From a virus (lineage: Duplodnaviria; Heunggongvirae; Uroviricota; Caudoviricetes), in IMG/VR virus record IMGVR_UViG_2700989400_000004, positions 6,939 to 70,938 of that record: 64,000 nt of DNA, one strand, 5' to 3'. The notes under the pieces are model-generated. The model had not been told where the DNA came from, did no database searches, and saw only the letters and a list, made by a program, of their open reading frames with translations. The position numbers and the translations under genes are program-made. This document shows positions 1 to 64,000 of this stretch, one piece after another (positions within the stretch are counted from its first letter, which is position 1; each line of letters begins with the position of its first letter).

Positions 1-652
1 CATTGCGCGGCATCGCTTCGTAAATAATTTTTTGTGTCCCTTCCGGGATCATTTCAATGATCAGATACGCTTCCCTTCCGTCGTTACCAATACCTGCCGT
101 GCGCATCCGGTCACTCAGCCAGGTTTCTTTATAATTCATCTCCTCTGCCCTGGTGTTGGGGATTGGCTCGATATACCAGAGCGCCCCGTCTTTTTCGGTA
201 ATATGCGGTTTCATGGGGTCTGTTTTACCGGGTGATCCACCAGCTATTCCGATTCCTTCAGGAATGGTTTCCCCGCGCTCTGTCTGTTCGCGGATCCGTT
301 GCAGGTAGTCGCGCCAGTTCTCCGGCTCCCGGTCGGTGATGCCTTTGTATAATTTCGCATCCTGTACGCCAGCCAGCGCCAGCTTTTCAGCGATAGCATT
401 GATCTGGATTGGCTCTATCTCCCCCGCGATATAAACACGCGCAAAGCGGCGCTCATCGTCGATAATGCGGATATTAGCCAGATCTGCCAGTTGCGTTGGC
501 CCCAGGTAAACAGGTGGCACGTTATCGCCGTGTTTTCGTCCTTCGCTTTCAATCCAGTGTTGAGCATGGGCGTAAGCATCCGTCCCGGCAAAAATGATTA
601 CCTCGGTGAATTTATCCTTTGGCTGATATTTTAAATTCGGTGCGTTTTTCAC
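1..652 (-). CDS. hypothetical protein, N-terminal part only (gene continues past left edge); island replication-module candidate
   Basis: Stop-free minus frame from GTG at 652 to position 1 (absent from ORF track because its stop is outside the window); GTG overlaps stop of 649..939 (GTGA coupling); translation VKNAPNLKYQPKDKFTEVIIFAGTDAYAHAQHW... is protein-like. Confidence 0.35.
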   Translation of the reverse strand, partial: MKNAPNLKYQPKDKFTEVIIFAGTDAYAHAQHWIESEGRKHGDNVPPVYLGPTQLADLANIRIIDDERRFARVYIAGEIEPIQINAIAEKLALAGVQDAKLYKGITDREPENWRDYLQRIREQTERGETIPEGIGIAGGSPGKTDPMKPHITEKDGALWYIEPIPNTRAEEMNYKETWLSDRMRTAGIGNDGREAYLIIEMIPEGTQKIIYEAMPRN

Positions 653-939
653 TTCTTACCTCCCGCAACCAACATTGCCCGGATTTTTTTAATATTCGAG
701 GCTGCACGTCTTGCCACCGCCAATTGTTTGTTTTCCACCAGAATAAAATCACGCTCAAACTGACGGCGCGGCATTACGCAGTCATATTCGTAAGCCTCAC
801 GGCGGTAGGTGATATTGCCTGGCGTAACGTGACGAATAACCACTCGTCCCCCACGTCTGGTGTCGCGGTAAATATCGCCAGAGCGAATTGCAGACCGAGA
901 GAGGCCGCTGGCAGTAAAGCCAGAATTTTTCTTTTTCAT
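649..939 (-). CDS. hypothetical protein (island small gene, 96 aa)
   Basis: ORF with SD-like AGGAAA upstream of ATG at 939; tightly coupled to flanking genes. Confidence 0.4.
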   Translation of the reverse strand: MKKKNSGFTASGLSRSAIRSGDIYRDTRRGGRVVIRHVTPGNITYRREAYEYDCVMPRRQFERDFILVENKQLAVARRAASNIKKIRAMLVAGGKK

Positions 940-1136
940 GGTTTTATTTTCCTGTCAGCAGTTCCGGTTTTATTCCTGCACGAATACATAGTTCAGAAAA
1001 GCCTTCTACCGTACTTACAATTTCATTATTTCGCAGTCGGCATTGTGATTTCACTTTCCCTTTATCCAGGTAAACCAGTACGCGCCCGGTGAAATCATCT
1101 GGCACATTCAGGGTAATTGTCATTGTTGCTGGCTGA

Positions 1137-1502
1137 TTACCCATGACTTCCCCCCTGAATGATCCGGTAATCGCAACGGGTCAGCAGTTCGCTAAATTCC
1201 GGCAGTGTTCCGAAACAGCAATCATCACGCAGCCGTTCGCGGGATACCTCGACGCCGTTTTCGTAGTGACTCACCATGCGTCCGGTAAAATGCAGATCAT
1301 CATCGTGATGGTTCGTTAACGGCTTAATAAGTCGCGCACGTTCTGCCAGTTCCAGCAATGCTTCAACGCTTCCGGCAATTGCACCATCCGGCAGGTGATA
1401 ATTACTTACCACGCGTCCATTCTCCACGTTAACCAGTAGCTGCTCGGTGAATTTCTCACGAAACTGAATGCTGTTAAGGTCAGAAATTGACAGGTTATGC
1501 AT
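1137..1502 (-). CDS. hypothetical protein (121 aa)
   Basis: ATG at 1502 preceded by AGGAGG; start overlaps stop of upstream gene (ATGCATAA). Confidence 0.5.
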   Translation of the reverse strand: MHNLSISDLNSIQFREKFTEQLLVNVENGRVVSNYHLPDGAIAGSVEALLELAERARLIKPLTNHHDDDLHFTGRMVSHYENGVEVSRERLRDDCCFGTLPEFSELLTRCDYRIIQGGSHG

Positions 1503-1860
1503 GGTGCACCTCCTGGCGAATACGGGCAGCGAATACCATCACGCAGCCATCAGGAGATTGCTGACGCGCTTCCTGTTCGCTGGTGGCCTCGATGTGAATT
1601 ACGCGCGGTTGTGCTGTGCTCAGGGCGATAAAACGCCAGATAAAATTGTTCTCGCATTTCTGAATAAACAGCGTGTTTTCTTCGCGCCCTTTCCATGTTG
1701 CCGAGATATAGCCCATGTCATTGAGCATCTCGCAGGCATCAACCAGCGTATCAGCGGCTACGTGTACAGTGTTTTTACCGTCAGCTATGCAATCACGGTG
1801 CACCGCCAGGAAGGTGTATATAAATTTAGGGTGAGTTTGGGTATGCTGTGTTCCAGCCAT
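1495..1860 (-). CDS. hypothetical protein (121 aa), internal start of the long 1495..3081 frame
   Basis: ATG at 1860 with GAGGT 7 nt upstream; protein-like translation MAGTQHTQTHPKFIYTFLAVHRDC...; the frame upstream of 1860 is low-complexity. Confidence 0.45.
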   Translation of the reverse strand: MAGTQHTQTHPKFIYTFLAVHRDCIADGKNTVHVAADTLVDACEMLNDMGYISATWKGREENTLFIQKCENNFIWRFIALSTAQPRVIHIEATSEQEARQQSPDGCVMVFAARIRQEVHHA

Positions 1861-1925
1861 AATCGTTACCTCGTTTAACGGTTTGGTTAGACGCCCTGCA
1901 TGTGTGCCACCACTGCGGGGCGTTG

Positions 1926-1960
1926 CTGTATATACACCACAATCATTAGTGTATATACAG
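1926..1960. promoter_or_regulatory. operator-like palindrome in divergent promoter region
   Basis: Perfect 12-bp inverted repeat CTGTATATACAC (1926-1937) / GTGTATATACAG (1949-1960) with 11-bp spacer, between divergent genes ending 1860 and starting 2051; further ACACACC/GGTGT repeats at 2000-2030. Confidence 0.4.
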
Positions 1961-2050
1961 ATTAGATTTAAGTGTGCTACAGTGTCAAGTGTTTTATCAA
2001 CACACCTTTTGGTGTAATGTGTACACACCTCAAAATAACCGGACATTCTG

Positions 2051-2356
2051 ATGGCAACAGGAAACATCAACAGCAGATCGCAAATGAAAAATATCCGCTT
2101 CCCCCATGATGTAATCGAGGAAATGGAAAATTCGAAAACGGAAGGGGAAACAATAGCCGCTTTCGTGATTACAGCCGTTCGCGGTGAAATCGCCCGCCGC
2201 CAGGCAGAAGGAAGCGGAGAAAATCCCCTGGTTTCTTCGCTCGATGCACTGGCGCAGGTGGAAAAAATCGGTGTCAAAGCAGCCGAGGAGATCGGGCAAC
2301 TCGTCACCGTCGCGCGTGAAGAACTCCAGCGGCGCAAGGCCAAAGAACAGGAGTAA
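2051..2356 (+). CDS. small regulator-like protein (possible ribbon-helix-helix), 101 aa
   Basis: Protein-like ORF (…NIRFPHDVIEEMEN…EIGQLVTVAREELQRRKAKEQE); N-terminal beta-strand/helix pattern resembles RHH proteins; weak RBS. Confidence 0.4.
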   Translation: MATGNINSRSQMKNIRFPHDVIEEMENSKTEGETIAAFVITAVRGEIARRQAEGSGENPLVSSLDALAQVEKIGVKAAEEIGQLVTVAREELQRRKAKEQE

Positions 2357-3073
2357 CCATCACCAGCGCCGTGGTGTGAGGAACTACGGTGCATCGTTTT
2401 ACAGGGCAGCGCCATGACCAACAAAGAATCAACCAATACACCATCACCGGCACGGAAAAGACAGCGCAGAAAGATAGCGTACGAGCATGAGTCAGACAGA
2501 TTCGCGCCCTGTGCGTTTATCCTTGAGAAATTCCTTAAAGAGTACAGGCGCACAAAAATGGGGTCGCATACCTGGAAAACATCGCGGCATGGCGATGTTA
2601 AAGAGCAGGAATAGCCCACCAGCAAGCCAGCATATTCACCATAATGACCCTCAGTTAAACCTAGAGTCATTGGTGCAAAGCTGACACATTGCCCACCAGC
2701 CGCAAATGTGGCATTGTTGGTGATGCGTTCAAGTATGTAGCTTTTCCACTGGCGGCTCTCTGCGGTCGCCTTTGTTTTATCCAGAACGAAATCAGACATC
2801 AGATTGATCAGCACCTGGCGACCTGACAAAATCGCATCAGTCGCGCCACCAGCAGTATTTTTTGCTTTCCGGACAGCTTGGCCAACTGCATTTTGCAGCA
2901 AAATATTCTGCATTTCTGGCTTACTGTGATAACAGTGATCAGCGCCTTCACTCTGTACGACCACAACGCTATAATCTGCCTCGTAGACAGTAAGCAATAT
3001 GGCGCAGTAAGCGACTTGTTCACAAAGGCGCTCCGGCAACGGGGCGCTTTTTCTTTTTGTAACGGTCAGAGCA

Positions 3074-3874
3074 TTACACATGGCTGTTTTCCTCCATGCG
3101 ACGGGCTAACCAACGCTGCGAAAGACGAATTAATTCAGCTTTCCGCTGGTGGTAGTCCTGGCCTAACTCAATCAGCGTGATATTGCTCTGCTCAAGGTAA
3201 GAAAGATGCTCAAGCTGCAACGTGCTCATGTGGTCGCGTGGTTCGCCTGTGATGCCGTTCGCCTGCGCCCACTGTTTTGCAGTCATGCCACCCAGCACGA
3301 TACGCGCCAGCATATTGGCTTCCGTGGTGTAGTGGTGCTGTAGAGTGTTTTTACCCAGCTCAGCCCGGTACGCCTCCAGCGCGGCACACATTGGCTTAAA
3401 GTAGCTGGCAACTGTGATACGGGCTTTCAGTTCCCGGCGTAACACTGCGGAACGCACTGGCGCTACCTTGTGTAGCTCCTCCTCGCATTTGATAAAGTAC
3501 TGACGAACGGCGCGGCCCTGTTCGGTGCGTTCGACCATCGCCAGTTCTTTCGCCATGTTCACTGTGATGATGTACTCAAGAGCTGTTTGCTGGCGAGATT
3601 TTGCGCTCACCGGATCGGGTCGGCTCAAATATTCAACAACCTCATAATCCACGCCTTCCGTGAACCCGTATTCTTCAATGCGCCCCTTGATCCACGAACG
3701 GAAAACGCGCCCTACACCTAACGCCTTATGTAACGCTCTGGCGCTAACAATAGTGGTTTCACGCCCACCAATAACGCCGGAAATAACCGGAATAATTTCA
3801 GCGAAATTTTGCAGATTCTGTTTTTCAGGCCGAACGAAGCCCCGCCCCTGTACAGGCGTATATCCAGTATTCAT
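3074..3874 (-). CDS. phage antirepressor-like protein (Ant/KilAC-type)
   Basis: 266-aa ORF with N-terminal motif ALHKALGV…FRSWIK…YGFTEGVDY typical of phage antirepressor N-domains; sits downstream of alpA in the island. Confidence 0.5.
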   Translation of the reverse strand: MNTGYTPVQGRGFVRPEKQNLQNFAEIIPVISGVIGGRETTIVSARALHKALGVGRVFRSWIKGRIEEYGFTEGVDYEVVEYLSRPDPVSAKSRQQTALEYIITVNMAKELAMVERTEQGRAVRQYFIKCEEELHKVAPVRSAVLRRELKARITVASYFKPMCAALEAYRAELGKNTLQHHYTTEANMLARIVLGGMTAKQWAQANGITGEPRDHMSTLQLEHLSYLEQSNITLIELGQDYHQRKAELIRLSQRWLARRMEENSHV

Positions 3875-3926
3875 GGTTAAATCTCTGTATTAGTGGATGG
3901 GAGGCGGCTGTGTGCCGCCAGCCTGA

Positions 3927-4115
3927 TTAGTGAACTGCCTCGCGGCTGTCCTTCCATGCCAGAACTTCGGATAAAGACCAGCCAACGGAACGACCACCGA
4001 GTTTACGCCGTGATGGGAATTGTCCGGCTTTTTCCAGGCGGTAGCGGCATGAACGGCTCAGGCCTGTAAGTTGCTGACATTCTTTTTCACGTATAAAGCG
4101 ATCTGTGCTTAACAC
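3927..4115 (-). CDS. alpA: AlpA-family phage transcriptional regulator
   Basis: 62 aa, GTG start with AGGGGGA SD; motif LTGLSRSCRYRLEKAGQFPSRRKLGGRSVGWSLSEVLAW matches AlpA/Vis HTH family; immediately downstream of integrase. Confidence 0.7.
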   Translation of the reverse strand: MLSTDRFIREKECQQLTGLSRSCRYRLEKAGQFPSRRKLGGRSVGWSLSEVLAWKDSREAVH

Positions 4116-4478
4116 AATTCCCCCTTTGTTGTTTCTTAAAGAGTCATTGGGTGGATTATTGGGTTGGGTCGGATTGTGTCAGGGTGTTTATGGAATGGCA
4201 AACACTGGTGGCGGTCGTTTTACAGAAGTGGGGTAATGAGAATAAAAACTTTTTTAATTCATTGTGATGCAGTAGCGTAAAATTCTGTTTTTACGCCCTT
4301 TTTTACATGCTTTTAAGAGTGATTCGCCAATGTACAAAAAGCCAGTAAAACGACTGAAAATCAACTTTTTAGGGTGTCGGTCAGATGATAATCAAGTTTG
4401 TTCCAGATTGTTCGCCGTTGTTCGTCGTGGTGTCTCGTTGTTTCACGTTGTGTCCGTTCTGAAAAATCGCGAAAAAAA

Positions 4479-5729
4479 TTATATTTCTCTGGCTATTGGC
4501 AGTGTGGTTACGTTTTCGTGAGCACCTGCCAGTATCTCTAATCGCTCTGTCCACATATCCAGCGCGTTACGTTTCGCATCAATATAGCGGGAGTGGTTAT
4601 AGACTCGTTGCATCCCTGGCATCTGGTGGGCGGTAAGTTGCTCGACAATATGCGGATCCACGCCTAAATCGTTCAGCATCGTGGTAAACGTGCGCCGTAT
4701 ATCGTGCAGGGACCAGTGAGGATGGTTTAATTTTTTGTGCGTAAATCTGCCGTATTGTGACACGCTGGCTTCCTGTTTCAGTTCTCCGAGTAATAACCCT
4801 GTGTGCCTGTTCTGCTCCACCAGTTGCGTGACGAACGGCAAAATGCTTTCCGGTATTGGCCTGAATATGGCGACCTTCGTTTTGCTGTGTTCTTTCGGTA
4901 CCGTCCAGAGCATTTCCTTAAAATCCCACTCCCTGATCTCCGACAGCCTCAGTTCTCCAGTTCGGCAGCCAAACACAATCAGGAGGCGGATTAGCGCGCT
5001 GTAGTAGGGCGGGAATATTTTTTTATCCAGCGCCTGTAATAATTCGCCCAGTTCTTTGTTACTAAGCACGCGTTCGCTTATGCCTGGCTTTTTGCCAACG
5101 TCCACCACGTTGAGATCATCCAGAACGTTACTGACTGCGTAGCGACGTTTTCGGCAGAACTTAAGCGCCTGTTTACACGCCTGCATCATGTGACCAGACG
5201 TTACAGGGGATTTTTTGCGTATCCGGTCAAAACAGGCCAGCCAGTGACGTAACTCGCATTTATCCAGTGGCATATTGCCAATATGCTGTATGACGTGATT
5301 ATTCAGGCGGCTGTTCAGGGAGACGTAATCGACACGGTTTTCCTTTACGTGCATTTCCAGCCAGTAGCTGATCGCATCACCCACCGTTACCGGCTTTAGT
5401 GCTTCCTGTATGGAGTAATTAAGCTCATGGCGTGGATTTTTTCCTTCTGCCAGCCATGCGCGACACTGTGCCGCTTTTTCCCTGGCTGCTTTCAGGCTCA
5501 GATCAGGATAATTTCCCAGCTTCAGGCGTTCCGGTGATACCAGGCGTCCAGCTCCTGCCCTGTAGGTGAAATACCAGGTTAACAAGCCGCTGGTGGAATG
5601 CCTGACGCTCAGGTTTCCACCGTCATTAAGAAATGTGGTTTTTGGGGCTGGTGTGCCGTTGATTTTTCTTAGCTGTGTATCGCTCAGTTTGTTAAGTGCT
5701 CTGCTCATAATTTTGAATCCGGTCATCAC
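4479..5729 (-). CDS. int: P4-type tyrosine integrase (site-specific recombinase)
   Basis: 416-aa ORF; N-terminal arm-type domain (LSDTQLRKINGTPAPK…YPDLSLKAAREKAAQCRAWLAEGKNP) and C-terminal catalytic domain (…HDIRRTFTTML…); GTG at 5729 or ATG at 5726. Confidence 0.85.
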   Translation of the reverse strand: MMTGFKIMSRALNKLSDTQLRKINGTPAPKTTFLNDGGNLSVRHSTSGLLTWYFTYRAGAGRLVSPERLKLGNYPDLSLKAAREKAAQCRAWLAEGKNPRHELNYSIQEALKPVTVGDAISYWLEMHVKENRVDYVSLNSRLNNHVIQHIGNMPLDKCELRHWLACFDRIRKKSPVTSGHMMQACKQALKFCRKRRYAVSNVLDDLNVVDVGKKPGISERVLSNKELGELLQALDKKIFPPYYSALIRLLIVFGCRTGELRLSEIREWDFKEMLWTVPKEHSKTKVAIFRPIPESILPFVTQLVEQNRHTGLLLGELKQEASVSQYGRFTHKKLNHPHWSLHDIRRTFTTMLNDLGVDPHIVEQLTAHQMPGMQRVYNHSRYIDAKRNALDMWTERLEILAGAHENVTTLPIAREI

Positions 5730-5972
5730 AATTAACTACACCATTAACTACACCGATCATTGCACAAGGGGGTACAACGTGGAACAAATTGGAACAAGAA
5801 AAATTGCAATGAGTTTAAAAATCAAAAACATAATGAACAACGTGGCACATTATGAAACAGCAAAAAACACTAATTTATAAAATCACGATATTAATAATGT
5901 AACTTATATTTTCGTGAAATCTGTCACTGAAGAAAATTGGCAACTAAAGGTTAAAACCGTTATAACACAGTC

Positions 5973-6066
5973 ACCGGCGCAGAGGAGACAATGCCGGATT
6001 TAAGACGCGGATGCACTGCTGTGTGTACTGTAGAGTCTGGCGGATGTCGACAGACTCTATTTTTTT
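5973..6066 (+). ncRNA. mcaS: small regulatory RNA McaS (IsrA)
   Basis: ~94-nt unit convergent with abgR as in E. coli K-12; GGA-containing 5' region (AGAGGAGACAAUG); intrinsic terminator stem AGAGTCTG/CAGACTCT (6033-6058) plus T7 run; -10-like TATAAC at 5961-5966. Confidence 0.65.
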
Positions 6067-6074
6067 ATGCAGTT

Positions 6075-6983
6075 TTAACTTTGCAGATAGCCGCATTCTC
6101 GCCGGAATTGCGTGATTAATGACGCGGTCAGTGGTGTCTGGCGACTATCACGCCGCTGAATCAAATAATAGGCCGCTTTCGGTAAAATTTCGCTAACCGG
6201 CAACATCACCAGCCCCTGTCCGTGCAAGGGATCGCAGCCCATTTCTTCAGGCAGTATGCTGAGAAAATCGCTTTTTGCCACCAGACTGATACAGGCTGAG
6301 AACGTCTCGCAGACTACACCGACCTGTGGCGTTTGCGCCTGATCGTCAAGCAATTCACTCAACTGTTTGTAGTAGCTGCCGTGTGGCGTCGGCATTGTCC
6401 AGCTGTAATCCAGTAACTGTTTGATCGAACGGGCACCAATGGCGGGGTGTCCCGGGCGGCAAAAGATCGCGAATTGCTTTTCCAGTAATTTCTCAAAAGT
6501 AAATTCGTGGTCGTACGGTCCCTGATAATAGGTATTGATGGTGAAATCCAATTCTCCCTGACGCAATTCATTAATCATCGACACCAGTTGCCCTTCCATA
6601 ATGCGTACTTTTACCTGCGGATGCTGCTGATGAAAACGAGATATGACAGCTGGCATCAGACTGCGGGAAATACTGGCCCCCATGCCGATATTAATCTGCC
6701 CTGCCAGTTGCCCTTGTCGTTGGCGAATATCCTCTTGGGCTGCGCGCAGTTCTTCAAGAATAAGACTGGCGTGCTGATAAAAACTTTCACCGGCATCAGT
6801 TAACGTCACGCCTTTACTACGGCGAAAAAAGAGTTGCGCCGCTAATCCTTCTTCCAGCTCCTGAATAGATTTACTCAGTGCCGGTTGCGACATATTCAAC
6901 ATTCGGCTCGCTCCGCGAATGCTGCCCTGACGAGCCACTTCAACAAAAGCACGAATTTGATGAATTTTTACCTGAAAAGCCAT
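6075..6983 (-). CDS. abgR: LysR-family transcriptional regulator AbgR
   Basis: 302-aa ORF with N-terminal LysR HTH (…IRGASRMLNMSQPALSKSIQELE…) and substrate-binding domain; divergent from the abgA operon. Confidence 0.9.
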   Translation of the reverse strand: MAFQVKIHQIRAFVEVARQGSIRGASRMLNMSQPALSKSIQELEEGLAAQLFFRRSKGVTLTDAGESFYQHASLILEELRAAQEDIRQRQGQLAGQINIGMGASISRSLMPAVISRFHQQHPQVKVRIMEGQLVSMINELRQGELDFTINTYYQGPYDHEFTFEKLLEKQFAIFCRPGHPAIGARSIKQLLDYSWTMPTPHGSYYKQLSELLDDQAQTPQVGVVCETFSACISLVAKSDFLSILPEEMGCDPLHGQGLVMLPVSEILPKAAYYLIQRRDSRQTPLTASLITQFRRECGYLQS

Positions 6984-7158
6984 GACGCCACCGATAACCG
7001 TTATTTATCAGACCAAAGAAACTGGCATCTACTTTAATGCAGATGATTGTGTCAGGGTAATTTATGAACGGTTAAAACTGTGAAAAATCAGTTAGTGATA
7101 AGTAAAAACTATCGCTACGTGAACCGGGTCACACTTTTTACTGATGACGGGAAAGGTT

Positions 7159-8469
7159 ATGGAGTCTTTGAATCAATTTGTTAATTCGCTTGCCCCAAAA
7201 TTATCGCACTGGCGACGTGATTTTCATCACTATGCAGAGTCTGGCTGGGTGGAATTCCGCACTGCCACCCTTGTTGCGGAAGAATTGCAGCAGCTCGGCT
7301 ATTCACTGGCGCTGGGCCGCGAAGTAGTTAATGAAAGTAGCCGGATGGGACTACCTGATGAACTCACTCTACAACGCGAATTCGAGCGCGCTCGTCAACA
7401 GGGTGCGCTAGCACAATGGATTGCGGTTTTTGAAGGTGGTTTCACTGGTATCGTCGCCACCCTGGATACCGGTCGCCCCGGTCCGGTGATGGCTTTCCGT
7501 GTCGATATGGACGCGCTGGATCTCAGTGAAGAGCAGGATGTCAGCCATCGCCCCTACCGCGACGGTTTTGCGTCATGTAACGCCGGAATGATGCATGCCT
7601 GTGGTCATGATGGACATACCGCCATTGGGCTTGGGCTGGCGCATACCCTTAAACAATTCGAGTCCGGACTACATGGCGTCATCAAACTGATTTTTCAGCC
7701 TGCAGAGGAAGGTACGCGTGGCGCGCGGGCGATGGTCGATGCAGGTGTCGTAGATGATGTTGATTATTTTACTGCCGTGCACATTGGCACTGGCGTACCT
7801 GCGGGCACCGTGGTGTGCGGCAGTGATAATTTTATGGCAACCACCAAATTTGACGCGCACTTCACCGGTACCGCCGCTCACGCAGGCGCAAAACCAGAAG
7901 ACGGTCACAATGCCTTGTTGGCGGCAGCACAAGCCACTCTTGCACTGCATGCAATCGCCCCGCACAGCGAAGGAGCTTCCAGAGTAAACGTGGGCGTTAT
8001 GCAGGCAGGAAGCGGTCGTAACGTTGTTCCTGCCTCGGCGTTGCTGAAAGTGGAAACACGCGGGGCCAGCGACGTCATTAATCAATATGTTTTTGACCGT
8101 GCACAACAAGCGATTCAGGGCGCAGCAACCATGTATGGTGTCGGCGTTGAAACTCGTCTGATGGGTGCAGCTACCGCCAGTTCTCCTTCGCCGCAATGGG
8201 TCGCATGGTTGCAAAGTCAGGCGGCTCAGGTCGCGGGGGTCAATCAGGCCATTGAACGTGTTGAAGCGCCTGCGGGTTCCGAAGATGCCACATTAATGAT
8301 GGCCCGCGTGCAGCAACATCAAGGGCAAGCCTCCTACGTGGTGTTTGGCACACAGCTGGCGGCAGGTCATCACAACGAAAAATTCGATTTTGACGAGCAG
8401 GTTCTCGCTATTGCCGTCGAAACGCTGGCGCGCACCGCGCTCAATTTTCCCTGGACGCGAGGTATCTGA
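7159..8469 (+). CDS. abgA: p-aminobenzoyl-glutamate hydrolase subunit A (M20 peptidase family)
   Basis: Start at MESLNQFVNSLAPKL with GGGAAAGG SD; M20 metal-binding motifs (…MHACGHDGH…); stop overlaps abgB start. Confidence 0.9.
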   Translation: MESLNQFVNSLAPKLSHWRRDFHHYAESGWVEFRTATLVAEELQQLGYSLALGREVVNESSRMGLPDELTLQREFERARQQGALAQWIAVFEGGFTGIVATLDTGRPGPVMAFRVDMDALDLSEEQDVSHRPYRDGFASCNAGMMHACGHDGHTAIGLGLAHTLKQFESGLHGVIKLIFQPAEEGTRGARAMVDAGVVDDVDYFTAVHIGTGVPAGTVVCGSDNFMATTKFDAHFTGTAAHAGAKPEDGHNALLAAAQATLALHAIAPHSEGASRVNVGVMQAGSGRNVVPASALLKVETRGASDVINQYVFDRAQQAIQGAATMYGVGVETRLMGAATASSPSPQWVAWLQSQAAQVAGVNQAIERVEAPAGSEDATLMMARVQQHQGQASYVVFGTQLAAGHHNEKFDFDEQVLAIAVETLARTALNFPWTRGI

Positions 8470-9914
8470 TGCAGGAAATCTATCGTTTTATCGACGATGC
8501 GATTGAAGCCGATCGCCAACGTTATACCGATATTGCCGATCAAATCTGGGATCATCCAGAAACACGTTTTGAAGAGTTCTGGTCAGCGGAGCATCTGGCT
8601 TCGGCGCTGGAATCTGCAGGCTTCACCGTTACCCGCAACGTAGGCAATATCCCAAATGCCTTTATTGCTTCGTTTGGTCAAGGCAAACCGGTTATCGCCC
8701 TGCTGGGAGAATATGACGCCCTGGCAGGTTTAAGTCAGCAAGCAGGTTGCGCGCAACCTACATCCGTGACGCCCGGTGAAAATGGTCACGGTTGCGGACA
8801 CAATTTGCTGGGAACCGCCGCCTTTGCCGCTGCAATAGCCGTCAAGAAATGGCTGGAACAATATGGGCAAGGCGGCACAGTGCGCTTTTATGGTTGTCCT
8901 GGCGAAGAAGGCGGCTCGGGTAAAACGTTCATGGTCCGCGAGGGGGTATTTGATGATGTGGATGCGGCACTCACCTGGCACCCGGAAGCCTTTGCCGGTA
9001 TGTTCAATACACGCACGCTGGCAAACATTCAGGCATCATGGCGCTTTAAAGGGATCGCAGCACATGCCGCGAATTCCCCTCATTTGGGACGCAGCGCCCT
9101 TGATGCCGTAACGTTGATGACCACTGGCACCAACTTCCTCAACGAACATATTATTGAAAAAGCGCGCGTACACTATGCCATCACAGATAGCGGCGGGATC
9201 TCGCCCAACGTGGTCCAGGCGCAGGCAGAAGTGCTTTATCTTATCCGTGCCCCCGAAATGACCGACGTGCAGCATATTTATGATCGGGTCGCCAAAATCG
9301 CCGAATGTGCGGCATTGATGACCGAAACCACGGTTGAATGCCGCTTCGACAAAGCCTGTTCCAGTTATCTCCCGAATCGCACCTTAGAAAATGCCATGTA
9401 CCATGCCCTATCCCATTTTGGTACCCCGGAATGGAACTCCGAAGAACTGGCTTTTGCGAAACAAATTCAGGCTACGCTCACCCCCAACGATCGGCAAAAC
9501 AGTCTGAATAATATCGCCGCAACCGGTGGCGAAAACGGCAAGGTTTTTGCACTACGTCATCGTGAAACGGTACTGGCGAATGAGGTCGCTCCATATGCCG
9601 CCACCGATAACGTGCTTGCGGCATCGACTGATGTCGGCGACGTCAGTTGGAAACTGCCTGTTGCCCAGTGTTTCAGCCCCTGTTTTGCCGTCGGTACACC
9701 GCTACATACGTGGCAACTGGTTAGCCAGGGGCGAACATCTATTGCTCATAAAGGAATGCTGCTGGCGGCGAAAACTATGGCAGCAACCACAGTCAATCTC
9801 TTCATTGATTCAGGGCTATTGCAAGAATGCCAACAAGAGCATCAGCAAGTTACGGACACGCAACCGTATCACTGCCCTATCCCGAAAAACGTGACACCGT
9901 CACCTTTAAAATAA
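8469..9914 (+). CDS. abgB: p-aminobenzoyl-glutamate hydrolase subunit B (M20 peptidase family)
   Basis: 481-aa ORF with M20 signature (…GHGCGHNLLGT…), coupled to abgA. Confidence 0.9.
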   Translation: MQEIYRFIDDAIEADRQRYTDIADQIWDHPETRFEEFWSAEHLASALESAGFTVTRNVGNIPNAFIASFGQGKPVIALLGEYDALAGLSQQAGCAQPTSVTPGENGHGCGHNLLGTAAFAAAIAVKKWLEQYGQGGTVRFYGCPGEEGGSGKTFMVREGVFDDVDAALTWHPEAFAGMFNTRTLANIQASWRFKGIAAHAANSPHLGRSALDAVTLMTTGTNFLNEHIIEKARVHYAITDSGGISPNVVQAQAEVLYLIRAPEMTDVQHIYDRVAKIAECAALMTETTVECRFDKACSSYLPNRTLENAMYHALSHFGTPEWNSEELAFAKQIQATLTPNDRQNSLNNIAATGGENGKVFALRHRETVLANEVAPYAATDNVLAASTDVGDVSWKLPVAQCFSPCFAVGTPLHTWQLVSQGRTSIAHKGMLLAAKTMAATTVNLFIDSGLLQECQQEHQQVTDTQPYHCPIPKNVTPSPLK

Positions 9915-9950
9915 CAACAACAACGCAAACACAACAACCGAGGAATGCCC

Positions 9951-11396
9951 ATGAGTATGTCATCCATACCGTCGTCCTCCCAATCCGGGAAGCTCTATGG
10001 CTGGGTCGAAAGAATTGGTAACAAGGTTCCCCATCCTTTTTTGCTCTTTATCTATTTGATAATCGTACTCATGGTGACGACGGCAATTTTGTCAGCCTTT
10101 GGCGTCAGTGCGAAAAACCCGACCGATGGTACGCCGGTGGTGGTGAAAAACCTGCTCAGTGTGGAAGGATTACACTGGTTTTTACCCAATGTGATTAAAA
10201 ACTTTAGCGGTTTTGCTCCACTTGGAGCGATCCTGGCGCTGGTTTTAGGTGCCGGCCTAGCGGAGCGCGTCGGCTTACTGCCAGCGCTAATGGTTAAAAT
10301 GGCATCGCATGTTAATGCCCGCTACGCCAGTTATATGGTGCTGTTTATTGCTTTTTTCAGCCACATTTCTTCCGATGCGGCGTTAGTGATCATGCCACCG
10401 ATGGGTGCGCTGATTTTTCTGGCGGTGGGCAGGCATCCAGTTGCAGGTTTACTGGCTGCCATTGCAGGCGTAGGTTGCGGCTTTACGGCTAATTTACTGA
10501 TTGTCACAACCGACGTGTTGCTGTCGGGGATCAGCACGGAAGCGGCGGCTGCGTTCAATCCGCAAATGCACGTCAGTGTAATTGATAACTGGTATTTTAT
10601 GGCCAGCTCCGTAGTCGTACTGACGATTGTTGGCGGCCTGATAACCGACAAAATCATCGAGCCACGATTAGGTCAATGGCAGGGAAACAGCGATGAGAAA
10701 CTGCAGACATTGACCGAAAGTCAGCGTTTTGGTTTACGCATAGCAGGTGTCGTATCGCTACTTTTTATTGCTGCGATCGCGCTGATGGTGATCCCGGAAA
10801 ACGGGATATTGCGCGATCCGATTAATCACACCGTGATGCCATCACCCTTTATTAAAGGTATCGTGCCACTGATCATTCTTTTTTTCTTTGTTGTCTCGCT
10901 GGCTTATGGCATCGCTACCCGCACAATTCGACGTCAGGCGGATTTACCGCATTTAATGATTGAACCGATGAAAGAGATGGCGGGATTTATCGTGATGGTT
11001 TTTCCCCTCGCCCAATTTGTCGCCATGTTTAACTGGAGCAACATGGGGAAATTCATCGCCGTGGGGCTGACCGATATACTTGAAAGTTCAGGGCTTAGCG
11101 GCATCCCGGCGTTTGTCGGTCTGGCGTTGCTTTCCTCTTTCTTATGCATGTTTATTGCCAGCGGTTCCGCAATCTGGTCGATTCTGGCCCCCATTTTCGT
11201 ACCAATGTTTATGCTACTTGGCTTTCACCCGGCATTTGCGCAAATCCTCTTTCGTATTGCCGACTCATCCGTATTGCCTTTAGCGCCGGTATCTCCTTTT
11301 GTTCCACTGTTTCTTGGATTCCTGCAACGCTACAAACCAGACGCAAAACTGGGTACTTACTATTCGTTAGTCTTGCCCTATCCGCTTATCTTTTGA
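9951..11396 (+). CDS. abgT: p-aminobenzoyl-glutamate transporter AbgT
   Basis: Start MSMSSIPSS… with GAGGA SD; polytopic membrane protein; C-terminal end abuts the prophage boundary. Confidence 0.85.
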   Translation: MSMSSIPSSSQSGKLYGWVERIGNKVPHPFLLFIYLIIVLMVTTAILSAFGVSAKNPTDGTPVVVKNLLSVEGLHWFLPNVIKNFSGFAPLGAILALVLGAGLAERVGLLPALMVKMASHVNARYASYMVLFIAFFSHISSDAALVIMPPMGALIFLAVGRHPVAGLLAAIAGVGCGFTANLLIVTTDVLLSGISTEAAAAFNPQMHVSVIDNWYFMASSVVVLTIVGGLITDKIIEPRLGQWQGNSDEKLQTLTESQRFGLRIAGVVSLLFIAAIALMVIPENGILRDPINHTVMPSPFIKGIVPLIILFFFVVSLAYGIATRTIRRQADLPHLMIEPMKEMAGFIVMVFPLAQFVAMFNWSNMGKFIAVGLTDILESSGLSGIPAFVGLALLSSFLCMFIASGSAIWSILAPIFVPMFMLLGFHPAFAQILFRIADSSVLPLAPVSPFVPLFLGFLQRYKPDAKLGTYYSLVLPYPLIF

Positions 11397-11488
11397 ATGG
11401 GTAGTTTATTGTAAAATATATTTATATTCAATGCGTTATGTTTTATTTTTGATTTTGATTTATCAATTTGGTCACTATTTGGTACACA

Positions 11489-11516
11489 AAAAGAAACGAG
11501 GCGTTAGCCTCGTTTC
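11489..11516 (-). terminator. intrinsic terminator downstream of tail-fibre gene
   Basis: Stem GAAACGAGGC/GCCTCGTTTC with GTTA loop; T-run on minus strand (ttctttttgtg) just after the tail-fibre stop. Confidence 0.5.
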
Positions 11517-11545
11517 GCGCGGCGATGTTCTTCGCACATCACCTT

Positions 11546-13630
11546 TTACTCTTCGCTTCCGGTCAACTGCTTAACAAGCGCAACCAGTTCGCTTACCTGA
11601 TTTTCAAGCGCGGTAATGCGTGCATCTTGAGTAACTATGGCTATATCTTGATCCTTACATACTCTGACGAGATATCCAACGATGCCGGAGTAATTAACAC
11701 CCAAAACAATTTTTTCACCAGTAAGCACGGTGCCGTCACTTGTCGGTCCTGGCATCTCTTTTGTTATTGTTACTTCGCGAACTACTTGCGGCAATATCTT
11801 TTGCCATTCCTGTGCTATAACACCAGCGCACGCCCTATTATCACCAATAAAATTGAATGTATATCCGTTAACGTGCTGCAATAATTTTCTGGCCTCCTGT
11901 ATTTCCATAATATTTTCTTTTTCATTTATATCTGATGTTTGTGTTAATTCTGAGCAGGAGACTTTACCGGATGTGAAGATATCTGCGGTTGATGTTATTT
12001 TTTGTGAGAAGTTGGCTGTTGCTGTTACGTTCATTTTTCCAGCAAATACAGCGTTGGAGTCCGACTGAAGTTTTGTTTTTGCTCTTACTGTACCTGCGGT
12101 TATTGTTGTTGGCGATGATAACTGCTCCGCATAGGATTGCGCATTGGCTTCTGATTCTGCGGCTGCGGCTGCTGCTGCTGCTGCGTTTTCCGCTTCAGAT
12201 GTTGCGGTGGCGGCACGCTCTTCAGCCAGCACGCTGTAACCCTCTGCAGCGTCTCTCGCGGCTATGGCTTCATCCCGCGCGCTGGTCGCTGTGTTAGCGG
12301 CGCTGGTCGCGGCGGTCGCGGCACTGGTAATGGTAGCCGCCTGTTCAGTTGCAGTGGTTGCCTGCGCCACTGCTTCATCGCGGGCCGCTTCAGTGGCGGT
12401 CTGCGCGGTCTGTGCCGCTTCTGCGGCTTGGGTGGCGGCGGTTGCTTTTTGGGTTGCTGTATTTACGGCGGCTGATATCTTCGATTCGTCTATAGCAATA
12501 CTACTAGCGCTTGCTTCCGCTGCTTCTGCGGCGGTTTCTGCGTCGTTTTTATGCTCAAGCGCTGCGGCGGCGGCAGTGGTTGCCTCATTCGCTTTTTGGG
12601 TCGCTGTGTTAGCGGCGCTGGTCGCGGCGGTCGCGGCACTGGTAATGGTAGCCGCCTGTTCAGTTGCAGTGGTTGCCTGCGCCACTGCTTCATCGCGGGC
12701 CGCTTCAGTGGCGGTCTGCGCGGTCTGTGCCGCTTCTGCGGCTTGGGTGGCGGCGGTTGCTTTTGCTGCCAGTTCTTTTTCATCGATAGCGATATTAGCG
12801 GCGGTTGTTTCTGCTGCTGCGGCTGCGGCTTCGGATTTCTCCGCTTCTTCCTTCGCATACATGCGCAATTCATAAACAGCGGCACGATCTGCCGCTACGG
12901 CTTCGGCATCTGTATTGGCTGCTGCGGCGGCTTGGGTGGCGGCTGACGCCTGTTCAGTTGCTACTGTTGCTCGTTCAGTTGCGACGACTGCTCTCGCGGT
13001 AGCTTCGTCGCGTGCTGCTTCGGTAGCAGTCTGCGCGGTCTGTGCGGCGGTGGCGGCATTGGTGGCGGTAGTAGCTTGTTCGGTCGCTACGGTTGCCTGT
13101 GTGGCGGCGGTGGCGGCTTGTTCACCAGCCAGCACGCTGTAACCTTCTGCGGCATCTTTCGCGGCAATAGCTTCATGCCGCGCGGCGGCGGTTGTTTCAA
13201 CGTCTGCGGCGGTGGCGGCGGCGTTGGCGGTTGATTGCGCTGTTTCTGCCTGAATAGCGGTTAACAGTGCTTCTACCTGCGCGGCATCACCATAATTTTT
13301 CCAGTATTCAACGGCGGCATAGATCTCTGATTCCTGCCCGGTGAAATAGCGTAATGCTTCCGCTACGTCTTGCGCCAGCCCGTCAACTGAGATCGAATCG
13401 CACAGTAAAATACTGTAAGCAGTACCCGCCGGAATATCCGGTGATGCTGCCGGGGTTATAGATAATTCCGTTTCACTGACAATTTCAGTGATGGAAAAGA
13501 TCTGAATAGGGTCGCTTTTTACAATAACTGTGCACCCCACGCGGATCATGGATAAGGGTGCTTTAAAATTTGTACCCGTCCCGGTCAGCGTGTTACCGGA
13601 TACGGCAATACTTCCAATGGTGTAGATCAT
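11546..13630 (-). CDS. tail fibre protein with Ala/Thr-rich repeat rod
   Basis: 694-aa ORF; long A/T-rich internally duplicated segment; C-terminal globular domain (…GYTFNFIGDNRACAGVIAQEW…); last gene of tail module. Confidence 0.7.
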   Translation of the reverse strand: MIYTIGSIAVSGNTLTGTGTNFKAPLSMIRVGCTVIVKSDPIQIFSITEIVSETELSITPAASPDIPAGTAYSILLCDSISVDGLAQDVAEALRYFTGQESEIYAAVEYWKNYGDAAQVEALLTAIQAETAQSTANAAATAADVETTAAARHEAIAAKDAAEGYSVLAGEQAATAATQATVATEQATTATNAATAAQTAQTATEAARDEATARAVVATERATVATEQASAATQAAAAANTDAEAVAADRAAVYELRMYAKEEAEKSEAAAAAAETTAANIAIDEKELAAKATAATQAAEAAQTAQTATEAARDEAVAQATTATEQAATITSAATAATSAANTATQKANEATTAAAAALEHKNDAETAAEAAEASASSIAIDESKISAAVNTATQKATAATQAAEAAQTAQTATEAARDEAVAQATTATEQAATITSAATAATSAANTATSARDEAIAARDAAEGYSVLAEERAATATSEAENAAAAAAAAAESEANAQSYAEQLSSPTTITAGTVRAKTKLQSDSNAVFAGKMNVTATANFSQKITSTADIFTSGKVSCSELTQTSDINEKENIMEIQEARKLLQHVNGYTFNFIGDNRACAGVIAQEWQKILPQVVREVTITKEMPGPTSDGTVLTGEKIVLGVNYSGIVGYLVRVCKDQDIAIVTQDARITALENQVSELVALVKQLTGSEE
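12286..12449. repeat. direct repeat copy 1 inside tail-fibre gene (~164 bp)
   Basis: Near-identical to 12600-12763; encodes repeated …AAQTAQTATEAARDEAVAQATTATEQAATITSAATAATSAANTAT…. Confidence 0.6.
12600..12763. repeat. direct repeat copy 2 inside tail-fibre gene (~164 bp)
   Basis: Near-identical copy of 12286-12449, offset 314 bp in the same frame. Confidence 0.6.
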
Positions 13631-13663
13631 CGCAATGACTCCATTATGTTAATTAACGGAATA

Positions 13664-13678
13664 ATTCTACCATTTTGT
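13664..13678 (-). promoter_or_regulatory. conserved motif TTTTGTGATCTGYGT upstream of late gene (copy 1 of 3)
   Basis: Same 15-mer at 19964-19978 and (1 mismatch) 25932-25946, each under 50 nt upstream of a minus-strand start (tail fibre, L, tape measure). Confidence 0.35.
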
Positions 13679-13812
13679 GATCTGCGTTGCATTTTATGCT
13701 TGCACAAAATGTATTTATTGATTTATGCCAATACAATAAATCATTTACAGTGAATGTAACTTGCCACAATTTATGATGTAAATTATTGGCGTAAAAATAA
13801 AAACAATGCATA

Positions 13813-13836
13813 AAAACGGGGCTTATGCCCCGTTTT
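13813..13836. terminator. bidirectional intrinsic terminator after J
   Basis: Perfect hairpin CGGGGC-TTAT-GCCCCG flanked by T/A runs on both strands, immediately after the J stop. Confidence 0.5.
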
Positions 13837-13840
13837 ATTT

Positions 13841-16800
13841 TTATGCTGTAGTTGATGCGCTAAATGATCCTGTTCCTCTTGATACTAGCATTGTCGGAGA
13901 ATACAAAGCCATACAATATGAGTAGCCTTCTGATGCTGATGTTTGTGGGCAATATATTTCCCCGGTAATCCTTGATGTTGTTAAACCAGAAAAAGCGCAT
14001 TGCACTGTTAATGTGCATCCACCATAAGGTACGTAGTATTGAATTGTTTTACTTTGACCTCCGCAACTAAACGTTACGTTATAAGTTGATCTATATTCAC
14101 CAGATGTCAATGTAATCGTTGCCATAAGCATAACTGATTTCGTCAATGCACTGGTTGTGCTGTCGTTATATGTGATGGTTGCTTTATAACTTCCGTTATA
14201 CCCAAGTACTCGATCTGGACCAACACCCATGTTAGCAACGTCACCAACAAATGATGTGGCTTCAACTACTCCCTTAAATTTACCGTCAGTTGCGTTAATA
14301 GTACCATTAAACACCCCAGAATTAGCGTATACCGTGCCGCGTACTGTTACGTTATTAAATTCAGCGTTACCATTCTTATTAATCATCCACCCGGCGGAAC
14401 CGGAAACATAATTGGATGATTGGATTTGCTGCGCAATTTTTGCGGTAGTAATCGATGCGTCTTTAATAAACGCTTCGCGCACATACATTGCACCATTCGT
14501 AACATAGAAAGGTGTCGTATATGTGCCGTTTGCCGCCGTCATTAACACAAAGCGGTCAACAAGGAAAATGCACTGCGATTGTGTGCTTGTGCCGCTGCCA
14601 GTCAGGCCAAGCGAGATACCGGAAAAATATTTCATTCCGTTACTGTCTGCGGCGATCTTAACGCTCCACGTTGCCGACATGTCTGATTCAAGGCTGGTGA
14701 TAGCGGTTTTGTTTTCCTCAATTGATACTGATTGCCCCTCAATTGACGCCGTGATACTTTCGATCTGTGTGGCGGTCGATTCCTGGTAAGACGTAAACGC
14801 TTCGCTCCACTCCGTAATCGACGCCTCGTTTGCTTCCAGTGATGCGCTAATCTGCGCAAACTGTGTAGCGTTGGCTTGTTCATGTGTGGCTAATGCCTGA
14901 TCCACGCTGCTGATCGCTGATGAGATATCGCCGTCTACTTTCGCCTCAAGGTTATTGATGGATTCAGCCGTGGATGATTCCAGATCGGTGATTGTCTGGT
15001 TGATCTCCGTTAAGCTGGCCTGGATATCCTCGTTTACCTGGCTTTCCAGTTTTTCGATTGATTGGCTTGTTGAGCTTTCAAGCGTCGCGATGGTCTGCTG
15101 TAGTTCGGTTACGTTAGCGCTGATTTCGTCATTAACCTTGCTTTCAAGCGTGGTAAGCGCCTGCGCGGTCGCTTCCTTCTCTGTAGCAATAACTGAATCA
15201 ATGCGCTCGATTTCCGCCTTCGTTTCTGCTTTCTGGTTTTTATATTGCGCCGTTAACGTGGTGCGGGTGCTGGTGTTAGCCAATGAGTTATTCATAAGCG
15301 CAATGGCTGCGTTTTGCAGGCTGGCGCGGGTCTGCATTAGCTCGTTTTCTTGCTCCGTCAATTCTACGCTGATTTCGTTAATCTGGCTTTCATGCTCCCC
15401 GATCCCGTCCTCGTTGTTTTTTACACGTTCTTCCAGATCGGCGGTTGACTCCTTCAGGTCGGTAACAGCCTGGTCAATGTCTACCGTGGTTTGTTTCAGT
15501 TCTTCCACGTCACCCATTAAACCGCCTGTTACTTCGCCTATGGAGTCCTTGATCATGTTCTGGAATTGCTCGCCTTCCATAACTTCATTCAGCACGGCGT
15601 CTGTAATTTCCTCGAAGTTTTCGGAAGGTTTACCGCTGGCTTCGATAAAGTCAGATACACCGAAAGCGTTTTTTGTGCGCACGTAAACGTAATACGTATG
15701 GCCCGTTGCCATACCGCCGAAGGTCCATTGATACCCGCGCCCGGTGAATTGCGCTGATGTTGTTACCTGGCTGAAGTCAGTGATCTGGTTTTCTCCGGCA
15801 TAATAGAATTCGTAACTGGTATCGGTCGTTAGCGTGGTGCTGCTGATCGGGTAAACAGTCGCCTGGAAAACACCTGGCACCCAATTAACGCCGACCGGGG
15901 CCGCTGGCGCACCAATCACCAGATCTACAATACTTTCCGCCCCCTTCATGCCAGTGTCATTACGCCCGCGAATACCCAACGTGTAATTCCCTGCGTCGAG
16001 GCCATAAAATTCATAACGGTAATTCGTGGTTTCATAACTTGCCACCACGCGCCCGTCTGCGTTATATACGCGGATTTCGAAGGTCAGGGGATGCGTTGTT
16101 GTCTGCGTCTCCCAGGTGGCGCGGCATTGAACCGTTTCTGACCCAACGTTTACCACTTTCAAATTTTCGATGTTCGGGACACGGAAGTGATTTAGCGTGT
16201 CGCTACTGATTTCGAAGATTGCGCCTTCATCGACTACCGCCTGTTTGTTCGGGTCGTGCTGCGCGGCTTCGATGGTGTATACGCTGTTATTTTCGGTTTC
16301 GGCTACGCTGGTGATCCGGCATAAAACGGGTTTTGCTGCTTCAGTGGATACAGCGAAAACGGTCCCGTTACGAATCCACGCCGGGGCCGCCGCTAAGGTG
16401 ATCTCATTTCCATTCACCCCGGTGATCTGGTGTTTTTTAAATTTGCCATCACTATCGAGCAAGCTGATGGTGTCGCCTGCGGTGATGTATTCTGAATCAA
16501 CCTTATCGACCGTTATCACCTTGCCATTGTTCGCCACGATACGACCGCCTAAACGAGCGCCCGCGCGGTTATTGTCGAGGATCTCGATGATATCCCCTGG
16601 TGTAAAGTGAATCGCGTCACGGGCCATTTTAAACGTGAATTTTGACGGCTCGCGTTTTGCTGTTTCTATCAGCCACTTGCCCGCGCGGTACGCTTGCCCG
16701 CGTGATGTGCACCCGAACGCCTCTAACGTGGTTTCGTTGTAACCATCACGGGCGATCAGTTCATCGTCTGCTACATACTCTTTTGATTGCTCCCAGCCGT

Positions 16801-18022
16801 TCTTCGGGTCAGTCCAAGATACGATCACGGCGTTATAACATTCCGCACGGGCGATACTTGAACGAGTAAACGCGCCATCAACGACATTTGCATTTGTAAT
16901 AGTGGCGATCGGATCTTGTGGCGCATCGATCATCACCGTAAGGCGTTGTCCGTCCCATAGCGCCATACCTCTGAACATCCCGGCGATATTGTCCAGTAAG
17001 TCGCGGGCGCTCATCTGCTCTGTAATGTACGCATTAAGCGTAACGCGCGGCTCAAGGCCGCCGTAACCATCATTGACTAACTGGTCGCAGTATTGGGAAA
17101 GCGTATATAATGCGCCGTCATCAACATCAATATAGCCAGCATGACGGGCAAGGCCAAAACGCTCGTTTTTAACCAGATAACGGAAGATCCAAGCGGGGTT
17201 ATTAGTGTACGCCTGCTTGAAGCCGCCAAGCCATAATCCTGAGTAAGTGCGCGTTTCCGGGTTGTAGTTATCAGGGATATCAACAATCAGCCCGCGGAGG
17301 TGATAAGTGCGGGTAGGCGTGTCAGCGTACTGATCATGGTCGATCACTGCGCCAGCTATAGCCGTGTGAGGGTAAGATAGGTTATCGTCGATAATTTCAC
17401 TGTAACTATTCCATCGTGTATTGTTGTTCAATAAATCGCCAGTGCTATCGGGTGTAATACGACGAACCCGAATATCGAACGGGCTTTCACTAGGTGCGCA
17501 AATAATATGAGACTCAAGATATTCACCGCTAATTTTACCGGTAATAGAAACGGCTTTAACAGGCGTCCATATCGTTGATGATGATGGTTTTACGTCAATC
17601 ATCATCATAACGGTTGAATTGTATTGATTCCCTTCATCATCGCTTTCTACAAGAACATCCACCCCAACATTCAACCTGACTCGCGTCACGTTGGGATCGG
17701 ATACAGTGCGAACTAACGGGGTGTCGTGTGTTACCTCGGTGTTAACCATAACGGTCGATTCAATAGCATTAAAACCATTGATCGGCGATTGGTTAAGTGT
17801 ACCAGGACGCCAGGCGACACTAACGCCGGGGATACTGACATGACCCGCAGTATCCGTAATAGGTGTATCATTAAGCATCACGCAGTTCAACGGCGCGGCA
17901 GCATTAACCGGACCGTAGATCGGGCCTTCACTCAATATATCTAATACGCGATAAAACTGTTTATGATACAAATTGTCATTAAGTAAATCTGGTGTGCTAC
18001 CGCCACCACCACCACCGCCCAT
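13841..18022 (-). CDS. J: host-specificity / central tail fibre protein (lambda J homolog)
   Basis: 1393-aa ORF; conserved J-type stretches (…LSEGPIYGPV…, …AFGCTSRGQAYRAGKWLIET…). Confidence 0.85.
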   Translation of the reverse strand: MGGGGGGGSTPDLLNDNLYHKQFYRVLDILSEGPIYGPVNAAAPLNCVMLNDTPITDTAGHVSIPGVSVAWRPGTLNQSPINGFNAIESTVMVNTEVTHDTPLVRTVSDPNVTRVRLNVGVDVLVESDDEGNQYNSTVMMMIDVKPSSSTIWTPVKAVSITGKISGEYLESHIICAPSESPFDIRVRRITPDSTGDLLNNNTRWNSYSEIIDDNLSYPHTAIAGAVIDHDQYADTPTRTYHLRGLIVDIPDNYNPETRTYSGLWLGGFKQAYTNNPAWIFRYLVKNERFGLARHAGYIDVDDGALYTLSQYCDQLVNDGYGGLEPRVTLNAYITEQMSARDLLDNIAGMFRGMALWDGQRLTVMIDAPQDPIATITNANVVDGAFTRSSIARAECYNAVIVSWTDPKNGWEQSKEYVADDELIARDGYNETTLEAFGCTSRGQAYRAGKWLIETAKREPSKFTFKMARDAIHFTPGDIIEILDNNRAGARLGGRIVANNGKVITVDKVDSEYITAGDTISLLDSDGKFKKHQITGVNGNEITLAAAPAWIRNGTVFAVSTEAAKPVLCRITSVAETENNSVYTIEAAQHDPNKQAVVDEGAIFEISSDTLNHFRVPNIENLKVVNVGSETVQCRATWETQTTTHPLTFEIRVYNADGRVVASYETTNYRYEFYGLDAGNYTLGIRGRNDTGMKGAESIVDLVIGAPAAPVGVNWVPGVFQATVYPISSTTLTTDTSYEFYYAGENQITDFSQVTTSAQFTGRGYQWTFGGMATGHTYYVYVRTKNAFGVSDFIEASGKPSENFEEITDAVLNEVMEGEQFQNMIKDSIGEVTGGLMGDVEELKQTTVDIDQAVTDLKESTADLEERVKNNEDGIGEHESQINEISVELTEQENELMQTRASLQNAAIALMNNSLANTSTRTTLTAQYKNQKAETKAEIERIDSVIATEKEATAQALTTLESKVNDEISANVTELQQTIATLESSTSQSIEKLESQVNEDIQASLTEINQTITDLESSTAESINNLEAKVDGDISSAISSVDQALATHEQANATQFAQISASLEANEASITEWSEAFTSYQESTATQIESITASIEGQSVSIEENKTAITSLESDMSATWSVKIAADSNGMKYFSGISLGLTGSGTSTQSQCIFLVDRFVLMTAANGTYTTPFYVTNGAMYVREAFIKDASITTAKIAQQIQSSNYVSGSAGWMINKNGNAEFNNVTVRGTVYANSGVFNGTINATDGKFKGVVEATSFVGDVANMGVGPDRVLGYNGSYKATITYNDSTTSALTKSVMLMATITLTSGEYRSTYNVTFSCGGQSKTIQYYVPYGGCTLTVQCAFSGLTTSRITGEIYCPQTSASEGYSYCMALYSPTMLVSRGTGSFSASTTA

Positions 18023-18035
18023 AGTAACCCCCTTA

Positions 18036-18566
18036 TTAACTTACAACATCTAAGGCGTCTTTATTATTGGTTGTGTCAATACCCAGGGAACCAACATTTG
18101 ACCCTATTTTCATTTCACCCAATAAGATTGGAACGGGTCGCCCCTGGCCTACTCTGTTTTCTACACTGGTGTAAGTGTTATTAGTGATGCGCCCATCCTG
18201 CGCACTTTCTGCTGATGTTTGCGGCTTCATGTTGCGATACATATAAATAGAATAAGCGACGCTCGCCACCGTAAGGCCAACCAAAAGCCAACCAACAAGA
18301 CCAATCCCAGCTACCCCGCCCTCGATTAACGGCGCGATAATAATTGTCGTTCCGTCTGGATATTTGTTATTAACAGCCACTACGCAATTTTTTTCATCAC
18401 AATCCCTTCCTGCGATCCGCAATCGTAATGGCGTACCTAAAAATGCTCGCTTAAAATCCTGATTTTGTGCAACCAGCAAGCGAAGTCCCTGCGCTGGTGT
18501 TTCGACATTTAGACACATTTTGCTGTAATATCTTCGGAAATTGCCCGTAAATCTAAATCTGAGCAT
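18036..18566 (-). CDS. I: tail assembly protein (lambda I-like)
   Basis: Position between K and J; hydrophobic central segment; start uncertain (alternative ATG at 18518). Confidence 0.55.
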   Translation of the reverse strand: MLRFRFTGNFRRYYSKMCLNVETPAQGLRLLVAQNQDFKRAFLGTPLRLRIAGRDCDEKNCVVAVNNKYPDGTTIIIAPLIEGGVAGIGLVGWLLVGLTVASVAYSIYMYRNMKPQTSAESAQDGRITNNTYTSVENRVGQGRPVPILLGEMKIGSNVGSLGIDTTNNKDALDVVS

Positions 18567-19240
18567 TTGTTATACCTCCATACTGAATGCATTTGCTTGA
18601 TATACGCGGGGCGCATTTGCTCTCTACGACTTAACAAACCAGCGATATCGTGATGTAAAATAGTGTTATTGCCTAAATAAACCATTGCGTGGCACGGATC
18701 AGCGCCTTTAAACGGCTGCCTGATGATCACGTCCCCCGGCTGAATACTTTGCGCGTCAACCTGGAAAAACCCGTTTAACGGCAAGTTTTTTAAATACAGG
18801 TTTTCACCACGTAACCACCACCCATCAACGCTTTCGAAGTCAGGCAGATCCACACCGCAAAGGTGATAAGCATCCCGAAAAAGCGTGTAACAATCAGTTG
18901 TCCCGTATATGAATTTTCGGCCTAACAGGTGCGCCACCGGACGGAATTTTCTAATCTTCCCGCCGGAGTATAAGAACCACGGCAGCCCGGAAATAACTTG
19001 CCGTTGTCGATCTATTGCCGACAACACCGGAACATCATCAACGTGAGAGTGAAAAACGGCAGTTATAACTCCTAACTCGTCCGCCTTGATGTAATCGTCC
19101 GGCGAGATTTTGAAACTGTTGCGCGGCGTTTCTGACACGTTAGCGCACGGGTAAAAATACTCGTTATCTACTACTAATCCGCAGACTTCCTCAAACGGGT
19201 GAGCGGCGGCATAACGAGACATTAAATCTTCCATCACCAT
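18509..19240 (-). CDS. K: tail assembly protein (lambda K-like; NlpC/P60 + JAB-type)
   Basis: …AAAHPFEEVCGLVV… and …HSHVDD… motifs as in K-family proteins; start placed at internal ATG 19240 to avoid long overlap with L. Confidence 0.6.
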   Translation of the reverse strand: MVMEDLMSRYAAAHPFEEVCGLVVDNEYFYPCANVSETPRNSFKISPDDYIKADELGVITAVFHSHVDDVPVLSAIDRQRQVISGLPWFLYSGGKIRKFRPVAHLLGRKFIYGTTDCYTLFRDAYHLCGVDLPDFESVDGWWLRGENLYLKNLPLNGFFQVDAQSIQPGDVIIRQPFKGADPCHAMVYLGNNTILHHDIAGLLSRREQMRPAYIKQMHSVWRYNKCSDLDLRAISEDITAKCV

Positions 19241-19242
19241 AA

Positions 19243-19947
19243 TCACCCTACCTTGCTGGAACCAGGGAAACAGGCGATCGGTAGCGCTGCTGGACGCGGG
19301 AAACGTAAACGACAACCGCTTAGGCGGTGACTGCATCTATCTAAATTCAGATCATTGGTTGGTACATCCTTATCAGTAGCCACCGGACCGCCAGAATACA
19401 TACATCCATCGCCCCTATATTGCCATTGACAAACATCCGCCAGGATAGTCCGGCCTGGGATAATCGCTTTATCTGCGTCAATCGGCGTTGATAACTCATA
19501 CTGAACCTGATCTGCTGTTTCTTCTGCCATTGCTTCAATGACGTAAAAAGATACAGCCTCAATAGATGGATCTGCGTCTGGATTGCCGTTAGGGAAGTTA
19601 ACGGCGTCCAGGTATTTAACCTCCACCTGGCGGCGCGTAACCTTCATTCCTCTAAGGTCGTTGAAATCGTTATTCATCCCCGTAATGAGTCCGCCGATAT
19701 TGGCTACAGCCATTTGAGGACGTGAATAAACGCCCTCGTTTTTCATTTCGAAGCCAGTAGCCTCGATCGGGTAGCTGTTGTAAGTTAATCCCTTCCAGAT
19801 AACCGGGCCGTAATAGCCATTCGCGCCGGAATGGAAGCGGATAACCTCGCCACCCAGGGGCGACAAGTCCAGTTCGAACAAGTCAATCACCGCGCCCACA
19901 CCAGCGTCCACGGAATCAATAATCATCTCTGTAGGTATATTGCGCAT
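19243..19947 (-). CDS. L: minor tail protein (lambda L-like)
   Basis: C-terminal Cys motif (…CQWQYRGDGC…CSHRLSGC…) as in lambda L; ATG at 19947 with GAAGGTGAG SD. Confidence 0.7.
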   Translation of the reverse strand: MRNIPTEMIIDSVDAGVGAVIDLFELDLSPLGGEVIRFHSGANGYYGPVIWKGLTYNSYPIEATGFEMKNEGVYSRPQMAVANIGGLITGMNNDFNDLRGMKVTRRQVEVKYLDAVNFPNGNPDADPSIEAVSFYVIEAMAEETADQVQYELSTPIDADKAIIPGRTILADVCQWQYRGDGCMYSGGPVATDKDVPTNDLNLDRCSHRLSGCRLRFPRPAALPIACFPGSSKVG

Positions 19948-20076
19948 TTTCTCACCTTCTGATTTTGTGATCTGCGTCACGCTAAATCATACCAAAATGG
20001 ATTGATCGCGGTTTATACAATATGTATATTTTACTCAAACGGAAGCACAGTTAACAAAATGGCGCGGAGGTGTGAG

Positions 20077-20232
20077 ATGGCTGATAAGGTGTGGAGGTTG
20101 AAGGTATTCCTGTCAGGTGGCAGGGAAATGACTGTAGCTCTGTATAAAGACGAAGGCGAGGCACTGACTGACGCGCTATTACTCACTGAAGACGAACGCG
20201 TTTTGGGGTACAGAATCGAACCTGTCAAATGA
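20077..20232 (+). CDS. hypothetical protein (moron, 51 aa)
   Basis: Opposite strand to tail operon; GGAGGTG SD 6 nt before ATG. Confidence 0.4.
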   Translation: MADKVWRLKVFLSGGREMTVALYKDEGEALTDALLLTEDERVLGYRIEPVK

Positions 20233-20244
20233 GAGGTTAACGAA

Positions 20245-20592
20245 ATGCAAAAATATAGTCTTGATGTGTGGTTAAGTGGTTGCAAGGAGTGTTTCGGATT
20301 ATTTGATAGCGAAGAGGCAGCTTTGGAAGAAGGAAGGATTCTTGAATGTAGTTTAGGCCATCCAGTGAAATATGCCGCTAATCCGGTGCAGATAATTGAT
20401 GAGGTGGAAAACATGAACCCGAAAGATATTAACTTTAACGTCAATGTTGAATTTGCTGATTCTATGGATCAGTCTTGCCCTGGTGAAATACACGTAAAAG
20501 GTTTCCCGGCAGACGACATGAAAGCGAAACATGAATACGAAAAAGCGGCGAAAGATTTCTGCATCGACAATCTGAGCGCGTTTAATAAATAA
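20245..20592 (+). CDS. hypothetical protein (moron, 115 aa)
   Basis: GAGAGG SD; protein-like translation. Confidence 0.45.
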   Translation: MQKYSLDVWLSGCKECFGLFDSEEAALEEGRILECSLGHPVKYAANPVQIIDEVENMNPKDINFNVNVEFADSMDQSCPGEIHVKGFPADDMKAKHEYEKAAKDFCIDNLSAFNK

Positions 20593-20601
20593 GGCGGCAA
20601 T

Positions 20602-20850
20602 ATGGCGCGGCGTAATCACGGGGATTATGTGTACACGTTGAAACAAGCCGCCCGCCTTATTGGCTATCATGAGCATGAATTTATTGATTTGCTGATTGAG
20701 CGCGGGATTCTGTACCAGGTTTGTTTAACGTTGTACCCAAAAGCTAAATACCTACAGGAAAAATTATTCATCATCATGACGGATGAAAACCAAGTTAATC
20801 ATTCATTCGTCACTGACAGGGGCGTTAATTATCTGCGTGATAACTTATAG
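20602..20850 (+). CDS. hypothetical protein, possible HTH (moron, 82 aa)
   Basis: AAGG SD; helix-turn-helix-like stretch YTLKQAARLIGYHEHEFIDLLIERGIL. Confidence 0.45.
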   Translation: MARRNHGDYVYTLKQAARLIGYHEHEFIDLLIERGILYQVCLTLYPKAKYLQEKLFIIMTDENQVNHSFVTDRGVNYLRDNL

Positions 20851-20859
20851 GCGGTAATT

Positions 20860-20931
20860 ATGGATGAAGTAATCGAAAATGTTTTGGTAGTGGCTGGCGC
20901 GATTGCCATCGTTTATGCCTTTCTGAATTAA
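20860..20931 (+). CDS. micro-protein, single hydrophobic helix (23 aa)
   Basis: MDEVIENVLVVAGAIAIVYAFLN; AGGCGG SD. Confidence 0.3.
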   Translation: MDEVIENVLVVAGAIAIVYAFLN

Positions 20932-20942
20932 TGGGGTGAATC

Positions 20943-21080
20943 ATGAAAATTGAAGTTTTAGCACTAATAGCAATGGGCTTGATAGTATTTGGCGTGCACG
21001 CTGCGGATTGGGACTGGTGCGCAATAGCTGAGAACATGGCGCACGCTCACCCAATAGGCTTGATGCACATGAACTTCTAA
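20943..21080 (+). CDS. small exported or membrane-anchored His-rich peptide (45 aa)
   Basis: MKIEVLALIAMGLIVFGVHA / ADWDWCAIAENMAHAHPIGLMHMNF: signal-peptide-like N-terminus with VHA-A site; GGGGTGA SD. Confidence 0.4.
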   Translation: MKIEVLALIAMGLIVFGVHAADWDWCAIAENMAHAHPIGLMHMNF

Positions 21081-21084
21081 CACG

Positions 21085-21110
21085 AAAAACCCCGCTTCGG
21101 CGGGGTGTTA
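21085..21110. terminator. intrinsic terminator (UUCG tetraloop hairpin)
   Basis: CCCCGC-TTCG-GCGGGG; T-run on minus side, A-run on plus side. Confidence 0.45.
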
Positions 21111-21124
21111 TAGGTAGGTGAGAC

Positions 21125-21301
21125 ATGAAAGAAGGTGTGACTTATCAGCATGTGTATACATTTGAAATTTACCGCATATGTGATGGTTATGTTGAAGAGT
21201 ATAAAATCTTCCCCCGTGGATACTGGAAGAGAGTTAAGATTTCTGTAAGGTTATTAAAGAAAATGTTTAAAAGAGGATTAATTCAAGAAATTGATTTTTA
21301 G
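21125..21301 (+). CDS. hypothetical protein (moron, 58 aa)
   Basis: AGGTGAGA SD; basic C-terminal half. Confidence 0.4.
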   Translation: MKEGVTYQHVYTFEIYRICDGYVEEYKIFPRGYWKRVKISVRLLKKMFKRGLIQEIDF

Positions 21302-21308
21302 TAAACAA

Positions 21309-21337
21309 TAAGGGGGTTACCCCCCTTATTGTTTTAT
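21309..21337 (+). terminator. intrinsic terminator ending plus-strand moron island
   Basis: AGGGGG-TTA-CCCCC hairpin followed by ttattgttttatttg. Confidence 0.45.
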
Positions 21338-21617
21338 TTGTCGTGACGACTTTCTATTTCATAGATGATCGCCATTCCTACCGCGATAATAAATACCATT
21401 ACCAAGCCATCAACCAGCATATTAAACGCCCTCAATCAAGAATAAATATTCCTTCCCTTCGTAAGATCTGCATCCCACATACCCGTCGCCGTAGTCATGC
21501 AGATACCAGGTGTTCCCCTTATCACTCACCACTGTGAGATTATCGATCTGGTAGTCTTCGAATAGCGTAAATGATTCATCGCCAGTCTTAACGCACATCC
21601 CGTACATATTGCCCCCT

Positions 21618-21971
21618 TTAATTCATCACTTGCTCAAACATCGCGGTTAGCGTGAATACGGGGCCATCCTTCGTCATGTTCCATTTTCGGCAGACAAAAA
21701 GCCTTTGCACTCCATCCATCGACGGCGACCAGTAAAACGCCTCGACCGCGCCGCGCGCCCGTAAAAACGCCTCCGCCTGGATCGCTGGATTGCCAGCGTC
21801 ACCGCATCCGGCGCTCGACCCCTTAAAAACCACGCTGTAATCGTCGAGCAAGGGATTAATCCCTTTAACCTGGCGTTGCTCATAGCCATCACCCAGCTTG
21901 ACGACCGACACGTTCGGCTCCCTGGTTACGCTGTAGCTACGCTGCGGCGTCCAGGTAAACACTTCCGGCAT
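21618..21971 (-). CDS. M: minor tail protein (lambda M-like)
   Basis: 117 aa; conserved …LGDGYEQRQVKGIN… and C-terminal …FEQVMN as in M-family proteins. Confidence 0.7.
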   Translation of the reverse strand: MPEVFTWTPQRSYSVTREPNVSVVKLGDGYEQRQVKGINPLLDDYSVVFKGSSAGCGDAGNPAIQAEAFLRARGAVEAFYWSPSMDGVQRLFVCRKWNMTKDGPVFTLTAMFEQVMN

Positions 21972-22004
21972 AATTCCCCCTATAAATTACATTTTGTATA
22001 CATC

Positions 22005-22030
22005 TTTACGCGCTTCTACGCGAAAAATGA
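22005..22030 (-). promoter_or_regulatory. conserved ~26-nt element upstream of M (copy 1 of 2)
   Basis: TTTACGCGCTTCTACGCGAAAAATGA here vs TTTACGCGTTGCTACGCGGAAAATAG at 35175-35200 upstream of portal; both followed (minus orientation) by SATGTATWCA then the start codon. Confidence 0.35.
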
Positions 22031-22140
22031 GAACTTCATCACAAGAATTATAACCAGTTTACAAAATGGCTTCACACAGGACGCAACAAGATGTATACAG
22101 AAAGCAAGAAGAAAAGCAGTACCAACAAAGGAGGCCCAAG

Positions 22141-22308
22141 ATGAAACGCAACGATAAACACTACGCGGTCGTAATGCTTAATAACGCATTTGAACAAGTA
22201 GAAGTGGCGATCGTTAAAGGCTTTGATGATGCATTCAAAATGGGCCAGTTCTACATGAACGTGAAGGAAAACGAATACCGGGATTTCTACCTGAAAGCGG
22301 TCAACTAA
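22141..22308 (+). CDS. hypothetical protein (moron, 55 aa)
   Basis: Strong AGGAGG SD 8 nt before ATG at 22141. Confidence 0.4.
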   Translation: MKRNDKHYAVVMLNNAFEQVEVAIVKGFDDAFKMGQFYMNVKENEYRDFYLKAVN

Positions 22309-22325
22309 GGATGATGGGGTGAGCT

Positions 22326-22580
22326 ATGAAACTGGTAGCGATTGATAAAAATTTGAAGGTACAGAAAAACGCGCAGGACCGGATCATCAAAAAGGGTAAG
22401 GCTTTATTAAATGCTTTCCTGAAAAAAGAAGCTCACCCCAAAAAGTTACGCGATGGTTACGGTTATAAATTTGATATCAACCCCGATTGGCGGTTATTCA
22501 GCGATGATTTGAAGGTGTGGTTAATTATCGAGCATCATTATTATAATGTTAAATGTGGGGTTAAGGGGGCGCATAAATGA
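22326..22580 (+). CDS. hypothetical protein (moron, 84 aa)
   Basis: GGGGTGAG SD; lysine-rich protein-like ORF. Confidence 0.45.
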   Translation: MKLVAIDKNLKVQKNAQDRIIKKGKALLNAFLKKEAHPKKLRDGYGYKFDINPDWRLFSDDLKVWLIIEHHYYNVKCGVKGAHK

Positions 22581-22814
22581 GATGGCGTGAATTACATAGC
22601 TACGGCATCCGGTTTTCCCTGGTTGTCCTGAAAGATTGGTTTAATCGCCAGGTGGCAAACGATGCGTTAATCCCGTTTGCTGATAACAAGCCTTATAAGC
22701 GCGATGGGGTGAGATATGGAAGATGATAAATTTACATGGCGGGAGATCTGGAATATTTGGCAGGTAATTTTCGGAAGGGGATATATTGCGCGGAATGGTC
22801 GATTGTAGAGGTAA

Positions 22815-22997
22815 ATGATGATTATTCATGAAACGGAAGAATGTCGGCGGATTAATCTTAGTATTGAGTATGACGAAAGATTATGGCTTGAAAGCGACTG
22901 CGAAATAATCGTAATAGACAAAAAGCAAGCCGCCGAACTGATAAGCGCATTACAGCTTTATGTAAACAACGAATTTAAAAATGACGAAGTTGAATAA
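22815..22997 (+). CDS. hypothetical acidic protein (moron, 60 aa)
   Basis: GAGGT SD; followed by terminator. Confidence 0.4.
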   Translation: MMIIHETEECRRINLSIEYDERLWLESDCEIIVIDKKQAAELISALQLYVNNEFKNDEVE

Positions 22998-23003
22998 AGA
23001 AAA

Positions 23004-23040
23004 CCCCCAGCTTTCGCCGGGGGTATTATTTTATTTTTTG
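23004..23040. terminator. bidirectional terminator between moron island and tape-measure gene
   Basis: CCCCC…GGGGG hairpin followed by tattattttattttttg. Confidence 0.4.
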
Positions 23041-25916
23041 CGCGGTTGTAACATGCCACCGGGGCGTGTGCTTTGTTCCCTAACTACCCCCATAGCCACG
23101 CGTTTCATTGTGTCTTCAAGTCTGCGGCTATCCTCATCACTAAAACCGTTTGTCGTTTGAACGGTAATACTAACAGGCATGTTGATGCTGCCACCACCGC
23201 CCAAGTCGCGGTTAGGAGTAATACGCCCACCTTCACCGGGGATTATGTACTGTTTCCCGCCAGTAGTGGTAAACAGCTCCGGTTTACCGTGCTCACCAAC
23301 CCTATAAAGATTGCCGCCATTAACCGCACCGCCGTTGTAGCGTCCGCCACCGAAAATGGACGTCGCCAGCGACATGATTGCAGACAATGCCGCCGCACCA
23401 GCCGCCGCCCAGCTACCGCCAGTTGCCGCCGCCGTCGCCGCCGCCGCCGGGGCCGCCGCCGCTGCAATCTGACCTTGCGCCGCTACCGCGCCCGCCGTGG
23501 TGCTGGCTTGCGTTGCCTTGCTCTGACTTTCCATCATGATTTGGTCGGCTATCCAGTTTGCTGCAATCTGAGATAAGCGGTTGCCTACCGTGCCGAGAAT
23601 GTTGCTACCCAGGTTAGCAAACATCTCGCTTAGGGATTGTGTGCCGTTGAGCAATCCGGTAATGGCGTTACCCATGCCGCTTGTTAAGCCGTTGACGCAA
23701 TCGCCGATAAGCGCGTTAGTGTCGCTTTGCGCTTGCCATTGCTCCCACTTAAGCGCGGTTAGCTGTTGTTCATAGGCTAACTCTTCCATTTTCAATTGGG
23801 CCTGTGTAGCGCCTAAATCAGTGAGCATTTGCTTTCTGATAGTCCATTCATTTTGCAACTGCTGAATAGGGTCTACCTGGCCTTTTTTCTTGTCTTCATC
23901 AGAAACAAGGCTATCCCATTTGGCTTGTTGTTCTTCCTCGCGTAGCTGTTTCAGCGTGTCAGACAACGCCTTGCTTGCGCCCTCCTTCGCGGCTGTATAT
24001 TCCAGATAAGTGATCTTACCTTGCTTGTACGCTGCATCCAGGGCTTTTTGTTCTTCGCCAAGTTTACGCATAGCGGCGGCGTCTTTGTTGTACTGGTCGG
24101 AAATATTTAAGCCTTCATCGCCTAACTTATCCCAATCGGATTTTTTCGACTTCTTGCCCTTCCCGTCCTTGCCGCCACTGCCACCGCTGCCGCTTCCCGT
24201 TCCGGTTGGTTTCGGCGGAACATATGTACCATTAATACGGGCTTGTGCTTCGTCGGCTTTCTCGTTGGCTTTTTCAAGGTTTTTATTAGCCGTGTCTAAC
24301 TTACCTTCTAAGGTCTTCTGAGTATCCCCGGCGACACCTAGCGCCGCTTTTGCAGGTCCGGCAATTTCTGGATCATCACTCTGCGCTAATTTTTCCAGGA
24401 TGGCGCGGTTTTTCACCATGCGATCCAGTTCGGCTTTTGCCTTCCGGGCGTTTTCCTCAATGTCTTTGAGTTGTTTGTTTATCTCAATCAAAGCCGCTTC
24501 CAGTTCATTTTTGCTCATATCGTCGAACGACATAGCCAATTCGTCGATTTTGGCTTTTGCGTTGGCGGCTTTCTCTTCAGTGCTTTCCATGTTAAGGATA
24601 AGCGTACCCAGGCAGATCGCAGCGGTCATGATTGCGCCAGCGGGGCCACCAAGTAACCCTAACGCGCCATTGAAGATCCGCATCCCGATGCTGGCGGCTT
24701 TTGCTGCTGTACCGGACGCAACGATTGCCGCGTTAGCCGTGGTGGCAGCGGTGCGCATAGTCGTGTAAGCGGCGGCGGTTTGCGCTTGCGCTACACGGAG
24801 GCGAGCAAGCGCGGCGGTGTGGGCGTTTGTACCCTGCGCGGCCTGGTAGTGGGCGCGGGCCTCCCCTTCTGCCTGCAATGCTGCTTTAAGTCCGGCGGCG
24901 GCTGTGTGTAGCTGCTGGCGTGCCAGGTTGGCTTCTGCTGCTGCCTGCTGCGCGGCGGCCTGTGCTGCTTTCTGGTTGGCGGCTGCCAGCCGGATGTTTT
25001 CCGCCGTTGCCTGGATGATGCCACCTAACGCCCGTCCACCCATTACAGCACCAAGTGCAATGGCGGAGGCGGTTACAACGTCCAGGTTTTCAGATAGGGT
25101 GATCAGCGTGCTGTTAAACGCGTTAATCCCGCTACGGATCACAGAGTTTTCACCAAAATACTTAGTCGCGTTGTTGGTGGCAACTGTGAAGGCATCCGAC
25201 ATAGTGATCGCCATATTGTCGAACTCTTTATCTACTTCGGACTTCATCGCCCGGACCGCTGCGATAATTATATCTTTCGTGATCTTGCCGTCCTTCGCCA
25301 TTTCACGCAATGCGGTACTGGATACGCCCATTGATTTTGCGATACCTTCCGCCAGGCGTGGCGCGTTCTCCATTACGCTATTGAATTCATCGCCGCGCAA
25401 TTCACCAGATCCCAAGGCCTGGGCCAATTGTCTGATCCCGCCTTCCATTTCGCTTGCGGATGCGCCGGACACCTGAAAGGATTTGTTAATCGTTTCCACG
25501 ATGCTTGCCAGGTCACGCCCGCTTAGTCCGCTGTCACGCGTTGCGCGTTCCAATTTGGAGTAAAGCGCGGCGGTCGCATCCAGTGGTGACATTGATTTCT
25601 GTGCGGCCTTAAAAACCCGGTTTGTAACTTCTTCCAGTGATTCATTTGACCGGACGGAGTTAACCAGCTTGTTGTTTACTTCTTGCCAGGCGTTGGCGTA
25701 CTCAATGATCTTTCTTGTCACCAATGCCGCACCAACCGCGCGGGCAACCGTGGATAGGCTCGCCAGGGATTTACTTGCCTTATCAGCGGCGGTGTCTACC
25801 CGTTGCAGGTCTTTTTCCATCGCTCCGGTTGCCTTGTCTACTTCTTTCTGTGCAACCAGTAGCGATCCGGTTTTGGCGTCGATCGTGTATTCAATCGCGC
25901 CTACATTTTTAGCCAT
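23031..25916 (-). CDS. tail tape measure protein
   Basis: ~960-aa coiled-coil Ala/Gln-rich ORF with Gly-rich segment; ATG at 25916 (MAKNVGAIEY…) with CGGAGA SD. Confidence 0.8.
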   Translation of the reverse strand: MAKNVGAIEYTIDAKTGSLLVAQKEVDKATGAMEKDLQRVDTAADKASKSLASLSTVARAVGAALVTRKIIEYANAWQEVNNKLVNSVRSNESLEEVTNRVFKAAQKSMSPLDATAALYSKLERATRDSGLSGRDLASIVETINKSFQVSGASASEMEGGIRQLAQALGSGELRGDEFNSVMENAPRLAEGIAKSMGVSSTALREMAKDGKITKDIIIAAVRAMKSEVDKEFDNMAITMSDAFTVATNNATKYFGENSVIRSGINAFNSTLITLSENLDVVTASAIALGAVMGGRALGGIIQATAENIRLAAANQKAAQAAAQQAAAEANLARQQLHTAAAGLKAALQAEGEARAHYQAAQGTNAHTAALARLRVAQAQTAAAYTTMRTAATTANAAIVASGTAAKAASIGMRIFNGALGLLGGPAGAIMTAAICLGTLILNMESTEEKAANAKAKIDELAMSFDDMSKNELEAALIEINKQLKDIEENARKAKAELDRMVKNRAILEKLAQSDDPEIAGPAKAALGVAGDTQKTLEGKLDTANKNLEKANEKADEAQARINGTYVPPKPTGTGSGSGGSGGKDGKGKKSKKSDWDKLGDEGLNISDQYNKDAAAMRKLGEEQKALDAAYKQGKITYLEYTAAKEGASKALSDTLKQLREEEQQAKWDSLVSDEDKKKGQVDPIQQLQNEWTIRKQMLTDLGATQAQLKMEELAYEQQLTALKWEQWQAQSDTNALIGDCVNGLTSGMGNAITGLLNGTQSLSEMFANLGSNILGTVGNRLSQIAANWIADQIMMESQSKATQASTTAGAVAAQGQIAAAAAPAAAATAAATGGSWAAAGAAALSAIMSLATSIFGGGRYNGGAVNGGNLYRVGEHGKPELFTTTGGKQYIIPGEGGRITPNRDLGGGGSINMPVSITVQTTNGFSDEDSRRLEDTMKRVAMGVVREQSTRPGGMLQPRKK

Positions 25917-26046
25917 AGCGTTGATCTCCGTTTTTGTGATCTGTGTAACTATTTTATACAAAATGGCTTTGCTTTAACGACTCCATTTTGTATAAAGAAG
26001 CCATAGGGAATAGGTAGTTAAACAAACAAGTTAAGTGGGGTGGGTT

Positions 26047-26229
26047 ATGAACGTATACGAAGCCATCAGAAATATTAGAAATATCGAGAAAAATGTAGGT
26101 AACGAGGCGGCGCAAGAAGAATGCAAAATGTACATGAAGAAGCTACCACGCCGTGAACAATTTGTTTTGGGTGGCCCTAGCCTAGCGATGGAATTCGCAA
26201 GATTAAGAAAAGAAATGCTCAATAACTAA
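26047..26229 (+). CDS. hypothetical protein (moron, 60 aa)
   Basis: GTGGGGTGG SD; charged helical peptide upstream of lipoprotein gene. Confidence 0.4.
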   Translation: MNVYEAIRNIRNIEKNVGNEAAQEECKMYMKKLPRREQFVLGGPSLAMEFARLRKEMLNN

Positions 26230-26247
26230 TATTTAACTGGGTGAAAC

Positions 26248-26985
26248 ATGAAAAACGTAATTAAAGCGGCTCTTATTGGTGTTATGGCTTTCGGTCTTGT
26301 AGGTTGCGCACCTTCATATTCAGAGCAAGTAAAAGCAATAGAAAAAGGCGTGCTAATGCTGGATAAAACGGGGGTTAACAAGGATGCATGGAAAGTAAAA
26401 GCAGATGATTATGTCGCCGATTGCAACAACCTTAAGAGATACAAAGGAAAAACAGGTGAAACCGCCGTACTATTATGCGAACTAATCATCAAAGAAGATG
26501 AACTAACAGAAAGCGGACTATATACAAGCGCGGCTAACCTCGGCGTCGATATAGCGGGCCTTTATGATGTACTAAGTAATAAAAATTCAGCCGCTGCATT
26601 ATCAGCCGAACGTGTAGCAAAACTTGTGATAAGTGCTAATAAGTCAGCATTTCGCAATAGACAACAAGTTATAGAAAATGAATGCCGCGGCTTTATGGAT
26701 AAAAACTTTAAAGGCTGGAGTGAGTTAAACCCTATAGATGACGAAATTTATAATAATTGCCGGAATGCCGCAATGTTCTCTGATGAAAGCAAAAACAGAA
26801 TGGGGAGCATAATTTCTACAACGCTCGCATATAGAGTAAGACACCTCGATCAAAAAACAAAAACAAATGTATTAACTAACGCATTCATAGCAGTTCAGGC
26901 AGGCTGGAGTATAGGGAATGGATATCACGCCGTAAAACCGACTCCGGCAGAACTACAAGCGATTGCGCTACGCGATGCAAAGTGA
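26248..26985 (+). CDS. lipoprotein (moron, 245 aa)
   Basis: Signal peptide plus lipobox MKNVIKAALIGVMAFGLVGC; GGGTGA SD; opposite strand to tail operon; followed by strong terminator. Confidence 0.6.
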   Translation: MKNVIKAALIGVMAFGLVGCAPSYSEQVKAIEKGVLMLDKTGVNKDAWKVKADDYVADCNNLKRYKGKTGETAVLLCELIIKEDELTESGLYTSAANLGVDIAGLYDVLSNKNSAAALSAERVAKLVISANKSAFRNRQQVIENECRGFMDKNFKGWSELNPIDDEIYNNCRNAAMFSDESKNRMGSIISTTLAYRVRHLDQKTKTNVLTNAFIAVQAGWSIGNGYHAVKPTPAELQAIALRDAK

Positions 26986-26992
26986 CACAAAC

Positions 26993-27017
26993 GCCCGGTT
27001 AATTCCGGGCTTTTTTC
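26993..27017 (+). terminator. intrinsic terminator after lipoprotein gene
   Basis: Perfect GCCCGG-TTAATT-CCGGGC stem-loop followed by T6. Confidence 0.55.
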
Positions 27018-27691
27018 TGTTTTAATTTTTTCATTCTTTCCAGTGCCTTTCTTGCGGCCTGCATCCCATCGTCATAAGCCTTTTTATCTATGGCGGCATC
27101 TGGTCGTCTTTTCTCGTTTTTCGCTTCTGGCGGCGTTTTAGCGCGTACAGCGGCCCTATATCCGGTCATGGTCATGGCCCATGCTTCTGATTCAGATAAT
27201 CCCAGGTGAGCAACGGCGGAATAAACGTAATCAAGAACATCGAACGTTGATTTATATTCCCCTTCCTGCTTATCAGTTTGTTGTTTGCTGCCGGGAATAT
27301 CACCGATTAAACCGTGGTACATGCAATGCTGCGCCAGCGTGATGACGTCCTGAGTTGGCAGCAAGCCAGGGCGTAAACGTAATTTACCCGCCGGAGTAAA
27401 TCTACATTCGCCCACCAGCGGCCCTATTTCGCTTTCTGCGCATGATTTCAGGATGTGTATAGACGTTTGCACCAGTTCACCATAACACCGCGCCAAAACC
27501 CGTTTACGAAGCTCTGGATCGGTAGGGAAGATCTTCGGATACCTTCCACCATGAACAATGGCAAAGTAGCGCACCAGTTCGGAATCATCACCGATCCGCG
27601 CCATAGCTGCGAAGGATGGATTAAATATATATGCGCGACCATCAACCTTAATTTCAAATTGTCCAGTTCGAACATGAATCATAATCATCAC
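26999..27691 (-). CDS. putative tail assembly chaperone
   Basis: 230-aa ORF immediately upstream (in transcription order) of tape measure; basic C-terminal tail. Confidence 0.4.
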   Translation of the reverse strand: MMIMIHVRTGQFEIKVDGRAYIFNPSFAAMARIGDDSELVRYFAIVHGGRYPKIFPTDPELRKRVLARCYGELVQTSIHILKSCAESEIGPLVGECRFTPAGKLRLRPGLLPTQDVITLAQHCMYHGLIGDIPGSKQQTDKQEGEYKSTFDVLDYVYSAVAHLGLSESEAWAMTMTGYRAAVRAKTPPEAKNEKRRPDAAIDKKAYDDGMQAARKALERMKKLKQKKARN

Positions 27692-27727
27692 CCTAAAAGA
27701 AAGGGGCCGTTTGGCCCCGTTGCGTTG

Positions 27728-28240
27728 TTATTCGACTGGTGTCTCTTGTTCAGTTCCGGCGTCTTCCTCTGCCGGGAGATCATCGACGGTTACTTGTCCG
27801 GCGCTGGAACATTCGATCGACCAGGTGCAAGCGTCATCATGCGGATCGTCTTCCTCAAAGTTGGTGCAAAGGAATGGACCCTCGGTCACGTCCACCGGGG
27901 AAACCATTTTCAACCACACATAAGGCTGTCCACCAGTGGCTTCGCCTGGATTAATGGTATGACGTTTCAATGCCTTCTGGTTGTAGATCTCTTCGGTACG
28001 GGATACGCCATCACCGGAGAAAGAAACAGATTTGTAAGTTACCAATGATTCCTTAGTGTAATCAGCGGATTTGTCAGCGGTGGCATCTGCGACTTCCCAT
28101 TCGACGGAAAGCGTTTTACCGCGCATCATGCCAAGCTCTAAATAATCTTCATCCGCTGGCTTCGCGTTAGGGCAAGCAATAGCGAAAAACACCGCGACGT
28201 CGCGCCCTGTGAATGCGCCTTTCTGGCAAGTTGTAGACAT
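27728..28240 (-). CDS. putative major tail (tube) protein
   Basis: 170-aa ORF in major-tail position; acidic C-terminus. Confidence 0.45.
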   Translation of the reverse strand: MSTTCQKGAFTGRDVAVFFAIACPNAKPADEDYLELGMMRGKTLSVEWEVADATADKSADYTKESLVTYKSVSFSGDGVSRTEEIYNQKALKRHTINPGEATGGQPYVWLKMVSPVDVTEGPFLCTNFEEDDPHDDACTWSIECSSAGQVTVDDLPAEEDAGTEQETPVE

Positions 28241-30102
28241 ATTCTTTTACCTCTTATCTAGATATTATGGTTTGGAAAGCTACTGTGAATATATAGCGCC
28301 CTTCCTTCGTCATGATCGCCGGAATAGCACCAGTTGGTTTCATGTGAATAATTTTATCAGTTTTAAATTCAGTTAACATACTTTGCCGGATAGCATCGGC
28401 AAGGTCTTCCACTTCACTGATATTTTCATCATTGCGCGCGGAAATAACCAAGATGCGGAAATAATCGCGGGTGATGGCTTCTTCCCCCGCCGCGCCGCCG
28501 TTTTGCTGGATAACGATATAACGGGCGTTATTTGTATCCGGGCGCTCATTCCAGAAACGGGCCTGCAAAATATAACCTTCATCATAGCCGTGGGACTGAA
28601 TCCAACCCCTTATATTGTCGTAGACTTCGCTGCGTTTCATATTTGATAACCTCGCTCAATCTCTCGCGTAATTTCTCCTAAGTTTTCGTCAATGCCTTTG
28701 CGCAAGAATTCCGGCTCCGCGTTTGGATCCCAATATTCACCATTCCCCGTGCCGCCGCCGAACTCCACCCCGTCACTAGTGCGCCCGAAGTTTTCGCGCG
28801 GCTGGCCTTTTAATTTACCCGGCATATCGTGCACCCATTCCGCATAGCGGGCCGTATATCCTAAGCGCAATTGCATTCCGGCGGGCGTGTTATCAATTTC
28901 CTGATATTGGCTATTGATTAAAAAACTGGTATCCACTGGCGTTAATAATGCCGCATATCCGCCGCCAATCATGCCTACACGCCATAAAACTTCGGCGGTT
29001 TTCTTATCGGCTATCTCTTTTAATTCTTGCTTTATACGCTCGCGTACACGCTTAACACCCTTAATAGGCATAGAAAACCCCTTTAATATTTACTTTGCAC
29101 GCTGTTACCTGTAATGATTTTATAATCCGGCGTGTCGTTAAACATGCTCATATCCCATTCAACCACGCCTGAGATCTCATTCGCGCCAGCCTCAAGCGGA
29201 TCAGAAAAAGCCGTGGTGTCACCTGGTGCAATCATCCACCCTTTCCGGGGCCGCTCCACTGGTTGCAGGTTGTAAAGCAGTTCGGTAAATATGACGTAAC
29301 TGACATCGGTTTCACTCCCGCGCTCGTCTTCGTCTTTCCCTTCCGTCGCTGTCCAGGCGCAATCAATCAGGTAAGGTTGCCCGTATACCTTCGAATTATT
29401 CCAATCGTCATAGGTTACGGGGTAAATGGTGGCTAACGCCTTATAACTAAATCGCGCGATCTTACTCATAACCGTAACTCCATTTAATGACCTTCGGATG
29501 TGTTTTCGCCACGCGCGGGCAAAGAATTACCCATTGACCAGCATCATTGAGATAGGCGGCAACCTGTCGCCCGGTGTCAGTCTTCACCCACACGCGGGTA
29601 AATAGCTTCGGTAATACAGGGTCCGGTAACGTTAGGTCGTTCCACATAGTCACATCCTCCCGCTCTTACCAATCCAGATCCCGGCGTGCGCGGTGGCTTC
29701 AGGATCTGCCGGAATCAGTTCGGCTGTGCAATGGTACTTGTCAACGGAATAAAGCAACGTCCGCGCCGCTTTCAGTTTCTTGTTGAAATCGACATAGCGG
29801 TAGGACTGGCTTGCACCGTTCGGCCCTGTCTGTGAGGAAATATATTTATTCGCCTGCGTGAGTCCTAACAGGCCGATCAGATAAAGTTGTATTAGCGTTG
29901 CAGTGGAGGCTGGATAGTTGGCATCAAGACATTCATTAACGCTATTTGCCTGCTCCACCAGCAAAGATAAGATAATGTCCGGCAGGTCAATACCCTAGCT
30001 TTCAAGATATCCCCGCGCCTGTTCTGTCGTAACCATTTTGTTTGCTCCACATACAAAAAAAATCCCCGGCATCGCGCCGGGGAGTTACAGGAAACATTCA
30101 GA

Positions 30103-31152
30103 TTAATTGTGACCGTAAACGACACCGGAACGGCCCAGCATGTCGGAAGTGATTTGTAAACCTTCAGCCGACATAATGCGGAAGTTGTAGTTATCGGTCG
30201 GCATAAAGCGCGGCAGCGGTACTACACCAGTAGTCATACCGATCAGCGGGGTGACTACATCCTTGCGGCGCTGATAACCCAGGATCTCATTACCTTTCAG
30301 TGCGAAGGTCTGAGTAATTTCACCGACCGGGGCGAAAGGTTTGATAACATCCAGGACGCTACCAACGATTGCACCGTTAACGATGTGCGGACGTGCCAGG
30401 TTAGCCATAATTTCAGGCGATACCCACAGACGATCATACTTAGCAACGAAGTTATTACGTGCCAGTACGCCGAACTCGCCAATGGTGAAGAAGTCGATCA
30501 GGTCTTCAAAGCCTGCGGTAGTCAGATCAATAGTCAGAGTAAGCTGTTGGGTGTTTTTGTGGTTTTTCATGCCCATTGCTTTATGACCATCGACAACGAT
30601 ACGCTCGTTACCGTTCAGGTAGAAGTCAACGCGTGCTTTGTTGAATTTTTTCAGTTTCAGGCGCTGGCTGTCCAGTGCAAGGTCAATCCCTACGGTATTC
30701 AGACCAGCGGCATGACGCCAGTTAACACCGTAACCCGCTGCGAACATCGGGATCGGGTCGCCATCGCTGCCGTATTCGGTGTGGTCGAAACCGTGTGGTA
30801 CTTGACCGTCCATAGACATTACGACTTCATCGTTAATGTCGCCTGCTACGCTGTACATTTTCAGCGTTTTACCGATAGGTAGCACGGTTTGTACAGCCAT
30901 CAAGTCATTCACGATTTCAATACCGATCTCTTCGGTATTCAGTTCGATGATCTGGTTATCAATTTCTTTCCAGAATTCCTTCTCGAAGCCGCCAACGGCG
31001 TTACAAGCCAGCATTTCAGCGGTCATGTTTGCTTTGTTAGCTGCAATCATGGCGTTATGCTGATCGTTGAAGATGTTACGTTGCGCCCACAGTTCAGCCC
31101 AATGTGCCTGAAGGCGGCTATTAGCGGCTAAATTTTCTTTAGTAAAGTACAT
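30103..31152 (-). CDS. major capsid protein
   Basis: 349-aa ORF downstream of scaffold/decoration-like genes; size and position typical. Confidence 0.6.
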   Translation of the reverse strand: MYFTKENLAANSRLQAHWAELWAQRNIFNDQHNAMIAANKANMTAEMLACNAVGGFEKEFWKEIDNQIIELNTEEIGIEIVNDLMAVQTVLPIGKTLKMYSVAGDINDEVVMSMDGQVPHGFDHTEYGSDGDPIPMFAAGYGVNWRHAAGLNTVGIDLALDSQRLKLKKFNKARVDFYLNGNERIVVDGHKAMGMKNHKNTQQLTLTIDLTTAGFEDLIDFFTIGEFGVLARNNFVAKYDRLWVSPEIMANLARPHIVNGAIVGSVLDVIKPFAPVGEITQTFALKGNEILGYQRRKDVVTPLIGMTTGVVPLPRFMPTDNYNFRIMSAEGLQITSDMLGRSGVVYGHN

Positions 31153-31558
31153 GTTTTTCCCCTTCTAAAATTAAGCGACGCGGACGCGGACAAAATCAAC
31201 GTCTTCTAAGGTGACGTTTTCCTGGCAGAAAGCTACGGTTACTTCGCCCAGCTTGATAGCCTGGTCTTTCACGTATTCACCAGCATCAAGGCGCATTGCG
31301 AACTCGCGACCTTCTTCCACGTAGTCAGCTACAACGGTTTCACCTGCTGCGATAGCATCGCCAATACCCTTACCTTCATGATATGCAGGGTTAACGATAT
31401 ACAGGCGGCCTGTTGCGTCGGTAGCGTTCATAAATACGCCATCAACCAGGGAAACCAGTTTACCCGGTAAAACTTCCTCGCCTGCTGCGTAGGTTTCGGT
31501 AATGGATTTACCGTCAATATTTACACGACGAAAACGAAACATTGCGATCCCCTCTTAA

Positions 31559-32893
31559 TTAGAAATAGGTGTTAAAGTCTGGTACTTCGCCTTTTTTGCC
31601 TTCTTCAGCGGCATTGGTTGCCAGCGGCGCGGCTTTGCCCAGGTTTTTAAACATTTCTTCTAACGCTTCACCACTCAAAGCATTAGCAACAATTTCGCCG
31701 TGAACTTTCATTACTGCGGCGCGTTTTTCTGCTTCTTTTTTATTTGCGTTTGCTGCGATCTCTTCTTTGATCGCTTTCTGGTTGGTCTGCAATTCTTCTA
31801 CGCTTGCCTGTACTGGTTTTAATGCTTCCGCTACTGCATTAGCGATATTAGCGGCTAAGCCTTCGTTAATTTCTTTTACCAGATCGGCGCGTTCTTCAGG
31901 TGTTAAAGGCATATCGATTTCCTCTTTTTTATTAGCCTGGATTTTTTCTTTCAGGATAAACAAATCGGATAGGTGTTCGGCGAATTGAGTAAACCAGGAT
32001 TTCGAATCCTCGTTAGTTTGCAGTTCGCCATCATTGAGAATTATTTTACCAGTCTGTTTTTTGTATGTGCAAACTTGAGCAATTTCACGTTGTTTTGCTT
32101 CATGATATACACCATCAACCAGGATGCCACCATCATAAGCACAATAAACATAGCTTACTTGTTCGTCATTGAAGTCATGAATATAAACATAGTCGGCGTC
32201 TTTATGTTTTTCTTGGAGCGCTGCGTAAAGCATTTTCTCTGTGGCACGATAGCTACCCTCCATCATCGCTTTTTGTGTCAGCGGTCTGGCGGTTGCGGTA
32301 TTAACCATCAGGCCAACCCCTTGTTCCGGGGATGCAGCGGGCGGCTCATGCAGTAAAATAGCGTCATGGTCGATCGACATAATTTTAACAACGCTGTCAG
32401 CACCCTGGGCTTTCATCTCTTCAGTAGCTGGCATACGTTGACGATATACGGCGACGGATGACCAGATCGGCTCTTTGCTTTCGCCTTTCTCCAGTGCTTC
32501 CAGTCGGCTTAATAATTCGCGACCTTGTTCTGAATGGCTGGCGGTTTCCACGTCTACCCATTTTTCCACATAAACACGATTGCCGCGTAATTCAACGTTT
32601 CTGTTCCACGCTCCACAAAAACCCGTATTCAATCCTTCCGGGCTAAATGCGGATACAAATTTACCGTCCACGGTAGGATGACCCAGCGGGGCAAGCGTTC
32701 CCTCCAGCGACTGGTAATTAGCGATAATTTCAGCTTCCGGGTAATATTCACGATTCATAACGATGTTAAAGGGTAACGTGTAGGAAGGGACGACAATATG
32801 CTCTCTCCCGTTATACGTTTCCCGGCGGATTGTATTAGCGGTTAATTTGGTATTAACCTGAATCAATTCTTTAGTCACGGTTTCTACTCCCAA
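31559..32893 (-). CDS. putative prohead protease/scaffold protein
   Basis: 444-aa ORF between head-morphogenesis and capsid genes; C-terminal Ala/Glu/Lys-rich coiled-coil. Confidence 0.45.
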   Translation of the reverse strand: MGVETVTKELIQVNTKLTANTIRRETYNGREHIVVPSYTLPFNIVMNREYYPEAEIIANYQSLEGTLAPLGHPTVDGKFVSAFSPEGLNTGFCGAWNRNVELRGNRVYVEKWVDVETASHSEQGRELLSRLEALEKGESKEPIWSSVAVYRQRMPATEEMKAQGADSVVKIMSIDHDAILLHEPPAASPEQGVGLMVNTATARPLTQKAMMEGSYRATEKMLYAALQEKHKDADYVYIHDFNDEQVSYVYCAYDGGILVDGVYHEAKQREIAQVCTYKKQTGKIILNDGELQTNEDSKSWFTQFAEHLSDLFILKEKIQANKKEEIDMPLTPEERADLVKEINEGLAANIANAVAEALKPVQASVEELQTNQKAIKEEIAANANKKEAEKRAAVMKVHGEIVANALSGEALEEMFKNLGKAAPLATNAAEEGKKGEVPDFNTYF

Positions 32894-33834
32894 TCTTCGC
32901 CATATTTAGCGTGCGCAACCTTATAGTTTTCTTGCGCCCGTTGTTTGATTCGGTTGTTTAATATATTACCGTCTTCATCCACCAATACGGTAATTGTGGT
33001 ACATTTACAGTTAATGGAATTGGGGGAAATACTCCACCATTCGCGCTGTTGTTCGATGGTATAAGTTTTCCCGTGTCGCTGTGCGTGAGTTAGGCGCGTC
33101 GTCGGTGATAATGCCGAAATATGCATTTGCATAGTGCGCAGATTAAATTCTTCTATTGCCGCTTCAGCTTCATCCATACGCGCTGTGCGTAACGCTGTGC
33201 ATATTTCCGTTCGGGCAATACGTTTGCACCTGTATAGCGGCAATTGCGTTTCCTGCTGCAATGTGCGCGCTATTTCCAGTGGATTTAAACCACGGGCCAT
33301 CCCTTCGGTTAATCGCCGGGCCATATCCTTCTTGATCTGTGCTGTTAGCCCGCGCATTTCCTCAAATACACGGGTACGAACAAGGATCAGGCGCGTGCGG
33401 TAGGCTGTGCTGCTTAATACGTCCGCCACTTCAGGATAAGCCCTGGCATATGTGACCGACTGGTTAGCCAGGTTAGCATGTTCTTGTGACGTCCCGCGCT
33501 GATAAGCGACCTTCACATAGTTTTGCCAAAACCAAAATGAGTCAGGATCAGATAGTTCGAATATTTCATCAATCATCCCACCAGCATCATCAAGCAATGT
33601 TTGCAGTTCGTCCATGTATATTTGGAAGGTGTATTTCTTATTCAGTGACTTTTGCGCGGGTATCTTGTCCAGGATGTCGATATAAGGTTGCGCCACTTTC
33701 TTTAAGCACGCCTTAAACCGCTTATCAGCCCCCGACCGTAACTTACCTGTCATGGTCGGGTCTTCGGTATTACTTGGCATTATTGCGGACGGCGGAATCT
33801 TTTTGATTATTTTCTTTATCTTCATCTTCATCAT
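32884..33834 (-). CDS. putative head morphogenesis protein
   Basis: 316-aa ORF directly downstream of portal; start uncertain (internal ATGs at 33780/33753). Confidence 0.45.
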   Translation of the reverse strand: MMKMKIKKIIKKIPPSAIMPSNTEDPTMTGKLRSGADKRFKACLKKVAQPYIDILDKIPAQKSLNKKYTFQIYMDELQTLLDDAGGMIDEIFELSDPDSFWFWQNYVKVAYQRGTSQEHANLANQSVTYARAYPEVADVLSSTAYRTRLILVRTRVFEEMRGLTAQIKKDMARRLTEGMARGLNPLEIARTLQQETQLPLYRCKRIARTEICTALRTARMDEAEAAIEEFNLRTMQMHISALSPTTRLTHAQRHGKTYTIEQQREWWSISPNSINCKCTTITVLVDEDGNILNNRIKQRAQENYKVAHAKYGEDWE

Positions 33835-35152
33835 CCCCGTCTTTCTCTTCTTCCAGTTCTACTTCCTGCGTTGGCCCTTCATATCCGGCAGCTTCGCGGA
33901 TCTCTTCACCGTCGAATATTTGCTCCCCGGTGGCTAAGCACGCCTGATTGATTTGCGCCATCTTATGGGCCGCTTCCAGCATTTCAGCCTTAGTCATGGC
34001 GTTTAGGTCGTCCCATATCACTGATATGTCGGCAGGCATTGCAATCAAGCGAAGGTCAGCCAGCTTGCGGAATAGATCCTCAAGCTCCCCGCCGATTTCC
34101 TCGCGTCGGGTCATACAGCGATTGTTGAAATAGCGTAGATCTTCGGTTGATGCGCGTTCACCCTGCTGATTGCCAACCAGGATACGCGTCGGGATGTCGA
34201 TACCAGCGGCTGCGGTTTGCAGGTTGACGTCATAGGTTGCAGTCGGATCAGGAACGGTTGTTACCAGTGGATTGACGGTAGCGCCTTGTAACGCCATCAT
34301 CACATCATTACCCTTATTGATTTCAGCGGTGGCCTCATTGAACTTCTCGCGTAGCTCTGTGACGTCGCAATCATAGGTTGCAGCCAGGGACCGGAAATCA
34401 ATCTCTTTATCGAACGAGATAGCCAGTTGACGCGCTGCGTTTTTCAGGAATGACTCACCGCTACCACCTTCCACTTTCTCCAGTGAAACAAAGGCGTTGT
34501 AGGACGGCTCAAGAAAGGCTATGGCGTCTTCAGAATAGTCCCCGAAGATAAAAACCCGGTCTGCGTGAATCTTCCTGTTTACGGTCTTCCCGTTAATGCG
34601 TTCTTTGTACTCCCACCAGGTAGGCAGGCCATAGTTCGGCTCATCTGGATCTGCTTCGAAGTCTTTCGGTGTTAATGCACCAGCCCACACAGGCGTAAAC
34701 TTCTCGATCGCTGTTCCCTTAGTTACGGGCTTATCCCACGGTTGGTTATCTTTGACGTGGATTAATAGTCCGGCATAACGACCGATGAGGCGGCGACGGT
34801 CGCATTCTGAGATAGTGCGCCAAAAACGATTATCAAATTGCTTTTTAATCGCCTTTTCCCAGGGTGTTTCTTTTTCGGCGCGTTCATCTTCCGTCCCCTC
34901 GATGATAACCGGGGATGTGCGCCAGCAAGTGGTAATTATCTTTTCGATGGCCCCGTGAGCGATGCCACCGCGACGGTACAGCTTATATAAATCGGTGTAG
35001 GTGATTTCTTCTTTGAATCCGTATTCACTCCATGCTGCGTTACGTTTCGCATCAATACCCATTGAGAATGGATGCGCGGCAGCATAGCGGGTCATGGCTG
35101 CATGACGTTGTGATAATGCAGCATTGACCGCCAATTCAAGGTTTGAAGGCAT
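33770..35152 (-). CDS. portal protein
   Basis: ~460-aa ORF directly after terminase large subunit; acidic C-terminus; ATG at 35152 with AGGAG SD. Confidence 0.6.
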   Translation of the reverse strand: MPSNLELAVNAALSQRHAAMTRYAAAHPFSMGIDAKRNAAWSEYGFKEEITYTDLYKLYRRGGIAHGAIEKIITTCWRTSPVIIEGTEDERAEKETPWEKAIKKQFDNRFWRTISECDRRRLIGRYAGLLIHVKDNQPWDKPVTKGTAIEKFTPVWAGALTPKDFEADPDEPNYGLPTWWEYKERINGKTVNRKIHADRVFIFGDYSEDAIAFLEPSYNAFVSLEKVEGGSGESFLKNAARQLAISFDKEIDFRSLAATYDCDVTELREKFNEATAEINKGNDVMMALQGATVNPLVTTVPDPTATYDVNLQTAAAGIDIPTRILVGNQQGERASTEDLRYFNNRCMTRREEIGGELEDLFRKLADLRLIAMPADISVIWDDLNAMTKAEMLEAAHKMAQINQACLATGEQIFDGEEIREAAGYEGPTQEVELEEEKDGDDEDEDKENNQKDSAVRNNAK

Positions 35153-35174
35153 AATGTTTACTCCTGAATACATG

Positions 35175-35200
35175 TTTACGCGTTGCTACGCGGAAAATAG
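35175..35200 (-). promoter_or_regulatory. conserved ~26-nt element upstream of portal (copy 2 of 2)
   Basis: See 22005-22030; lies in the TerL-portal intergenic gap. Confidence 0.35.
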
Positions 35201-35229
35201 AAAAATTCGTGAGGATTGTGAGGCAGATT

Positions 35230-36714
35230 TTAAAATCCGCGTAGGCGCTTGGGTAACATAAGGCCCATCGCCTGGGGTTGGCTCAATTCAGTGATACCCC
35301 ACACCATCGCGTCGAGTCGGTCCGGGGATTTTTTAGCGGTAGCTGGCACGTATTCCATCATTTGATTTTCCAGCATGTACAGGCTGCCTGTGTGGGCCAC
35401 CCTTCCTTGTGCATACAGTGCTGATATTGGCTCGGCGCGGGCGAATTTACCCTTGCTTGCGTGCACCTTAACAATGCGGCCCTTGAATCCGGCGTTACGT
35501 AGCGTGGCCTCTGCCATTTCGCCGCCCTGGTTGGTTTCGATAACTATCGCGTCAGCTTCATGGATGTTGTAAGCGTTCATTGAGGCTTGCGCCCATTCGT
35601 TAGGAGACATGCGGCCTGAGTAGTCACCGTCTACAGAATACTGAGCGTGCTTACCGCCACCATAAGCGGAACACGCCACGATCCCGGTTTCGTCAGACTC
35701 ATCAGATGATGTTGTTGCCGGGTCGATTGCTATCACCGTGCGGATCTTGTCCTGCGTTATCTGCATCCGGTGCGCGGCGGTTATCATCACTTCCGACCAC
35801 AATGCGCCCTCTTGATCGAACTTGCGCGGACGCTGCATATATTGAGCTTCGAATGTTCGGCGATGTGATTTAAGAGTTGATTCATCTTTATCACTATGCT
35901 TATGCAACCATAGCCAGCCGTCCGGCAGGTTGTGAGGAACAGGAATAGCGAATTCGTTTTCCGGGTATAGATCCCAATAGTCAAGACTGTTGTCGATCTT
36001 CACTGGCAGGCAAAGGTGATGCCATTTCTCACCACTACCGCCACGTAACAGGTAGCCGGACAAATCATCGTAGTGGATGCGCTGCATAATGACGATAACT
36101 GGCGTTGTTTGCACAGCCAGACGTGAAGCAAGCGTATCGTTGTAGTTGGTGTTAACTTTATTCCGCATCACATCAGAGTAAGCGTCAGCGGGCTTTAATG
36201 GGTCGTCGATAATCATCGCGCCGTTAAAGCCTGGCTCCATGTAACCAGCACGAAAACCCGTAATCTGACCGTGTGACGATGCGGCATATACCCCGCCGCC
36301 ATATTCCGTCCACCACATTGATTTGGAATTGGCGTCATTACGGATCCTCATGGGCCATAATTTCTGGTACTCCTGCGAACAAATCATGTTTCTGACTGTC
36401 GAGGAATTGAGTAACGCAAGATTGTCAGAATAGGAAACGTGAAGAAATCGTGTGCGGGGACTTATTGCGAGGGACCGCGCCATCATGTTGATTGTTGCGA
36501 TCGCGGTTTTACCATACCCTGGGGGAATGTTAATGATGAGGCGGGTAATTTCACCATTAATAACACGTTGTAGCGCATCATGGATGGCTATTTGATGGCC
36601 TGATATTAACATCTTCGCGCCGTTTGCCTGCTTGTAGAAATAACGGTTGAAGAACAGGCCATCGTTTTCGCATTTTGACTGAATAACCTCTTCTTTGATG
36701 GTCAACATAATCAC
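35230..36714 (-). CDS. terminase large subunit
   Basis: 494 aa; Walker A-like …NIPPGYGKTAIAT…; C-terminal nuclease-type region; coupled to small subunit. Confidence 0.85.
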   Translation of the reverse strand: MIMLTIKEEVIQSKCENDGLFFNRYFYKQANGAKMLISGHQIAIHDALQRVINGEITRLIINIPPGYGKTAIATINMMARSLAISPRTRFLHVSYSDNLALLNSSTVRNMICSQEYQKLWPMRIRNDANSKSMWWTEYGGGVYAASSHGQITGFRAGYMEPGFNGAMIIDDPLKPADAYSDVMRNKVNTNYNDTLASRLAVQTTPVIVIMQRIHYDDLSGYLLRGGSGEKWHHLCLPVKIDNSLDYWDLYPENEFAIPVPHNLPDGWLWLHKHSDKDESTLKSHRRTFEAQYMQRPRKFDQEGALWSEVMITAAHRMQITQDKIRTVIAIDPATTSSDESDETGIVACSAYGGGKHAQYSVDGDYSGRMSPNEWAQASMNAYNIHEADAIVIETNQGGEMAEATLRNAGFKGRIVKVHASKGKFARAEPISALYAQGRVAHTGSLYMLENQMMEYVPATAKKSPDRLDAMVWGITELSQPQAMGLMLPKRLRGF

Positions 36715-37196
36715 ACCTCATTTTCTACTTCCTGGACGATGCGGGCGATCTCTTCTTTCGTGATTTCAATCTGGACGGGCGCTTCTTCCTTGTTGCCGAC
36801 GATCTCCTGTGTGACGCGTTCGCCGTATTTGCGCGACTGAAGTTTTGCCAGTAGCCACTTGCGCGTTTCAATCATTAGTTGGTGGCGTCGCAACTGATCT
36901 TTATCTGCGTTCTCTGCTGCATCAGCCAGATCGATGATTTCATCAGCCAATACCTCGAAGCCGATCTCCTTCGCGCGCGCGTACATGATCGAGAATTCCG
37001 GTACATCCCTAAACCATTTCAGGATTGTTGAACGGGTAGGCATACCAGGCATTTTCGAAATTTTATTAATACTCTGACCATCCGCCACCAGTTCACATAT
37101 TTCTAACGCTTTTTCTTCTGTATAACCATGCGGACGGCCCACCCTTTTTGCGGCTGGCCTTTTATCGTCAGCTTTTGCCTTTTTAGTGCGGACCAT
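36711..37196 (-). CDS. terminase small subunit
   Basis: 161 aa; basic N-terminus and HTH-like segment; GAGGTG SD; overlaps TerL start. Confidence 0.7.
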   Translation of the reverse strand: MVRTKKAKADDKRPAAKRVGRPHGYTEEKALEICELVADGQSINKISKMPGMPTRSTILKWFRDVPEFSIMYARAKEIGFEVLADEIIDLADAAENADKDQLRRHQLMIETRKWLLAKLQSRKYGERVTQEIVGNKEEAPVQIEITKEEIARIVQEVENEV

Positions 37197-37206
37197 AATT
37201 CACCTC

Positions 37207-37290
37207 TCAATATCTAATGATGATATATACGCAACCCACACAACTTGCGCAGTATGTTAAAACTTCCAACCAGTCGAATAGCTCTTTCAT
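37207..37290 (-). CDS. micro-ORF 10 of array (27 aa, single hydrophobic helix)
   Basis: MKELFDWLEVLTYCASCVGCVYIIIRY; AAGGGT SD; start overlaps stop of micro-ORF 9 (ATGA). Confidence 0.35.
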   Translation of the reverse strand: MKELFDWLEVLTYCASCVGCVYIIIRY

Positions 37291-37430
37291 TGTTTACCCT
37301 TGAATCTCTGTTTTGCTTCTTTGTAAATAAGCCCGGTAATCATTACGATCACGTATACGCATAACAGTAACGCGGCAATAAGCACGCATGAGCAAACTAA
37401 GAACATTAACAGATCGATGAATTCAAACAT
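37287..37430 (-). CDS. micro-ORF 9 of array (47 aa, single TM helix, basic tail)
   Basis: MFEFIDLLMFLVCSCVLIAALLLCVYVIVMITGLIYKEAKQRFKGKQ; AAGGGA SD. Confidence 0.35.
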   Translation of the reverse strand: MFEFIDLLMFLVCSCVLIAALLLCVYVIVMITGLIYKEAKQRFKGKQ

Positions 37431-37440
37431 AATTATCCCT

Positions 37441-37512
37441 TTACGTAATCGAAAACGCCCAGATAATAATGACGATAGCCAAAACCATATAGATAAAATC
37501 TGACTCTCTCAT
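37441..37512 (-). CDS. micro-ORF 8 of array (23 aa)
   Basis: MRESDFIYMVLAIVIIIWAFSIT; GAGGG SD; ATGA overlap with micro-ORF 7 stop. Confidence 0.35.
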   Translation of the reverse strand: MRESDFIYMVLAIVIIIWAFSIT

Positions 37513-37589
37513 CTTTTTAACCCTCGATAAAAATCAACGGCAATAACTACAACTACAGCCACCAGCAATAGCATTTCATATGCGTTCAT
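37509..37589 (-). CDS. micro-ORF 7 of array (26 aa)
   Basis: MNAYEMLLLVAVVVVIAVDFYRGLKR; overlaps 3' end of micro-ORF 6 in another frame. Confidence 0.3.
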   Translation of the reverse strand: MNAYEMLLLVAVVVVIAVDFYRGLKR

Positions 37590-37683
37590 TGACACTACCT
37601 ATAACCAGACCAATGATTATGATTATGGCGACAATGCCTAACATCATTCCGCACATAATCGCCAGTAATTCGAATATATCCAT
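37576..37683 (-). CDS. micro-ORF 6 of array (35 aa)
   Basis: MDIFELLAIMCGMMLGIVAIIIIIGLVIGSVNERI; AGGTGA SD 5 nt upstream. Confidence 0.35.
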   Translation of the reverse strand: MDIFELLAIMCGMMLGIVAIIIIIGLVIGSVNERI

Positions 37684-37691
37684 ACTGTCAC

Positions 37692-37781
37692 CTATGGGCG
37701 ATCTCTGAACATCGCATAGAAAAACCATATAACAATCGCCAGAATAACCAGCGGTATTAACTCATAGAATGGGCCGTACAT
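37692..37781 (-). CDS. micro-ORF 5 of array (29 aa)
   Basis: MYGPFYELIPLVILAIVIWFFYAMFRDRP; AGGTGA SD; the ORF-track entry 37692..37886 is this peptide with an implausible upstream extension. Confidence 0.35.
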   Translation of the reverse strand: MYGPFYELIPLVILAIVIWFFYAMFRDRP

Positions 37782-37789
37782 AAATTCAC

Positions 37790-37864
37790 CTATACAACAT
37801 TCTTCCACCAGAAATAGATAATGACGGCGACCAACGACCACCAGATGAGATCGTAAATATTCAT
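37790..37864 (-). CDS. micro-ORF 4 of array (24 aa)
   Basis: MNIYDLIWWSLVAVIIYFWWKNVV. Confidence 0.3.
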   Translation of the reverse strand: MNIYDLIWWSLVAVIIYFWWKNVV

Positions 37865-37875
37865 GGTGAATACCT

Positions 37876-37962
37876 TTAGCTTTCAATGAATATCATGATC
37901 GCCAGCCATACAGCGACGCAGGCAGAAAGGATAATGAGCTGGTCAATCATATTGTCACCCAT
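37876..37962 (-). CDS. micro-ORF 3 of array (28 aa)
   Basis: MGDNMIDQLIILSACVAVWLAIMIFIES; second ATG has GGGTGA SD. Confidence 0.35.
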   Translation of the reverse strand: MGDNMIDQLIILSACVAVWLAIMIFIES

Positions 37963-38058
37963 CTAATATTTGCTCTTTACGGTTATCAGTACGGCGATAA
38001 CAAAGCCAACCAGAAATATAGATATACCTATTAATCCGGCGATGGTGCTATCGTCCAT
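37963..38058 (-). CDS. micro-ORF 2 of array (31 aa)
   Basis: MDDSTIAGLIGISIFLVGFVIAVLITVKSKY; AGGT SD. Confidence 0.35.
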   Translation of the reverse strand: MDDSTIAGLIGISIFLVGFVIAVLITVKSKY

Positions 38059-38060
38059 AA

Positions 38061-38144
38061 TCAACCTACGGGCCATTTTGGGGAAAACATTACAATCGCA
38101 GTTGCAGCCGCGCCGATAAATACACCTAGCAGGAAAGTAAACAT
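38061..38144 (-). CDS. micro-ORF 1 of array (27 aa)
   Basis: MFTFLLGVFIGAAATAIVMFSPKWPVG; GGGGGTGA SD; starts 3 nt after stop of the HExxH gene. Confidence 0.35.
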   Translation of the reverse strand: MFTFLLGVFIGAAATAIVMFSPKWPVG

Positions 38145-38146
38145 AA

Positions 38147-38689
38147 TCACCCCCGTTTAAAGCTCATAACGCGCGGCACAAGCGCTTCTTTTGCTTTCGG
38201 CTTACGTTTGCCTTTCTTCGCGGTTTTTTCTTCTTCCTTCGGCTGTTCTGCCTGTTCTAATGCCTGCTCAACGACTTCAGCCGCCTGCATTGCTGCAACC
38301 TGTGCTTCGTTTGATTCTGCCAGGATAGGGAAAAATGCATCAAAGATGCGGCCTACCATGTAAGCGTAAGTCTCATTCGCCGGATGAGATGGATCAGTGG
38401 TAGCCACGACGCCTACATCGCTTAAAACGTGAAATGTCGTGTGCGCCGCTTCATGTACCAGCGTTCCTAACTCATTGTCGAATACTGCGATCACGTAGAA
38501 GTTACCGCCTTTCTCACCAGTGCAAGTAAGCGTCAATCCTCCTGCCAGTTCGAAATCAGGCTCAATTGGAATTCCTGCCTTTTCGCAAAATTCATAAAAC
38601 ATCTCGCGGGTCGGGCAAAAGAAAACGGTTGTATGCTCAAAGAGCGGTACTTTGAATTGAGGCAATTTAATGCCTTTAGCCTTAGCCAT
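38147..38689 (-). CDS. zincin-like protein with HExxH motif and Lys-rich C-terminal tail
   Basis: 180 aa; …LGTLVHEAAHTTFHVLSD… (HEXXH) then …KEEEKTAKKGKRKPKAK…; AGGAG SD; directly precedes the micro-ORF array. Confidence 0.5.
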   Translation of the reverse strand: MAKAKGIKLPQFKVPLFEHTTVFFCPTREMFYEFCEKAGIPIEPDFELAGGLTLTCTGEKGGNFYVIAVFDNELGTLVHEAAHTTFHVLSDVGVVATTDPSHPANETYAYMVGRIFDAFFPILAESNEAQVAAMQAAEVVEQALEQAEQPKEEEKTAKKGKRKPKAKEALVPRVMSFKRG

Positions 38690-38974
38690 CAGAATAATCT
38701 CCTATTCTGAAAAATATAACCCCCGCAAAACTCGACACCGCAGGGAGTGAAAACAGCTATAAAACACTGAAAACGGCGCTTCATCAGTACCGTTTCCAGA
38801 ATTTTATAAAATTGGTGAATGGCGCTTTCTTCTACCCAGGTAGCGCCGACCTGTCAATGGGATGGATGATCCGGTATTACGTGTTTTCGACTATTCCGCC
38901 GTCGCTCGCGGGAAGGATTGGCCCGGTTATGGCTGGCTGGCAGAAACGGCGACACGTCCACGCACTGCCTGTAT

Positions 38975-39277
38975 TTACTCCGCGATCTTACCGATCTTGC
39001 TCATCTTCCACTCGTTCCCATGATGGCAATTACATGGCTTGTGTATTGACCGGACTGTTTCGAATTTCTCATTAATGATGTATGCCTCCGCATGTTCAGG
39101 AATATCCACCGTCGCCCAGCCGCCGTGCTCGTCCAGTACGCCCTTAACCTTCATTTGATATTTGCCAAAAACGTTTTCTTTTATTACGGAAAATGAAGGT
39201 GATAACTCAAAGTAATCCTCACTTTCTTTTAAAATTGTGTCGGTATGTTCTTTAACAATTAATTTCAGGAATAGCAT
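38975..39277 (-). CDS. hypothetical protein (100 aa) downstream of lysis cassette
   Basis: Protein-like ORF with CNCHHG motif; no recognisable family. Confidence 0.4.
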   Translation of the reverse strand: MLFLKLIVKEHTDTILKESEDYFELSPSFSVIKENVFGKYQMKVKGVLDEHGGWATVDIPEHAEAYIINEKFETVRSIHKPCNCHHGNEWKMSKIGKIAE

Positions 39278-39286
39278 AATCTACCT

Positions 39287-39769
39287 CTATTTCTGTCTTG
39301 TGCATTGTGTTCGTATGTAGTTTTGTAGTTCAGTTATTTTTGCATCTTTCTGTGCTAACCCTTCTCTGAGGGATAGATAATTTGATTGAGCGCTGGCAGT
39401 AGGTCTACAGGTGGCTCCATCAATGCGGCCGGTGGTTCCGGCGGGATCGGACACTCGCACAGGTATTGCGTTGACGTGCAACCGGATAGCACCGCTATCA
39501 ATACCAGCACGCAGATCAGCAATGTCGGACCTGATAGCTTTAATTTCATCGTGATACCTCTTATCAAGTTTTGACAGTTCGGCGTTTCGCTCCTTCATTT
39601 GCTGTATGGTGTTACTCGCTGTTTTTAATGCGCCTTGCGTCGTCGTTAGTTCTTCCTGTAAGCGCGTTACAGCTCCCTGTGTCTGACATAGTGCAGCGGT
39701 AAGCCCGACGATAATGCAAACAACCACGGCGATGATTAACGCCTTTATCTTGTCCACGTTTCCCCCCAT
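39287..39769 (-). CDS. Rz: i-spanin Rz
   Basis: 160 aa; N-terminal TM anchor then coiled-coil; last gene of lysis cassette with Rz1 embedded in +1 frame. Confidence 0.7.
39355..39549 (-). CDS. Rz1: o-spanin Rz1 (lipoprotein embedded within Rz)
   Basis: [24 protein letters not shown] lipobox then Pro-rich mature part (…[19 protein letters not shown]…); entirely inside Rz in another frame. Confidence 0.6.
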   Translation of the reverse strand: MKLKLSGPTLLICVLVLIAVLSGCTSTQYLCECPIPPEPPAALMEPPVDLLPALNQIIYPSEKG

Positions 39770-40236
39770 TCACAAACGGCATATTCAACATCACGGCGGT
39801 TAATTAACCCTTGCCATTTCTGACCACCAGCATAAATCCAGCGTTTAAGCTGTGCGCACGCTTCTGATTTCTTGCCGTCATTGAGTAGTTTTAATAAGGT
39901 TGATGTTTTGAAGTTGGTAGCGCCTACGTTATAGGCGAACGAGTAAAGCGCGGCGCGGGTAAAGTCGGAGATTTCTACCTTGATATAAGGGTCAATAGCT
40001 TTCGCCACCTTGTGAAGATCTTTATTAAGCAATGCCTCACATTCTGCCGGGGTGTAAGTCTTGCCTAGCATAATGTCTTTTCCGGTGTGACCTGCGCATA
40101 CGGTCCAGACACCAATAACATCACGGTATGGCTTGTATTCCACGCCCTCCAGCGGTTTAATCATCACGGCAGCAATTGCTATTGCCCCACCCGCCGCAGC
40201 CGCCAGAATCTGGCGTTTTAGCGTTTTGCTAATCAT
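39745..40236 (-). CDS. SAR endolysin (phage lysozyme, signal-anchor-release type)
   Basis: N-terminal weakly hydrophobic Ala/Gly-rich SAR segment (…[15 protein letters not shown]…) followed by lysozyme core …[33 protein letters not shown]… closely resembling phage 21-type endolysins. Confidence 0.85.
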
Positions 40237-40445
40237 AACTTATTCATCTCCAGGTTGTGCCTTTCCTGTTCGCGCTTGTTCTCCTGTCGCTTGTAGTACC
40301 AATTAACCGCGAATGTGCCTATCGTGCACCCGATACCAACTATCACGGCTATGTCATTCAGGGATAAACCGCCAATTATGGTTGTCAGAATACCAGCTAC
40401 ATAGCTTGCGGCCTCCCTTGTTCGCGTGATTAACGTGGCGATCAT
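40233..40445 (-). CDS. class II holin (pinholin-like)
   Basis: 71 aa, two predicted TM segments and charged C-terminus; GGGGGT SD; overlaps endolysin start. Confidence 0.65.
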
Positions 40446-43400
40446 TAATACCCCCAACAAAACAAAAACCCGGCGCGGGGCCGGGTGGATACAATTTCGC
40501 ATTGTTAGGAAATATTTTAATCCGTTTGTTTAATCCATACAAATATGGCTTACATCTTCCTTTCTATAAGGTCGTTATCCAGTAATAAACGCATGTTATC
40601 GCGACGCATACTACTTACTTTCCAATACTGGTCACTTAGTGTCTTTATGAAAATTTTGTCACCTTTTACCATATATGCAATCGAGTGATATTTATGGATA
40701 TATACACCATCTTCGATCTCATTCATAAATCACCAACCTTAATCCAGAATCCGCGCTTAATCGCCCTGATGATAACTTTTGTTGTCCCACGGAAAGGCGG
40801 TTCAATCCACGGCTCAAACTTATAAAGTCGCGTCAAAACGTGTTCACCCTCAAGGCGATAATAAGCGCGTGTAATCAACGATTGATATACGCCGTCATAT
40901 TTATGGTCGCTATTTCTCATTTTTGCGTTCCTTAATGGCTCTTTTGATCTGCGTGCGCGTGGCATCGACGAGAGCGATAAACACCGCTATAGGCCAAAAA
41001 GGGATGAGCCCTCCACGGTCGAGATCGTTACTTGTGATGAAACAAGCCATCAGGATAGCGCCAGCGATATAAAGGAGAACTACCGCCAGGATAAGCAATT
41101 CAATCATTCTCACCCCCTAAGCGTTGATATATTTCCTCTGCATCCTCCCCGCGCTCAAAGCAAAAGTTTTCAAATAGCCGCCAGTATTCAGCAAACGCTG
41201 ATAAATTAGTCATTGTTTATTCTCCTTCGTAAAAAGTCGTCACCAGTTCGGCATCAATTAAGGTGTTATGTTCTACCCAAACCCCGTGGCGCATTGCGAA
41301 AGCTATCTCACCAGCTATTTTTCGCCACATAGGAATAGATTCATCAAAATATGTTTTTTCCAATTCCTCATTGTATGTCAATTCGCAAAACCGACCACGA
41401 TTAACATCTTCAATCACGCGGGAGTACTCGCCATCAAACCTACTAACTCCGCGCCATAGTTTGATCACAACCATAATTAAACTCCGTTTGATGGGGCCAT
41501 CCGGCCCCGTGGTAAATTTATATTCGTTACAAGTTGTGCGGCAAAACATCCGGTCAAAATAGCTTTCCATCAGAAAACCCCTTTATAATCGACCGTGTAT
41601 TTCGCTATCAGGTTCCAATCGCAATAATTAAGCATGTCGCGCGGTTGCCAGCCTTTCATGCCAACCGCCCGCCGCGCAGCGTGGCGGCGATAATCGTCAT
41701 TAAGATCCGCAATGCACCACGGCTGGAGTACAAACATATAATTGGCCTCATTAATCAGGATAGCTACCCGTTTCCCTGTTGCCTTATCTTTTGCCCTGAA
41801 ATAATTCACTTTCACTTTCATTTTAATACCTCGTCGATCAGCATTTCTTCTTCCAGGTTAGCCGGACGTTTACGGAATATCCCGGCGAAGACAAGATCTT
41901 CCAGTAGGTCTTTGCGCTTAAATAACCATTCCTTCATTATTACCCCGTCATCGCTGCGATATACGACGCCGTTTTTCAGAAAATAAAAAGTATGGGTATT
42001 CGTCTGAAGGTATAAGTCTTCGTAAACGTCCATGATATTAACCCTCGACTACTTGCAGCCCACGCCCCTTGTCGCCCACGAAGTCGCCCAAGCTGAACGT
42101 GTACGACCACGCCGGATTGATATAATTTTCATCAGCACCGTGAGCAATAAGGTCTTTACCCAAAATGACGCAGGTCACATCATCAGAGTGAATAACGTCT
42201 ACCGTTTCACCGACTACGCGTTTTAATGACGGGTATCCGTGATCGTGCAAAAACTTAACCTTCATTATCCACCCCGTCTTTTTTGATTATTTTTCGAATC
42301 CCTTCAAAAATTTCCACGCTTGAGCTATCTATAATCATTTTTACATGTGGGTTATAGCGTTCCGATAGGTATTTTTGTATGTTTTCAATAGATTTAATAA
42401 ACATCCGATCTTCATCTTTAGTAAAATTACTGTTCATAATTCAATCTCCTAGCGGTCAATGCTTATTAAAAAATTCAATGATGGGTAGCCGTGATCGTGC
42501 AAGAATTTAACTTTCATATTTCTTTCTCTTGTAAGACCAACAATACCGCCAGCATTTCCCCGTCATGTAATGGGTCTGGAATAGCAAAAAATATGTCGCT
42601 GTTTCTGTCCGGCACTACAACGCGCATATTTCCTTGTTTGTCTTCATGAACAAACCACGGCTTTTCGTGTGGCTCAAACATACCAAAAAGCAATTTAAGA
42701 TCTATTTCTTCGCCCTTCGTGAATAACGATACATCCGTTGTGGCGATAACTAACGCTTTCTTGTCTGCCATTTTCTTCGCTCTCATTACTCTGTATCCCA
42801 TCGTTCAATACTGATTAAAAAGTCCCGGATAGCGTGGCGCTCGTCTCGCGTAGGTTTGCGCTTCCGGTAAATTTTAAAATCAAACCATTCTTTTTCTTGT
42901 TCGAAATCCAGATCGTAAGCAAGCGCCTCAATATATCCGCATTCGTGATACTGGTACGCTACGCCAGCACGAACAAAAAAGCGGGTTTTATCCCGCTTAT
43001 GCTCATAGATACGCATATTTCCCCCGCTATGCAGTCGTGTAGCTGTCTACTAACTTCTCATCCTTCATTCTGGCAAGCTGGCTAATATTCATCGTGTAGC
43101 CGCCATCAGAGAAAAGCCACTCCGCCGCCTTGCGACGAAAAGTAGTATCATCATGGTTGCGCGTCCATGTGGCGATCACCACGCGCTTTCCGTCAGTGGC
43201 AAACATAGATAATTCATTATCAACTACGTCGATAGCCTGCCAGATTTTTAGCTCCATGATTTATCCCCGTAAATTTTGAATAATTCCTGTGCTTCCTGAT
43301 CTTCGAATAACTTCATATGCAGATCATGCAGGCGTCGCATTGTGCGGAAGCGTGGTCTGAATTCTTGACTTCGTTTAATGCATTTACCACCTATTGAGTA

Positions 43401-44582
43401 AATATGTCCGTATGAATACCATCTGTTACCTACCCAAATTTGATATTCTTCACCATCATAGTTAATTTTGATTGTAAACTCGTCAACCTCCATTATTAAT
43501 CCTTTATCGAGGATATCATTTAACATATCATCCCATTCTTTGAGAAATGGCTGTTGATAGAAACCGAAAAGTGTATTTGCAGCGTGGCAAAGGTAATCAA
43601 GGATTATTTGCATATTATCACCACATCATATAGTAAACGTTATCATCAGCTAATGCGTCGGCGTCTTCCTGCGTCATGTGCCGCGCTTCCAGAAAGAAAT
43701 CATCATCATGCCATTCACTAACAAGCATACGCGCCCATTTACGGCGGCGTCGCTTATTGCGTCGCAGATCATCAAAAGCCATTAATGCTTTGTCGTATGC
43801 CCTTACAAGGCGCTTACGGTTACTTTTCATTTTCACCTCTCAACATCCAATTTCTGTCACATTTAATTGCGAATACCTTAACAGGATCAGGGCCGAATAA
43901 TGGATGAGTGATAGTTTTTACTTCGTACCCAAAATAAGGAAGGTTAATAATCCTGTGTTTTTCGTGGTTGGCAGGGTATCCCCATTTAATAATCAGGCGT
44001 TCATATTCCCGCCCTTCAAGACGTTTACGCCAATAGTCATTATAAAGCCGGTATTCCTCCACCTTCTTTCCAGTCCATATGGCGTGAAAGTATTCACCTT
44101 TCAGATTCAAATGTAGGTCTTTACTTGCCATCGCTATGATCCTGTAAACAGTCGTTATAGCCTTCTATATATCCGGTTAATCCGGTGTTACTCACTGACC
44201 ATTCAGCCGTCCGGCGCTTGATGGCCTCGTCCATCGTGATTTCACCTTTGCGATGACATCCGGCATCAATATAGCGGTTAACAACCGAAGATAGCCGCCC
44301 GCGTAGCTGTTGTGTTCCGGCGTAATATCGGGCCGTATCCGCAAGCTCGTTAATCAACTGGCGGTAAATATGTTCTTTTAATTTAGGCTTCATTATCGTC
44401 ACCCCGCTTGTAAATTTTGACAGGCTTAATAGGGATGGCGGGCAATTCGCCTTCATTTAATGCGCTTGCCATACCCAATATTAAACGCGCTTCCGCACCA
44501 GTGACTTTCTTACACCATGCGCCGCCTTTTTTATCTTGAAATAAGATAACAGCAAACTGATCGTTTATTTCCAGCTTATCCA

Positions 44583-45311
44583 TTATTCACCCCGTGTAAC
44601 TCGTTTAATTTCGCTTTCAGCGCGGGCCTCTTCTTTGAATAGCTCAGCTATGGCGTCTTCATAGAAAACCCGGTATTTCTTCCACCATGTTGATCGGCTT
44701 ACCGGAAAAACAAGCTGATTAACCGCCTGCCGGACGAGATCTACAGGGAAACGCGAGTACCCGCGCCCGCCGCAATGCTGGCACGTTTTGAATACTGGCA
44801 TTTCCGCCGCTTCGCTGGCTGTTTTATCCGGTACTTCGCCGCGCCCCTTGCACCGCTGGCAATGGTTTTTAACGTAGCCTTTGCCGCCGCACCGTGCGCA
44901 AATTGTTGATGTGTATTCGCATTCATGGTGAGGTAAAAGCCCGTTACCGCCGCACTTAGGGCAAACTTTTTCGGTCGCCGCACTCTGGCAATAATCCCGA
45001 AACGCGAAAACGGCAACAAGAATAATAAGTCCATTGCGCTGATCCTCGTTTAACTCCATCACGTATTCGTAATCTTTTGCCATCGATTTTAAGCGGTCTA
45101 TAAGCAACGACACGGCTTTATTTTTTTCAGCTTGCGATAGCTCCATCTTTCCCAAAAAAGCGCTATAACCCAGTGTTACGCGCGATTGCGCCATACCCGC
45201 AGCGGTTAGCGCATCCGTTGTATTAAGCGCATCCGGGGACGTGCCCCGGCTTTCATCTGATAATCGCGGTGATTTGGGAAAGTGGAATTTCAGAATGGAT
45301 TCTAAATTCAT
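44583..45311 (-). CDS. zinc-finger protein with four CxxCxGxG repeats (DnaJ-type); possible Q-like late antiterminator
   Basis: CPKCGGNG / CARCGGKG / CQRCKGRG / CQHCGGRG; lies just downstream of rusA/ninG-type genes as Q does in lambdoid phages. Confidence 0.4.
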   Translation of the reverse strand: MNLESILKFHFPKSPRLSDESRGTSPDALNTTDALTAAGMAQSRVTLGYSAFLGKMELSQAEKNKAVSLLIDRLKSMAKDYEYVMELNEDQRNGLIILVAVFAFRDYCQSAATEKVCPKCGGNGLLPHHECEYTSTICARCGGKGYVKNHCQRCKGRGEVPDKTASEAAEMPVFKTCQHCGGRGYSRFPVDLVRQAVNQLVFPVSRSTWWKKYRVFYEDAIAELFKEEARAESEIKRVTRGE

Positions 45312-45476
45312 TATTTGCCCCCGTAACGCGCTGCCAGTCGTTTACGATCAGAAATAGACTGGACTAACTTTCTCTCAAGCTCTTTCAGTGCTAGCAATTC
45401 GCGCATGTGAAAAGCCTGGATTTGTCGGACCGTCTCTAAATCATGCTCGTCGCGCTGAATACCTATTTGCAGATCT

Positions 45477-45896
45477 TTAATTTCGTTTTTCATTGTCACC
45501 CCACATATTAGTCGCGTATTCGTCAATATCCGGTAGTAGGTCGCCGCGTTCGCGGATCTTAATAAACAAGCGCCCGCCTTTTACCTTCCGGCAGCGGACA
45601 ATTTTTATTGAGTCGATTTGCCCGTCATCCTTCCAGAATCCGGCATAAGTAAGGCTGTCAAAAAGGCATTTAGGGATATTGTCCAGATCTCTGATCCGGT
45701 TATCCGGCGGCGCGGCATAAATGGCGATTGCCAGTCGGCAAGATAGGTTAATGTTTAAATTTAATAGCTCGATGATGTCTCTTACTTGTTCCCTGTATTC
45801 CTTCCCCACTTTGCTGATATAGTGAAAACCGCGCGAATGTCGGTAATAGCGGTTATTCGACGGCGGGTAAGGCAGGCTAAAAGAATATTCATTCAT
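45477..45896 (-). CDS. rusA: Holliday-junction resolvase RusA
   Basis: N-terminal …SLPYPPSNNRYYRH… and …DLDNIPKCLFDSLTYAGFWKDD… match the RusA family. Confidence 0.8.
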   Translation of the reverse strand: MNEYSFSLPYPPSNNRYYRHSRGFHYISKVGKEYREQVRDIIELLNLNINLSCRLAIAIYAAPPDNRIRDLDNIPKCLFDSLTYAGFWKDDGQIDSIKIVRCRKVKGGRLFIKIRERGDLLPDIDEYATNMWGDNEKRN

Positions 45897-46498
45897 GCTG
45901 CCTTTCTCCTTAAGGCGTCCAATTTAGCCTGATAGATGTTTATTAGCTCCTTACATTCTGCGATCGTCCATTTATGCGTATCATTGTTGTTTTCCAGTGC
46001 TACCACCCTTGCGAGGCCAATTTTTCGAATCAGTGCCGGGCGATACCCTCCTATGTTTCCGTCTAATGTCTGGTTGCAGTGCCTGCATTGTTTATGGCAA
46101 TTATCCTCGTTAAAGCGAAGGTGTCCTGCGGCGGCAACCGTCCTGTAATGGCCCGCATCCCACCCGCATTGCTCACCGTAGTAAGTCCCGCAGGATATAC
46201 ACGGCAAGCGCGCGTCACGTTCGCGGATATAGGCGTTGAATACGTTTTGAACTTGCTTGATCCAGTAGCTGCGCGGATTTAACTGTTTCCGCTTCCGGTT
46301 GCGTTCTTCCCGCTGGCTATCGCGGCGTTTCTTCCGTTCCATCGCCTTCATAGCCTTTTCACGGTCGCGGCATAGCTGATCAAACTTCAGTTCTTCCAGA
46401 CATTCATCGCTGCACCACGTCTGATTGTGATATTTAGGCTCAAAAAAAACGCCGCAGCACTTGCAACGGCGTCTTATGGGTTTTTTAGGGTTTTGCAT
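45893..46498 (-). CDS. ninG: NinG (Rap) recombination protein
   Basis: Cys-rich N-terminus (…RRRCKCCGVFFEP…) and …CGWDAGHY…CHKQCRHCN… as in lambda NinG; ATG at 46498 with GGGGTGGA SD. Confidence 0.75.
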   Translation of the reverse strand: MQNPKKPIRRRCKCCGVFFEPKYHNQTWCSDECLEELKFDQLCRDREKAMKAMERKKRRDSQREERNRKRKQLNPRSYWIKQVQNVFNAYIRERDARLPCISCGTYYGEQCGWDAGHYRTVAAAGHLRFNEDNCHKQCRHCNQTLDGNIGGYRPALIRKIGLARVVALENNNDTHKWTIAECKELINIYQAKLDALRRKAA

Positions 46499-46512
46499 AA
46501 AATCCACCCCAA

Positions 46513-46689
46513 TTATTTTCGATTTTCGATTTCGTTCGGCTTTGCGGCGGCTCCGGCCCTTAGCCAATGATCTACGCATTTGTTGCACTCGTTACAGTCT
46601 CCTTTGTTTGGGTTACACAAATTGCACATTGCCCGCATTACGCATTCGCGCTCGTAGTCGTCATGCCACGCATACCTGTCATCGTTCAT
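46513..46689 (-). CDS. small Cys-rich (zinc-ribbon-like) protein, 58 aa
   Basis: Not in ORF track (<60 aa); MNDDRYAWHDDYERECVMRAMCNLCNPNKGDCNECNKCVDHW…; strong AGAAGGAG SD. Confidence 0.4.
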   Translation of the reverse strand: MNDDRYAWHDDYERECVMRAMCNLCNPNKGDCNECNKCVDHWLRAGAAAKPNEIENRK

Positions 46690-46852
46690 AATTTGATCTC
46701 CTTCTGTTAGGCGATGTGTTTCCGCATTTCAGCGGGGCCGGATTTTTAAAGAGCATTTCGTTTGATTGCAGTATACAAAATGGATGCACCTGGACAAAGT
46801 AAAAAGCGCCATTATGTGACGCTAATCACACAATGACGCCATTTTGTAAACT

Positions 46853-47617
46853 TTAGTCCGGTAAAACGCGGTTAAGCGTCGTCCGCGTGATGGCCCGGTC
46901 GTTAGCCAGGAATACAGCACGGGCGAAGCCGCGCGGCGTTAGTGAGCGGATCATCTTAGTGCGCTTCGACTTTCCGCCTAACTTCGCGTGCTGCTTACTG
47001 TCTTCCCATTCATCCGGCATTGGTACAGGCCGGAATAGCGGCTGCTTAAATCCATTCCCACACCAAATACATGTTTTCTTCGTGTAGGCGTCGCGGGCGG
47101 CGATGTATTCCGGGAAAGCGGGATGTTTATCATCTTCCGGCAGGTAGCCACCATAAGCGCACGGATTGAAGATAAAATCCGGTTTACGCCATAACGTTGA
47201 TAGTGCGCCTACCGGATTTTCTACCATCCACGGCACGTTATACATATTCGCCAGTTTTTCTACCAGTTTTGCGTTATGCGCCGCCTTCACCTGGAAGTCA
47301 GGGTCTTTTTTCCGTTTATCAGCGAACCAGCGAGCGCCTGAAACGGCGAGATTGTCGCATGGAGGAAAGCCCAGGATAATGTCAGGATCTGGATATACAG
47401 ACAATTCAGGGGAGAACATTACCAGGAAATGGCTATCAATCCAGACATTGACATATTCAATATTGGGATGAATTATTTTTACCCCGTCATAATCCCCGTG
47501 ATTAGCGCCGTCATAGTTGAAGCAATAACATTTATAACCAGCGTCCGCCCAATCTTTAACGGCGTACCCGCTGCCGTCATATAGCGACCACACCACCCAA
47601 TTTCTAAGCCCGCTCAT
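46853..47617 (-). CDS. putative DNA methyltransferase-like protein (C5-cytosine MTase-like motifs, atypical)
   Basis: Motif I-like SLYDGSGYA, motif IV-like GFPPCDNLAVSG (PC-D not PC-Q), motif VI-like MVENPVG; short (254 aa). Confidence 0.4.
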   Translation of the reverse strand: MSGLRNWVVWSLYDGSGYAVKDWADAGYKCYCFNYDGANHGDYDGVKIIHPNIEYVNVWIDSHFLVMFSPELSVYPDPDIILGFPPCDNLAVSGARWFADKRKKDPDFQVKAAHNAKLVEKLANMYNVPWMVENPVGALSTLWRKPDFIFNPCAYGGYLPEDDKHPAFPEYIAARDAYTKKTCIWCGNGFKQPLFRPVPMPDEWEDSKQHAKLGGKSKRTKMIRSLTPRGFARAVFLANDRAITRTTLNRVLPD

Positions 47618-48159
47618 TTTCTACCCTCAAACGTGAAATAGCGGCGCATGATGATAGTAATCACCGTTACCGCTGCCATTTTTGAGATAAATTGCATAGC
47701 TGATATTTCCGGCATAAATGCCATAAACGATAGCGTTGGGAAAATTAACGCATCACCTATGGCGGACGCTATATTTGCAGGCCATCGTTTTGAATCAAAG
47801 TCACCAGGCAAAACCCGGTAAACGCCGCCAGAAATAAGCGCACCGGAAACAACCGCGACAAATGACGCGATCGCCACCATTCCGGCATCGTAATTTATCA
47901 GCACAGTGATTGCGCCAGCGGCGGCGCATGTTGTAGCCGACCATTTCAGGCCGCCGTCATATAACAGGAAGTCACGGATCATCATATTGACACACACAGC
48001 GGCTACCGTGGTGATCGGAATTACCCACGGGCCGCAATGGTTAACAATAAGATTGATGATCACGAAAACGGCGACATAAACGCAGGCTAATAACCTGTCA
48101 ATTGTCACCCTTTCCATTTTTATGATACCCCGCCGCGCGTAATAGTGATTCGTTGTCAA
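47614..48159 (-). CDS. polytopic inner-membrane protein
   Basis: 181 aa with about five hydrophobic segments; possible transporter; coupled to the methyltransferase-like gene. Confidence 0.45.
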   Translation of the reverse strand: MTTNHYYARRGIIKMERVTIDRLLACVYVAVFVIINLIVNHCGPWVIPITTVAAVCVNMMIRDFLLYDGGLKWSATTCAAAGAITVLINYDAGMVAIASFVAVVSGALISGGVYRVLPGDFDSKRWPANIASAIGDALIFPTLSFMAFMPEISAMQFISKMAAVTVITIIMRRYFTFEGRK

Positions 48160-48602
48160 ACTTCACATCAAGCCGATTAATAATCTCACCACCGTTAAAC
48201 ATCACAGTTGGGATTGTCCCTGGTGCAATAGATGGCTCTGGTCCAGCAAGATCAGCAAAAGTTTTCTTCAATCCACCGATAGGGAGATCAAAAACGCCCT
48301 GTTTTTTCTTTTGTTCTTCCTCCCGCTCCGTTAATATTTGCTCCGCTTTTAGCGCGTTGTAGCTAATCAAATCAATTAGCGTGTCTGTCGGATCGCTATT
48401 ATTGCTCAAAATAGCTTCTAATCGCGCCTCCTTGAGACAAATTAGTAGATCCCATACATCAAGCGGGGTTAAATTTGCCCCCTTCTTAGCGTTGTAAATA
48501 GCGGCTATTTTTGGCGCTGATTTTTCCTCTTTTTTGTCGTATCCGTTTTGCTTACCTCTTTGCTCTATGGTTTCCGCCGCAAGTCTCAATAAATCTGTTG
48601 CC

Positions 48603-49091
48603 TTAGTCATTATTTGCACCTCTTGCGTATAGCTCTTTACGTGTTATCTGCGTGAAAATACATTCATGTTTGCACCGTGGATGCCAGATCAAGAACAAGC
48701 TCCCTTTATTGTTTCCGCTTGCTGGCTTACCCGTCGCAGCATTAATAAACGCCAGCCGCCCGCGCGTGATTAAGCGACATTCGCTTGCCGTCTCCAGGCC
48801 GTTCATAAACCAGTTAACAGAGATATCAGCGGGCAACAACATTACACAGCCAATATGATTTCGGTGATGTTCCATCGCTGCCTTATCTACGAATGGCCCC
48901 GGATTCGAATATGGCGGATTAAGCCAGACATATTCACCAGGCATTGCTACCGCTCCCCACGGATAATGGAGTGTGTCCATCTCTTCGGTTATATATCGCG
49001 GAACTAATGCGTTTGCCTTGTTTGCCGCCACATCCGCGACGAATTCGAATTCACGGTCCATTCCTCTAAAACGGGTTTTGGCGTTTGCCAT
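48603..49091 (-). CDS. phage-type DNA N6-adenine methyltransferase (Dam-like)
   Basis: …EYVWLNPPYS… catalytic NPPY motif in a ~160-aa phage Dam-type protein. Confidence 0.6.
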   Translation of the reverse strand: MANAKTRFRGMDREFEFVADVAANKANALVPRYITEEMDTLHYPWGAVAMPGEYVWLNPPYSNPGPFVDKAAMEHHRNHIGCVMLLPADISVNWFMNGLETASECRLITRGRLAFINAATGKPASGNNKGSLFLIWHPRCKHECIFTQITRKELYARGANND

Positions 49092-50120
49092 AAGTCCTTT
49101 ATTTCTTTTGGCGTATGGCTTCCGCCGTAATCATTTTTCATTACGCCCCCTTAGAAATAATCCTGATCTGCTCCCCAGCGGTTATTCAGATATCCCACCA
49201 ACCACACAAAACGCTCAATACTGATTAGCGGGGCGACCTTGCGATAATGCTTATCTAATATCAGCCGCGTGGCTTTATCGCTATATCCGTTTCTTTCTAC
49301 CTCTGCTTTGCAGGCAGAAAGCGCCGCGCGTGCGGCAGTTTTTACGGCGTTGAATTGCGGCTCTGACAGGTTGAATAAAGCCATATAATCACCACGGATC
49401 ATCTCAATAAGTCGAGGCCACCCAGAAAAAACCCACGAAAACACTAAAAGCGAATAGCACGCGTATACCCAAAAGCAATTCCGCCCACGACTGAACATCA
49501 GGAAGCGACCATGTGATAAACATTGCGCCGACGATCAGGACGGCAATAACAACGGCGCACGCCAGGAAAAATAAAAGCGCGGCTGAAAGCCACGCCCCAA
49601 AAAAGTGAAACACTTCTCTTAACATTTAAACGTCCTCAATTACCCCGCCTTTCACGCGTTCTTTAATATCCCATACGTGAGGCTTACACATTTCTTGATA
49701 ATAGTGATCCGGCCTGCTGCCGAAATACCATTTGCCATCCATATAAAAATAAACGCCCGAAAAATTACCAGGTGCGGCCTTTGTTGCTGCTTCTGGAATT
49801 TTCCATTCTCTGTAGTGTTTAAACTTCATACATTAACACCGCCTTTTTAAGTTCGCTTAATTCAAAGTGCATCAAGCGAAAATGCTGTACACCGCCAACA
49901 ATACTGACCTGATAAATATCACCAACGCAGTTATAGTAATAACAACCCAATTGACCGATTCCGGCTAATTTAGCGTTATCCGGTATCATGTATTCGCCAA
50001 CCTTTTTCATATTCAGCCTCACAAATATTTTTCAATCACCCAGCGGAGAAACAAACCAACCGCCACGATCCCCCAGCAACAAACCATGAAGTAAAACTCG
50101 GCCTCATTCGCACTCATTCC

Positions 50121-50658
50121 TTACCTCCCGTGGTTTTCATGATACCCGTACTCGATTTCAGCTTTACGCCTCGCTTCGATCGCTTCATCTATGCTATCTG
50201 AGTAGCATAGATATTTTTTCTTTCCGTCAACGGTAATATAAGATCTCCATTTCTGAGTTAATTTATCCCAATAAACACCCGTGCATCCAGAAGTGTTATT
50301 TTTCTGCTTAGCTCTATTCTTTGCGTTTTCCTGTCTCGTCACTATTCGAAGGTTATCAAGCCTATTATTAAGGCGATTATGTCTATATGGTCTATTTGAT
50401 AGCCTTCCGGGATTGGGCCGTTGTGCATCTCCCATATTATCCTGTGAACGCAATACCTTTTCCCGCAAAACATAAACCCCTGTACCCACCCTCATACAGA
50501 GTACTCCCTGCTACGTCTCCGGCTTTAACCCTGAAACCAGTAGGTTTCTTCCAAATTAGATTGACTCCGTCGTAATAAAACCACTCTCGCCAGTCAATAG
50601 CGTCCATTGTGTTTTCCCTCTTCCCAAGCGAAATACCCGACAAAACCAACCAGAACAA
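50121..50658 (-). pseudogene. HNH-AP2 homing-endonuclease-like gene split by a frameshift
   Basis: 50121..50495 carries HNH (…YRHNRLNNRLDNLRIVTRQEN…) and AP2-like (…GVYWDKLTQKWRSYITVDGKKKYLCYSD…) motifs; the N-terminal-like part is in another frame (50437..50658). Confidence 0.4.
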
Positions 50659-52617
50659 TCAACCAGCAAGCCAGGATTAAATCAATCAGCCACATGATTA
50701 AGCCTCCATAACCGCGTAATCGAAGCGCCCTAAATACATCTCGATGCCGATCATCTCGACGCCCTGGACGTCCGCGCCCCATACAGTTACGTGATAAGCG
50801 TCCTCCCGCCATTGTTCATGGCTTAGCACTTCGTTTGCTGGATATTTCCGCCCCGCGACGTAAGCGCCCGGACCTACGCCACCTTCTACGCAATACAGCA
50901 TGATCTGGTTTTCCATATCGCACCTCGTTAATAGCAAACTGCGTACATACAGATCCCGTTGTTAAAGGCTTTGATGATCATGTCGATGACCATGTAAACG
51001 AGCATTACAGCCGCCGCTGGGACAAGGATCGCGAATAGTCCGCCTAACGTGCGCTCAATAATGAAATGCGGGTTTACTTTGCTTTTGTGGTTACGTTCAA
51101 AGTTTGTCATCTTCCCGCCCTCCGTGCTGTATACCTTTCGACTTCAGTTTACAAAACGGATACAGCGGGACAATACAAAATGTATATTTATGTGATCGGT
51201 ATCACGCGATTAATGCAGTACACGTTTTTCCGGGTGAGGCATTGGCTGTGCACGTTTCCGCGCTTCATTCAGCACTGACGCCACCGCCCGGACGCCAAAA
51301 TCATTAGCCCGCATATCATTGCCGACCATCTCGCCATAAATAAGCGGCATAAATTGCCTTGCGTTATCCTCGATGTGTCCATTTTCAACCGCTTTCTGAA
51401 GTACGCCAGCCTCAAGGATATCGCGCATCAGTTCACGGATTGTATATAATGAAGCACTACCCATCGCCCCTTCGCCCAGCGGGACAATCACCGCGCTACC
51501 ATATGCAAGCGGATCCAGTTCTTCCGGTACTGGTACACGTCCAAAATCTTCTTCCATGCGTTTTACGAAAGTAAGGCAGAAGACGTAACGCGCTACCGAT
51601 GTTTTCTCTTCCGCATTCAAAGATACGTAATCGCGCATTGACGCATCCATTACAAGATCAGCAATTTGTAGCGCCAGGTTTAAATCCCCGTCATACACGC
51701 CCGCGTCCATATCTTTAATGACTTCGTGGTAGTTCTTTGTTTCCACTTCATGAAAACATGCGTCCTCTGTGTAGCGAGTGATTAACATGCCTTCGCTGCC
51801 AAGTGAATAAGCTGTTTTGATGTCGTTCATGATATTTATCCTTATAACGGGTGATGCCATCGCATTTCAGTTTCTGAATTAAACGGGATACCTTCGCTTG
51901 AAAGGAATAAATCACGCTCCCGTTTCAGTTCTTCCGGGCTTATTTCTATTTCATCAATCTGACCGAACGATCCCGGCATCATTCTTTTTAAATCAGATAG
52001 CGGACGCATAAGGCCGCAACCGCGTAACAGCATATCGACCGCGAATTGTCTACGTCCGGCGGCGTCATTAAAGCGCCGTGCCCAGGGCACAACCACGATC
52101 CGGCGTTCGAATTCGATAAATAGTGATAGCTTGTTTGTTTCGCTATCATATGCTTTATGGAATTTAATTTTCATTTAACACCTCGACGTATTGCTCAAGA
52201 TGCCATTTACCCACCTCGTCGTCTTCTTCATCAAATAATGTTACTTGACCCCCTGGCCCGAAAGAAAAGGCAGCGACAATAAATTTATAGCCATACCACG
52301 TGCGGATCTTTTCGCCGCCTTTCAGGTCTTTAACTTTCACTAATTTTATAGCCATACGCCAAACATCCCATTCAATCCGGCGAACAACTGCCGCCAGTGG
52401 TCTTCAACATAAGCCCGGAAAGGCTTAACGCGAACATTGCGGGCCTTCAGCGTGATACTGTCAAAATAACGCGGCTCGATCAGCGTACCATCAAGGTATT
52501 GAACGAGGATCGGGCGCTCAAAGTCGCTACATGTTTTATTCAGCACGACCAGACCGGGGTCACTACGATATGCGGGCAAAACAACGAGATCACCCGCCTT
52601 TGCATCCCATAACATCA

Positions 52618-52737
52618 TCACATCACCCCTTTACCAATAAGGCCAATCACCGCCGCCAGTGCGCCACAAAAGACAACCGTAAACAGGAAGCAAATAACGC
52701 AAAACGCGACCGTTACAATATCCTTACTGACTTTCAT
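52618..52737 (-). CDS. micro-protein, single TM helix (39 aa)
   Basis: MKVSKDIVTVAFCVICFLFTVVFCGALAAVIGLIGKGVM; GAGG SD; stop overlaps next start. Confidence 0.3.
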   Translation of the reverse strand: MKVSKDIVTVAFCVICFLFTVVFCGALAAVIGLIGKGVM

Positions 52738-52745
52738 AATTAGCC

Positions 52746-52859
52746 TCACATATTAGTAATCAGTTTGATGATCGCCACCGTAATATAAAGCGATACGCTG
52801 AGATACAGCACCGCCACCGCTACCGCCGCCAGCAATGCGGCAATTTTTGCGAGATTCAT
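52746..52859 (-). CDS. micro-protein, single TM helix (37 aa)
   Basis: MNLAKIAALLAAVAVAVLYLSVSLYITVAIIKLITNM; strong GGAGGG SD; ATGA overlap with upstream stop. Confidence 0.3.
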   Translation of the reverse strand: MNLAKIAALLAAVAVAVLYLSVSLYITVAIIKLITNM

Positions 52860-53388
52860 TTGCCACCCTCCGCTATGAATTTATCAAGCCATTTATTATT
52901 CGCCAGGCGTTCGGCATCTTCGCCAAATGATTTACGGTCGCTTAATTCCTGGCGCGTTGGAAAATTCCAGTGGTCATGCCAACCCGCAGACGTTTCGAAT
53001 TCATATAAGCCGCCGCTAAAAGTAACAAGCTCGTCAGCACCGTCGGGTATTTCTTTATCGACTTCTTTATCTTCGATCATGATTGACACCTCATTAATCG
53101 TTAATAACCTGGCCCATACGCCCGCGATATTTGCGCATACGTGGATCGACATATTCAGGCCAATGCATATCCTGTTTTCTTTGCAGTGGGTAAAAACTTG
53201 CCTGCCAGTTGTCGAACCATATTTGCTTTGCGTACAGGTCACTAAATCTTTTCGCCATCCGTTCAGCCGAACTACCAGCAATAAAAAACCCGCGATCGAT
53301 TTGATCACGGGCTTCTTTCAATACTTGCTCTTTTGTTCGTGGTGGCGGCGGCGGTTTTAAATAATCGCCCATCACTAACCTATCGATT

Positions 53389-53802
53389 CTAAAACGGGAT
53401 ATCTGGATCGAAATCATCCGGCGGCGGATAGTTTCCATTATTGTTTTGCGGTTGCGCTTTCTGCTGCTGGCCTTGCTGCTGGCCCTGTTGGTTAACGTTC
53501 ATGAATTCAAACTCACTAACCACCACTTCTACCGCAGTCCCCTTCGTGCCGTCATTCCGGTCATATTGCCGAACATCCAGGCGACCGCTTACAACAATTT
53601 TTCCACCCTTGCGGATATGTGGCGCTAATTTTTCCGCACGCTCACCAAATACCAGACAAGTGATCCACATTACCCGCTTATTATCACCGTAGCCATTCGT
53701 TACAGCTAACGGGAAGTTACCGATCGCTTTACCGTTTTGCGTGTAGCGGACTTCCATGTCATTTCCGATATTCCCGCCCAGCGTAATTGAATTTAAACTC
53801 AT
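53389..53802 (-). CDS. ssb: single-stranded DNA-binding protein
   Basis: OB-fold N-terminus, Gln/Gly-rich linker and acidic C-terminal tail …DDFDPDIPF. Confidence 0.85.
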   Translation of the reverse strand: MSLNSITLGGNIGNDMEVRYTQNGKAIGNFPLAVTNGYGDNKRVMWITCLVFGERAEKLAPHIRKGGKIVVSGRLDVRQYDRNDGTKGTAVEVVVSEFEFMNVNQQGQQQGQQQKAQPQNNNGNYPPPDDFDPDIPF

Positions 53803-54443
53803 TAACCCATCTCCCCGTTAAGCTCTGATTTTCTGATCTGGTATACGTCGCTTGCTTTCTGTCGTTGCTCTGAATTTTCAGGTAATAACTTCCAGCATTT
53901 AGCAAAAATATCTTTAAGCGCTTTTTCGTCCGGCGCTTTCGATGCTGCATCACAGAAACGCGCTAATACTTCATCAGGATTTGGCGGCGCTTTCGGCTGC
54001 TGTGGTTGTTGTTTTGGCGGGTTTTTCTGCTGTCGCGGCTGTTGTCCTGTCTGCTTAGCGTAAGCATCAGTATCTAAATCTTTCGCGTCATCAATACAGA
54101 ACAAGCCGTTTAAAGCATATTTTCGCGCGTAACTTGATGTCGCCCCTGTTAACTGGCCCGCCGTCATGCCCTTTTGCTCTTTTTCCTCCCTGGCGAACGC
54201 AGTAGCTGAGATTGAATCTTCACCGTCGCTTAGTGTCGCCGTAGCTTTCACATAATAGCGATCACCAATCAGGACAATTTCATCACTAACCATTAATGTG
54301 ACGTTTTGAAGCAGTGGCTTGACAGCCTCTAAAATATCCTCAGCCGACCTATAGCTATAGCCACCGAATTTATTGTATTGCCCTTTTGGCGCGTTCAGTG
54401 TTTGCTGAATCGTCCACAGTTTTTTGTGTAACTCTGTTTTCAC
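53802..54443 (-). CDS. erf: ERF-family single-strand annealing recombinase
   Basis: …FGGYSYRSAEDILEAVKPLL…SDEIVLIGDRYYVKATATLSDGEDS…GATSSYARKYALNGLF… matches P22 Erf-type proteins; GTG start with AAGGAG SD. Confidence 0.75.
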   Translation of the reverse strand: MKTELHKKLWTIQQTLNAPKGQYNKFGGYSYRSAEDILEAVKPLLQNVTLMVSDEIVLIGDRYYVKATATLSDGEDSISATAFAREEKEQKGMTAGQLTGATSSYARKYALNGLFCIDDAKDLDTDAYAKQTGQQPRQQKNPPKQQPQQPKAPPNPDEVLARFCDAASKAPDEKALKDIFAKCWKLLPENSEQRQKASDVYQIRKSELNGEMG

Positions 54444-54592
54444 TATTTGATCTCCTTCGCTGTTAACACTACGTATAAGGCTTTATTCGCGGCGCTCCAC
54501 ATTTCGGCATCGTGAAGCATTTCCGCTACTGCCAGTTTGAATTGAAGCGCCTGAATAACCATAATGTCACCTCCGATTGTATACATTTTGTA

Positions 54593-54883
54593 TTAATGGT
54601 ATCGAACTTTATCTAACGGGATCTCCCAAAGCTGGCGCGGCTGCGTTGCGTGGAAGTAGTTGCCGCTTTCATTTTCCTGATACCATTTTGTCGCGCCCTT
54701 GCGACGTTCTTTAACGCTATTTGATTTGCATCTTTCCTCATTTGCAAAGCGAATAGCTTTTTCCACTTTATCAATCTTCTGTATGTGCGGGCCTTCGTCT
54801 TGTTCGGCTGCCCGCTTCATCCGGCGGCGCTTCCGTGCATTTAATTTGCTCTCACAGTTACCGTAAATGATCTTCGCATTCAT
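54593..54883 (-). CDS. putative N-like antitermination protein (arginine-rich motif)
   Basis: First gene of the leftward operon after the repressor; ARM-like RKRRRMKRAAEQ; AAGGAG SD. Confidence 0.35.
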   Translation of the reverse strand: MNAKIIYGNCESKLNARKRRRMKRAAEQDEGPHIQKIDKVEKAIRFANEERCKSNSVKERRKGATKWYQENESGNYFHATQPRQLWEIPLDKVRYH

Positions 54884-55321
54884 AATCTTTTCTCCTTAGT
54901 TAAAATCATGTTTGCTACATTTCAGTAGCGACCAGATTGTTAAAGAGAATGGCTTAACATCGTTCAACTAATCCCGCAATCATCGCCGTTTCCGGTGTGA
55001 CACCACTCAATCCAAGTGATCTGACTCGTCGCCTTGCGTGCGGTTTCGTGGGGGATGTAACGCTTTAAACACCCCATGCGCCTTGTTATCAGTGCCGCTT
55101 TCGGTCCCACATCGGGGAGTTACTCCACGGTTGACAAGGTGTTAAGCCTGATTTTTAAAGTGCCTGGAAGGTGTTTTTGTTTCCTGTCTCCTTCCTTTGA
55201 CTCGCAATATACGCCCTGTGATATGTCGAGTCAATCCATTTTGTATACTTTTTTAAAATATTTTCTATCTCATTGATATTTAAATGATAAAACCCGTTCT
55301 CGGTTTACATTTTGGTGCTTT

Positions 55322-55348
55322 CTGGGCAAAGAAAAGCCGCCATCCGGC
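55322..55348 (-). terminator. intrinsic terminator after repressor gene
   Basis: GCCGCC-ATCC-GGCGGC hairpin with T-run on minus strand, 10 nt after repressor stop. Confidence 0.45.
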
Positions 55349-55357
55349 GGCTAATGT

Positions 55358-56005
55358 TTATGGCAGATTTACGATCTTCGCGTCCACCACCACGCCAATA
55401 ATTTTTGATTCAGGATTTAGCGGGATTGGTGGATACAACGGATTAAGCGAACGTAAAAGCCTTTGACCTCCATCAATAATCAACTGTTTAAACGTCGGCG
55501 TTTGCCCTTCCTCCAATTGGGCTATAACCAGTTTGCCGTCAATAGCTGGCGCGTGTGGATCAACAAGTATCATCGTTCCCGCCGGGATGCTCAATCCTTG
55601 CGGCGCGTTCATCGATTCACCTTTTGCAACCAGCCAATAACTATCATCCGAACAAATCACGCTAGTGTTAACGTGCGGTAATGATGCGCGTTTTGCTTCT
55701 TCCATGTAGTTTCCTGCGTCTTTCCAGTCAATCACCGGATAACGCCCTACGTCGAGCGGTGGCGCTCCCGGCAGTGTATTAGAAAGTGAATCATCAATAA
55801 CCATCCCATCATGTGTGACCGTAAACTGCCGACGACCAAGCGCCCGCATGATCCGCGCAATATCTTCCAGGTTAGGCTCACGACGACCATTTAGCCAGTG
55901 TGATAAGCCGCCCTTTGTGATCCCCATGAGATCCGCCAATGAATCCTGGCTCATACCTTGCGCCCGCATGAGTTGTTTAGCTAAGTCATACCATTTTGTT
56001 TTCAT
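55358..56005 (-). CDS. cI-like repressor (HTH + LexA-type S24 peptidase domain)
   Basis: N-terminal HTH (…QDSLADLMGITKGGLSHWLNGRREP…) and C-terminal autocleavage domain (…VAKGESMNAP…AGTMILVD…); divergent from replication operon. Confidence 0.8.
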   Translation of the reverse strand: MKTKWYDLAKQLMRAQGMSQDSLADLMGITKGGLSHWLNGRREPNLEDIARIMRALGRRQFTVTHDGMVIDDSLSNTLPGAPPLDVGRYPVIDWKDAGNYMEEAKRASLPHVNTSVICSDDSYWLVAKGESMNAPQGLSIPAGTMILVDPHAPAIDGKLVIAQLEEGQTPTFKQLIIDGGQRLLRSLNPLYPPIPLNPESKIIGVVVDAKIVNLP

Positions 56006-56313
56006 GTCGCTACCCTATCGCCCTAAAAAGTTTGATGCAAGTCACAAAATGTATTTTTCAAGTCTTGACCTAAAAACGCCATTCTGTAAACTTGCAGACA
56101 AGGTAAAGCCAGACTTGCAAGGATGCAAGAAAAAAGATAAGGGAATAGCACAAAAAGGCGCATACCTTAAAAGCTCTTTAAAAACCCGGTGTCGCTGCGA
56201 AGCGAAAAACAAATATCACGCAACGGCGGGATCTGTTGAGCGGTCAATCACTGCTATCTAATGCTAATGGGATACCCGCCCGCGCGTTCATTTTAACCAT
56301 AGGAGAAAAATCA
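56006..56313. promoter_or_regulatory. divergent immunity promoter/operator region
   Basis: 308-bp gap between divergent repressor and rightward operon; repeated CTTGCAAG-type palindromic half-sites (56036-56130); no cro-sized ORF found. Confidence 0.5.
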
Positions 56314-56568
56314 ATGAGTATGCACATGATGACTGAAGCCTGGAAAGTGGAACTTAACAGCCCGATTCAAAAACTTGTCTTAATGGCTTTGGCTGAAAAG
56401 GCGGATAACCGCCGCCACGCCAGGGTGTCACACCAAGAAATCGCAAAAATGTGTGAACTTCCTGTAAATACGGTAATGGTTGCTATCGACGGATTAACGC
56501 ACAAAGGATTTATTTGTAACCCTTACCCGGTAAATGACGTTTACCTGGTAATGCTGCCGGAGGAATGA
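56314..56568 (+). CDS. HTH DNA-binding protein, first gene of rightward operon (Cro/CII position)
   Basis: 85 aa from MSMHMMTEAW…; AGGAG SD; HTH-like …HQEIAKMCELPVNTVMVAIDGL…. Confidence 0.5.
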   Translation: MSMHMMTEAWKVELNSPIQKLVLMALAEKADNRRHARVSHQEIAKMCELPVNTVMVAIDGLTHKGFICNPYPVNDVYLVMLPEE

Positions 56569-56571
56569 TCC

Positions 56572-57639
56572 ATGAAGTGGTTTAAGCATGATAGCGATGC
56601 GAACCGCGATGAAAAACTTCAAAACGTTTTGCTCGATTATGGTCTGGAAGGATACGGTCTTTATTGGTACTGCCTCGAACTAATCACTTATGACGTAGAT
56701 CAGCATAATCTCACTTTCGACCTTCGACATGACGCGAGAATCATCGCGCGAAATGTCGGTTCGACTGAAAAACGTGTAGAAGAAATGATGAAATACTTCA
56801 TCGAAATTGGTTTATTTGAATGTTCTCAAGGCCATATAACATGCTTAAAGTTATTGAAAAGGCTGGACCAATCAATGACTTCTAAGAGTGGTTACAGAGC
56901 TGCTATAAATGCAGCAAAAGAACAATTCAAATTAGAAAAGTTAATCAACCCAACGCCAAAAGGTCATGATAGGGTCATGACCGGGTCATGGCAGGGTCAT
57001 GAATTAGAATTAGAAGAAGAATTAGAAGAAGAAATAGAAAAAGATATATACACTTCGTGTATTAGCGAAAATGAACAAAAAACGGTCAATCAGGGGGGTG
57101 ACTTTCAGATAAGCGAAGCCGCCTTGCGTTGTCTGGCTTTCTACAACGAAAAAGCAGGATGCAAATGTCGTGACGCTAAACCATTCATCGAACTACTGAC
57201 AGAAACAAAAACACGTAAGGCATATACGGAGGAAGAGATCACATTAGTAATTGAGTGGGCTTTAACACAATGGCATAGCCGGAGTGGAGTACCTAAGCCT
57301 ATCAACATTTGCCGGGTAACTAAGTTTGATGGGTATCTGGCTGATGCTGAACAATGGCGAAGAGTTACAGCTACTGTTAACGCTGCTGTCGTGGTATCAG
57401 CATTTAACCAGACATTTGACGGCCTGTTACCGCCTGCCGAACTGGATCGGGATTTGGAACGTAAGATCTATGCGTTCACTGACTACCTGAAAGACAAAAG
57501 CATCACTGGCTTTATCGCTTACTTTGAAGCGTTCAAAAACACGGCTTCAGATTTTTACTTCGGCAATGGCTTTACCGCGACACTTGATTTCCTACTTAAA
57601 CCAAAAACGCTACGTGACACGCGCGCGGGCGTTCTTTGA
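56572..57639 (+). CDS. replication initiator / replisome organizer (O-like)
   Basis: N-terminal MKWFKHDSDANRDEKL… typical of phage replisome-organizer N-domains; conserved phage replication C-terminal region; contains iterons. Confidence 0.75.
   Translation: MKWFKHDSDANRDEKLQNVLLDYGLEGYGLYWYCLELITYDVDQHNLTFDLRHDARIIARNVGSTEKRVEEMMKYFIEIGLFECSQGHITCLKLLKRLDQSMTSKSGYRAAINAAKEQFKLEKLINPTPKGHDRVMTGSWQGHELELEEELEEEIEKDIYTSCISENEQKTVNQGGDFQISEAALRCLAFYNEKAGCKCRDAKPFIELLTETKTRKAYTEEEITLVIEWALTQWHSRSGVPKPINICRVTKFDGYLADAEQWRRVTATVNAAVVVSAFNQTFDGLLPPAELDRDLERKIYAFTDYLKDKSITGFIAYFEAFKNTASDFYFGNGFTATLDFLLKPKTLRDTRAGVL
56961..57050 (+). repeat. putative replication origin: four iterons plus AT-rich tract inside O-like gene
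   Basis: GGGTCATG repeated four times at 11-bp spacing (56962-57001), then aattagaattagaagaagaattagaagaagaaatagaaaaag. Confidence 0.6.
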
Positions 57640-57772
57640 CTATCCATTATTACCAAAAAACCAAAATTACCCACAAAACAAGCTCACCAGCGAGCTAAAT
57701 CGCATGGGGTGCTACACTTGCTTACCTTTTTGCGATTAGCTCGTTAGAAAGCGATTGAGGGAGGATTTAGCT

Positions 57773-57874
57773 ATGAACGGTAAACGCATGTTCGCCCTGG
57801 CTTTCGCGATCGCGATGGCTATCGCTGTTAACGTGATGCTGTTCGGCGGGTTGTACCTGCTTGCGCATCCATAA
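57773..57874 (+). CDS. small hydrophobic membrane peptide (33 aa)
   Basis: MNGKRMFALAFAIAMAIAVNVMLFGGLYLLAHP; GAGGGAGG SD; preceded by long imperfect inverted repeat (57691-57743). Confidence 0.4.
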   Translation: MNGKRMFALAFAIAMAIAVNVMLFGGLYLLAHP

Positions 57875-58025
57875 CTACCCAGCCTGATTAAATTCGATTT
57901 TAAGCCACTTTTTAGCGCCACTGACGCAATAAGACACTGCAACATGTGCAAACGTGTTACGCGGTGGGATTTTGCGTTGTAGCGCGTCTGAGGCGTTATA
58001 TAGAAAATTAAGAAAGGAGGTATAT

Positions 58026-59081
58026 ATGATTGCTACTTATCATATGAAACTCAATTGTAAGGACACGCAATTACTGTCTGTTAATAATCTGGTTTCTGAA
58101 CTTAAGATTGATAGACTTAAATCATTTGTTAAATATTCTGATCTTTACGGATTTGAGGAATACAAGGATTTTATTATTGATGGTGATGATGTGTATATCA
58201 CACCTATAACGTTTATTAGATTCGTTACACCTGGTAAATATAGACATTATGAATATAATGAAAATTGGGTTAAGCCAGTTATTGAATCTTGTGGATTAGT
58301 TGACTTGCAAGATGTCTTTAATAAATATTCAAATAATACCAAAAAAGATAGTCCTTACGCTTATAATTATATTTTATGGTGTAACAACTATGTTGAAACG
58401 AGTGATACTCCTGGTCGATGTTCTGTGTATGTGTCAAAAGAAGATGCTGAAAAGTATAAAAAATGGTTGTTCGTTACTCGCGGAGTATCAATAGAAAAAC
58501 TATGGGTAAGGTTGTTCCATTCAAGCGATATTGCAGATCCAGATACGTTTTTAGCTGAACACCTCAATAATGATGAGTTTACCATTGATTTAAATATTGA
58601 ATATTTTATAGTTAAAACAAATTATGGATATGAAAGGTATATTAGCGATAAGATAGCAGAAAAGTATCATATATGGGGTGAAAGTAAAGGGCTTAGTAAT
58701 AATTTTGAGTGCGGGAATTATAACGACATAGAAAACTTTATTAAATTAAAAAGCGACAAGGATGTAATTGAGGAAATAAAAAAGGAATGCGACGCGAAAT
58801 TATCAGAAATGAGCGGTCATTGTAAAAATATGATTAGAAAGCGTTATGAACACGCTGGTTTAACTATGTATGAAAAACTAAAGGGTGTTAAATTAATAAG
58901 GCAATATCCTGTTAATGTTGCTGGCAATAAGTATTTTATCGATGGCTACGATCCTGTGAATAATGTTGCTGTAGAAATTGATGAATCACATCACAAACGG
59001 CAAGTAAAAAGCGATGCGATAAGACAAAAATGCATTGAAGATTATTTGGGGTGCAAGTTTTTTCGTTGTGCTATATCCTGA
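58026..59081 (+). CDS. AT-rich gene: protein with C-terminal restriction-endonuclease-like domain (candidate defence/abortive-infection protein)
   Basis: 351 aa from MIATYH…; perfect AGGAGG SD; visibly AT-rich versus flanks; C-terminus …YFIDGYDPVNNVAVEIDESHHKRQVKSDAIRQKCIEDYLGCKFFR… resembles DUF559/Vsr-type endonuclease fold. Confidence 0.6.
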   Translation: MIATYHMKLNCKDTQLLSVNNLVSELKIDRLKSFVKYSDLYGFEEYKDFIIDGDDVYITPITFIRFVTPGKYRHYEYNENWVKPVIESCGLVDLQDVFNKYSNNTKKDSPYAYNYILWCNNYVETSDTPGRCSVYVSKEDAEKYKKWLFVTRGVSIEKLWVRLFHSSDIADPDTFLAEHLNNDEFTIDLNIEYFIVKTNYGYERYISDKIAEKYHIWGESKGLSNNFECGNYNDIENFIKLKSDKDVIEEIKKECDAKLSEMSGHCKNMIRKRYEHAGLTMYEKLKGVKLIRQYPVNVAGNKYFIDGYDPVNNVAVEIDESHHKRQVKSDAIRQKCIEDYLGCKFFRCAIS

Positions 59082-59115
59082 TGTATACAAAATGTAAACC
59101 GGAGGAAATAACGTT

Positions 59116-60234
59116 ATGTCACAAAGAAAGATCAGCGATGAACAACTGATCGCTGAGTACGAGAAGGGGAAAACTTACAAGCAAATAGCCGAAGAATATG
59201 GAATGGCAAAACGCAACGTCGAACGGCTGGGCGCACGGCTGGCGAAGCGCGGTTTAATATCCACACGCCGCGCGCCTGGTTTTGGTGTCAATGGTGAATC
59301 ATTGCTCGTTGATAAGGATGGCAATGTGATTATGCGCTGGATTAAAACAGCACGTGATCGCGATGAAATGGAAAGGCTAATGCAAGCGGCTTGCGATGCA
59401 TTCACTGAAGAGATACCCCGCGCGGAGGCCGTGCCAGTGCCTGAGATTGATTTCCAAAAAAGCCTGGCCCTTTATCCGGTGTTCGATCTTCATATCGGTG
59501 CACTTGCGCACAAGGCGGAATGCGGCGAGAGCTACGACACCGGGATCGCTGAACGCGTACTAAATGATTTCTTCGACTACGCGGTAGGCACTGCGCCAAT
59601 GTCTGAAAAGGCTGTTTTGCTGTTGGGTGGGGATCTACTTCATTCTGATGGGATGATCCCGGTTACACCAACAAGCGGTCATATTCTTGATCAGGATAGT
59701 CGCTACGCAAAACTTGTTTACGTGGCGATCCGGTCGGTCCGGCGGGCGGTCGGGAAGATGTTACTAAATCATAAGGACGTCGAGATCCAGGTGCTTAGCG
59801 GAAATCATGATCAATCGGGGATGATTTGGCTACGTGCGGCGCTGGCGGCTTTTTACGAAGATGAACCACGCGTGACGGTTGATGTGTCCCCTGCTATCGT
59901 CCACCACACGCAGTACGGCAAAACATTCCTTGCCTATCATCACGGGCACACTATCAAAAAACCCGAAAATTTGTTGGCGGCCTGCATCTCTGACTGGCGG
60001 GAGGATTTCGGCAAGTCGGCGGCGGTTTACGCCCACTGCGGGCACTGGCACCACCAACGGCTAATTGAATCATCGTTAGGCGTTGTTGAGTATCACGGCA
60101 CGTTAGCGGGTAAAGACGCTTATTCAACGAATGGCGGCTGGCGGTCGCGGCGGCTGGCGGCGGTAATAATTTACAGCCCGGATTATGGGGAAATCGGGCG
60201 CTTTGTTTATTACCCTGAATATCCCATTTTGTAA
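59116..60234 (+). CDS. HTH domain fused to calcineurin-like metallophosphoesterase
   Basis: N-terminal HTH (…KTYKQIAEEYGMAKRNVERL…); phosphoesterase motifs DLHIG, GGDLLH, GNHD, GHWHH; CCGGAGG SD. Confidence 0.6.
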   Translation: MSQRKISDEQLIAEYEKGKTYKQIAEEYGMAKRNVERLGARLAKRGLISTRRAPGFGVNGESLLVDKDGNVIMRWIKTARDRDEMERLMQAACDAFTEEIPRAEAVPVPEIDFQKSLALYPVFDLHIGALAHKAECGESYDTGIAERVLNDFFDYAVGTAPMSEKAVLLLGGDLLHSDGMIPVTPTSGHILDQDSRYAKLVYVAIRSVRRAVGKMLLNHKDVEIQVLSGNHDQSGMIWLRAALAAFYEDEPRVTVDVSPAIVHHTQYGKTFLAYHHGHTIKKPENLLAACISDWREDFGKSAAVYAHCGHWHHQRLIESSLGVVEYHGTLAGKDAYSTNGGWRSRRLAAVIIYSPDYGEIGRFVYYPEYPIL

Positions 60235-60252
60235 ACCGGAGGCAATACCATA

Positions 60253-61674
60253 ATGGTGACTGAGCAAATAAACTCATTACGCCAGGAACGGGAAGCGGCT
60301 GTGATAGGCGGCCTCCTGTTGGGCGGGCTTACCCCTAACGCGCAAGATGTTCTTGCCACGCTCGATCCTGAAGTCTTCACCATTCCACTATATAAACGAG
60401 CGTTTGAGATCATCCGGGCGCAAGCCAGAAACAGAAACCTTATTGACGCGCTGATAGTCGGTGATGAAATCGGTAGCGAAAATTTCATCCCGTTAATGCA
60501 AACGGCGCGGTCGTGTCCATCTGCTGCCAACCTGAAGGGGTACGCCACGCTATTGCAGGAGGAATACCAGCGGCGGCAAATGTTGGAACTGATGGAGGAT
60601 ATCCGCTACAAACTGGAAACCGGGACGCTAGAAGTTGTCAGAGAGACGATGAAATATTTTGATTCCCGGTATTCAAAATTAAAAACAACGAAAGACAAGA
60701 TTATTCCGGTGCTGTTGCGCGACGCGGTACAGGAATATACGGAAGTCTTAAGTAAACGTATGGAATGTGGTGTCAATTCTGACAACATCAAAACAGGGAT
60801 CGAACCACTCGACGAAATGTTAGGCGGTATTAACGCTACTGATCTGGTGCTTATCGCCGGACGCCCTGGGTCTGGTAAATCGGCGTTGGCGTTGGCAATT
60901 GCCCGCGCGGCGGCTGAACGTCCATACCCTGGCGGAGAAGGCCAACGGGTCGGCGTTTTGCTGTTCACGCTTGAAATGTCGCTCGATCAGATGACTGAAC
61001 GCGCGATCGCTGGCGCTGGGAACTTATCAACGGATTGCCTACGTAATCCGGTAAAACTGGACGACGAAGGATGGGCGCACGTTGCGCAGGGAATGAGCGC
61101 ACTTGCCGATCTCGACGTGTGGATTGTTGACGCATCGCAGTTAACGGTCGAGGAAATACGCGCCACCGTCGAACGGATGAAACAGGACCATCCTAACCTG
61201 GGAATGGTAATGATTGACTACATCGGGTTAATGAAGCTGGCTAAGGCCGAACGTCATGATCTCGCGGTAGGGCAATTGTCGTGGTCATTGAAAATGATGG
61301 CGAAAGAGTTGCGCGTGCCAGTGGCGGCGCTGGCGCAATTATCCCGCCGCGTTGAAGAACGACCGAACAAGCGCCCGAACAATTCCGATCTGCGTGATTC
61401 CGGTAATCTGGAACAAGACGCGGACCGGATCATCATGGTCTACCGAGACGGCTACTACAACGAACAATCAGTTGCCCGCGAATACATGGAGATCATCGTT
61501 TCAAAAAACCGTCACGGGAAAACGGGGACTGTTTACCAGCGGTTTGACGATAACGGCAATATCATTCCATGCGACCAGGCCCGCGCCGCGTCCGCTTGCA
61601 TCCAGTCAATGCAACAACGTCCGGCGACAAGCCGATTCTCCCCACGAAATAACCAGAATAACGCATCTTTTTAA
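60253..61674 (+). CDS. DnaB-family replicative helicase
   Basis: Walker A …LIAGRPGSGKSALALAIA…, …DSGNLEQDAD…, …KNRHGKTG…; CCGGAGG SD. Confidence 0.85.
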   Translation: MVTEQINSLRQEREAAVIGGLLLGGLTPNAQDVLATLDPEVFTIPLYKRAFEIIRAQARNRNLIDALIVGDEIGSENFIPLMQTARSCPSAANLKGYATLLQEEYQRRQMLELMEDIRYKLETGTLEVVRETMKYFDSRYSKLKTTKDKIIPVLLRDAVQEYTEVLSKRMECGVNSDNIKTGIEPLDEMLGGINATDLVLIAGRPGSGKSALALAIARAAAERPYPGGEGQRVGVLLFTLEMSLDQMTERAIAGAGNLSTDCLRNPVKLDDEGWAHVAQGMSALADLDVWIVDASQLTVEEIRATVERMKQDHPNLGMVMIDYIGLMKLAKAERHDLAVGQLSWSLKMMAKELRVPVAALAQLSRRVEERPNKRPNNSDLRDSGNLEQDADRIIMVYRDGYYNEQSVAREYMEIIVSKNRHGKTGTVYQRFDDNGNIIPCDQARAASACIQSMQQRPATSRFSPRNNQNNASF

Positions 61675-61753
61675 TTAACTTGAGTAAACGGCTTACCGGA
61701 AAGTTGACCGCTTTCTGGTGGCTGTTTTCGCGCTTAAAACGAGGCGAAAAACA

Positions 61754-62311
61754 ATGAGCATTGAACTTGAAACAAAAGTTATCAATATCCTTGAACTGGA
61801 CGGCATCGCAACAATGCACCAGCTACGCCAGAAAACCGGATTATCAGCGGAATATGACGAGGCCGGATGCTTACCGGAAACAGTTAAACACCTGATCGAT
61901 ATTAACCTGGTCGAACGGGTGTACACATATTTCGGCCCGCGCCGCCGCTTGCTGGGCTATCGAATTAAATATTTATACGAACAACGACGCGAGCGTGTAG
62001 CCGCGTTATTTACTGACTACAACGTTAGAAAGCGAATGAGAGATATTAGCGCGGAAACTGGCATCCCGTGGAATTACCTTTCGCGCACGCTGCGTTTAAT
62101 GGTGCTGGATGAAACACTTTGTATTGATGTCAATAAGCACGGTCTTAACTTTTATTCACTGTTTAAACCTGGGCGCTTCGGTCACGCTAATGATCTCGCG
62201 TTTGATTTTGACAGTCGCCTGAACGAATACCGGAAAAATAACGGCCTGCTACCGGATAAACCAGTATTTGAGATCGAAAAACTTAACGGGGAAACGGGGT
62301 TGGAATTATGA
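61754..62311 (+). CDS. hypothetical protein (185 aa)
   Basis: ATG at 61754 with GAGG SD; protein-like. Confidence 0.45.
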   Translation: MSIELETKVINILELDGIATMHQLRQKTGLSAEYDEAGCLPETVKHLIDINLVERVYTYFGPRRRLLGYRIKYLYEQRRERVAALFTDYNVRKRMRDISAETGIPWNYLSRTLRLMVLDETLCIDVNKHGLNFYSLFKPGRFGHANDLAFDFDSRLNEYRKNNGLLPDKPVFEIEKLNGETGLEL

Positions 62312-62529
62312 GGCGAGTAATCTTTTATTCAGTTGAAACATTCATTGATGAATCACATTTTCGTTTTCCGTGCGATTCTCGCGGCGCGATGGTTTATACA
62401 CCTCCACTAATGCGGAAATATAAATACGTAAAATTTAAACGGGTTTTTGTTCCAATTCGTGAAGCGTTGCAGGCGCTGCGCGGGGAATTAAGAAACACAA
62501 TGCGGATTGTGTAAAAAAAGGGGGGGATT

Positions 62530-62757
62530 ATGAACAAGGATTTAGATTTGACCGTGGAGGATTTAAGCACTATTGCGGAATACAAGCGCGGCGATGATCC
62601 TGATAAACCTGTTACGGTTGACCTGAAATATTTAAAAGGCGCTTTTATGACTTCTTCAAGATTAATAAGCCTTGATGCGATTATAAAGGCACGCTGGGAA
62701 AGCTGGCAGGAATACAAAGCGAAAAATAAGGCGAAAAGAAATAATGCGGCAAATTAG
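62530..62757 (+). CDS. hypothetical protein (75 aa)
   Basis: Strong GGGGGG/AGGGGG SD; overlaps ninB start. Confidence 0.45.
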   Translation: MNKDLDLTVEDLSTIAEYKRGDDPDKPVTVDLKYLKGAFMTSSRLISLDAIIKARWESWQEYKAKNKAKRNNAAN

Positions 62758-63175
62758 ATTTGAGATAGTCAACGACGCCGTGAAAGAAAATGCTATCAGG
62801 CAGATAAGAGAGATCCAGCCTGATAGCAAAAGCCCGCTGATAATTACCATCCAGGAGAAAACCCGCTCGCTGAGTCAAAATAGCCTTTTGTGGGCGCTGT
62901 TAACCGACATTAGCGATCAGGTTAATTGGTACGGCAAGAAGCTGTCGCCGGAAGACTGGAAAGCGGTATTTACTGCCGGGCTTAAGAAATATGGCGTCGT
63001 CCCTAACCTGGATAAATCCGGCTTCGTTGTATTGGGAACGTCTACAAGCCGGATGAGTAAATCGGAATTCAGTGAACTAATCGAATTAATTTACTCGTTC
63101 GGTGCTGAACATAATGTCCAATGGTCTGGTGATACGAAATTAAATGAGGAATTCATAAAACGCTGGGGGCAATAA
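62744..63175 (+). CDS. ninB: NinB (Orf) recombination protein
   Basis: …LIITIQEKTRSLSQNSLLWALLTDISDQVNWYGKKLSPEDWKAVFTAGLKK… closely parallels lambda NinB. Confidence 0.8.
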   Translation: MRQIRFEIVNDAVKENAIRQIREIQPDSKSPLIITIQEKTRSLSQNSLLWALLTDISDQVNWYGKKLSPEDWKAVFTAGLKKYGVVPNLDKSGFVVLGTSTSRMSKSEFSELIELIYSFGAEHNVQWSGDTKLNEEFIKRWGQ

Positions 63176-63352
63176 TGGCGCGTTATTACATGGCTAAACC
63201 TACAGGAATTTTGTATAAGGTTGATGGCGAATATGTTTATTACTTCCACAACCAGGCGCGGGAGTGGCGATTGTGTCACGCGCACTTCAAGCACGAAATA
63301 GAAAATCACCCTGAATACTTTATCAAAGTTGACAATGTAACGGTGGCGTAAT

Positions 63353-64000
63353 ATGGCAAATAAAACACCTCGTGCAATAGGCACAATGCTTCACAGGTTC
63401 CGCGTTGATATTCCGCCTTTCGAAGTGACAACGTTTTCGAGCTATTACGATTTTGGTACGGAGTATTACGCAGGATCTAAGGTTGGCGGCGAATCTTATA
63501 CGTTGATGGCTAATACGTGGCGCTTTGTGCGTTACCCTGAAAAGGATGATGACGGCATGAATAAAGAAAGTGAAATCATTGATGAATTAATCAAAGATGA
63601 GCGGCATGATTGCGATGCGCCGGAAGTTACTGAATGGAAGCCAGGAGAAAAGCCTCCGTGCGGCGTGTGGCTTGATTGTTATTATCCTGATGGCTATCAC
63701 ATTGGGATTTTAATGTTTAAATTTATAGGTGATAAATACGGGGTATACACAGAAAAAGGCAGTATACAGAAAGAAAATGCTATTGAATGGGGCTTTTATA
63801 ATTATTATTTATACGTTGATCCGAAAGAAAAAGCGCTGGCGCAAATTGCGTTTGCGCTGGCTACGAAGGTTATTGGTGAGGATGCGGCGAAAGAGATTGA
63901 CTTTAACCGTGATAATGATTATTCGCGTGATTATCGCAATATGGCGCAAGCTATTATTGATGGATGTATCGGGCACGTTGAATACACCGGGGGCAAATAA
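63353..64000 (+). CDS. hypothetical protein (215 aa), ends at window edge
   Basis: Complete ORF with stop at 63998-64000; no recognisable family. Confidence 0.45.
   Translation: MANKTPRAIGTMLHRFRVDIPPFEVTTFSSYYDFGTEYYAGSKVGGESYTLMANTWRFVRYPEKDDDGMNKESEIIDELIKDERHDCDAPEVTEWKPGEKPPCGVWLDCYYPDGYHIGILMFKFIGDKYGVYTEKGSIQKENAIEWGFYNYYLYVDPKEKALAQIAFALATKVIGEDAAKEIDFNRDNDYSRDYRNMAQAIIDGCIGHVEYTGGK

Follow-up and report, generated by a model that had tools for sequence, protein, structure and literature searches.

The late region of the prophage studied here carries short repeats immediately upstream of several structural genes on the minus strand, and these raise the question of which signal is reiterated each time the tail operon resumes. 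The original prediction distinguished a 15-mer (element A below) in front of the tail fibre, L and tape measure genes from an element of about 26 nt (element B) in front of the M and portal genes, and suggested late promoters, processing sites or junctions left by modular recombination. The window, i.e. the whole stretch of 64,000 nt that was analysed, includes E. coli chromosome with McaS (5973-6068) and abgA, abgB and abgT (7144-11396); the prophage has integrated at the 3′ end of abgT, and its far side extends past the window end. Its identity is about 80% to mEp021, mEp010/013/044/515/554 and MagusPhagus and 81–94% to about 35 prophages of complete E. coli genomes, and by this relationship it is a mEp021-like phage of the mEpimmI group. 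This gut-prevalent family of E. coli phages was described only in 2025 (PMC11893012), in the sole genomic paper on the group, which makes no mention of promoters, CRP or these repeats.

The late genes of the prophage lie on the minus strand. PHROG matches confirm the identities initially given to the five genes that follow the elements:

11546-13630, minus strand: tail fibre gene, ATG at 13630
19243-19947, minus strand: minor tail L-like gene, ATG at 19947
21618-21971, minus strand: minor tail M-like gene, ATG at 21971
23031-25916, minus strand: tape measure (TMP) gene, ATG at 25916
33770-35152, minus strand: portal gene, SD-led ATG at 35152

Each of these genes is preceded by a gap or an opposite-strand insert, and the elements do stand where the tail operon resumes. 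Both in the window and in all annotated relatives, plus-strand inserts split this operon into blocks, the order being fibre, insert, J-I-K-L, insert, M, insert, TMP, insert, tail shaft and head. The opposite-strand genes of the window are the following:

20077-20850, plus strand: opposite-strand genes before L
22141-22997, plus strand: small gene and ParE-like toxin gene, before M
26047-26985, plus strand: opposite-strand genes before TMP

The gap between J and the fibre gene holds only a terminator in the window and no plus-strand gene; the plus-strand gene found on the fibre side in relatives encodes the Lpp exclusion lipoprotein, plasmid-borne expression of which confers superinfection exclusion (PMC11893012). 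The exclusion lipoprotein, a KilAC-domain (antirepressor-type) gene and the ParE-like toxin are among the opposite-strand genes of the window or its relatives.

The element A pattern TTTTGTGATCTGYGT, which reads ACRCAGATCACAAAA on the gene (minus) strand, has exactly three plus-strand matches in the window:

13673-13687, element A copy 1, minus strand: ACGCAGATCACAAAA on the gene strand, 43-57 nt upstream of the fibre ATG at 13630
19963-19977, element A copy 2, minus strand: 16-30 nt upstream of the L-like ATG at 19947
25932-25946, element A copy 3, minus strand: 16-30 nt upstream of the tape measure ATG at 25916

The third copy lies exactly where it had been placed, while the first and the second had been put 9 nt and 1 nt off, respectively. 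With up to two mismatches allowed there are four matches against 0.31 expected, a number reached in none of 100 shuffles; the fourth, at 40940, lies within a coding ORF and is probably a chance match. Conservation in related phages had been named as a check on the proposal, and both elements A and B are kept at orthologous places in mEp021, in the ten annotated relatives and in about 50 relatives (IMG/VR contigs).

As judged from its sequence, element A is the stronger half-site AGATCACA, with the A/T-run flank, of a 16-bp site of the form TGTGA-N6-TCACA; the 15-mer first noticed consists of the strong (right) half, part of the spacer and the A-run of this two-fold symmetric site. We scored the whole window with a position weight matrix built from the 107 CRP 16-mers detected by ChIP-seq on the chromosome of ETEC H10407 (PMC4287617 Table 1). 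Eight positions reached at least 12 bits, against 1.7 ± 1.4 in shuffled sequences, and six of the eight are in the prophage. The late region contains a site at each of the three element A copies and a fourth before M, directly beside element B; the division into element A for fibre, L and TMP and element B for M and portal, sound as far as the repeats themselves are concerned, had hidden this last one. The 16-mers are given below as they read on the plus strand, that of M excepted.

13676-13691, no strand assigned: CRP-type 16-mer of the fibre region, TGTGATCTGCGTTGCA, 11.7 bits, 42nd percentile of bound sites
19966-19981, no strand assigned: CRP-type 16-mer of the L region, TGTGATCTGCGTCACG, 17.7 bits, above 93% of the ChIP-seq-bound sites
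22028-22043, no strand assigned: CRP-type 16-mer of the M region, TGTGATGAAGTTCTCA on the gene strand, 12.4 bits, 48th percentile
25935-25950, no strand assigned: CRP-type 16-mer of the TMP region, TGTGATCTGTGTAACT, 12.6 bits, 49th percentile of bound sites

For the fibre and TMP copies the scores are only near the median of bound sites. Among relatives, the fibre site has a median of 14.4 bits with TGTAA as its left half, the M site reaches up to 15.3 bits and the TMP site ranges from 7.0 to 14.5 bits, some copies having only 7–8; the L site scores 17.3–18.2 bits in ten annotated relatives (L001, L003-L011) and 14.5–18.6 bits over 20 different variants in the larger set. When true gene starts are used, all seven CRP-type sites of the prophage are intergenic, the intergenic share of the prophage being only about 10%, and lower-scoring matches to the matrix fall mostly within genes. 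Consensus sites with up to two mismatches show no overall enrichment (30 observed, 26 expected), and it is only the high scorers that are enriched.

The pattern of variation among about 50 relatives (15–22 distinct variants per locus) is that of a protein-binding site. Across the four late loci the entropy is 0.06–0.21 bit in the half-sites, 0.75–0.80 in the spacer and 0.30–0.66 in the flanks: the ten half-site positions are nearly fixed, and the six spacer positions form the most variable stretch of each region. At L the spacer variants include CGCA, CGTA, TGGC, CGTC, CACA, CTTA and TTGA, with (C)GTGA and GATCACA constant around them. The fibre upstream region of one relative, L005, is non-homologous, yet TGTGT-ATACTG-TCACA stands in it at the same place. 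Retained half-sites around a free spacer are the signature of a dimeric protein site and not of a recombination scar, which makes a recombination junction a poor account of element A. The broader form of that proposal is that a single promoter module was multiplied by duplication or modular recombination and that the repeats are its copies, marking the borders of inserts, with the 15-mer functionless in itself. Three of the regions do share ATTTTG, a -10-type box and then the site at insert borders, their spacers come from the small set C(G/A)(C/T)AGA, and loop variants of element B common to the M and portal copies suggest conversion between copies. This account nevertheless appears very unlikely to us, since over about 50 genomes the substitutions are concentrated in the spacer and stay clear of the ten half-site positions, which indicates selection on the half-sites; the same half-sites occur in the non-homologous context of L005, and the intergenic blocks are conserved at least as well as the flanking genes.

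The position of the sites relative to promoters was examined on both strands. Promoters were called with a simple hexamer matrix (frequencies from classical compilations), start points were predicted from the hexamers, and distances were taken from the centre of the CRP-type site to the first base of the -35 box; by this measure lac P1 on the MG1655 sequence gives 25.5 bp, corresponding to -61.5. Relative to the transcription start, class II sites are centred near -41.5 and class I sites near -61.5, -71.5 and so on. The putative promoters of the opposite-strand genes are:

20002-20030, plus strand: predicted promoter TTGATC-17-TATATT of genes 20077-20850, site centre 28.5 bp before the -35 box (27.5 in some relatives)
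22071-22099, plus strand: candidate promoter TTCACA-17-TATACA of genes 22141-22997, found by inspection, site centre 35.5 bp before the -35 box
25968-25996, plus strand: predicted promoter TTTGCT-17-TATAAA of genes 26047-26985, site centre 25.5 bp before the -35 box

Most relatives have TTTACT as the -35 box of the TMP plus-strand promoter. The spacing of 27.5–28.5 bp at L is 2–3 bp off the canonical class I phase. At M it is one helical turn beyond that of lac, and the candidate there, whose -10 box TATACA is without the conserved final T, was not called by the promoter scan. The scan likewise gave no consistent plus-strand promoter in the fibre region; in relatives this region has a plus-strand -10-type box (AAAATG-TATTTA or TATATT) at a fixed 20 bp after the site, which by eye would put the site at a class II-like position of about -40.5, where it would serve the Lpp gene.

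Three further CRP-type sites precede predicted promoters in the early and immunity regions:

46770-46830, minus strand: unit close upstream of nutR2; perfect site at 46815-46830 (17.1 bits), centred 25.5 bp before TTGTCC-16-TATACT
51146-51206, minus strand: unit with a site at 51191-51206 (17.3 bits), 25.5 bp before TTGTCC-16-TAAACT
56031-56092, plus strand: immunity-region unit with a site at 56031-56046 (15.0 bits), 26.5 bp before TTGACC-16-TAAACT

The early sites of mEp021 are at orthologous places, with different spacers and the same 17 bp to the -35 box. These promoters belong to a phage promoter family with TTG(T/A)CC, a 16-bp spacer ending in CC(A/G)TTTTG, and then TA(A/T)ACT. This family accounts for the abundance of CATTTTGTATAC, which exceeds every other 11-12-mer of the window in over-representation (28 matches at up to two mismatches against 7.6 expected). 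The sequence CATTTTGTAWAC was considered as a -35 box, but the hexamers 17 bp downstream of it are not -10-like, and it is better read as the spacer end plus the -10 box of the same family.

A promoter of at least 9 bits stands at such a distance from four of the seven CRP-type sites, compared with 2.6% of intergenic positions. With the -35 boxes as predicted, the lac P1 value is found at the TMP plus-strand promoter and at the two early promoters with sites at 46815 and 51191, and the other spacings differ. The arrangement resembles class I CRP promoters such as lac P1 and PestA2 of ETEC in the 16-bp core TGTGA-N6-TCACA and, at these three places, in the lac P1 distance; in PestA2 a class I site centred at -59.5 beside an A/T-rich stretch has been validated experimentally (PMC4287617). 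It is unlike them in that the predicted sites lie within a prophage and in back-to-back promoter regions, the L copy being 2–3 bp out of phase.

On the late strand each of the four regions has a -10-type box facing the tail gene:

13664-13672, minus strand: extended -10 box TGGTAGAAT right before the fibre gene, CRP-type site centred at about -26.5 of the predicted start
19986-19994, minus strand: extended -10 box TGGTATGAT of L, site centred at about +5.5 of the predicted start
22047-22075, minus strand: predicted promoter GTGAAG-17-TATAAT of M, site centred at about +4.5 of the predicted start 22040
25951-25958, minus strand: -10-type box TATAAAAT of TMP with CCATTTTG before it, site centred at about +2.5

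No relative deviates from the TATAAT of M (22052-22047), and TGGTAGAAT and TGGTATGAT show hardly any variation, the fibre box being kept even where the upstream sequence is unrelated (L005, L007). The -35 boxes of this strand are weak, and a simple consensus scan called none of its -10-type boxes. Re-entry of transcription into the tail operon at these places is plausible from the conserved boxes. Late promoters had been proposed for element A, and this holds in so far as conserved -10-type boxes accompany the CRP-type sites at the four re-entry points; the 15-mer itself contains no promoter hexamer. At L, M and TMP 0–4 nt separate the box from the start of the CRP-type site downstream of it, and at the fibre gene the site lies between the -35 and -10 positions. 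A protein bound over the start (+2 to +6) or within the core promoter (-26.5) would be expected to block the late-strand promoters.

This close association with the tail-gene boxes speaks for a different binder, with element A as the operator or initially transcribed region of late re-entry promoters, recognised by a phage-encoded regulator and not by CRP, which would keep the tail-gene promoters silent in the lysogen or switch them on late. A palindrome 0–4 nt from a conserved late-strand -10-type box is the only geometry common to all four regions, the fibre region of the window keeps its site despite the absence of a plus-strand gene, and the phage encodes several HTH proteins. Against this stand the very good match to the host CRP ChIP-seq matrix and the occurrence of the same site type in front of early promoters with the spacing of lac P1, a position that suits an activator and not an operator. 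No candidate phage factor was found. The prophage CI-type repressor was rejected as the binder of element A, because the operator-like repeats of the immunity region (CAAGTC/GACTTG) differ. We therefore regard a dedicated phage regulator as rather unlikely.

The fibre region of relative L007 provides a natural comparison, as it has no plus-strand gene before the fibre gene and no CRP-type site (best score 3.7 bits) and retains the fibre -10 box. This contrast, together with the high matrix scores, the intergenic location, the conservation of the half-sites, the L005 context and the lac-like geometry, leads us to favour, with a little better than even confidence, the reading that element A is part of host cAMP-CRP sites in back-to-back promoter regions and that element B is a separate, lineage-specific element.

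The bulk of late transcription probably starts elsewhere, at a separate Q-dependent promoter upstream of holin. A PR′-like unit consists of TTGTAT-17-TAAAAT at 40542-40514 and, between this promoter and holin, a short leader with a terminator (the whole unit spans about 40542-40460); it lies downstream of the Q gene (PF03589, 44583-45311), and relatives conserve it. The phage thus has the same set as the lambda PR′/qut system, namely a Q protein and a PR′-like promoter with a short leader and a terminator before holin. Elements A and B have no sequence in common with this unit, are not followed by a terminator and are far from the Q gene, and both were rejected as qut. They were rejected as nut as well: three nut sites were located in the window, neither element has the boxA GCTCTTTAA, and the loop of element B differs. 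The resemblance of element B to the nut sites of mEp021, composed of boxA and boxB (PMC11893012), lies in a run rich in T and, after it, a small GC hairpin whose loop is rich in purines; the differences are the missing boxA, a UAGNNN loop where the three nut sites have UGAAAU/UGCGAA, and the location in the late region.

Element B, TTTACGCG-N3-CTACGCG-R-AAAAT, occurs exactly twice in the window against 0.02 expected, as had been reported:

22005-22028, element B copy 1, minus strand: ATTTTTCGCGTAGAAGCGCGTAAA, 34 nt before the M-like ATG at 21971
35175-35198, element B copy 2, minus strand: ATTTTCCGCGTAGCAACGCGTAAA, 23 nt before the portal ATG at 35152, within the gap between terL and portal

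The ORF start at 35173 that was initially assumed for the second copy is an in-frame upstream ATG, the portal ATG being that at 35152. A matrix derived from 22 copies revealed no third copy in the window. The core can be written T5-CGCGTAG-NNN-CGCGTAA-A, that is two CGCGTAR units 10 bp apart with T5 and A3 flanks. Over about 50 genomes it is fixed except for NNN (AAG, AGG, AAA, AAT, CAA, CGA or CTA; AAG and CAA occur in M and portal copies alike) and for CACG in the first unit of one genome. The M copy directly follows the CRP-type site, within the leader expected from the predicted TATAAT promoter; the portal copy lies in the 57-nt terL-portal gap, which is conserved only from the T-run to the ATG. 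In IMG/VR element B was found in phage context only within mEpimmI-like contigs, and the extended pattern gave only five chance matches in 185,579 species genomes. A search for distant relatives by the portal protein returned none in genome contigs and only those of 83–97% identity in IMG/VR. Element B is a real, non-random element, separate from element A and specific to this lineage.

Several known signals were compared with element B. The CpxR box has the consensus GTAAA-N5-GTAAA, with pentamers 10 bp apart. The corresponding sequences here are GTAGA-N5-GTAAA (M) and GTAGC-N5-GTAAA (portal), a match with at most one mismatch is expected about four times per 128 kb, and the invariant CGCG is absent from the consensus, which leaves this identity unconvincing. 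An Mlc/NagC operator was rejected, because such operators need TT and AA at ±5,6 around the symmetry centre (PMC4288165), where element B has CGCG. A late promoter at element B is unlikely, as no usable -10 box is conserved: as a sigma-70 promoter it would depend on the downstream TATACA/TATTCA, which are without the final T and not conserved in L003 and L004, and a transcript starting there would deprive portal of its SD. A mini-ORF start (ATGTAT) was excluded by the replacement of ATG by ATA in many genomes, an RfaH ops site by inspection (GTAG is the only match) and a terminator by the lack of a U-run behind the hairpin on either strand.

Both copies of element B are on late mRNA 23–34 nt before start codons, so that a function in RNA has to be weighed for the elements in general. 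As signals in leaders or between cistrons they would affect how the tail and portal mRNAs are processed, how stable they are or how well they are translated. For element B the proposed structure is CGCGU-AGNR-RCGCG, a short GC hairpin with additional U/A pairs; this can be drawn with 92.7% of the cells pairing, and the M leader folds better than shuffled sequences (z = -2.66). Shuffled controls of the hairpin, however, pair equally, covariation is absent and the observed changes break pairs; the portal region has z = -0.2, and Rfam gave no matches for the elements. The invariant TAG and TAA of element B can be explained by a 7-bp direct repeat no less readily than by a loop. For the element A regions the predicted folds are not stronger than those of shuffled sequences (z = -0.4 to -0.7), with uncompensated mismatches of the palindrome at three of the four loci, and the absence of a significant RNA fold disfavours the processing site that had been suggested for element A; element B may be such a site. 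We consider it quite unlikely that the two elements act in RNA. For element B taken by itself, a site for a tandemly bound protein and a GC hairpin in the M and portal leaders appear about equally likely from the sequence.

Returning to the host CRP reading of element A, the proposed mechanism places one CRP-type site in each of the short intergenic regions at the four interruptions of the late tail operon. At high cAMP, CRP would recruit RNA polymerase to the promoters of the accessory genes through class I or class II contacts, and the bound CRP would also occlude the facing internal promoters of the tail genes. It would help at least two internal early promoters and possibly a promoter of the immunity region, while bulk late expression would come from the separate Q-dependent promoter. 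The binding of CRP, the transcription start points and the direction of regulation are what we infer here from motif scores, conservation and spacing. The rationale for CRP repression of tail-gene promoters in a glucose-grown lysogen is not obvious, and the sites might instead be bound by a protein of the phage itself that has CRP-like specificity.

Control of two strands by one site has precedents in the host. The crp gene itself is autoregulated via a divergent transcript. As at other divergent or overlapping promoters with CRP, one site would activate one strand and sit over or downstream of the start of the other; what differs is that this would happen four times along one phage operon and that the repressed partners would be structural-gene promoters. 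The inserts also recall the morons of lambdoid phages, which are promoter-gene-terminator cassettes in late regions, such as lom and bor of lambda and those of HK97/HK022. The accessory genes considered here likewise stand between tail genes with their own putative promoters and terminators, and their expression from the prophage is expected. They differ in being opposite-strand cassettes that break the tail operon into blocks, and every cassette comes with a CRP-type site and faces the conserved promoter box of the next tail gene.

A wider hypothesis, which is possible but which we would advance only tentatively, is that mEpimmI phages wire cAMP-CRP into their whole transcription plan. This plan would comprise two-way switches that set the lysogenic-conversion genes (exclusion lipoprotein, KilAC-domain protein and toxin) against the internal tail-gene promoters, lac-like class I sites at early promoters, among them one directly before nutR2 and one at the immunity region, and a second, phage-specific factor for the CGCGTAR direct repeats before M and portal.

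The case suggests that a conserved late-gene signal spotted by eye can be a host-regulator site that pertains mainly to the opposite strand. If CRP does bind these sites, the carbon status of the cell would control the accessory genes of the prophage, i.e. superinfection exclusion, the toxin and the KilAC-domain protein, and probably its early promoters too. Host metabolism would thereby be linked to lysogenic conversion and to the lysis-lysogeny decision in a common family of gut E. coli prophages.

The most over-represented 11-12-mer throughout the window, CATTTTGTAWAC, has 28 matches at up to two mismatches against 7.6 expected, and these copies fit the end of the spacer plus the -10 hexamer in a family of phage promoters. 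Its reverse complement, ACAAAATGG, abuts the -35 box on the upstream side in three promoters, a position like that of an UP element. The sequence TTTACATTTTGTATACATC may be similar to OmpR site C1 of ompC. The copies and units concerned are as follows.

21990, 25954, 25984, 46771, 46840, 55237, 59083 and 60225: examples of CATTTTGTAWAC copies
40460-40542, minus strand: PR'-like late unit (TTGTAT-17-TAAAAT, AACAAT-containing leader and strong terminator), immediately preceding the holin gene
44583-45311: Q gene (PF03589)
46720-46830, minus strand: perfect CRP-type site TGTGACGCTAATCACA with a TTGTCC-16-TATACT promoter, directly upstream of nutR2

The N-utilisation site nutR2, made up of boxA TGCTCTTTAAAAA and boxB CCGC-UGAAAU-GCGG, seems to possess a promoter of its own, because the CRP-type site and the TTGTCC-16-TATACT promoter stand immediately before it; the same order, CRP-type site and promoter and then nutR2, is found in mEp021. 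The top-scoring predicted promoter in the window (TTGACT-17-TATATT, 15 bits; 55170-55260, minus strand) is located in the stretch that separates the repressor gene from the N-like gene, with the inverted repeat TTGACTCG...CGAGTCAA on both sides of it and GTATACAAAATGGA ahead of it. The PR'-like unit before the holin gene is kept in the relatives, and in this window GGATTAAA forms a direct repeat across its spacer and -10 hexamer. We also observed, at 37200-38150 on the minus strand, a run of about ten consecutive tiny ORFs of 21-47 codons, with the lysis genes on one side and the small terminase gene on the other; these ORFs are hydrophobic or single-TM-like and each have a start codon of their own.

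The exclusion lipoprotein gene that occupies the gap between J and the fibre gene in the relatives is absent from this prophage. A plus-strand promoter-like region is retained within 13692-13845, and the transcript from it would have a predicted length of only ~115 nt, stopping at a bidirectional terminator (13813-13836); this short transcript may represent either a relic or a small RNA.

On the host side, the CRP-type site CGTGAACCGGGTCACA in the abgR-abgA intergenic region (7118-7133) scores 15 bits and has exactly the sequence of one of the CRP sites listed from ChIP-seq of ETEC H10407, labelled ycjZ/mppA in the published table (PMC4287617). The portal proteins of the annotated relatives L003 and L005-L009 bear the PGAP (RefSeq) label 'anti-CBASS protein Acb1 family protein'; the orthologue in the window matches PHROG 146 (portal) with E = 3e-115, and the Acb1-family name is probably a naming artefact.

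Upstream of the minor tail gene M, an insert (22141-22580, plus strand) carries a gene for a 55-aa protein followed by one for a ParE-like toxin (PF24732), probably a toxin-antitoxin pair forming an accessory cassette. In the predicted fold of the read-through RNA (21968-22060, minus strand; z = -2.66), the promoter segment UUAUAAUUC can pair with GAAUUAUG, which lies at the start codon of M, a structure that could mask translation of M in transcripts arriving from upstream.

Follow-up and report, generated by a model that had tools for sequence, protein, structure and literature searches.

A proposed plus-strand accessory operon with a stand-alone KilAC/ANT gene between the tail genes L and M of mEpimmI prophages

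Our analysis of a 64,000-nt stretch of viral DNA (hereafter the window) suggests that positions 19948-21340 constitute a self-contained plus-strand accessory operon, which is fixed in the mEpimmI phage family, would encode a host-acting protein (ORF3) and has a distal zone where small genes are swapped; we put the probability of this reading at roughly 0.6. Six plus-strand ORFs of 51, 115, 82, 23, 45 and 58 aa are set against the minus-strand tail genes, all present at the sizes given in the original prediction, which had interpreted them as a moron island.

The window represents a prophage of E. coli that belongs to the mEpimmI (mEp021-like) family, already described in the literature. It is integrated at abgT, a published att site (PMC11893012) that the prophage abuts. 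The region is 83-94% identical to mEp021, mEp013, mEp515, mEp010, mEp554, mEp044, MagusPhagus and 35 E. coli prophages, every one of which has the same layout (L, plus-strand genes, M), and is matched by E. coli GCA_001420135.1 at 100% identity across 6177 nt. The features of the locus are:

19243..19947, minus strand: tail gene L (Pfam Phage_tail_L, 3.6e-68)
19966..19981: CRP-like dyad TGTGATCTGCGTCACG (TGTGA-N6-TCAC), half-sites invariant and spacer variable in 41 distinct relatives
19992..20030, plus strand: predicted sigma-70 island promoter, comprising CCAAAATGG (UP-like or activator element), a -35 and a -10
20002-20007 and 20025-20030, plus strand: the predicted -35 (TTGATC) and -10 (TATATT) of this promoter, with a 17-nt spacer; scan score 9 of 12
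20014..20033: palindrome TATACAATATGTATA / TACAATAT-GT-ATATTGTA over the -10, invariant in relatives; candidate operator
20077..20232, plus strand: ORF1, 51 aa, acidic, phrog_29559; in 55/56 loci
20245..20592, plus strand: ORF2, 115 aa, phrog_38567; in 56/56 loci
20602..20850, plus strand: ORF3, 82 aa, stand-alone KilAC/ANT domain, winged-HTH-like
20860..20931, plus strand: ORF4, 23-aa hydrophobic peptide of variable presence; in about 20 loci
20943..21080, plus strand: ORF5, 45 aa, N-terminal signal/TM segment; in 41 loci
21089..21106: hairpin T1 (CCCCGC-UUCG-GCGGGG), 7-bp GC stem and UUCG loop, -14.8 kcal/mol
21112..21339, plus strand: ORF6 cassette (Shine-Dalgarno sequence, ORF6 and its own hairpin T2) with exact indel boundaries
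21125-21301, plus strand: ORF6, 58 aa, basic, 31% GC
21303-21334, plus strand: hairpin T2 with U-run, 14-bp stem, -22.6 kcal/mol, z -4.9
21337-21420, minus strand: 28-aa membrane (TM) ORF between the island and M
21422-21607, minus strand: 61-aa gene between the island and M, phrog_3249
21618-21971, minus strand: tail gene M (Pfam Phage_min_tail, 2.9e-28)

The proposed site between L and M holds in that both genes have Pfam matches and lie on the minus strand, with L starting at the ATG at 19947 as in its 234-aa relatives, but two small minus-strand genes separate the island from M. The start assigned to the island, 20002, is merely the TTG start of the longest frame, ORF1 itself beginning at 20077. 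A purine-rich Shine-Dalgarno sequence is found 5-9 nt before each ORF, as had been claimed, strong for ORF1, ORF2, ORF5 and ORF6 and weak (AGGCGG) for ORF3 and ORF4. The two hairpins that were said to bracket the island are both real by folding, but they enclose ORF6 only.

A presence matrix of the island genes across 50-56 loci reveals that ORF1-3 occupy the L/M slot in 55-56 of the 56 related mEpimmI loci, while the presence of ORF4, ORF5 and other tiny genes varies among them. Nowhere among these 56 loci does L lie directly next to M; the comparison with related prophages lacking the insert, suggested along with the original prediction, accordingly finds no insert-free member. The pN/pS values against relatives (0.29 for ORF1, 0.20 for ORF2, 0.07 for ORF3, 0.09 for ORF4 and 0.21 for ORF5) point to purifying selection on ORF1-5, which are thus not mere chance frames; ORF6 shows just two substitutions among its relatives, too few for such an estimate. 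Given that ORF1-3 are fixed across the family and strongly conserved, the greater part of the island does not count as recently acquired, and the polymorphic cargo consists of ORF4, ORF5 and ORF6 only. The presence data show ORF1-3 to be an ancient family core, of which ORF3, by its domain profile, is the stand-alone KilAC/ANT winged-helix protein.

The same locus is found in mEp021 as gp71-gp74 (GenBank MH706966), where gp74 corresponds to ORF1 (82%), gp73 to ORF2 (68%) and gp71, labeled a 'putative antirepressor', to ORF3 (99% identical). This phage shares the bidirectional terminator and has a second plus-strand island between M and the tape-measure gene; it differs in that a further gene, gp72 (75 aa), separates ORF2 from ORF3, in lacking ORF4 and ORF6, and in that its ORF5 homologue is unannotated. 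ORF4, ORF5 and the 28-aa ORF are mostly unannotated in general. The antisense islands go undiscussed in the mEpimmI paper, whose figure shows 16 virion proteins and whose supplement has nothing on gp71-74 (PMC11893012).

Conservation of this kind raises the question of whether the core genes, in spite of their opposite orientation, serve in tail assembly or as structural accessory genes. The original prediction had named conserved tail-assembly genes as the finding that would speak against inserted cargo, and the genes are indeed conserved, ORF1-3 keeping their position between two tail genes across the 56 loci, but nothing points to tail assembly. They converge on the late operon from a separate predicted promoter, ORF3 is a KilAC regulatory domain, and PHROGs places none of them in its tail category (their families, phrog_29559, phrog_38567 and phrog_5689, have unknown functions). 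Furthermore, in lambda L directly follows M, and lambda-type tails assemble without any gene between the two. We consider a tail function extremely unlikely.

The distal part of the island is of a different character. ORF4 and ORF5 are predicted membrane peptides, the former reaching a Kyte-Doolittle value of 2.78 over 15 residues. ORF5 had been described as a signal-bearing, His-rich peptide; it does have a hydrophobic, signal-like N-terminus, but its His-rich tail is confined to one subfamily and is missing in a 38-aa subfamily, so a role in metal response is not a conserved feature. In 13 loci an unrelated 24-aa TM peptide takes the place of ORF5. ORF6 is present in only 7 loci, forms a single 90% cluster among 5.8e9 proteins that always occurs at the L/M slot, and retrieves only close relatives in a word-index search; it is an orphan. 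The boundaries of its cassette are exact relative to loci L002, L004, L024 and L049, and by this comparison the cassette is inserted between the ancestral bidirectional hairpin T1 and its plus-strand T-tract. In relatives T1 is a bidirectional terminator; in the window it retains an intact U-run on the minus strand only, and hence would end the transcription of M/gp70 rather than that of the island. As the plus-strand U-tract has been displaced by the insertion, read-through at T1 is expected. T1 lies only 14 nt before the ORF6 start codon, leaving no room for an ORF6 promoter.

These features bear directly on the moron interpretation. The term moron (Juhala and Hendrix) denotes an autonomous unit of promoter, gene and terminator that has entered between two genes lying side by side in related phages. 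The island resembles such units in lying between genes adjacent in lambda, in its opposite orientation, in its predicted promoter and terminators, and in a composition unlike that of its flanks (42% GC, and 31% in ORF6, versus 50% in L, 56% in M and 47% in the prophage), and to this extent the description as inserted cargo stands. However, the whole island is absent only when lambda is the comparison; by absence from the junction in relatives ORF6 (found in 7 loci), ORF4 (about 20) and ORF5 (41) qualify, and ORF1-3, fixed in 55-56 of 56 loci, do not. The ORF6 cassette, at 31% GC, is cleanly inserted and has its own terminator but, unlike a moron, it is promoterless and depends on read-through. 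A classic moron, namely recent, prophage-expressed cargo that benefits the fitness of the lysogen, for example by phage exclusion or a metal response through small membrane and His-rich peptides, would account for the orientation, the GC content, the predicted promoter and terminators and the polymorphism of ORF4, ORF5 and ORF6. It sits poorly with the fixed and strongly conserved three-gene core, with the absence of the His-rich tail from the 38-aa subfamily and the replacement of ORF5 in 13 loci, with the lack of an ORF6 promoter, and with searches of the island proteins against PADLOC, Pfam and NCBIfam, which yielded KilAC only and no exclusion, defence, toxin or antitoxin match; we regard it as unlikely. 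Overall, the island is a moron-like accessory operon of an ordinary kind, in a phage family that has been described before. An Rfam scan returned hairpin noise only.

The best characterized product of this accessory operon is ORF3. It matches Pfam PF03374 with 27.6 bits (cutoff 25.3), residues 10-82 aligning with profile positions 23-105 of 108, and the precomputed PF03374 assignment covers 6/7 ORF3 homologue clusters. Its predicted fold is a MerR/excisionase (Xis)-like winged helix, in agreement with the earlier suggestion of a possible HTH protein. ORF3 is conserved to the same degree as the tail genes, and a KilAC-like protein is among the manually identified core genes of the mEpimmI family (PMC11893012). 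Its identity to multi-domain antirepressors is low (31-37%); a PDB sequence search had no match, a profile search against one genome per species gave a single spurious partial match, and a word-index search recovered close relatives only. The TxKG motif common to CreP and P1 KilA (bioRxiv 10.1101/2024.01.05.574328) is seen in ORF3 as T71-D72-K/R73-G74, of which T, D and G do not vary. What has been published on KilAC domains is suggestive of a host target: the KilAC domain of AriS blocks SOS by itself (PMC9043618), the KilA-C domain of Phi11 Gp07 inhibits growth (PMC5944126), and CreP, a stand-alone KilAC protein, causes filamentation and bacteriostasis in E. coli (bioRxiv 10.1101/2024.01.05.574328). 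ORF3 resembles the KilAC proteins CreP, AriS, Phi11 Gp07 and P1 KilA in its TxKG motif and in a PF03374 score above the gathering threshold; it is phage-borne and, like CreP, a small single domain. However, its 82 aa fall short of the 103 aa of CreP (A. baylyi) and the roughly 115 aa of the AriS domain (Listeria phi10403S), and its operon lies in the tail region, not the immunity or early region. The likeness to CreP, AriS and Gp07 is one of domain profile, motif and published descriptions.

Upstream of ORF3, separated by gaps of 9-12 nt (ORF1/ORF2 and ORF2/ORF3), lie two acidic proteins (pI 4.9 for ORF1 and 4.5 for ORF2). ORF2 combines a variable β-β-α-β N-terminal domain with a highly conserved C-terminal domain containing the invariant residues C78, H83 and C106. 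ORF1 is a paralogue of the ORF2 N-terminal domain, to which it aligns with a BLASTP E of 1e-3 and an hhalign probability of 72% (E 3e-5). Neither ORF1 nor ORF2 gave an informative homologue or fold match, and an exhaustive profile search with the ORF2 family found family members only; by these searches both are family-restricted orphans. Homologues of ORF1 are wrongly annotated as 'transporter'.

The L-ORF1 spacer is a further conserved element, its median nucleotide identity among relatives being 92.0% compared with 84.7% for L and 79.9% for M; TGTGAT, TCAC, TTGAT and TATATT are invariant. A generic promoter scan of the region found 7 sites against 7.8 in shuffled sequence, that is, no excess, and the case for the promoter accordingly rests on conservation. 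The CRP-like dyad matches TGTGA-N6-TCACA at 9/10 core positions, and the window contains 5 copies of the TGTGA-N6-TCAC pattern where 0.27 would be expected. The center of the dyad is placed about 62-63 bp before the predicted start site (-62.5/-63.5), and the distance between dyad and -35 shows 1-bp variation among relatives. Set beside Class I CRP promoters of the lac type, whose canonical site is at -61.5, the island has the 9/10 core match, conservation of the half-sites only, a site roughly one promoter length upstream and an A-rich element between this site and the -35. From the CRP-like center to the start of the -10 the distance is 50.5-51.5 in this island (island 1), 60.5 and 48.5 in two sister islands (islands 2 and 3), and 49.5 in lac. 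The palindrome over the -10 has only one other copy in the window, a weak one at 51174.

The island promoter belongs to a class that recurs in the prophage: the ACAAAATGG-N24-TATA composite has 5 copies in the window against 0.14 expected, and one of these stands at the head of each of the three antisense islands, a fourth at a promoter that faces the tape-measure gene and the fifth at the early promoter by the repressor gene. A separate motif, TACAAAATGG, was considered as a plain -10 element and rejected, in that it fits some copies whereas others immediately precede ribosome-binding sites. The early leftward promoter, which neighbors the repressor gene, has several features in common with the island promoter: CAAAATGGATTGA, the spacing of 24 nt and the -10 TATATT recur in both, the sequence downstream is similar, and 13 bases are identical. 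Given this likeness, the island promoter could be repressor-controlled and silent in lysogens. Cell-division inhibitors, such as lambda Kil, are typically early phage functions. Together these points raise the possibility of an early-lytic host takeover, in which a CI-like repressor silences the island in the lysogen, the island fires after infection or induction in the manner of lambda pL with kil and gam, and converging late transcription would then shut it off. However, the sequence between the -35 and -10 of the early promoter and its flanking palindromes (TTGACTCG...CGAGTCAA) are not found at the island, and the CRP-like site and the toxin-antitoxin-like neighbor fit host physiological control, leaving this scenario doubtful.

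That neighbor is island 2, headed by a promoter of the island 1 type and encoding a ParE_like toxin downstream of a 51-55 aa gene. It invites comparison with a toxin-antitoxin-like addiction or abortive-infection module, in which ORF3 would be the toxin, ORF1 and/or ORF2 would restrain it, and the complex would regulate its own synthesis via the palindrome. Consistent with this, stand-alone CreP is toxic in E. coli, ORF1 and ORF2 are small, acidic and closely spaced upstream of ORF3, and the invariant palindrome overlaps the -10. Yet three genes in a row are not the canonical two-gene layout, the profile searches gave no toxin-antitoxin or defence match, an unrelated gene replaces ORF1 in one locus (L046), and the toxicity of ORF3 and its binding by ORF1 or ORF2 are suppositions. 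Kinship of ORF1 with the first gene of island 2 was also considered and rejected (hhalign probability 0.2%). Such a module is, in our view, improbable.

A bolder proposal would unite the three islands, through the ACAAAATGG-N24-TATA composite and the CRP-like sites, in one regulon tied to host carbon status, with the KilAC protein of island 1 damping RecA/SOS. The mEpimmI family is reported to be largely UV-non-inducible, and its repressor has a LexA-like S24 cleavage domain; damping of RecA/SOS by ORF3 would explain why most of these prophages are not UV-inducible in spite of that domain. The CRP-like sites are weaker at the sister islands, reading TGAGA in island 2 and with the left half-site TGTGATC alone conserved in island 3, which weakens the CRP reading for the latter. 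We deem this combined reading very unlikely.

Under the accessory-operon reading that we favor, transcription would start near 20037 at the predicted, conserved sigma-70 promoter TTGATC-17-TATATT, which is accompanied by an upstream ACAAAATGG-type element, by the CRP-like site (likewise upstream, at about 62 bp) and by the palindrome that covers the -10. The transcript would run through the tightly packed ORF1 to ORF5 and, in the window, read through T1 into ORF6 and stop at T2. As the operon converges on the late operon, its expression is expected while the late genes are silent, namely in the lysogen and/or shortly after infection. By analogy with the published KilAC proteins, ORF3 may act on the host, either by damping RecA/SOS or by blocking cell division, and the acidic ORF1 and ORF2, which have one small domain in common, could be its partners or modulators. 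The distal part would be a zone in which tiny membrane peptides and orphan genes are exchanged, with ORF6, a gene-plus-terminator cassette of foreign composition, as probably its newest arrival.

These findings tidy the annotation of a family of prophages often found in E. coli of the human gut, and indicate that the mEpimmI tail operon is regularly broken by antisense units of one promoter design. The ORF6 cassette provides a clean, datable case of a gene plus terminator landing within an existing terminator. The stand-alone KilAC protein, with its universal conservation, offers the most useful lead; its domain has recently been tied to SOS inhibition and division block.

Between the minus-strand tail genes L and M lie six plus-strand ORFs of the sizes originally predicted, each preceded by an SD (weak, AGGCGG, at ORF3 and ORF4) and with intergenic gaps of 9-12 nt from ORF1 to ORF5.

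19243-19947, minus strand, tail gene L (Pfam Phage_tail_L, 3.6e-68)
20077-20232, plus strand, ORF1, 51 aa
20245-20592, plus strand, ORF2, 115 aa
20602-20850, plus strand, ORF3, 82 aa
20860-20931, plus strand, ORF4, 23 aa
20943-21080, plus strand, ORF5, 45 aa
21089-21106, hairpin T1, 7-bp GC stem, UUCG loop, -14.8 kcal/mol
21125-21301, plus strand, ORF6, 58 aa
21303-21334, hairpin T2, 14-bp stem, -22.6 kcal/mol, matched by no shuffle
21337-21420, minus strand, 28-aa hydrophobic ORF (MLVDGLVMVFIIAVGMAIIYEIESRHDK) with a GAGGG SD, after the 61-aa gene
21422-21607, minus strand, 61-aa gene between the island and M, phrog_3249
21618-21971, minus strand, tail gene M (Phage_min_tail, 2.9e-28)

The 28-aa ORF is carried on a segment of ~100 bp found only in a window-like subset of relatives.

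Megablast assigns the region to the group of mEp021, together with mEp013, mEp515, mEp010, mEp554, mEp044, MagusPhagus and prophages found in 35 out of 5426 complete E. coli genomes. The window matches E. coli assembly GCA_001420135.1 with 100% identity across 6177 nt. The group is the mEpimmI family, which was described in 2025 from 48 genomes; it has a CI-like repressor and N-like antitermination, is mostly not UV-inducible, and counts abgT among its reported integration loci (PMC11893012). In the window abgT adjoins the prophage: the host genes abgR, abgA, abgB and abgT occupy 6075-11396 (AbgT Pfam 2.6e-197) and end at ~11.4 kb, and the first prophage gene encodes a 694-aa tail fibre bearing a Peptidase_S74 chaperone domain (11546-13630). 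The prophage therefore occupies abgT, an attachment site already reported in this family. Annotated relatives all share one layout: minus-strand J, I, K and L, a plus-strand block, M on the minus strand, another plus-strand block and then the tape-measure gene, again on the minus strand. GenBank entries for mEp021 (gp71-74) and for many prophages already include the island genes; the publication on the family (PMC11893012) does not deal with the islands.

Scoring of the six island proteins by tblastn in 56 related loci, with clustering of all ORFs in the L-M gap, separates a core from a variable distal end. ORF1 is present in 55 of the 56 loci (38-98% amino acid identity), and ORF2 (55-96%) and ORF3 (89-99%) in all of them; the island is not a recent insertion of six genes. 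An ORF5-type peptide, in a 45-aa or 38-aa form, occurs in 41 loci, its place being taken in 13 others by an unrelated 24-aa hydrophobic peptide; ORF4 is found in ~20 loci and ORF6 in 7. The gap, 1197 to 1892 bp long across these loci, may also hold a 67-aa gene (10 loci), a 77-aa gene (mEp021 gp72; 5 loci) or an HNH endonuclease gene (1 locus). The pN/pS ratios, from summed Nei-Gojobori counts against distinct relatives, are 0.29, 0.20, 0.07, 0.09 and 0.21 for ORF1 to ORF5, and therefore all five are protein-coding, including the 23-aa ORF4. The L-M island (island 1) is best regarded as an ancient accessory operon shared by the whole family, moron-like in build and hyper-variable at its distal end. 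A role of its products in tail assembly is unlikely.

The two terminator hairpins are real; they do not bracket the island as originally thought, since ORF6 alone lies between them. The U-run of T1 serves the minus strand and that of T2 the plus strand. Relatives without ORF6, 94-96% identical on both sides, read GCGGGGTGTTA joined directly to TTTTATTTGTCG, a single hairpin with an A-run before it and a T-run after it, which is a bidirectional terminator common to the island and the M segment. Alignment with these relatives places a 228-bp insertion (about 21112-21339) exactly at that junction. The insert contains ORF6 with its SD and a second hairpin, longer than the first, for which the original T-tract now serves. 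After insertion the plus-strand tail of T1 (UGUUAU) and the minus-strand tail of T2 are weak, and therefore transcription of the island should read through into ORF6, and antisense transcription should enter it from the M side. The cassette has a GC content of 31-33% against 47% for the prophage, and ORF6 forms one 90%-identity cluster among 5.8 billion proteins, with members all from E. coli and always in this slot. Because ORF6 shows only two substitutions among its relatives, its coding status rests on the strong SD and the cassette structure.

The 129-bp spacer between L and ORF1 has a median nucleotide identity of 92.0%, against 84.7% for L and 79.9% for M. Across 41 distinct sequences, its conserved elements are a TGTGAT and TCAC pair around a variable spacer (19966-19981; 9 of 10 core positions of a CRP-type dyad, and the pattern expected of such a site), CCAAAA(T/C)GG, a TTGAT at the putative -35, TACAATATGTATATT, which holds the -10 TATATT and a palindrome, and a near-invariant leader element GTTAACAAAATGG, replaced by GTCAACAAAATGG in a few loci. 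A generic promoter scan by itself is not significant in this region, and hence the argument for a promoter rests on conservation.

A composite element, ACAAAATGG-N24-TATA, has five copies in the window (0.14 expected), a number that none of 100 shuffles reached.

19992-20028, plus strand, upstream of island 1
22061-22097, plus strand, upstream of island 2 (22141-22997)
25958-25994, plus strand, upstream of island 3 (26047-26985)
25955-25991, minus strand, promoter facing the tape-measure gene
55208-55244, minus strand, early leftward promoter beside the repressor gene (55358-56005; HTH_3 plus Peptidase_S24)

This looks like a phage-specific promoter class, in which ACAAAATGG, at about -45 to -37, would occupy the position of a proximal UP element or a class II activator site. 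An early-lytic operon, suggested by the resemblance of the island 1 promoter to the early promoter, is a less likely reading.

Island 2, between M and the tape-measure gene (plus strand, 22141-22997; terminator 23003-23024), encodes proteins of 55, 84, 49 and 60 aa, the 84-aa one belonging to the ParE_like toxin family (PF24732 in identical relatives), and probably combines a TA pair with cargo; in relatives this position holds HNH endonuclease genes. Island 3, upstream of the tape-measure gene (plus strand, 26047-26985), comprises genes for 60 and 245 aa that lack Pfam hits; in relatives, the gene after the conserved island 3 promoter region is named "type VI secretion system-associated protein TagO" by PGAP. 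The regulatory region of island 3 is a near-perfect divergent promoter palindrome (ACAAAATGG-N16-CCATTTTGT). At island 2 a TGAGA-N6-TCACA is conserved, lying one helical turn farther upstream than the site of island 1, and at island 3 conservation is limited to the TGTGATC half of the CRP-like dyad. CRP control would be a reasonable hypothesis for island 1 and a weaker one for islands 2 and 3.

Several other motifs recur in the window. TACAAAATGG has 21 copies at up to one mismatch (6.6 expected), concentrated in intergenic regions on both strands (for example at 13670, 20053, 21989, 22060, 25957, 25983, 46774, 46839, 51150, 51174, 54583, 55236, 56079, 59086 and 60224), some of them preceding a -35 and others standing immediately before ribosome-binding sites. 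Positions 13668-13690, 19958-19980 and 25927-25949 hold a 23-nt direct repeat, TTTTGTGATCTGyGT..AC, which contains GATC. On the minus strand it lies 3 to about 50 nt upstream of the SD of three genes with which the late operon resumes after being interrupted: the fibre gene, L and the tape-measure gene. The repeat might act as a CRP-like site, be sensitive to Dam or signal a restart. At 13700-13840 (plus strand) a promoter-like module built like those of the islands precedes a strong bidirectional terminator (13814-13835) by ~90 nt, and the interval contains no ORF. This marks a candidate for a short plus-strand RNA immediately downstream of J; Rfam gave no hit. Two more TGTGA-N6-TCAC dyads, each adjoining TACAAAATG motifs, lie in regulatory spacers upstream of NinG (46815-46830, the perfect palindrome TGTGACGCTAATCACA) and of a 60-aa gene (51191-51205).

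Among the island 1 products, ORF3 is the sole recognizable effector, a stand-alone KilAC domain without the N-terminal domains usual in KilAC fusions (Bro-N, Rha, AntA/B, KilA-N). In Listeria AriS the KilAC domain by itself is enough to block the SOS response, probably by acting at RecA (PMC9043618); the 103-aa stand-alone KilAC protein CreP is bacteriostatic and causes filamentation in E. coli, with FtsZ co-precipitating (bioRxiv 10.1101/2024.01.05.574328); and in Phi11 Gp07 the KilA-C domain is growth-inhibitory (PMC5944126). By analogy, ORF3 most likely acts on the host via SOS/RecA or cell division. A TA-like module with KilAC as toxin and the palindrome as operator is rather unlikely. ORF1 is paralogous to residues 1-50 of ORF2 (BLASTP E 1e-3; hhalign 72%, E 3e-5), and these acidic paralogues may be partners of ORF3. 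In the model of ORF2 the N-terminal beta-beta-alpha-beta domain is confident and the C-terminal domain poorly modelled, with low AlphaFold confidence; this latter domain (residues 60-115) is almost invariant in the family (ADSMDQSCPGEIHxxGFPADD...EYEKAAKDFCIDN), and the invariant residues C78, H83 and C106 within it may form a metal site. Fold and sequence searches found no relative of ORF2 outside the family. ORF4 and ORF5 are hydrophobic (Kyte-Doolittle over 15 residues, 2.8 and 2.5), and the 38-aa subfamily of ORF5 lacks the His-rich tail; lysogenic conversion by these membrane peptides, as originally predicted, is rather unlikely. Public records of relatives, mEp021 (L001) and L004-L007 among them, have annotation problems: RefSeq gives ORF1 homologues a "transporter" name lacking profile support, the GenBank record of mEp021 leaves out the ORF5 homologue, and ORF4 is annotated nowhere.

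Because island 1 converges on the late operon, we would expect this accessory operon to be transcribed while late transcription is silent. More speculatively, their common promoter design may link the three antisense islands, and the stand-alone KilAC protein, conserved throughout the family, may be connected with the lack of UV induction reported for these phages.

Follow-up and report, generated by a model that had tools for sequence, protein, structure and literature searches.

Genomic organization of the cassette

The window, i.e. the whole 64,000-nucleotide stretch of phage DNA analysed here, contains a prophage of the mEpimmI (mEp021-like) group. The best DNA matches are the phages mEp013, mEp515, mEp010, mEp021 and mEp554, and matching DNA is also present in prophages of 35 complete E. 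coli genomes. The mEpimmI phages are Nus-dependent, non-lambdoid temperate coliphages resembling mEp021 (PMC11893012). On one flank the McaS sRNA identifies the adjoining sequence as Escherichia chromosome. The tail genes, including I and K in addition to those listed in Table 1, are encoded on the minus strand. Between genes L and M lies a block of five plus-strand cistrons, namely p51, p115, p82, a 23-codon mini-ORF and a 45-codon ORF (p45), which run antisense to the tail genes and are separated from each other by only 9-12 nt. This cassette is not discussed in the genome paper on the mEpimmI group. The 45-codon ORF, with which the present work is mainly concerned, is the last of the five cistrons and is followed by a hairpin terminator; its position is fixed in 34 mEp-type loci.

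The cassette is of low GC content, with values of 0.37-0.44 as compared to 0.47-0.60 for the tail genes K, L and M and the tape measure gene, and the GC skew changes sign between the cassette and the tail genes. Thus, the cassette shows the base composition unlike that of flanking genes by which a moron can be recognized, a moron being defined as an independent accessory transcription unit (PMC3594210). The divergent gap between gene L and the cassette contains a sigma-70-like promoter candidate, both hexamers of which are kept in related prophages; it agrees with the consensus at 9 of 12 positions, a degree of similarity that is not found more often in this region than expected from shuffled sequence.

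Of the upstream cistrons, p82 is a small protein with a KilAC domain as found in the C-terminal part of antirepressors. RefSeq homologues of p51 carry the name 'transporter', without support for this designation. The mini-ORF, which encodes MDEVIENVLVVAGAIAIVYAFLN, is missing from mEp021 and mEp010; where present it shows a pN/pS of 0.10 at a pS of 0.39 (12 loci, 8 unique sequences), and it likely encodes a second membrane micropeptide.

At the 3' end, the same hairpin stem with varying loops follows the peptide gene in all contexts in which the gene was found. The gene therefore comes with a terminator of its own, which is another property expected of a moron. In the window, this hairpin has a good T-run on the minus strand only. 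On the plus strand the T-run is degraded because extra DNA has been inserted, replacing the T-run that is seen in relatives. An additional ORF, p58, probably extends the transcript past the weakened plus-strand terminator, and the strong hairpin terminator behind p58 is likely the true 3' end of the plus-strand cassette in the window.

Table 1. Features of the window referred to in the text (positions in the window; aa, amino acids)
Feature	Position	Strand	Remarks
McaS sRNA	5973..6068		Flanking Escherichia chromosome
Tail gene J	13841..18022	-	
Tail gene L	19243..19980	-	
Sigma-70-like promoter candidate	20002..20030	+	TTGATC-17 nt-TATATT; in the 130-nt divergent gap from gene L to the cassette
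p51, first cassette gene (51 aa)	20077..20232	+	phrog_29559
p115 (115 aa)	20245..20592	+	phrog_38567
p82, KilAC-domain small protein (antirepressor C-terminal-like)	20602..20850	+	PF03374, 27.6 bits; phrog_5689
ORF of 59 aa on the opposite strand	20858..21037	-	Considered as alternative gene
23-codon mini-ORF	20860..20931	+	Begins 9 nt behind p82; 11 nt separate its end from the p45 start
Shine-Dalgarno site of the 45-codon ORF	20933..20939	+	GGGGTGA, 3 nt before the ATG; good match
ORF of 61 aa on the opposite strand	20941..21126	-	Considered as alternative gene
45-aa micropeptide gene (p45)	20943..21080	+	From ATG to end of stop codon; residues 1-21 hydrophobic targeting/anchor segment ending in GVHA, residues 22-45 acidic Trp/Met-rich tail
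GC-rich, terminator-like hairpin	21089..21106		ACCCCGC-TTCG-GCGGGGT; starts 8 nt after the stop of the 45-codon ORF
p58, extra ORF (58 aa)	21125..21301	+	Seen only in the window and IMG/VR contig L007
Strong hairpin terminator	21303..21334	+	14-bp stem, then TATTTG; follows p58, in the window and L007
Tail gene M	21618..21971	-	
Tape measure gene	23031..25961	-	

Conservation, selection and distribution of the micropeptide gene

The ORF reads exactly as given in the initial annotation, and its product, MKIEVLALIAMGLIVFGVHAADWDWCAIAENMAHAHPIGLMHMNF, contains all elements named there, i.e. the hydrophobic N-terminus, the V-H-A motif followed by a further A, Trp23 and Trp25, Cys26 and the HAHPIGLMHM cluster. 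Some RefSeq genomes and mEp010 list the gene as hypothetical; mEp021 and most E. coli genomes with a shorter, 38-aa form have no annotation for it. Four different contexts occur upstream of the ATG, and each of them has kept a Shine-Dalgarno-like sequence.

When 5.8 billion proteins were searched with the 45-aa sequence alone, 38 matching clusters were obtained, and a search with a profile of the family extended this number to 79 protein clusters. With phmmer, 1.84 billion cluster representatives were searched exhaustively; five clusters were returned, every one of them inside the family. Within the window itself no paralogue was found. No relatives were detected in GTDB, where one genome per species was scanned, and the family is thus rare and absent from representative genomes. 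Altogether, the gene was found in 29 IMG/VR contigs, six cultured mEp phages and 22 of 5426 complete E. coli genomes; about 35 of these genomes carry the cassette, so that 22 of the ~35 also have the peptide gene.

Three length forms of 45, 47 and 38 aa can be distinguished, and both indels that separate them are in frame. The 47-aa form carries 6 additional nucleotides (MKMR...), and in the 38-aa form an exact 18-nt deletion removes HAHPxG and the stop codon comes slightly earlier. Selection was analysed on 35 loci for which DNA was available, corresponding to 28 unique coding sequences. The synonymous divergence in this sample is high (pS ~0.45), and pN/pS amounts to 0.14 in codons 2-21, as compared to 0.34 and 0.35 in codons 22-33 and 34-45, respectively. 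Furthermore, the variable sites are distributed over codon positions 1, 2 and 3 as 19, 14 and 37, showing an excess at the third position.

These data bear on the question whether there is a gene at all. The reading frame might instead be fortuitous and merely overlie a conserved RNA or a terminator leader, or the true gene might lie on the minus strand, where two ORFs of similar size overlap it. This explanation appears barely tenable: although the ORF is very short, often unannotated (in mEp021 and most genomes with the 38-aa form) and in one lineage deprived of its ATG, the plus-strand frame is favoured by the distribution of variable sites over codon positions, by a low pN/pS in combination with a high pS, by indels that keep the frame and by the conserved Shine-Dalgarno site, and no Rfam match was obtained in the region of the peptide gene. 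Chance does not account for the 45-codon ORF; it is a real, conserved protein-coding gene, uncharacterised so far and of the accessory, moron type, in coliphages. Small hydrophobic ORFs of prophages are routinely missed, and this gene provides clean comparative evidence for such an ORF under selection.

The lineage without an ATG comprises six IMG/VR contigs in which ATA replaces the start codon. In phage MagusPhagus, p51, p115 and p82 are present and the peptide gene is missing together with its hairpin terminator. Because of these two cases the gene must be regarded as dispensable. It is patchily distributed among related genomes and occurs also in an unrelated phage backbone, as expected for a moron by the presence/absence criterion.

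A second genomic context in contigs related to rV5-like phages

This unrelated backbone is that of the 47-aa subfamily (~30 clusters), whose members sit in contigs of 84-141 kb. Their neighbours include a DUF2201 metallopeptidase, which is 62% identical to that of rV5-like myoviruses, a tail protein and a protein of the Srd/HNH-like type. When the rV5-like locus was compared at the DNA level to cultured phages and plasmids, no match was obtained. A tblastn search with the 47-aa consensus against cultured phages gave a single weak match to an mEp phage, the result being nearly blank because the low-complexity filter masks the helix. We infer that the large contigs derive from uncultured relatives of the rV5-like, presumably virulent, phages.

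In the large contigs the gene lies in an array of short units, each consisting of a near-consensus sigma-70 promoter and a hairpin terminator around the coding part. In contigs L040 and L037-L039 the order is TTGACA-17-TAAGAT, a 50-aa ORF, the peptide gene and the terminator. Contig L036 shows the same order with a lipoprotein gene added ahead of the terminator, and in L005 the unit is reduced to promoter, peptide gene and terminator with no other gene. The distance between the promoter (TTGACA/TTGACT-17-TAATAT/TAAGAT) and the peptide gene amounts to 60-250 nt in L005, L036 and L040.

Several observations connect this context with the mEp-type cassette. The 50-aa ORF, which directly precedes the peptide gene in L036 and L040, is homologous to the C-terminal half of p115 (BLASTP E=3e-13) and matches positions 62-115 of phrog_38567. 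The lipoprotein encoded in the same operon as the peptide in L036 shares 85-91% identity with a lipoprotein of mEp phages, a copy of which was not found in the window, and the L036 peptide itself is closer to the mEp type than to the peptides of its rV5-like neighbours. Taken together, these three observations indicate that accessory genes have been exchanged between the two phage groups. An obligatory pairing of the peptide with p115 or the 50-aa ORF was considered and given less weight, since the peptide occurs alone in L005 and p115 occurs without the peptide in MagusPhagus. The peptide gene and its terminator behave as a mobile mini-module that is able to work without fixed partners. A promoter-ORF-terminator module of this minimal size moves between two unrelated coliphage lineages, one of which is temperate.

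Membrane anchor or cleaved leader

The N-terminus had initially been described as signal-peptide-like, and it is indeed a conserved targeting segment of the Sec type. Since the sequence G-V-H-A at its end fits the -3/-1 rule and is nearly invariant, the C-terminal 18-25 residues are very probably periplasmic. The tail is acidic, with net charges from -3 to -4, and basic residues are confined to the N-terminus; a cytoplasmic N-terminus and a periplasmic tail are therefore expected irrespective of whether the segment is retained or removed. Of the export that had been proposed for the peptide, a periplasm-facing C-terminal part is plausible on these grounds, whereas the pattern of constraint does not support a disposable leader.

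The insertion energy of the segment lies between those of classical leaders and of established membrane micropeptides. The uncharged run from V5 to A21 comprises 17 residues, of which the strictly apolar core from V5 to V18 makes up 14. With Hessa scale values, its simple additive insertion energy is about -0.2 kcal/mol, as compared to +1.8 and +5.1 for the leaders of OmpA and PhoA and to -2.2 and -2.9 for MgrB and AcrZ on the same scale. The charges of the N-region cancel out in the 45- and 38-aa forms (MKIE, net 0) and sum to +1 in the 47-aa forms (MKMRLE), with the Glu being invariant. AlphaFold2 predicts a helix over residues 3-22 with pLDDT >90 and helices over residues 25-35 and 37-44 with falling confidence; such a predicted model does not discriminate a leader from an anchor.

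According to the cleavage reading, the first 20 residues would be a Sec signal that is cut by signal peptidase I after V-H-A, leaving an acidic, Trp/Met-rich peptide of 18-25 residues free in the periplasm. The released peptide could act e.g. on a periplasmic domain or on the tail tip of an incoming phage. Cleavage is possible because G17-V18-H19-A20 complies with the -3/-1 rule for signal peptidase I. Like signal peptides processed by this enzyme, the segment spans 20-22 residues and has Gly at -4 and Val and Ala at -3 and -1, all three (G17, V18 and A20) being nearly invariant. Its 14-residue core is within the signal-peptide range rather than the 19 or more residues typical of anchors, and the insertion energy is correspondingly small. 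The acidic residues right after the site would favour export, and the N-region of the 47-aa forms is more basic than that of the others. The leader of E. coli TolB reportedly ends in VLHA.

The conservation of the segment, however, goes beyond the needs of targeting in a residue-specific manner. E4 in the N-region, G12 and H19 at -2 are invariant and none of them is required for cleavage; an invariant Glu in this region and an N-region that is not positively charged on balance in the 45- and 38-aa forms are unlike Sec leaders, and in rare alleles D, V or T stands at -1. Signal peptides usually evolve faster than mature regions. Within mEp-type prophages the opposite is seen here, with a pN/pS of 0.12-0.14 for the hydrophobic segment against 0.31-0.35 for the 'mature' part, i.e. 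a two to three times stronger constraint on the putative leader. This difference was considered as decisive against cleavage and given less weight, as it is gone when the two phage groups are compared, the constraint on the N-terminal part then being equal to that on the C-terminal part (0.30 vs 0.34). Thus, because of the invariant and non-generic residues E4, G12, G17 and H19 and because the segment is at least as constrained as the tail, we lean towards an uncleaved anchor rather than cleavage after V-H-A. The cleaved pre-peptide as a whole is a doubtful explanation, albeit the best of the alternatives considered in this work.

Conserved residues and the character of the tail

Invariant or nearly so in all subfamilies are E4, V5, L6, A7, L8, G12, L13, V15, G17, V18, H19 and A20 in the N-terminal part, among which V5, L6, A7, G12, L13, V15, G17, V18 and H19 are invariant across subfamilies, and D22, D24, W25, A29 and E30 in the tail. 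At the end of the segment, G17 is found in all 27 unique coding sequences counted and V18 and A20 in 25 each, with the same pattern in the 47-aa subfamily. For H36, P37, M41, M43 and F45 a comparable degree of conservation is restricted to the 45- and 47-aa forms, and the C-terminal LMxM is retained even in the 38-aa form.

In contrast to these positions, the residues that make the window allele conspicuous are variable. Cys26 is present in 4 of the 27 unique coding sequences and replaced by A, K or S in the others; in the wider protein clusters G, F, N and H occur as well. His34 and His42 vary, and W23 is L or V elsewhere. After the VHA motif, the 47-aa subfamily keeps H36 as its sole His and the 38-aa subfamily has none. 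As judged from the aligned sequences, the 'His-rich, Cys-containing' character is a property of this allele and not of the peptide family. The suggestion that the product is a metal-binding His/Cys peptide is consequently not supported, since Cys26, His34 and His42 are not conserved and HAHPxG is deleted in the 38-aa form.

Proposed function and alternative explanations

The peptide did not match any entry of Pfam (Pfam-A, E<=0.1), PHROGs, NCBIfam or PADLOC, and a PDB profile search was likewise without match at E<=10. None of the PADLOC defence models matched the peptide or its operon partners, and a literature search for the peptide sequence returned no paper. As neither databases nor literature provided a match, its function was judged from its anatomy: the peptide appears to be targeted to the envelope, it is patchily distributed, and in one case its gene shares an operon with a lipoprotein gene. 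In the temperate phage the gene would be transcribed separately from the late tail genes and from the opposite strand, and in the large, presumably lytic phages from strong promoters of the host type.

In the mechanism that we propose, Sec/YidC would insert the peptide with its N-terminus in the cytoplasm, so that residues 5-21 (VLALIAMGLIVFGVHAA) would span the inner membrane and the acidic Trp/Met-rich tail (DWDW...LMxM) would face the periplasm. Helix and tail together might then bind a target in the envelope and, in superinfection exclusion, genome injection by incoming phages would be blocked. Such a role would suit both an expression from the prophage that is independent of the late genes and an early expression in the large, presumably lytic phages. 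By analogy to known systems, the most likely role would be superinfection exclusion or a different way of blocking a host protein of the inner membrane. The complete explanation, i.e. a real accessory gene for a Sec/YidC-inserted inner-membrane micropeptide with N-in/C-out topology that acts in superinfection exclusion, has in our estimate an even chance of being correct.

A broader formulation is more tentative still than the cleavage reading discussed above. It holds that the peptides form a new family of phage envelope effectors of 38-47 aa that is exchanged between temperate mEpimmI-type siphophages and large rV5-like relatives, that is in some cases accompanied by a small partner containing Cys, either the 50-aa ORF or p115 in its C-terminal half, and that blocks the entry of competing phage genomes or disables an inner-membrane host protein. 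If this were true, the peptides would be among the smallest superinfection-exclusion or host-takeover factors known. A peptide that excludes phages or modulates an inner-membrane protein would be a minimal, easily synthesised tool and would add a mechanism to the envelope defences of prophages; with neither activity, it would be one more uncharacterised family of phage micropeptides.

Among the functional alternatives, a membrane-damaging small toxin that depolarises the inner membrane in the manner of type I toxins, holins or host-shutoff proteins is improbable. Its size and single hydrophobic helix do resemble peptides of the Hok, TisB and Ibs type, and the promoters in the large, presumably lytic phages are strong. 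On the other hand, the gene is the distal cistron of an operon with a good and exposed Shine-Dalgarno site and without a long structured 5' UTR, and a consensus scan, which is a weak test, revealed no promoter-like site antisense to it. Moreover, it is stably carried in prophages of 22 complete E. coli genomes and lies outside the lysis cassette, and its acidic tail is unlike that of most pore-forming toxins.

Even less probable is a periplasm-facing peptide that binds Cu(I) or Ag(I), not by the His cluster but via the conserved H36-P-M-x-L-M-x-M or LMxM motif. CusF and PcoC, for instance, are periplasmic proteins in which Cu(I) is bound by motifs rich in Met and His, and the motif residues H36, P37, M41 and M43 as well as the LMxM belong to the conserved positions described above. 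However, conservation is lacking for the His cluster and the Cys, and the tail of the 38-aa form is devoid of His; a single short motif would have to oligomerise in order to provide a complete coordination site, none of the genes near the peptide gene is a copper or silver gene, and Met is also simply a common hydrophobic residue of interfaces.

A secreted bacteriocin or microcin, or a pre-peptide for arbitrium-like communication, as the initial annotation had considered with its bacteriocin or signalling role, is hardly credible: beyond the small size, the N-terminal export signal and the variable C-terminal part nothing speaks for it, the leader ends in VHA and not in the double glycine (GG or GA) of such peptides, neither an ABC exporter nor an immunity gene nor an AimR-like receptor was found in the cassette or in the rV5-like context, and the neighbours are instead p51, p115, the KilAC-like protein and tail genes or, in the rV5-like contigs, small early genes. 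Furthermore, Sec export in E. coli ends in the periplasm, and a signal for the decision between lysis and lysogeny would be useless to the large, presumably lytic phages that carry the same gene.

Comparison with known systems

The closest parallel to the proposed inner-membrane micropeptide is gp15 of phage HK97, a small inner-membrane protein whose gene is a moron located within the tail operon; the protein is produced by the prophage and blocks genome injection, so that superinfecting phages are excluded (PMC3594210). Both proteins are small, with an N-terminal membrane helix that is predicted in the case of the peptide, and both genes are patchily distributed insertions in the tail-gene block of temperate siphophages. 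There is no sequence relationship to gp15, which is YebO-like, and searches with the Pfam YebO-type profile and PHROGs gave no match. The arrangement differs as well, since the gp15 gene is a single-gene unit between the chaperone and tape-measure genes and the peptide gene is the last of five cistrons between L and M. Unlike gp15, the peptide family is also present in large rV5-like-related contigs, and an exclusion role of the peptide would rest on analogy.

For the large contigs, a parallel setting is provided by phage T4. Imm and Sp of T4 are small membrane proteins that are made early by a virulent phage from host-type promoters and exclude superinfecting T-even phages, just as the genes of the 47-aa subfamily lie behind TTGACA-17-TAAGAT promoters in rV5-like contigs. 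Both T4 proteins are about twice as long as the peptide and unrelated to it in sequence.

In size, the peptide resembles MgrB (47 aa) and also AcrZ, SgrT and DicB, of which prophage-encoded DicB acts on ManYZ (PMC6832061). MgrB consists of one N-terminal helix and a short periplasmic tail, as is proposed for the peptide. With such bitopic regulatory micropeptides the peptide likely shares, by analogy, the mode of action, in which helix and tail would bind a larger membrane protein. Homology to these micropeptides is not seen, and the hydrophobic segment of the peptide is shorter and less hydrophobic than those of MgrB or AcrZ.

The arbitrium peptide precursor AimP of Bacillus phages is likewise the product of a small phage ORF (about 40-45 aa) and carries its export signal at the N-terminus. 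Unlike the aimP gene, the peptide gene has no AimR neighbour in either context and does not encode the conserved C-terminal hexapeptide of the AimP type; its host is Gram-negative, and it also occurs in presumably lytic phages. Overall, small envelope proteins encoded by phage morons or early genes are already known as a kind, and what is new is the uncharacterised peptide family described here.

Small ORFs neighbouring the peptide gene

Between the KilAC-domain gene p82 and the 45-aa ORF of the putative envelope micropeptide lies a mini-ORF of 23 codons, which falls under the usual ORF size cut-offs and is left without annotation in the RefSeq relatives. Across 12 loci with 8 unique sequences, its pN/pS is 0.10 at a pS of 0.39. 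In some loci its start reads MNRVDEV..., and it is missing from the phages mEp021 and mEp010. The mini-ORF probably encodes another genuine membrane micropeptide. The third small hydrophobic ORF of the region, 33 aa on the minus strand, is conserved at 85-91% in the IMG/VR loci L002, L006, L007 and L026, and an annotated counterpart is carried by phage MagusPhagus.

A 58-aa ORF without a family match, seen only in the window and in IMG/VR locus L007, is inserted directly 3' of the hairpin of the peptide gene. Through this insertion the first terminator lost its T-run on the + strand, and the cassette now probably ends at the strong hairpin terminator of the 58-aa ORF.

In the contigs L027-L030, L033 and L034, which form one IMG/VR lineage, the 38-aa form of the peptide gene has ATA and not ATG as start at position 4001, while the remaining frame is intact. 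This reflects either a recent inactivation or non-canonical initiation.

Features of the window and of two related contigs
Feature	Position	Strand	Remarks
McaS/IsrA sRNA gene	5973..6068	+	Rfam RF00115, 118 bits
p51	20077..20232	+	
p115	20245..20592	+	
Mini-ORF, MDEVIENVLVVAGAIAIVYAFLN	20860..20931	+	
58-aa ORF	21125..21301	+	
Terminator of 58-aa ORF	21303..21334	+	
33-aa ORF, MRAFNMLVDGLVMVFIIAVGMAIIYEIESRHDK	21334..21435	-	downstream of 61-aa ORF (21422..21607) and gene M
Second opposite-strand cassette	22066..22997	+	between tail gene M and tape-measure gene
84-aa ORF in second cassette	22326..22580	+	
50-aa ORF	L036 2517..2669; L040 4838..4990		
Lipoprotein gene	L036 2829..3098		lipobox LAGC, phrog_12984

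Annotation of flanking genes

RefSeq homologues of p51 (51-55 aa) are labelled 'transporter'. Since p51 has no hydrophobic segment and no match in Pfam or NCBIfam, this name looks like an annotation artefact. A close RefSeq homologue of the 84-aa ORF is named 'ParE family toxin-like protein', a name without Pfam, NCBIfam or PADLOC support. The McaS/IsrA sRNA gene lies in the chromosomal DNA that borders the prophage on its left, and no tRNA genes were found across the whole window.

Accessory genes common to mEp-type and rV5-like contigs

In the rV5-like contigs L036 and L040, a 50-aa ORF located directly 5' of the peptide gene shows homology to the C-terminal half of p115, with the common motif FADSMDQxCPGEI...FCIDNLxxF[ND]K. 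The peptide gene and p115 or the 50-aa ORF form a loose pair across two unrelated phage backbones; the pairing is not obligatory, as it is broken in the rV5-like-related locus L005 and in MagusPhagus. In L036, a contig related to rV5-like phages, a lipoprotein gene of a type absent within the window is inserted between peptide gene and terminator. Its product is 85-91% identical to a lipoprotein that MagusPhagus and the mEp phages carry, which points to a recent exchange of accessory genes between temperate phages and large rV5-like-related phages.

Follow-up and report, generated by a model that had tools for sequence, protein, structure and literature searches.

A prophage of the mEp021/mEpimmI family, integrated in E. 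coli abgT, lies in the 64,000-nucleotide stretch of DNA that we analysed (the window) and repeats the same nine nucleotides in front of many of its genes. What are these repeats for? In a collection of human-gut coliphages, mEpimmI phages reportedly matched the lambdoid phages in frequency, and all share one immunity (PMC11893012). The first-pass annotation had offered three readings of the repeats, namely a phage-specific promoter element, a regulator-binding site, or a conserved linker at the boundaries of mosaic modules.

The element is enriched and conserved in the prophage

An exhaustive search of the whole 64 kb for both forms of the 9-mer, TACAAAATG and CATTTTGTA, found exactly 11 copies, at the same 11 positions that had been picked out by eye and nowhere else. 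Dinucleotide shuffling gave a mean of 0.87 copies (maximum 3 in 100 runs) and the mononucleotide expectation is 0.63; the claimed enrichment thus holds against a composition-matched background (11 copies vs ~0.9 expected). As the annotation had also noted, the copies avoid genes: each is intergenic or at a gene boundary, within a prophage part (11395-64000) of which only ~6% is non-coding, and neither exact search nor a matrix scan found the motif in the 11.4-kb host flank. The two sequence contexts that it described, TGTATACAAAATGTA and TTTACAAAATGG, are both real. Its placement of the copies 20-80 nt upstream of start codons is roughly right for most sites, but their register with promoter-like hexamers (see below) is the better description.

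The 9-mer makes up positions 3-11 of a 15-bp pseudo-dyad, (T/A)(A/T)TAC-AAAAT-G(T/G)A(T)(T). Six further sites with one or two changes, not listed earlier (13671 and 56080 on the - strand, 13703, 51150 and 56043 on the + strand, and 20016, a perfect dyad), bring the total to about 17 sites between 13.7 and 60.2 kb, spread over 47 kb. One-mismatch variants overall are mildly enriched (29 vs ~23 expected). Generic AATAC-N5-GTATT dyads with any centre show no enrichment in the window (39 vs 32±5), so the centre matters in this lineage, and a simple two-arm dyad model leaves the role of the conserved AAAAT centre unaccounted for.

Over 15 sites in four relatives, the 9-mer is 94% conserved, compared with 74-82% for its flanks, and in a distant syntenic lineage with patchy nucleotide identity of 65-70% high-scoring dyads still lie in intergenic regions. 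To keep the scans non-circular, we built a weight matrix solely from 20 candidate operators of other lineages, excluding the window. This foreign matrix found 11 sites of at least 12 bits in the window (1.77±1.28 expected) and six of at least 16 bits (0.15 expected), as well as 5-9 sites of at least 14 bits per 50 kb in the relatives; sites of the TTTAC...GG class score low with it (2.9-7.3 bits). An IMG/VR scan for TACAAAATGG-N12-40-CCATTTTGTA yielded no new lineage. Its matches were family members with the pair beside the tape-measure gene, low-GC chance matches, and one unrelated contig that matched through AAAATGGTTAC units arranged as a terminal inverted repeat.

Dyad arms co-vary with the recognition helix of Rep

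The rep gene (55358..56005, - strand) encodes a CI-like repressor of 215 aa, which we propose as the protein that binds the motif. Like repressors of the lambda-CI/LexA type, it has an N-terminal Cro/C1 HTH (Pfam HTH_3, 2.7e-13) and a C-terminal S24 self-cleavage and dimerisation domain (Peptidase_S24, 3.1e-20), and multiple dyads flank its gene (56041, 56076 and 55233 in the window). Rep is a full-length homologue of lambda CI (PDB 3BDN, E=1e-20, residues 15-208) and is 93% identical to Rep021 of mEp021, the operators of which are not yet defined in the literature (PMC11893012).

Rep homologues at 41-56% identity sit in otherwise different prophages. In the 100-kb Klebsiella phage P12620-1, whose Rep is 51% identical with a nearly identical HTH, the sole two exact copies of the motif flank rep (0.74 expected). 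Five more prophages of this lineage share the upstream copy, identically placed, and the downstream copy is present in all four of these whose flank is long enough. The lineages that share Rep and exact TACAAAATG may also share the ancestry of the whole immunity cassette, so that the independent observations would be fewer than the loci. In lineages at 56, 53, 45 and 41% identity, two or three WATAC-N5-GTATW dyads, spaced by about 33 and 26 bp, lie between rep and the divergent gene, and three of these four lineages have further dyads (1-3 downstream) at the promoter past the rep terminator. Near-perfect or perfect dyads among the best sites include TATACAATATGTATA, AATACAAAATGTATA and, in the Klebsiella-type lineage, AATACGTTATGTATT.

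Two lineages from Shewanella and Vibrio have altered helices and retain the three-site 33/26 layout, with arms that read TGTAC...GTACA and ATTAC...GGAAT. The helix TKGGLSHW goes with TATAC, TPGGMGHW with TGTAC and SQSGIAHW with ATTAC, and the varying residues align with recognition-helix positions of lambda CI. Operator and recognition helix thus change together across heteroimmune relatives; as a control, the immunity region of a repressor with a P22-C2-type helix had no match to the matrix.

Could these sites instead belong to another factor found alongside Rep, perhaps a nucleoid protein of the host or a lytic regulator of the Cro type? Two proteins reading the same operators would be nothing unusual, as Cro and CI do so in lambda, and the palindrome CTTGCAAGGATGCAAG and TGCAAG repeats indicate a second specificity in the region. 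However, Rep is the sole DNA-binding protein common to the lineages compared, no Cro-type gene is conserved across those that share the dyads (the divergent neighbour of rep has an O-like replication-initiator domain in the window and is a small HTH_3 protein in other lineages), and the dyad arms vary in step with the Rep helix. With hosts that range from Escherichia to Shewanella and Vibrio and no copy in the host flank, a host factor is improbable; to our knowledge, none of the sites for IHF, Fis, CRP, TyrR or DnaA fits the invariant positions of the motif. We consider another binding factor very unlikely.

Rep is instead the predicted regulator, and of the three readings offered earlier the regulator-binding site is the one strongly supported by this co-occurrence and co-variation. 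Very probably, TACAAAATG is the core of a 15-bp operator recognised by Rep and used for dispersed promoter silencing, an operator that appears to be unreported so far. The TAC...GTA arms would be read by the two HTH domains of a Rep dimer on either side of the A/T-rich centre, and TATACAAAATGTATT and the dyad at 20014 are among the predicted Rep-binding sequences.

Register of the sites with predicted promoters

Thirteen of the 17 sites accompany a sigma-70-like promoter (at least 8 of 12 hexamer positions) and have their centre at its -41 or -16, as against 11-13% of random or other intergenic positions. Part of this register is inherent in the motif, whose GTATA arm itself contributes the TATA of the -10. 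All promoters are consensus predictions from hexamer matches. Sites at -16 overlap the -10 and sites at -41 overlap the edge of the -35; weak putative -16 operators of 3.9-5.2 bits (22084-22098, and the partner expected at the promoter downstream of rep) were excluded from the site list.

In the rep-proximal intergenic region of the window, the 33/26 triplet of other lineages is missing; there are just two sites, both of variant sequence and separated by 35 bp. GTCAC-AAAAT-GTATT (56041..56055, + strand; 13.1 bits with the matrix from other lineages), in the rep-proximal half of the space between rep and the replication operon, is kept in four relatives, and is similar in its degenerate arm, GTCAC, to the middle operator of lineages L040, L041 and L042 (GTGTC). 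TTTAC-AGAAT-GGCGT (56076..56090, - strand), in place of which the phage MagusPhagus has an exact TACAAAATG, is centred at -16 of a predicted promoter, TTGACC-16-TAAACT (56065-56092, + strand), that reads into the replication operon and a boxA-like element at 56173. The palindrome mentioned above (56114-56129) and the TGCAAG repeats lie in this same region. On the other side of rep, TATAC-AAAAT-GGATT (55233..55247, - strand; 16.8 bits) is centred at -41 of a strong predicted promoter, TTGACT-17-TATATT (55206-55234, - strand), and covers the first 2 nt of its -35. This promoter would drive the operon of an N-like antiterminator; the arrangement recurs in lineage L038 and the Klebsiella-type lineage, and the expected -16 partner is weak (3.9 bits).

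Further candidate operators lie along the minus-strand early operon. AATAC-AAAAT-GTATA (54580..54594, - strand; 20.5 bits), between the N-like gene (54593..54883) and a small gene upstream of erf, is conserved in relatives, and the distant lineage L047 has one at the same junction. The tandem sites TTTAC-AAAAC-GGATA and AATAC-AAAAT-GTATA (51148..51186, + strand; 11.9 and 20.5 bits), with centres 24 bp apart, fall at -16 and -40 of a minus-strand promoter-like sequence, TTGTCC-16-TAAACT (about 51146-51173); a near-perfect CRP-like palindrome at 51191-51206, a separate element, adjoins one of them. TATAC-AAAAT-GGATG (46772..46786, + strand; 14.0 bits), at -16 of the minus-strand promoter-like TTGTCC-16-TATACT (46770-46797), is 18 nt upstream of a boxA-like GCTCTTTAAAAA (46743-46754). 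The latter corresponds to the published position of nutR2, nut positions being those described in a 2025 paper (PMC11893012) together with boxA-like matches. A predicted Rep-controlled promoter directly before nutR2 would explain why there are three nut sites, each behind its own repressor-controlled promoter. Nut sites and terminators were reportedly also mapped in a 2023 Arch Virol paper. Across an intrinsic terminator (stem 46805-46840, - strand) from this site, with centres 64 bp apart, TTTAC-AAAAT-GGCGT (46836..46850, - strand) is exactly conserved in four relatives, and the sequence between the pair varies.

Two sites in the replication operon are too near an RBS for a sensible promoter. 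TATAC-AAAAT-GTAAA (59084..59098, + strand; 16.8 bits) directly precedes the RBS of the gene at 59116..60234, and in relatives the element is flipped or varied, as TACATTTTG, TACATTCTG or TACAAAACG. TTTAC-AAAAT-GGGAT (60221..60235, - strand; 7.3 bits) directly precedes the RBS of a helicase gene (60253..61674), and mEp021 and mEp010 have an HNH endonuclease gene inserted beside it.

The remaining sites lie in the tail region. An inverted pair with centres 25 bp apart (25955..25994), between the tape-measure gene (- strand) and a plus-strand accessory cluster, places each operator at -41 of one and -16 of the other of two back-to-back promoter-like sequences with TATAAA as -10, and recurs in about 18 family contigs in IMG/VR. 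Between a minor tail gene (21618..21971, - strand) and a plus-strand accessory operon that includes a ParE-like toxin, two sites have centres 72 bp apart (21986..22072): TATAC-AAAAT-GTAAT (21986-22000; 17.2 bits) and TTTAC-AAAAT-GGCTT (22058-22072), centred at -41 of the promoter-like TTCACA-17-TATACA. The perfect dyad TATAC-AATAT-GTATA at 20014..20028 (20.1 bits), missed in the first reading, is at -16 of a predicted plus-strand promoter, TTGATC-17-TATATT (20002-20030), that reads into an accessory operon on the same strand beside tail gene L. It is present in all four relatives at 16.8 bits or more, and one gene in the mEp021 counterpart of this operon bears the annotation putative antirepressor. 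Finally, the inverted variant pair CACAAAATGG and CACAAAATGTA (13667..13715; centres 34 bp apart, 13.3 bits for the site at 13701) follows the terminator of the J tail-fibre gene, upstream of a side tail-fibre gene (11546..13630, - strand), and MagusPhagus has an exact copy of the motif at this position.

Might the motif then simply be part of the promoters, as an extended -10 (CATTTTG+TAnnnn) or an UP-element-like A-tract at -46 to -38 that serves host RNA polymerase alone? Its reverse-complement form always abuts a -10-like hexamer (TAAACT, TATACT, TATAAA or TATACA), the copy at 55237 spans -46 to -38 of the strong predicted promoter, and the sites are in register with promoter hexamers. However, most sites are without a usable -35 in the -10 orientation, where for most copies it matches at only 1-3 of 6 positions, and we rejected the motif as a stand-alone sigma-70 -10 element on this ground. 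Moreover, the G is at -13, not -14 as in an extended -10, and the UP-element consensus does not require the invariant T, C and G of the motif. The sites lack the fixed position and orientation of a sigma-70 element, occurring in two registers and both orientations, and a promoter element would have no reason to co-vary with a repressor helix or to form 33/26-bp triplets beside repressor genes in the Shewanella and Vibrio lineages. The earlier idea of a phage-specific promoter element thus keeps the overlap with the -35 edge or -10 of promoter-like sequences and loses the motif as a -10 of its own; that the motif works through polymerase alone is highly improbable.

Inverted pairs could also act in RNA, as A/U-rich hairpins for processing, terminator extension or a translational signal. 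The pairs do fold (z = -5.0 to -5.6 at 25945-26005, -5.4 at 46765-46857 and -3.0 at 21980-22075), and a number of single copies precede a Shine-Dalgarno sequence by 5-10 nt. We nevertheless rejected the hairpin reading, which is extremely unlikely: folding is limited to pairs, single sites being unfolded (z = 0.06 and -1.7), arms show identity only and never compensatory changes, both orientations occur within single operons, and arrays in untranscribed divergent regions and the link to the repressor helix would be left unexplained. A linker that promotes recombination between modules is extremely unlikely as well. In its favour, the 59084 site is the exact point where homology to all four relatives starts, the tape-measure pair stands out as conserved between flanks that have diverged, and the HNH gene is inserted beside the 60221 site in two relatives. 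However, most sites lie within continuous homology and only 5 of 37 intergenic breakpoints in the four relatives are within 25 bp of a site (5.5 expected).

Dispersed operators for Rep are thus the preferred reading. Observed, by comparison of sequences, are the enrichment, the conservation in excess of the flanks, the co-occurrence and co-variation with the Rep family, and the register with promoter-like hexamers; from these we infer Rep binding, promoter firing and the effect of each site, be it repression, activation or a block to elongation. In the lysogen, Rep at its operators would keep RNA polymerase from both main early promoters, one on each side of rep, and from a set of secondary promoters: the nutR2-associated one, an internal early promoter near 51150, those ahead of the plus-strand accessory clusters embedded in the tail region, and the back-to-back promoters upstream of the tape-measure gene. 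A more far-reaching role for Rep as a genome-wide organiser is unlikely: sites at -41, the class II or lambda-PRM geometry, would activate some accessory promoters while those at -16 repress, and CI-like higher-order contacts between the 17 sites would loop the prophage DNA into one network of repression. Were this true, plus-strand accessory genes (the ParE-like toxin module, the cluster with the mEp021 putative antirepressor, and exclusion functions) would be tied directly to the lysogenic state. We know of no CI-type repressor from an enterobacterial siphophage for which such behaviour has been described.

Dispersed operators in other phages

The analysis provides a concrete 15-bp candidate operator, a map of about 17 candidate sites and a set of predicted Rep-controlled promoters. 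Furthermore, helix residues and dyad arms that change together from Escherichia to Shewanella and Vibrio form a natural repressor/operator series, useful for studying the evolution of immunity specificity and as a source of orthogonal repressor parts.

Lambda CI has the same two-domain build as Rep, with a Cro/C1 HTH and an S24 peptidase, and in lambda OR and OL, as predicted here, multiple adjacent dyads cover the -10 or -35 of divergent early promoters beside the repressor gene. Centre spacings of 24-26 bp resemble those of lambda operators (23-24 bp), a site at -41 has the same geometry as OR2 at PRM, and Rep binding to neighbouring sites 24-25 bp apart would probably be cooperative, like that of CI in lambda. 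In contrast to lambda, the 15-bp site here combines a conserved AAAAT centre with a TAC-N5-GTA core, the early promoter-plus-nut modules number three, rep has no cro beside it, and instead of two operator clusters about 17 sites are spread over 47 kb, late region included. P22 C2 is the best-known named repressor among the tblastn matches, at about 42% identity that falls largely within the C-terminal domain. It shares with Rep a homologous S24 domain at the C-terminus and a similar general layout of the immunity region, but its recognition helix VSNVAISQWERSE and its operators differ.

Phage P1 has a single immunity repressor, C1, that acts at numerous promoters around the genome, each with an operator of its own; C1 is unrelated to the CI-like Rep and binds an asymmetric 17-bp site. 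The cluster A mycobacteriophage L5 has more than 20 repressor sites, operators and 'stoperators', across the genome in promoters and short intergenic spaces (PMC9283540), and the dispersal of about 17 sites in short intergenic regions here is L5-like. However, the L5 sites are asymmetric 13-mers to which the repressor binds as a monomer, by means of two DNA-binding domains, and their orientation follows transcription and is needed for function (PMC9283540), whereas the best sites here are perfect or near-perfect dyads, most are in promoter register and not placed as roadblocks, and Rep is CI/LexA-like, not like L5 gp71. Nor does orientation follow transcription: sense copies (55237, 54584 and 46840) and antisense copies (51174, 51150 and 46774) occur together in the minus-strand early operon, as do a sense copy (59086) and an antisense copy (60225) in the plus-strand replication operon. 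The dispersed-operator strategy itself is already known, and what is new here is the unusual dispersal of predicted CI-like operators beyond the neighbourhood of the repressor gene; a CI-type repressor with operators in the late region would extend the strategy of mycobacteriophages and P1 to lambda-like repressors.

A recurrent element in the prophage and its relatives

Positions 1–11394 of the window are E. coli chromosome, in which a small integrase/AntA/Icd/DUF927 island is followed by abgR-abgA-abgB-abgT, and the prophage runs from about 11395, at the 3' end of abgT, to the right end of the window with 83–87% identity to the mEp021/mEpimmI group. Published mEpimmI genomes number 48. This group of temperate, Nus-dependent coliphages, for which abgT is among the published attachment sites, carries, by the published account, a repressor of the CI type (Rep021), a Q-like protein and, with three nut sites, the N-like antiterminator Gp17 (PMC11893012), and a plasmid for Rep021 expression, pRep021, is reported there too. 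According to the same paper, which mentions no repeated 9-mer, the Rep021 operators are not yet defined, and a full-text literature search for the 9-mer with operator, repressor and phage returned nothing relevant. In the island beside abgR (1–5700), genes for a tyrosine integrase and a DUF927 protein accompany those for a small HTH regulator, an antirepressor of the AntA/AntB family and an Icd-like inhibitor of cell division, a set that recalls a phage satellite (P4-like or PICI-like); P12620-1, a Klebsiella phage, has a related island at 93–99 kb of its record.

An exhaustive count over the whole 64-kb window found 11 exact copies of the 9-mer TACAAAATG or its reverse complement CATTTTGTA (21990, 22060, 25957, 25984, 46774, 46840, 51174, 54584, 55237, 59086 and 60225) and none elsewhere. 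These are the same 11 that the first-pass annotation had picked out as rare by chance, and indeed, dinucleotide-preserving shuffles held a mean of 0.87 copies and never more than 3. The flanking bases do sort into the two contexts it had described, TACAAAATGTA and TACAAAATGG, several copies form inverted pairs and, on a rough gene map, every copy is non-coding or at a gene boundary, in keeping with the mostly intergenic placement claimed earlier. Six more sites carry the same element with one or two changes (13671, minus strand; 13703, plus; 20016; 51150, plus; 56043, plus; and 56080, minus), and the information content widens the core to G-T-W-TACAAAATG-K-M.

Relatives contain 10–13 exact 9-mers per 50 kb at orthologous positions. 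When 15 window sites were aligned to four relatives, the 9-mer was 94% identical to the window, compared to 74% for the distal upstream flank and ~81–82% for the immediate and downstream flanks, with a conserved block spanning about -4 to +10. This pattern of conservation indicates that the motif is under selection.

Association with the repressor Rep

The CI-like repressor of the prophage, Rep, is encoded on the minus strand (55358..56005), combines an HTH_3 with a Peptidase_S24 domain and has lambda CI as a full-length homologue (3BDN, E=1e-20). Its closest homologue beyond the mEp021/mEpimmI family is in Klebsiella phage P12620-1 (51% identity, helix-turn-helix almost identical). In 100 kb of this record there are only two exact 9-mers (0.74 expected), one 33 bp ahead of the rep start, the other ~100 bp past the rep stop, in DNA otherwise without homology to the window. 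The 9-mer also lies upstream of rep, at an unchanged position, in five prophages of the P12620-1 lineage (from Pseudescherichia, Citrobacter, Enterobacter and Trabulsiella), and all four with a long enough flank have it past the rep terminator as well. In these regions the true unit proves to be a 15-bp dyad such as AATAC-GTTAT-GTATT. In lineages with Rep at 56, 53, 45 and 41% identity, the DNA between rep and its divergent neighbour contains two to three of these dyads, typically spaced by 33 and 26 bp, and three of these four have further dyads at the promoter past the rep terminator, followed in one lineage by a boxA/boxB nut site. In Shewanella, the recognition helix TPGGMGHW goes with arms TGTAC...GTACA and in Vibrio SQSGIAHW goes with ATTAC...GGAAT, and both keep the three-site layout. 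No such site was found for a repressor with a P22-C2-type helix and a homologous C-terminal domain.

The divergent neighbour of rep differs between lineages. Here it is the first gene (56236–56568) of an operon, and its product is the N-terminal domain of an O-like replication initiator (HTH_36; PHROG 'replication initiation protein') rather than Cro; no gene of Cro type can be seen between the plus-strand promoter and nutL. Because the divergent gene is not conserved, Rep is the common factor. The 9-mer and dyads accompany rep across lineages and the arms shift with the recognition helix, which favours the regulator-binding site among the original proposals, and the motif most likely belongs to Rep as its predicted operator. 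That another protein binds it is unlikely, since no candidate is conserved across lineages.

A weight matrix derived from 20 operators of other lineages only, and hence non-circular, was run over the window. It gave 11 sites of at least 12 bits vs 1.77 ± 1.28 expected from Markov nulls (maximum 6 of 300), and six sites of at least 16 bits vs 0.15 expected. The best matches were the first-pass sites and a perfect dyad at 20014 (TATACAATATGTATA, 20.1 bits), while TTTAC...GG sites scored low with this foreign matrix. A 12.5-bit match inside the replication gene 56572..57639 (57047–57061, TATACACTTCGTGTA) could be chance or an origin-linked site. Sites of at least 14 bits number 5–9 per 50 kb in the four relatives, and dispersed intergenic dyads are also present in the P0007-type lineage (distant and syntenic, with patchy 65–70% nucleotide identity), whereas P12620-1 has no such site outside its immunity region. 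Dispersal is therefore a trait of this wider phage clade and not of the whole repressor family.

The P0007 lineage also has two tandem exact TACAAAATGG, 39 bp apart (L038 58–105 = L047 about 8554), directly ahead of a gene for an ANT-domain antirepressor, an arrangement which suggests direct control by the repressor of its own antirepressor. A match to the pair pattern in an unrelated viral contig (L022 12984–13030 / L028 9–55) was rejected as a coincidence, arising from a long inverted repeat of AAAATGGTTAC units at the contig end, possibly a hairpin end or an artefact of assembly.

Register with predicted promoters and nut sites

Sites are named here by the window coordinate of the 15-bp dyad or its enclosed 9-mer. 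Thirteen of 17 are centred at -41 or -16 of a sigma-70-like promoter (at least 8/12 hexamer matches), a register found for 11–13% of random or other intergenic positions. Part of this register is inherent in the sites, as the TATA of a -10 comes with the GTATA arm, and this overlap would also be the expected way of working of such an operator. Among the clearest cases, site 56076 lies at -16 of TTGACC-16-TAAACT, which heads toward a boxA-like GCTCTTTAAAAA at 56173, in the rep-proximal intergenic region, in agreement with the published nutL position. Site 55233 is at -41 of TTGACT-17-TATATT, the predicted promoter of the N-like gene, and covers the first two -35 bases. Site 46772, at -16 of TTGTCC-16-TATACT, precedes a second GCTCTTTAAAAA, at 46754, by 18 nt; this location corresponds to nutR2 and lies just past the terminator 46805–46840. 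nutR2 seems to have a predicted repressor-controlled promoter of its own just past terminator t4, which could be a reason for the family's three nut sites. Both boxA-like elements (46743–46797 and 56065–56184 regions) have the same promoter type upstream, TTGwCC-16-[CCATTyTG]TAwACT.

Elsewhere, TTGTCC-16-TAAACT has 51148 at -16 and 51172 at -40, sites 25955 and 25980, a pair separated by 25 bp, serve two back-to-back promoter-like sequences, 22058 is at -41 of TTCACA-17-TATACA ahead of a ParE-like toxin operon, and 20014 is at -16 of TTGATC-17-TATATT ahead of a plus-strand cluster beside tail gene L. Centre-to-centre distances of 24–25 bp recur. An RNA-level role for the motif would fit the paired sites alone; the proposal of a linker at mosaic module boundaries has no statistical support, and a pure promoter element fails on poor -35 quality and mixed register.

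A CRP-like near-perfect palindrome, TGTGATCGGTATCACG (51191–51206), is 8 bp from the 51172 operator, and GTGATC, which includes a Dam site, adjoins other operators too (25937–25943, 13676–13682), also in relatives. The toxin operon (22153–22580, plus strand) is an accessory operon within the tail gene cluster, where the ParE-like toxin (22326..22580; PF24732, 8e-12) is preceded by a 51-aa gene, presumably its antitoxin. The immunity region also has a second repeat, TGCAAG/CTTGCA, in five copies (56034–56129), including a perfect 16-bp palindrome CTTGCA-AGGA-TGCAAG (56114–56129) downstream of the plus-strand promoter's predicted start; it may be another regulator's operator.

Predicted mode of action and known systems

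As read from the sequence, repression by Rep dimers at these dyads is most likely. Dimers would bind the dyads, cooperatively at adjacent sites, setting immunity at the two promoters flanking rep and silencing, at the remaining sites, secondary promoters otherwise active within the prophage. Activation, by analogy with lambda CI at PRM, could take place instead at sites with a -41 register alone. The window's rep-proximal region has only two sites, both variants, 35 bp apart, and at the promoter downstream of rep the -16 position, where a partner site would be expected, holds only a weak one. Sites 59084 and 60221 are too near ribosome-binding sites for a sensible promoter and may be roadblocks, looping partners or relics. 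A generic any-centre dyad is not enriched in the window, so the invariant AAAAT centre needs explaining, for example by indirect readout.

What lies between the replication gene and the helicase varies among relatives (57954–59081 in the window; L001 6080–6583; L003 5304–5894). In the window it is a 375-aa protein whose C-terminus is DUF559/endonuclease-like; in mEp021 it is a zinc-ribbon protein, and an HNH endonuclease is inserted directly beside the operator upstream of the helicase. A homing endonuclease occupies that operator site in mEp010.

The 9-mer repeat is real and explained as a predicted operator, new in sequence but belonging to a repressor of known kind, with an unusual genome-wide distribution. 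Dispersal is the only feature shared with mycobacteriophage stoperators, whose site asymmetry, monomeric two-domain repressor and orientation dependence (PMC9283540) are absent here. The system is predicted to work like lambda CI and its operators, with which it has in common an HTH/S24 repressor, dyads in several copies around the repressor gene and arms that vary with the recognition helix across lineages; the overlap with early promoters is a predicted one.
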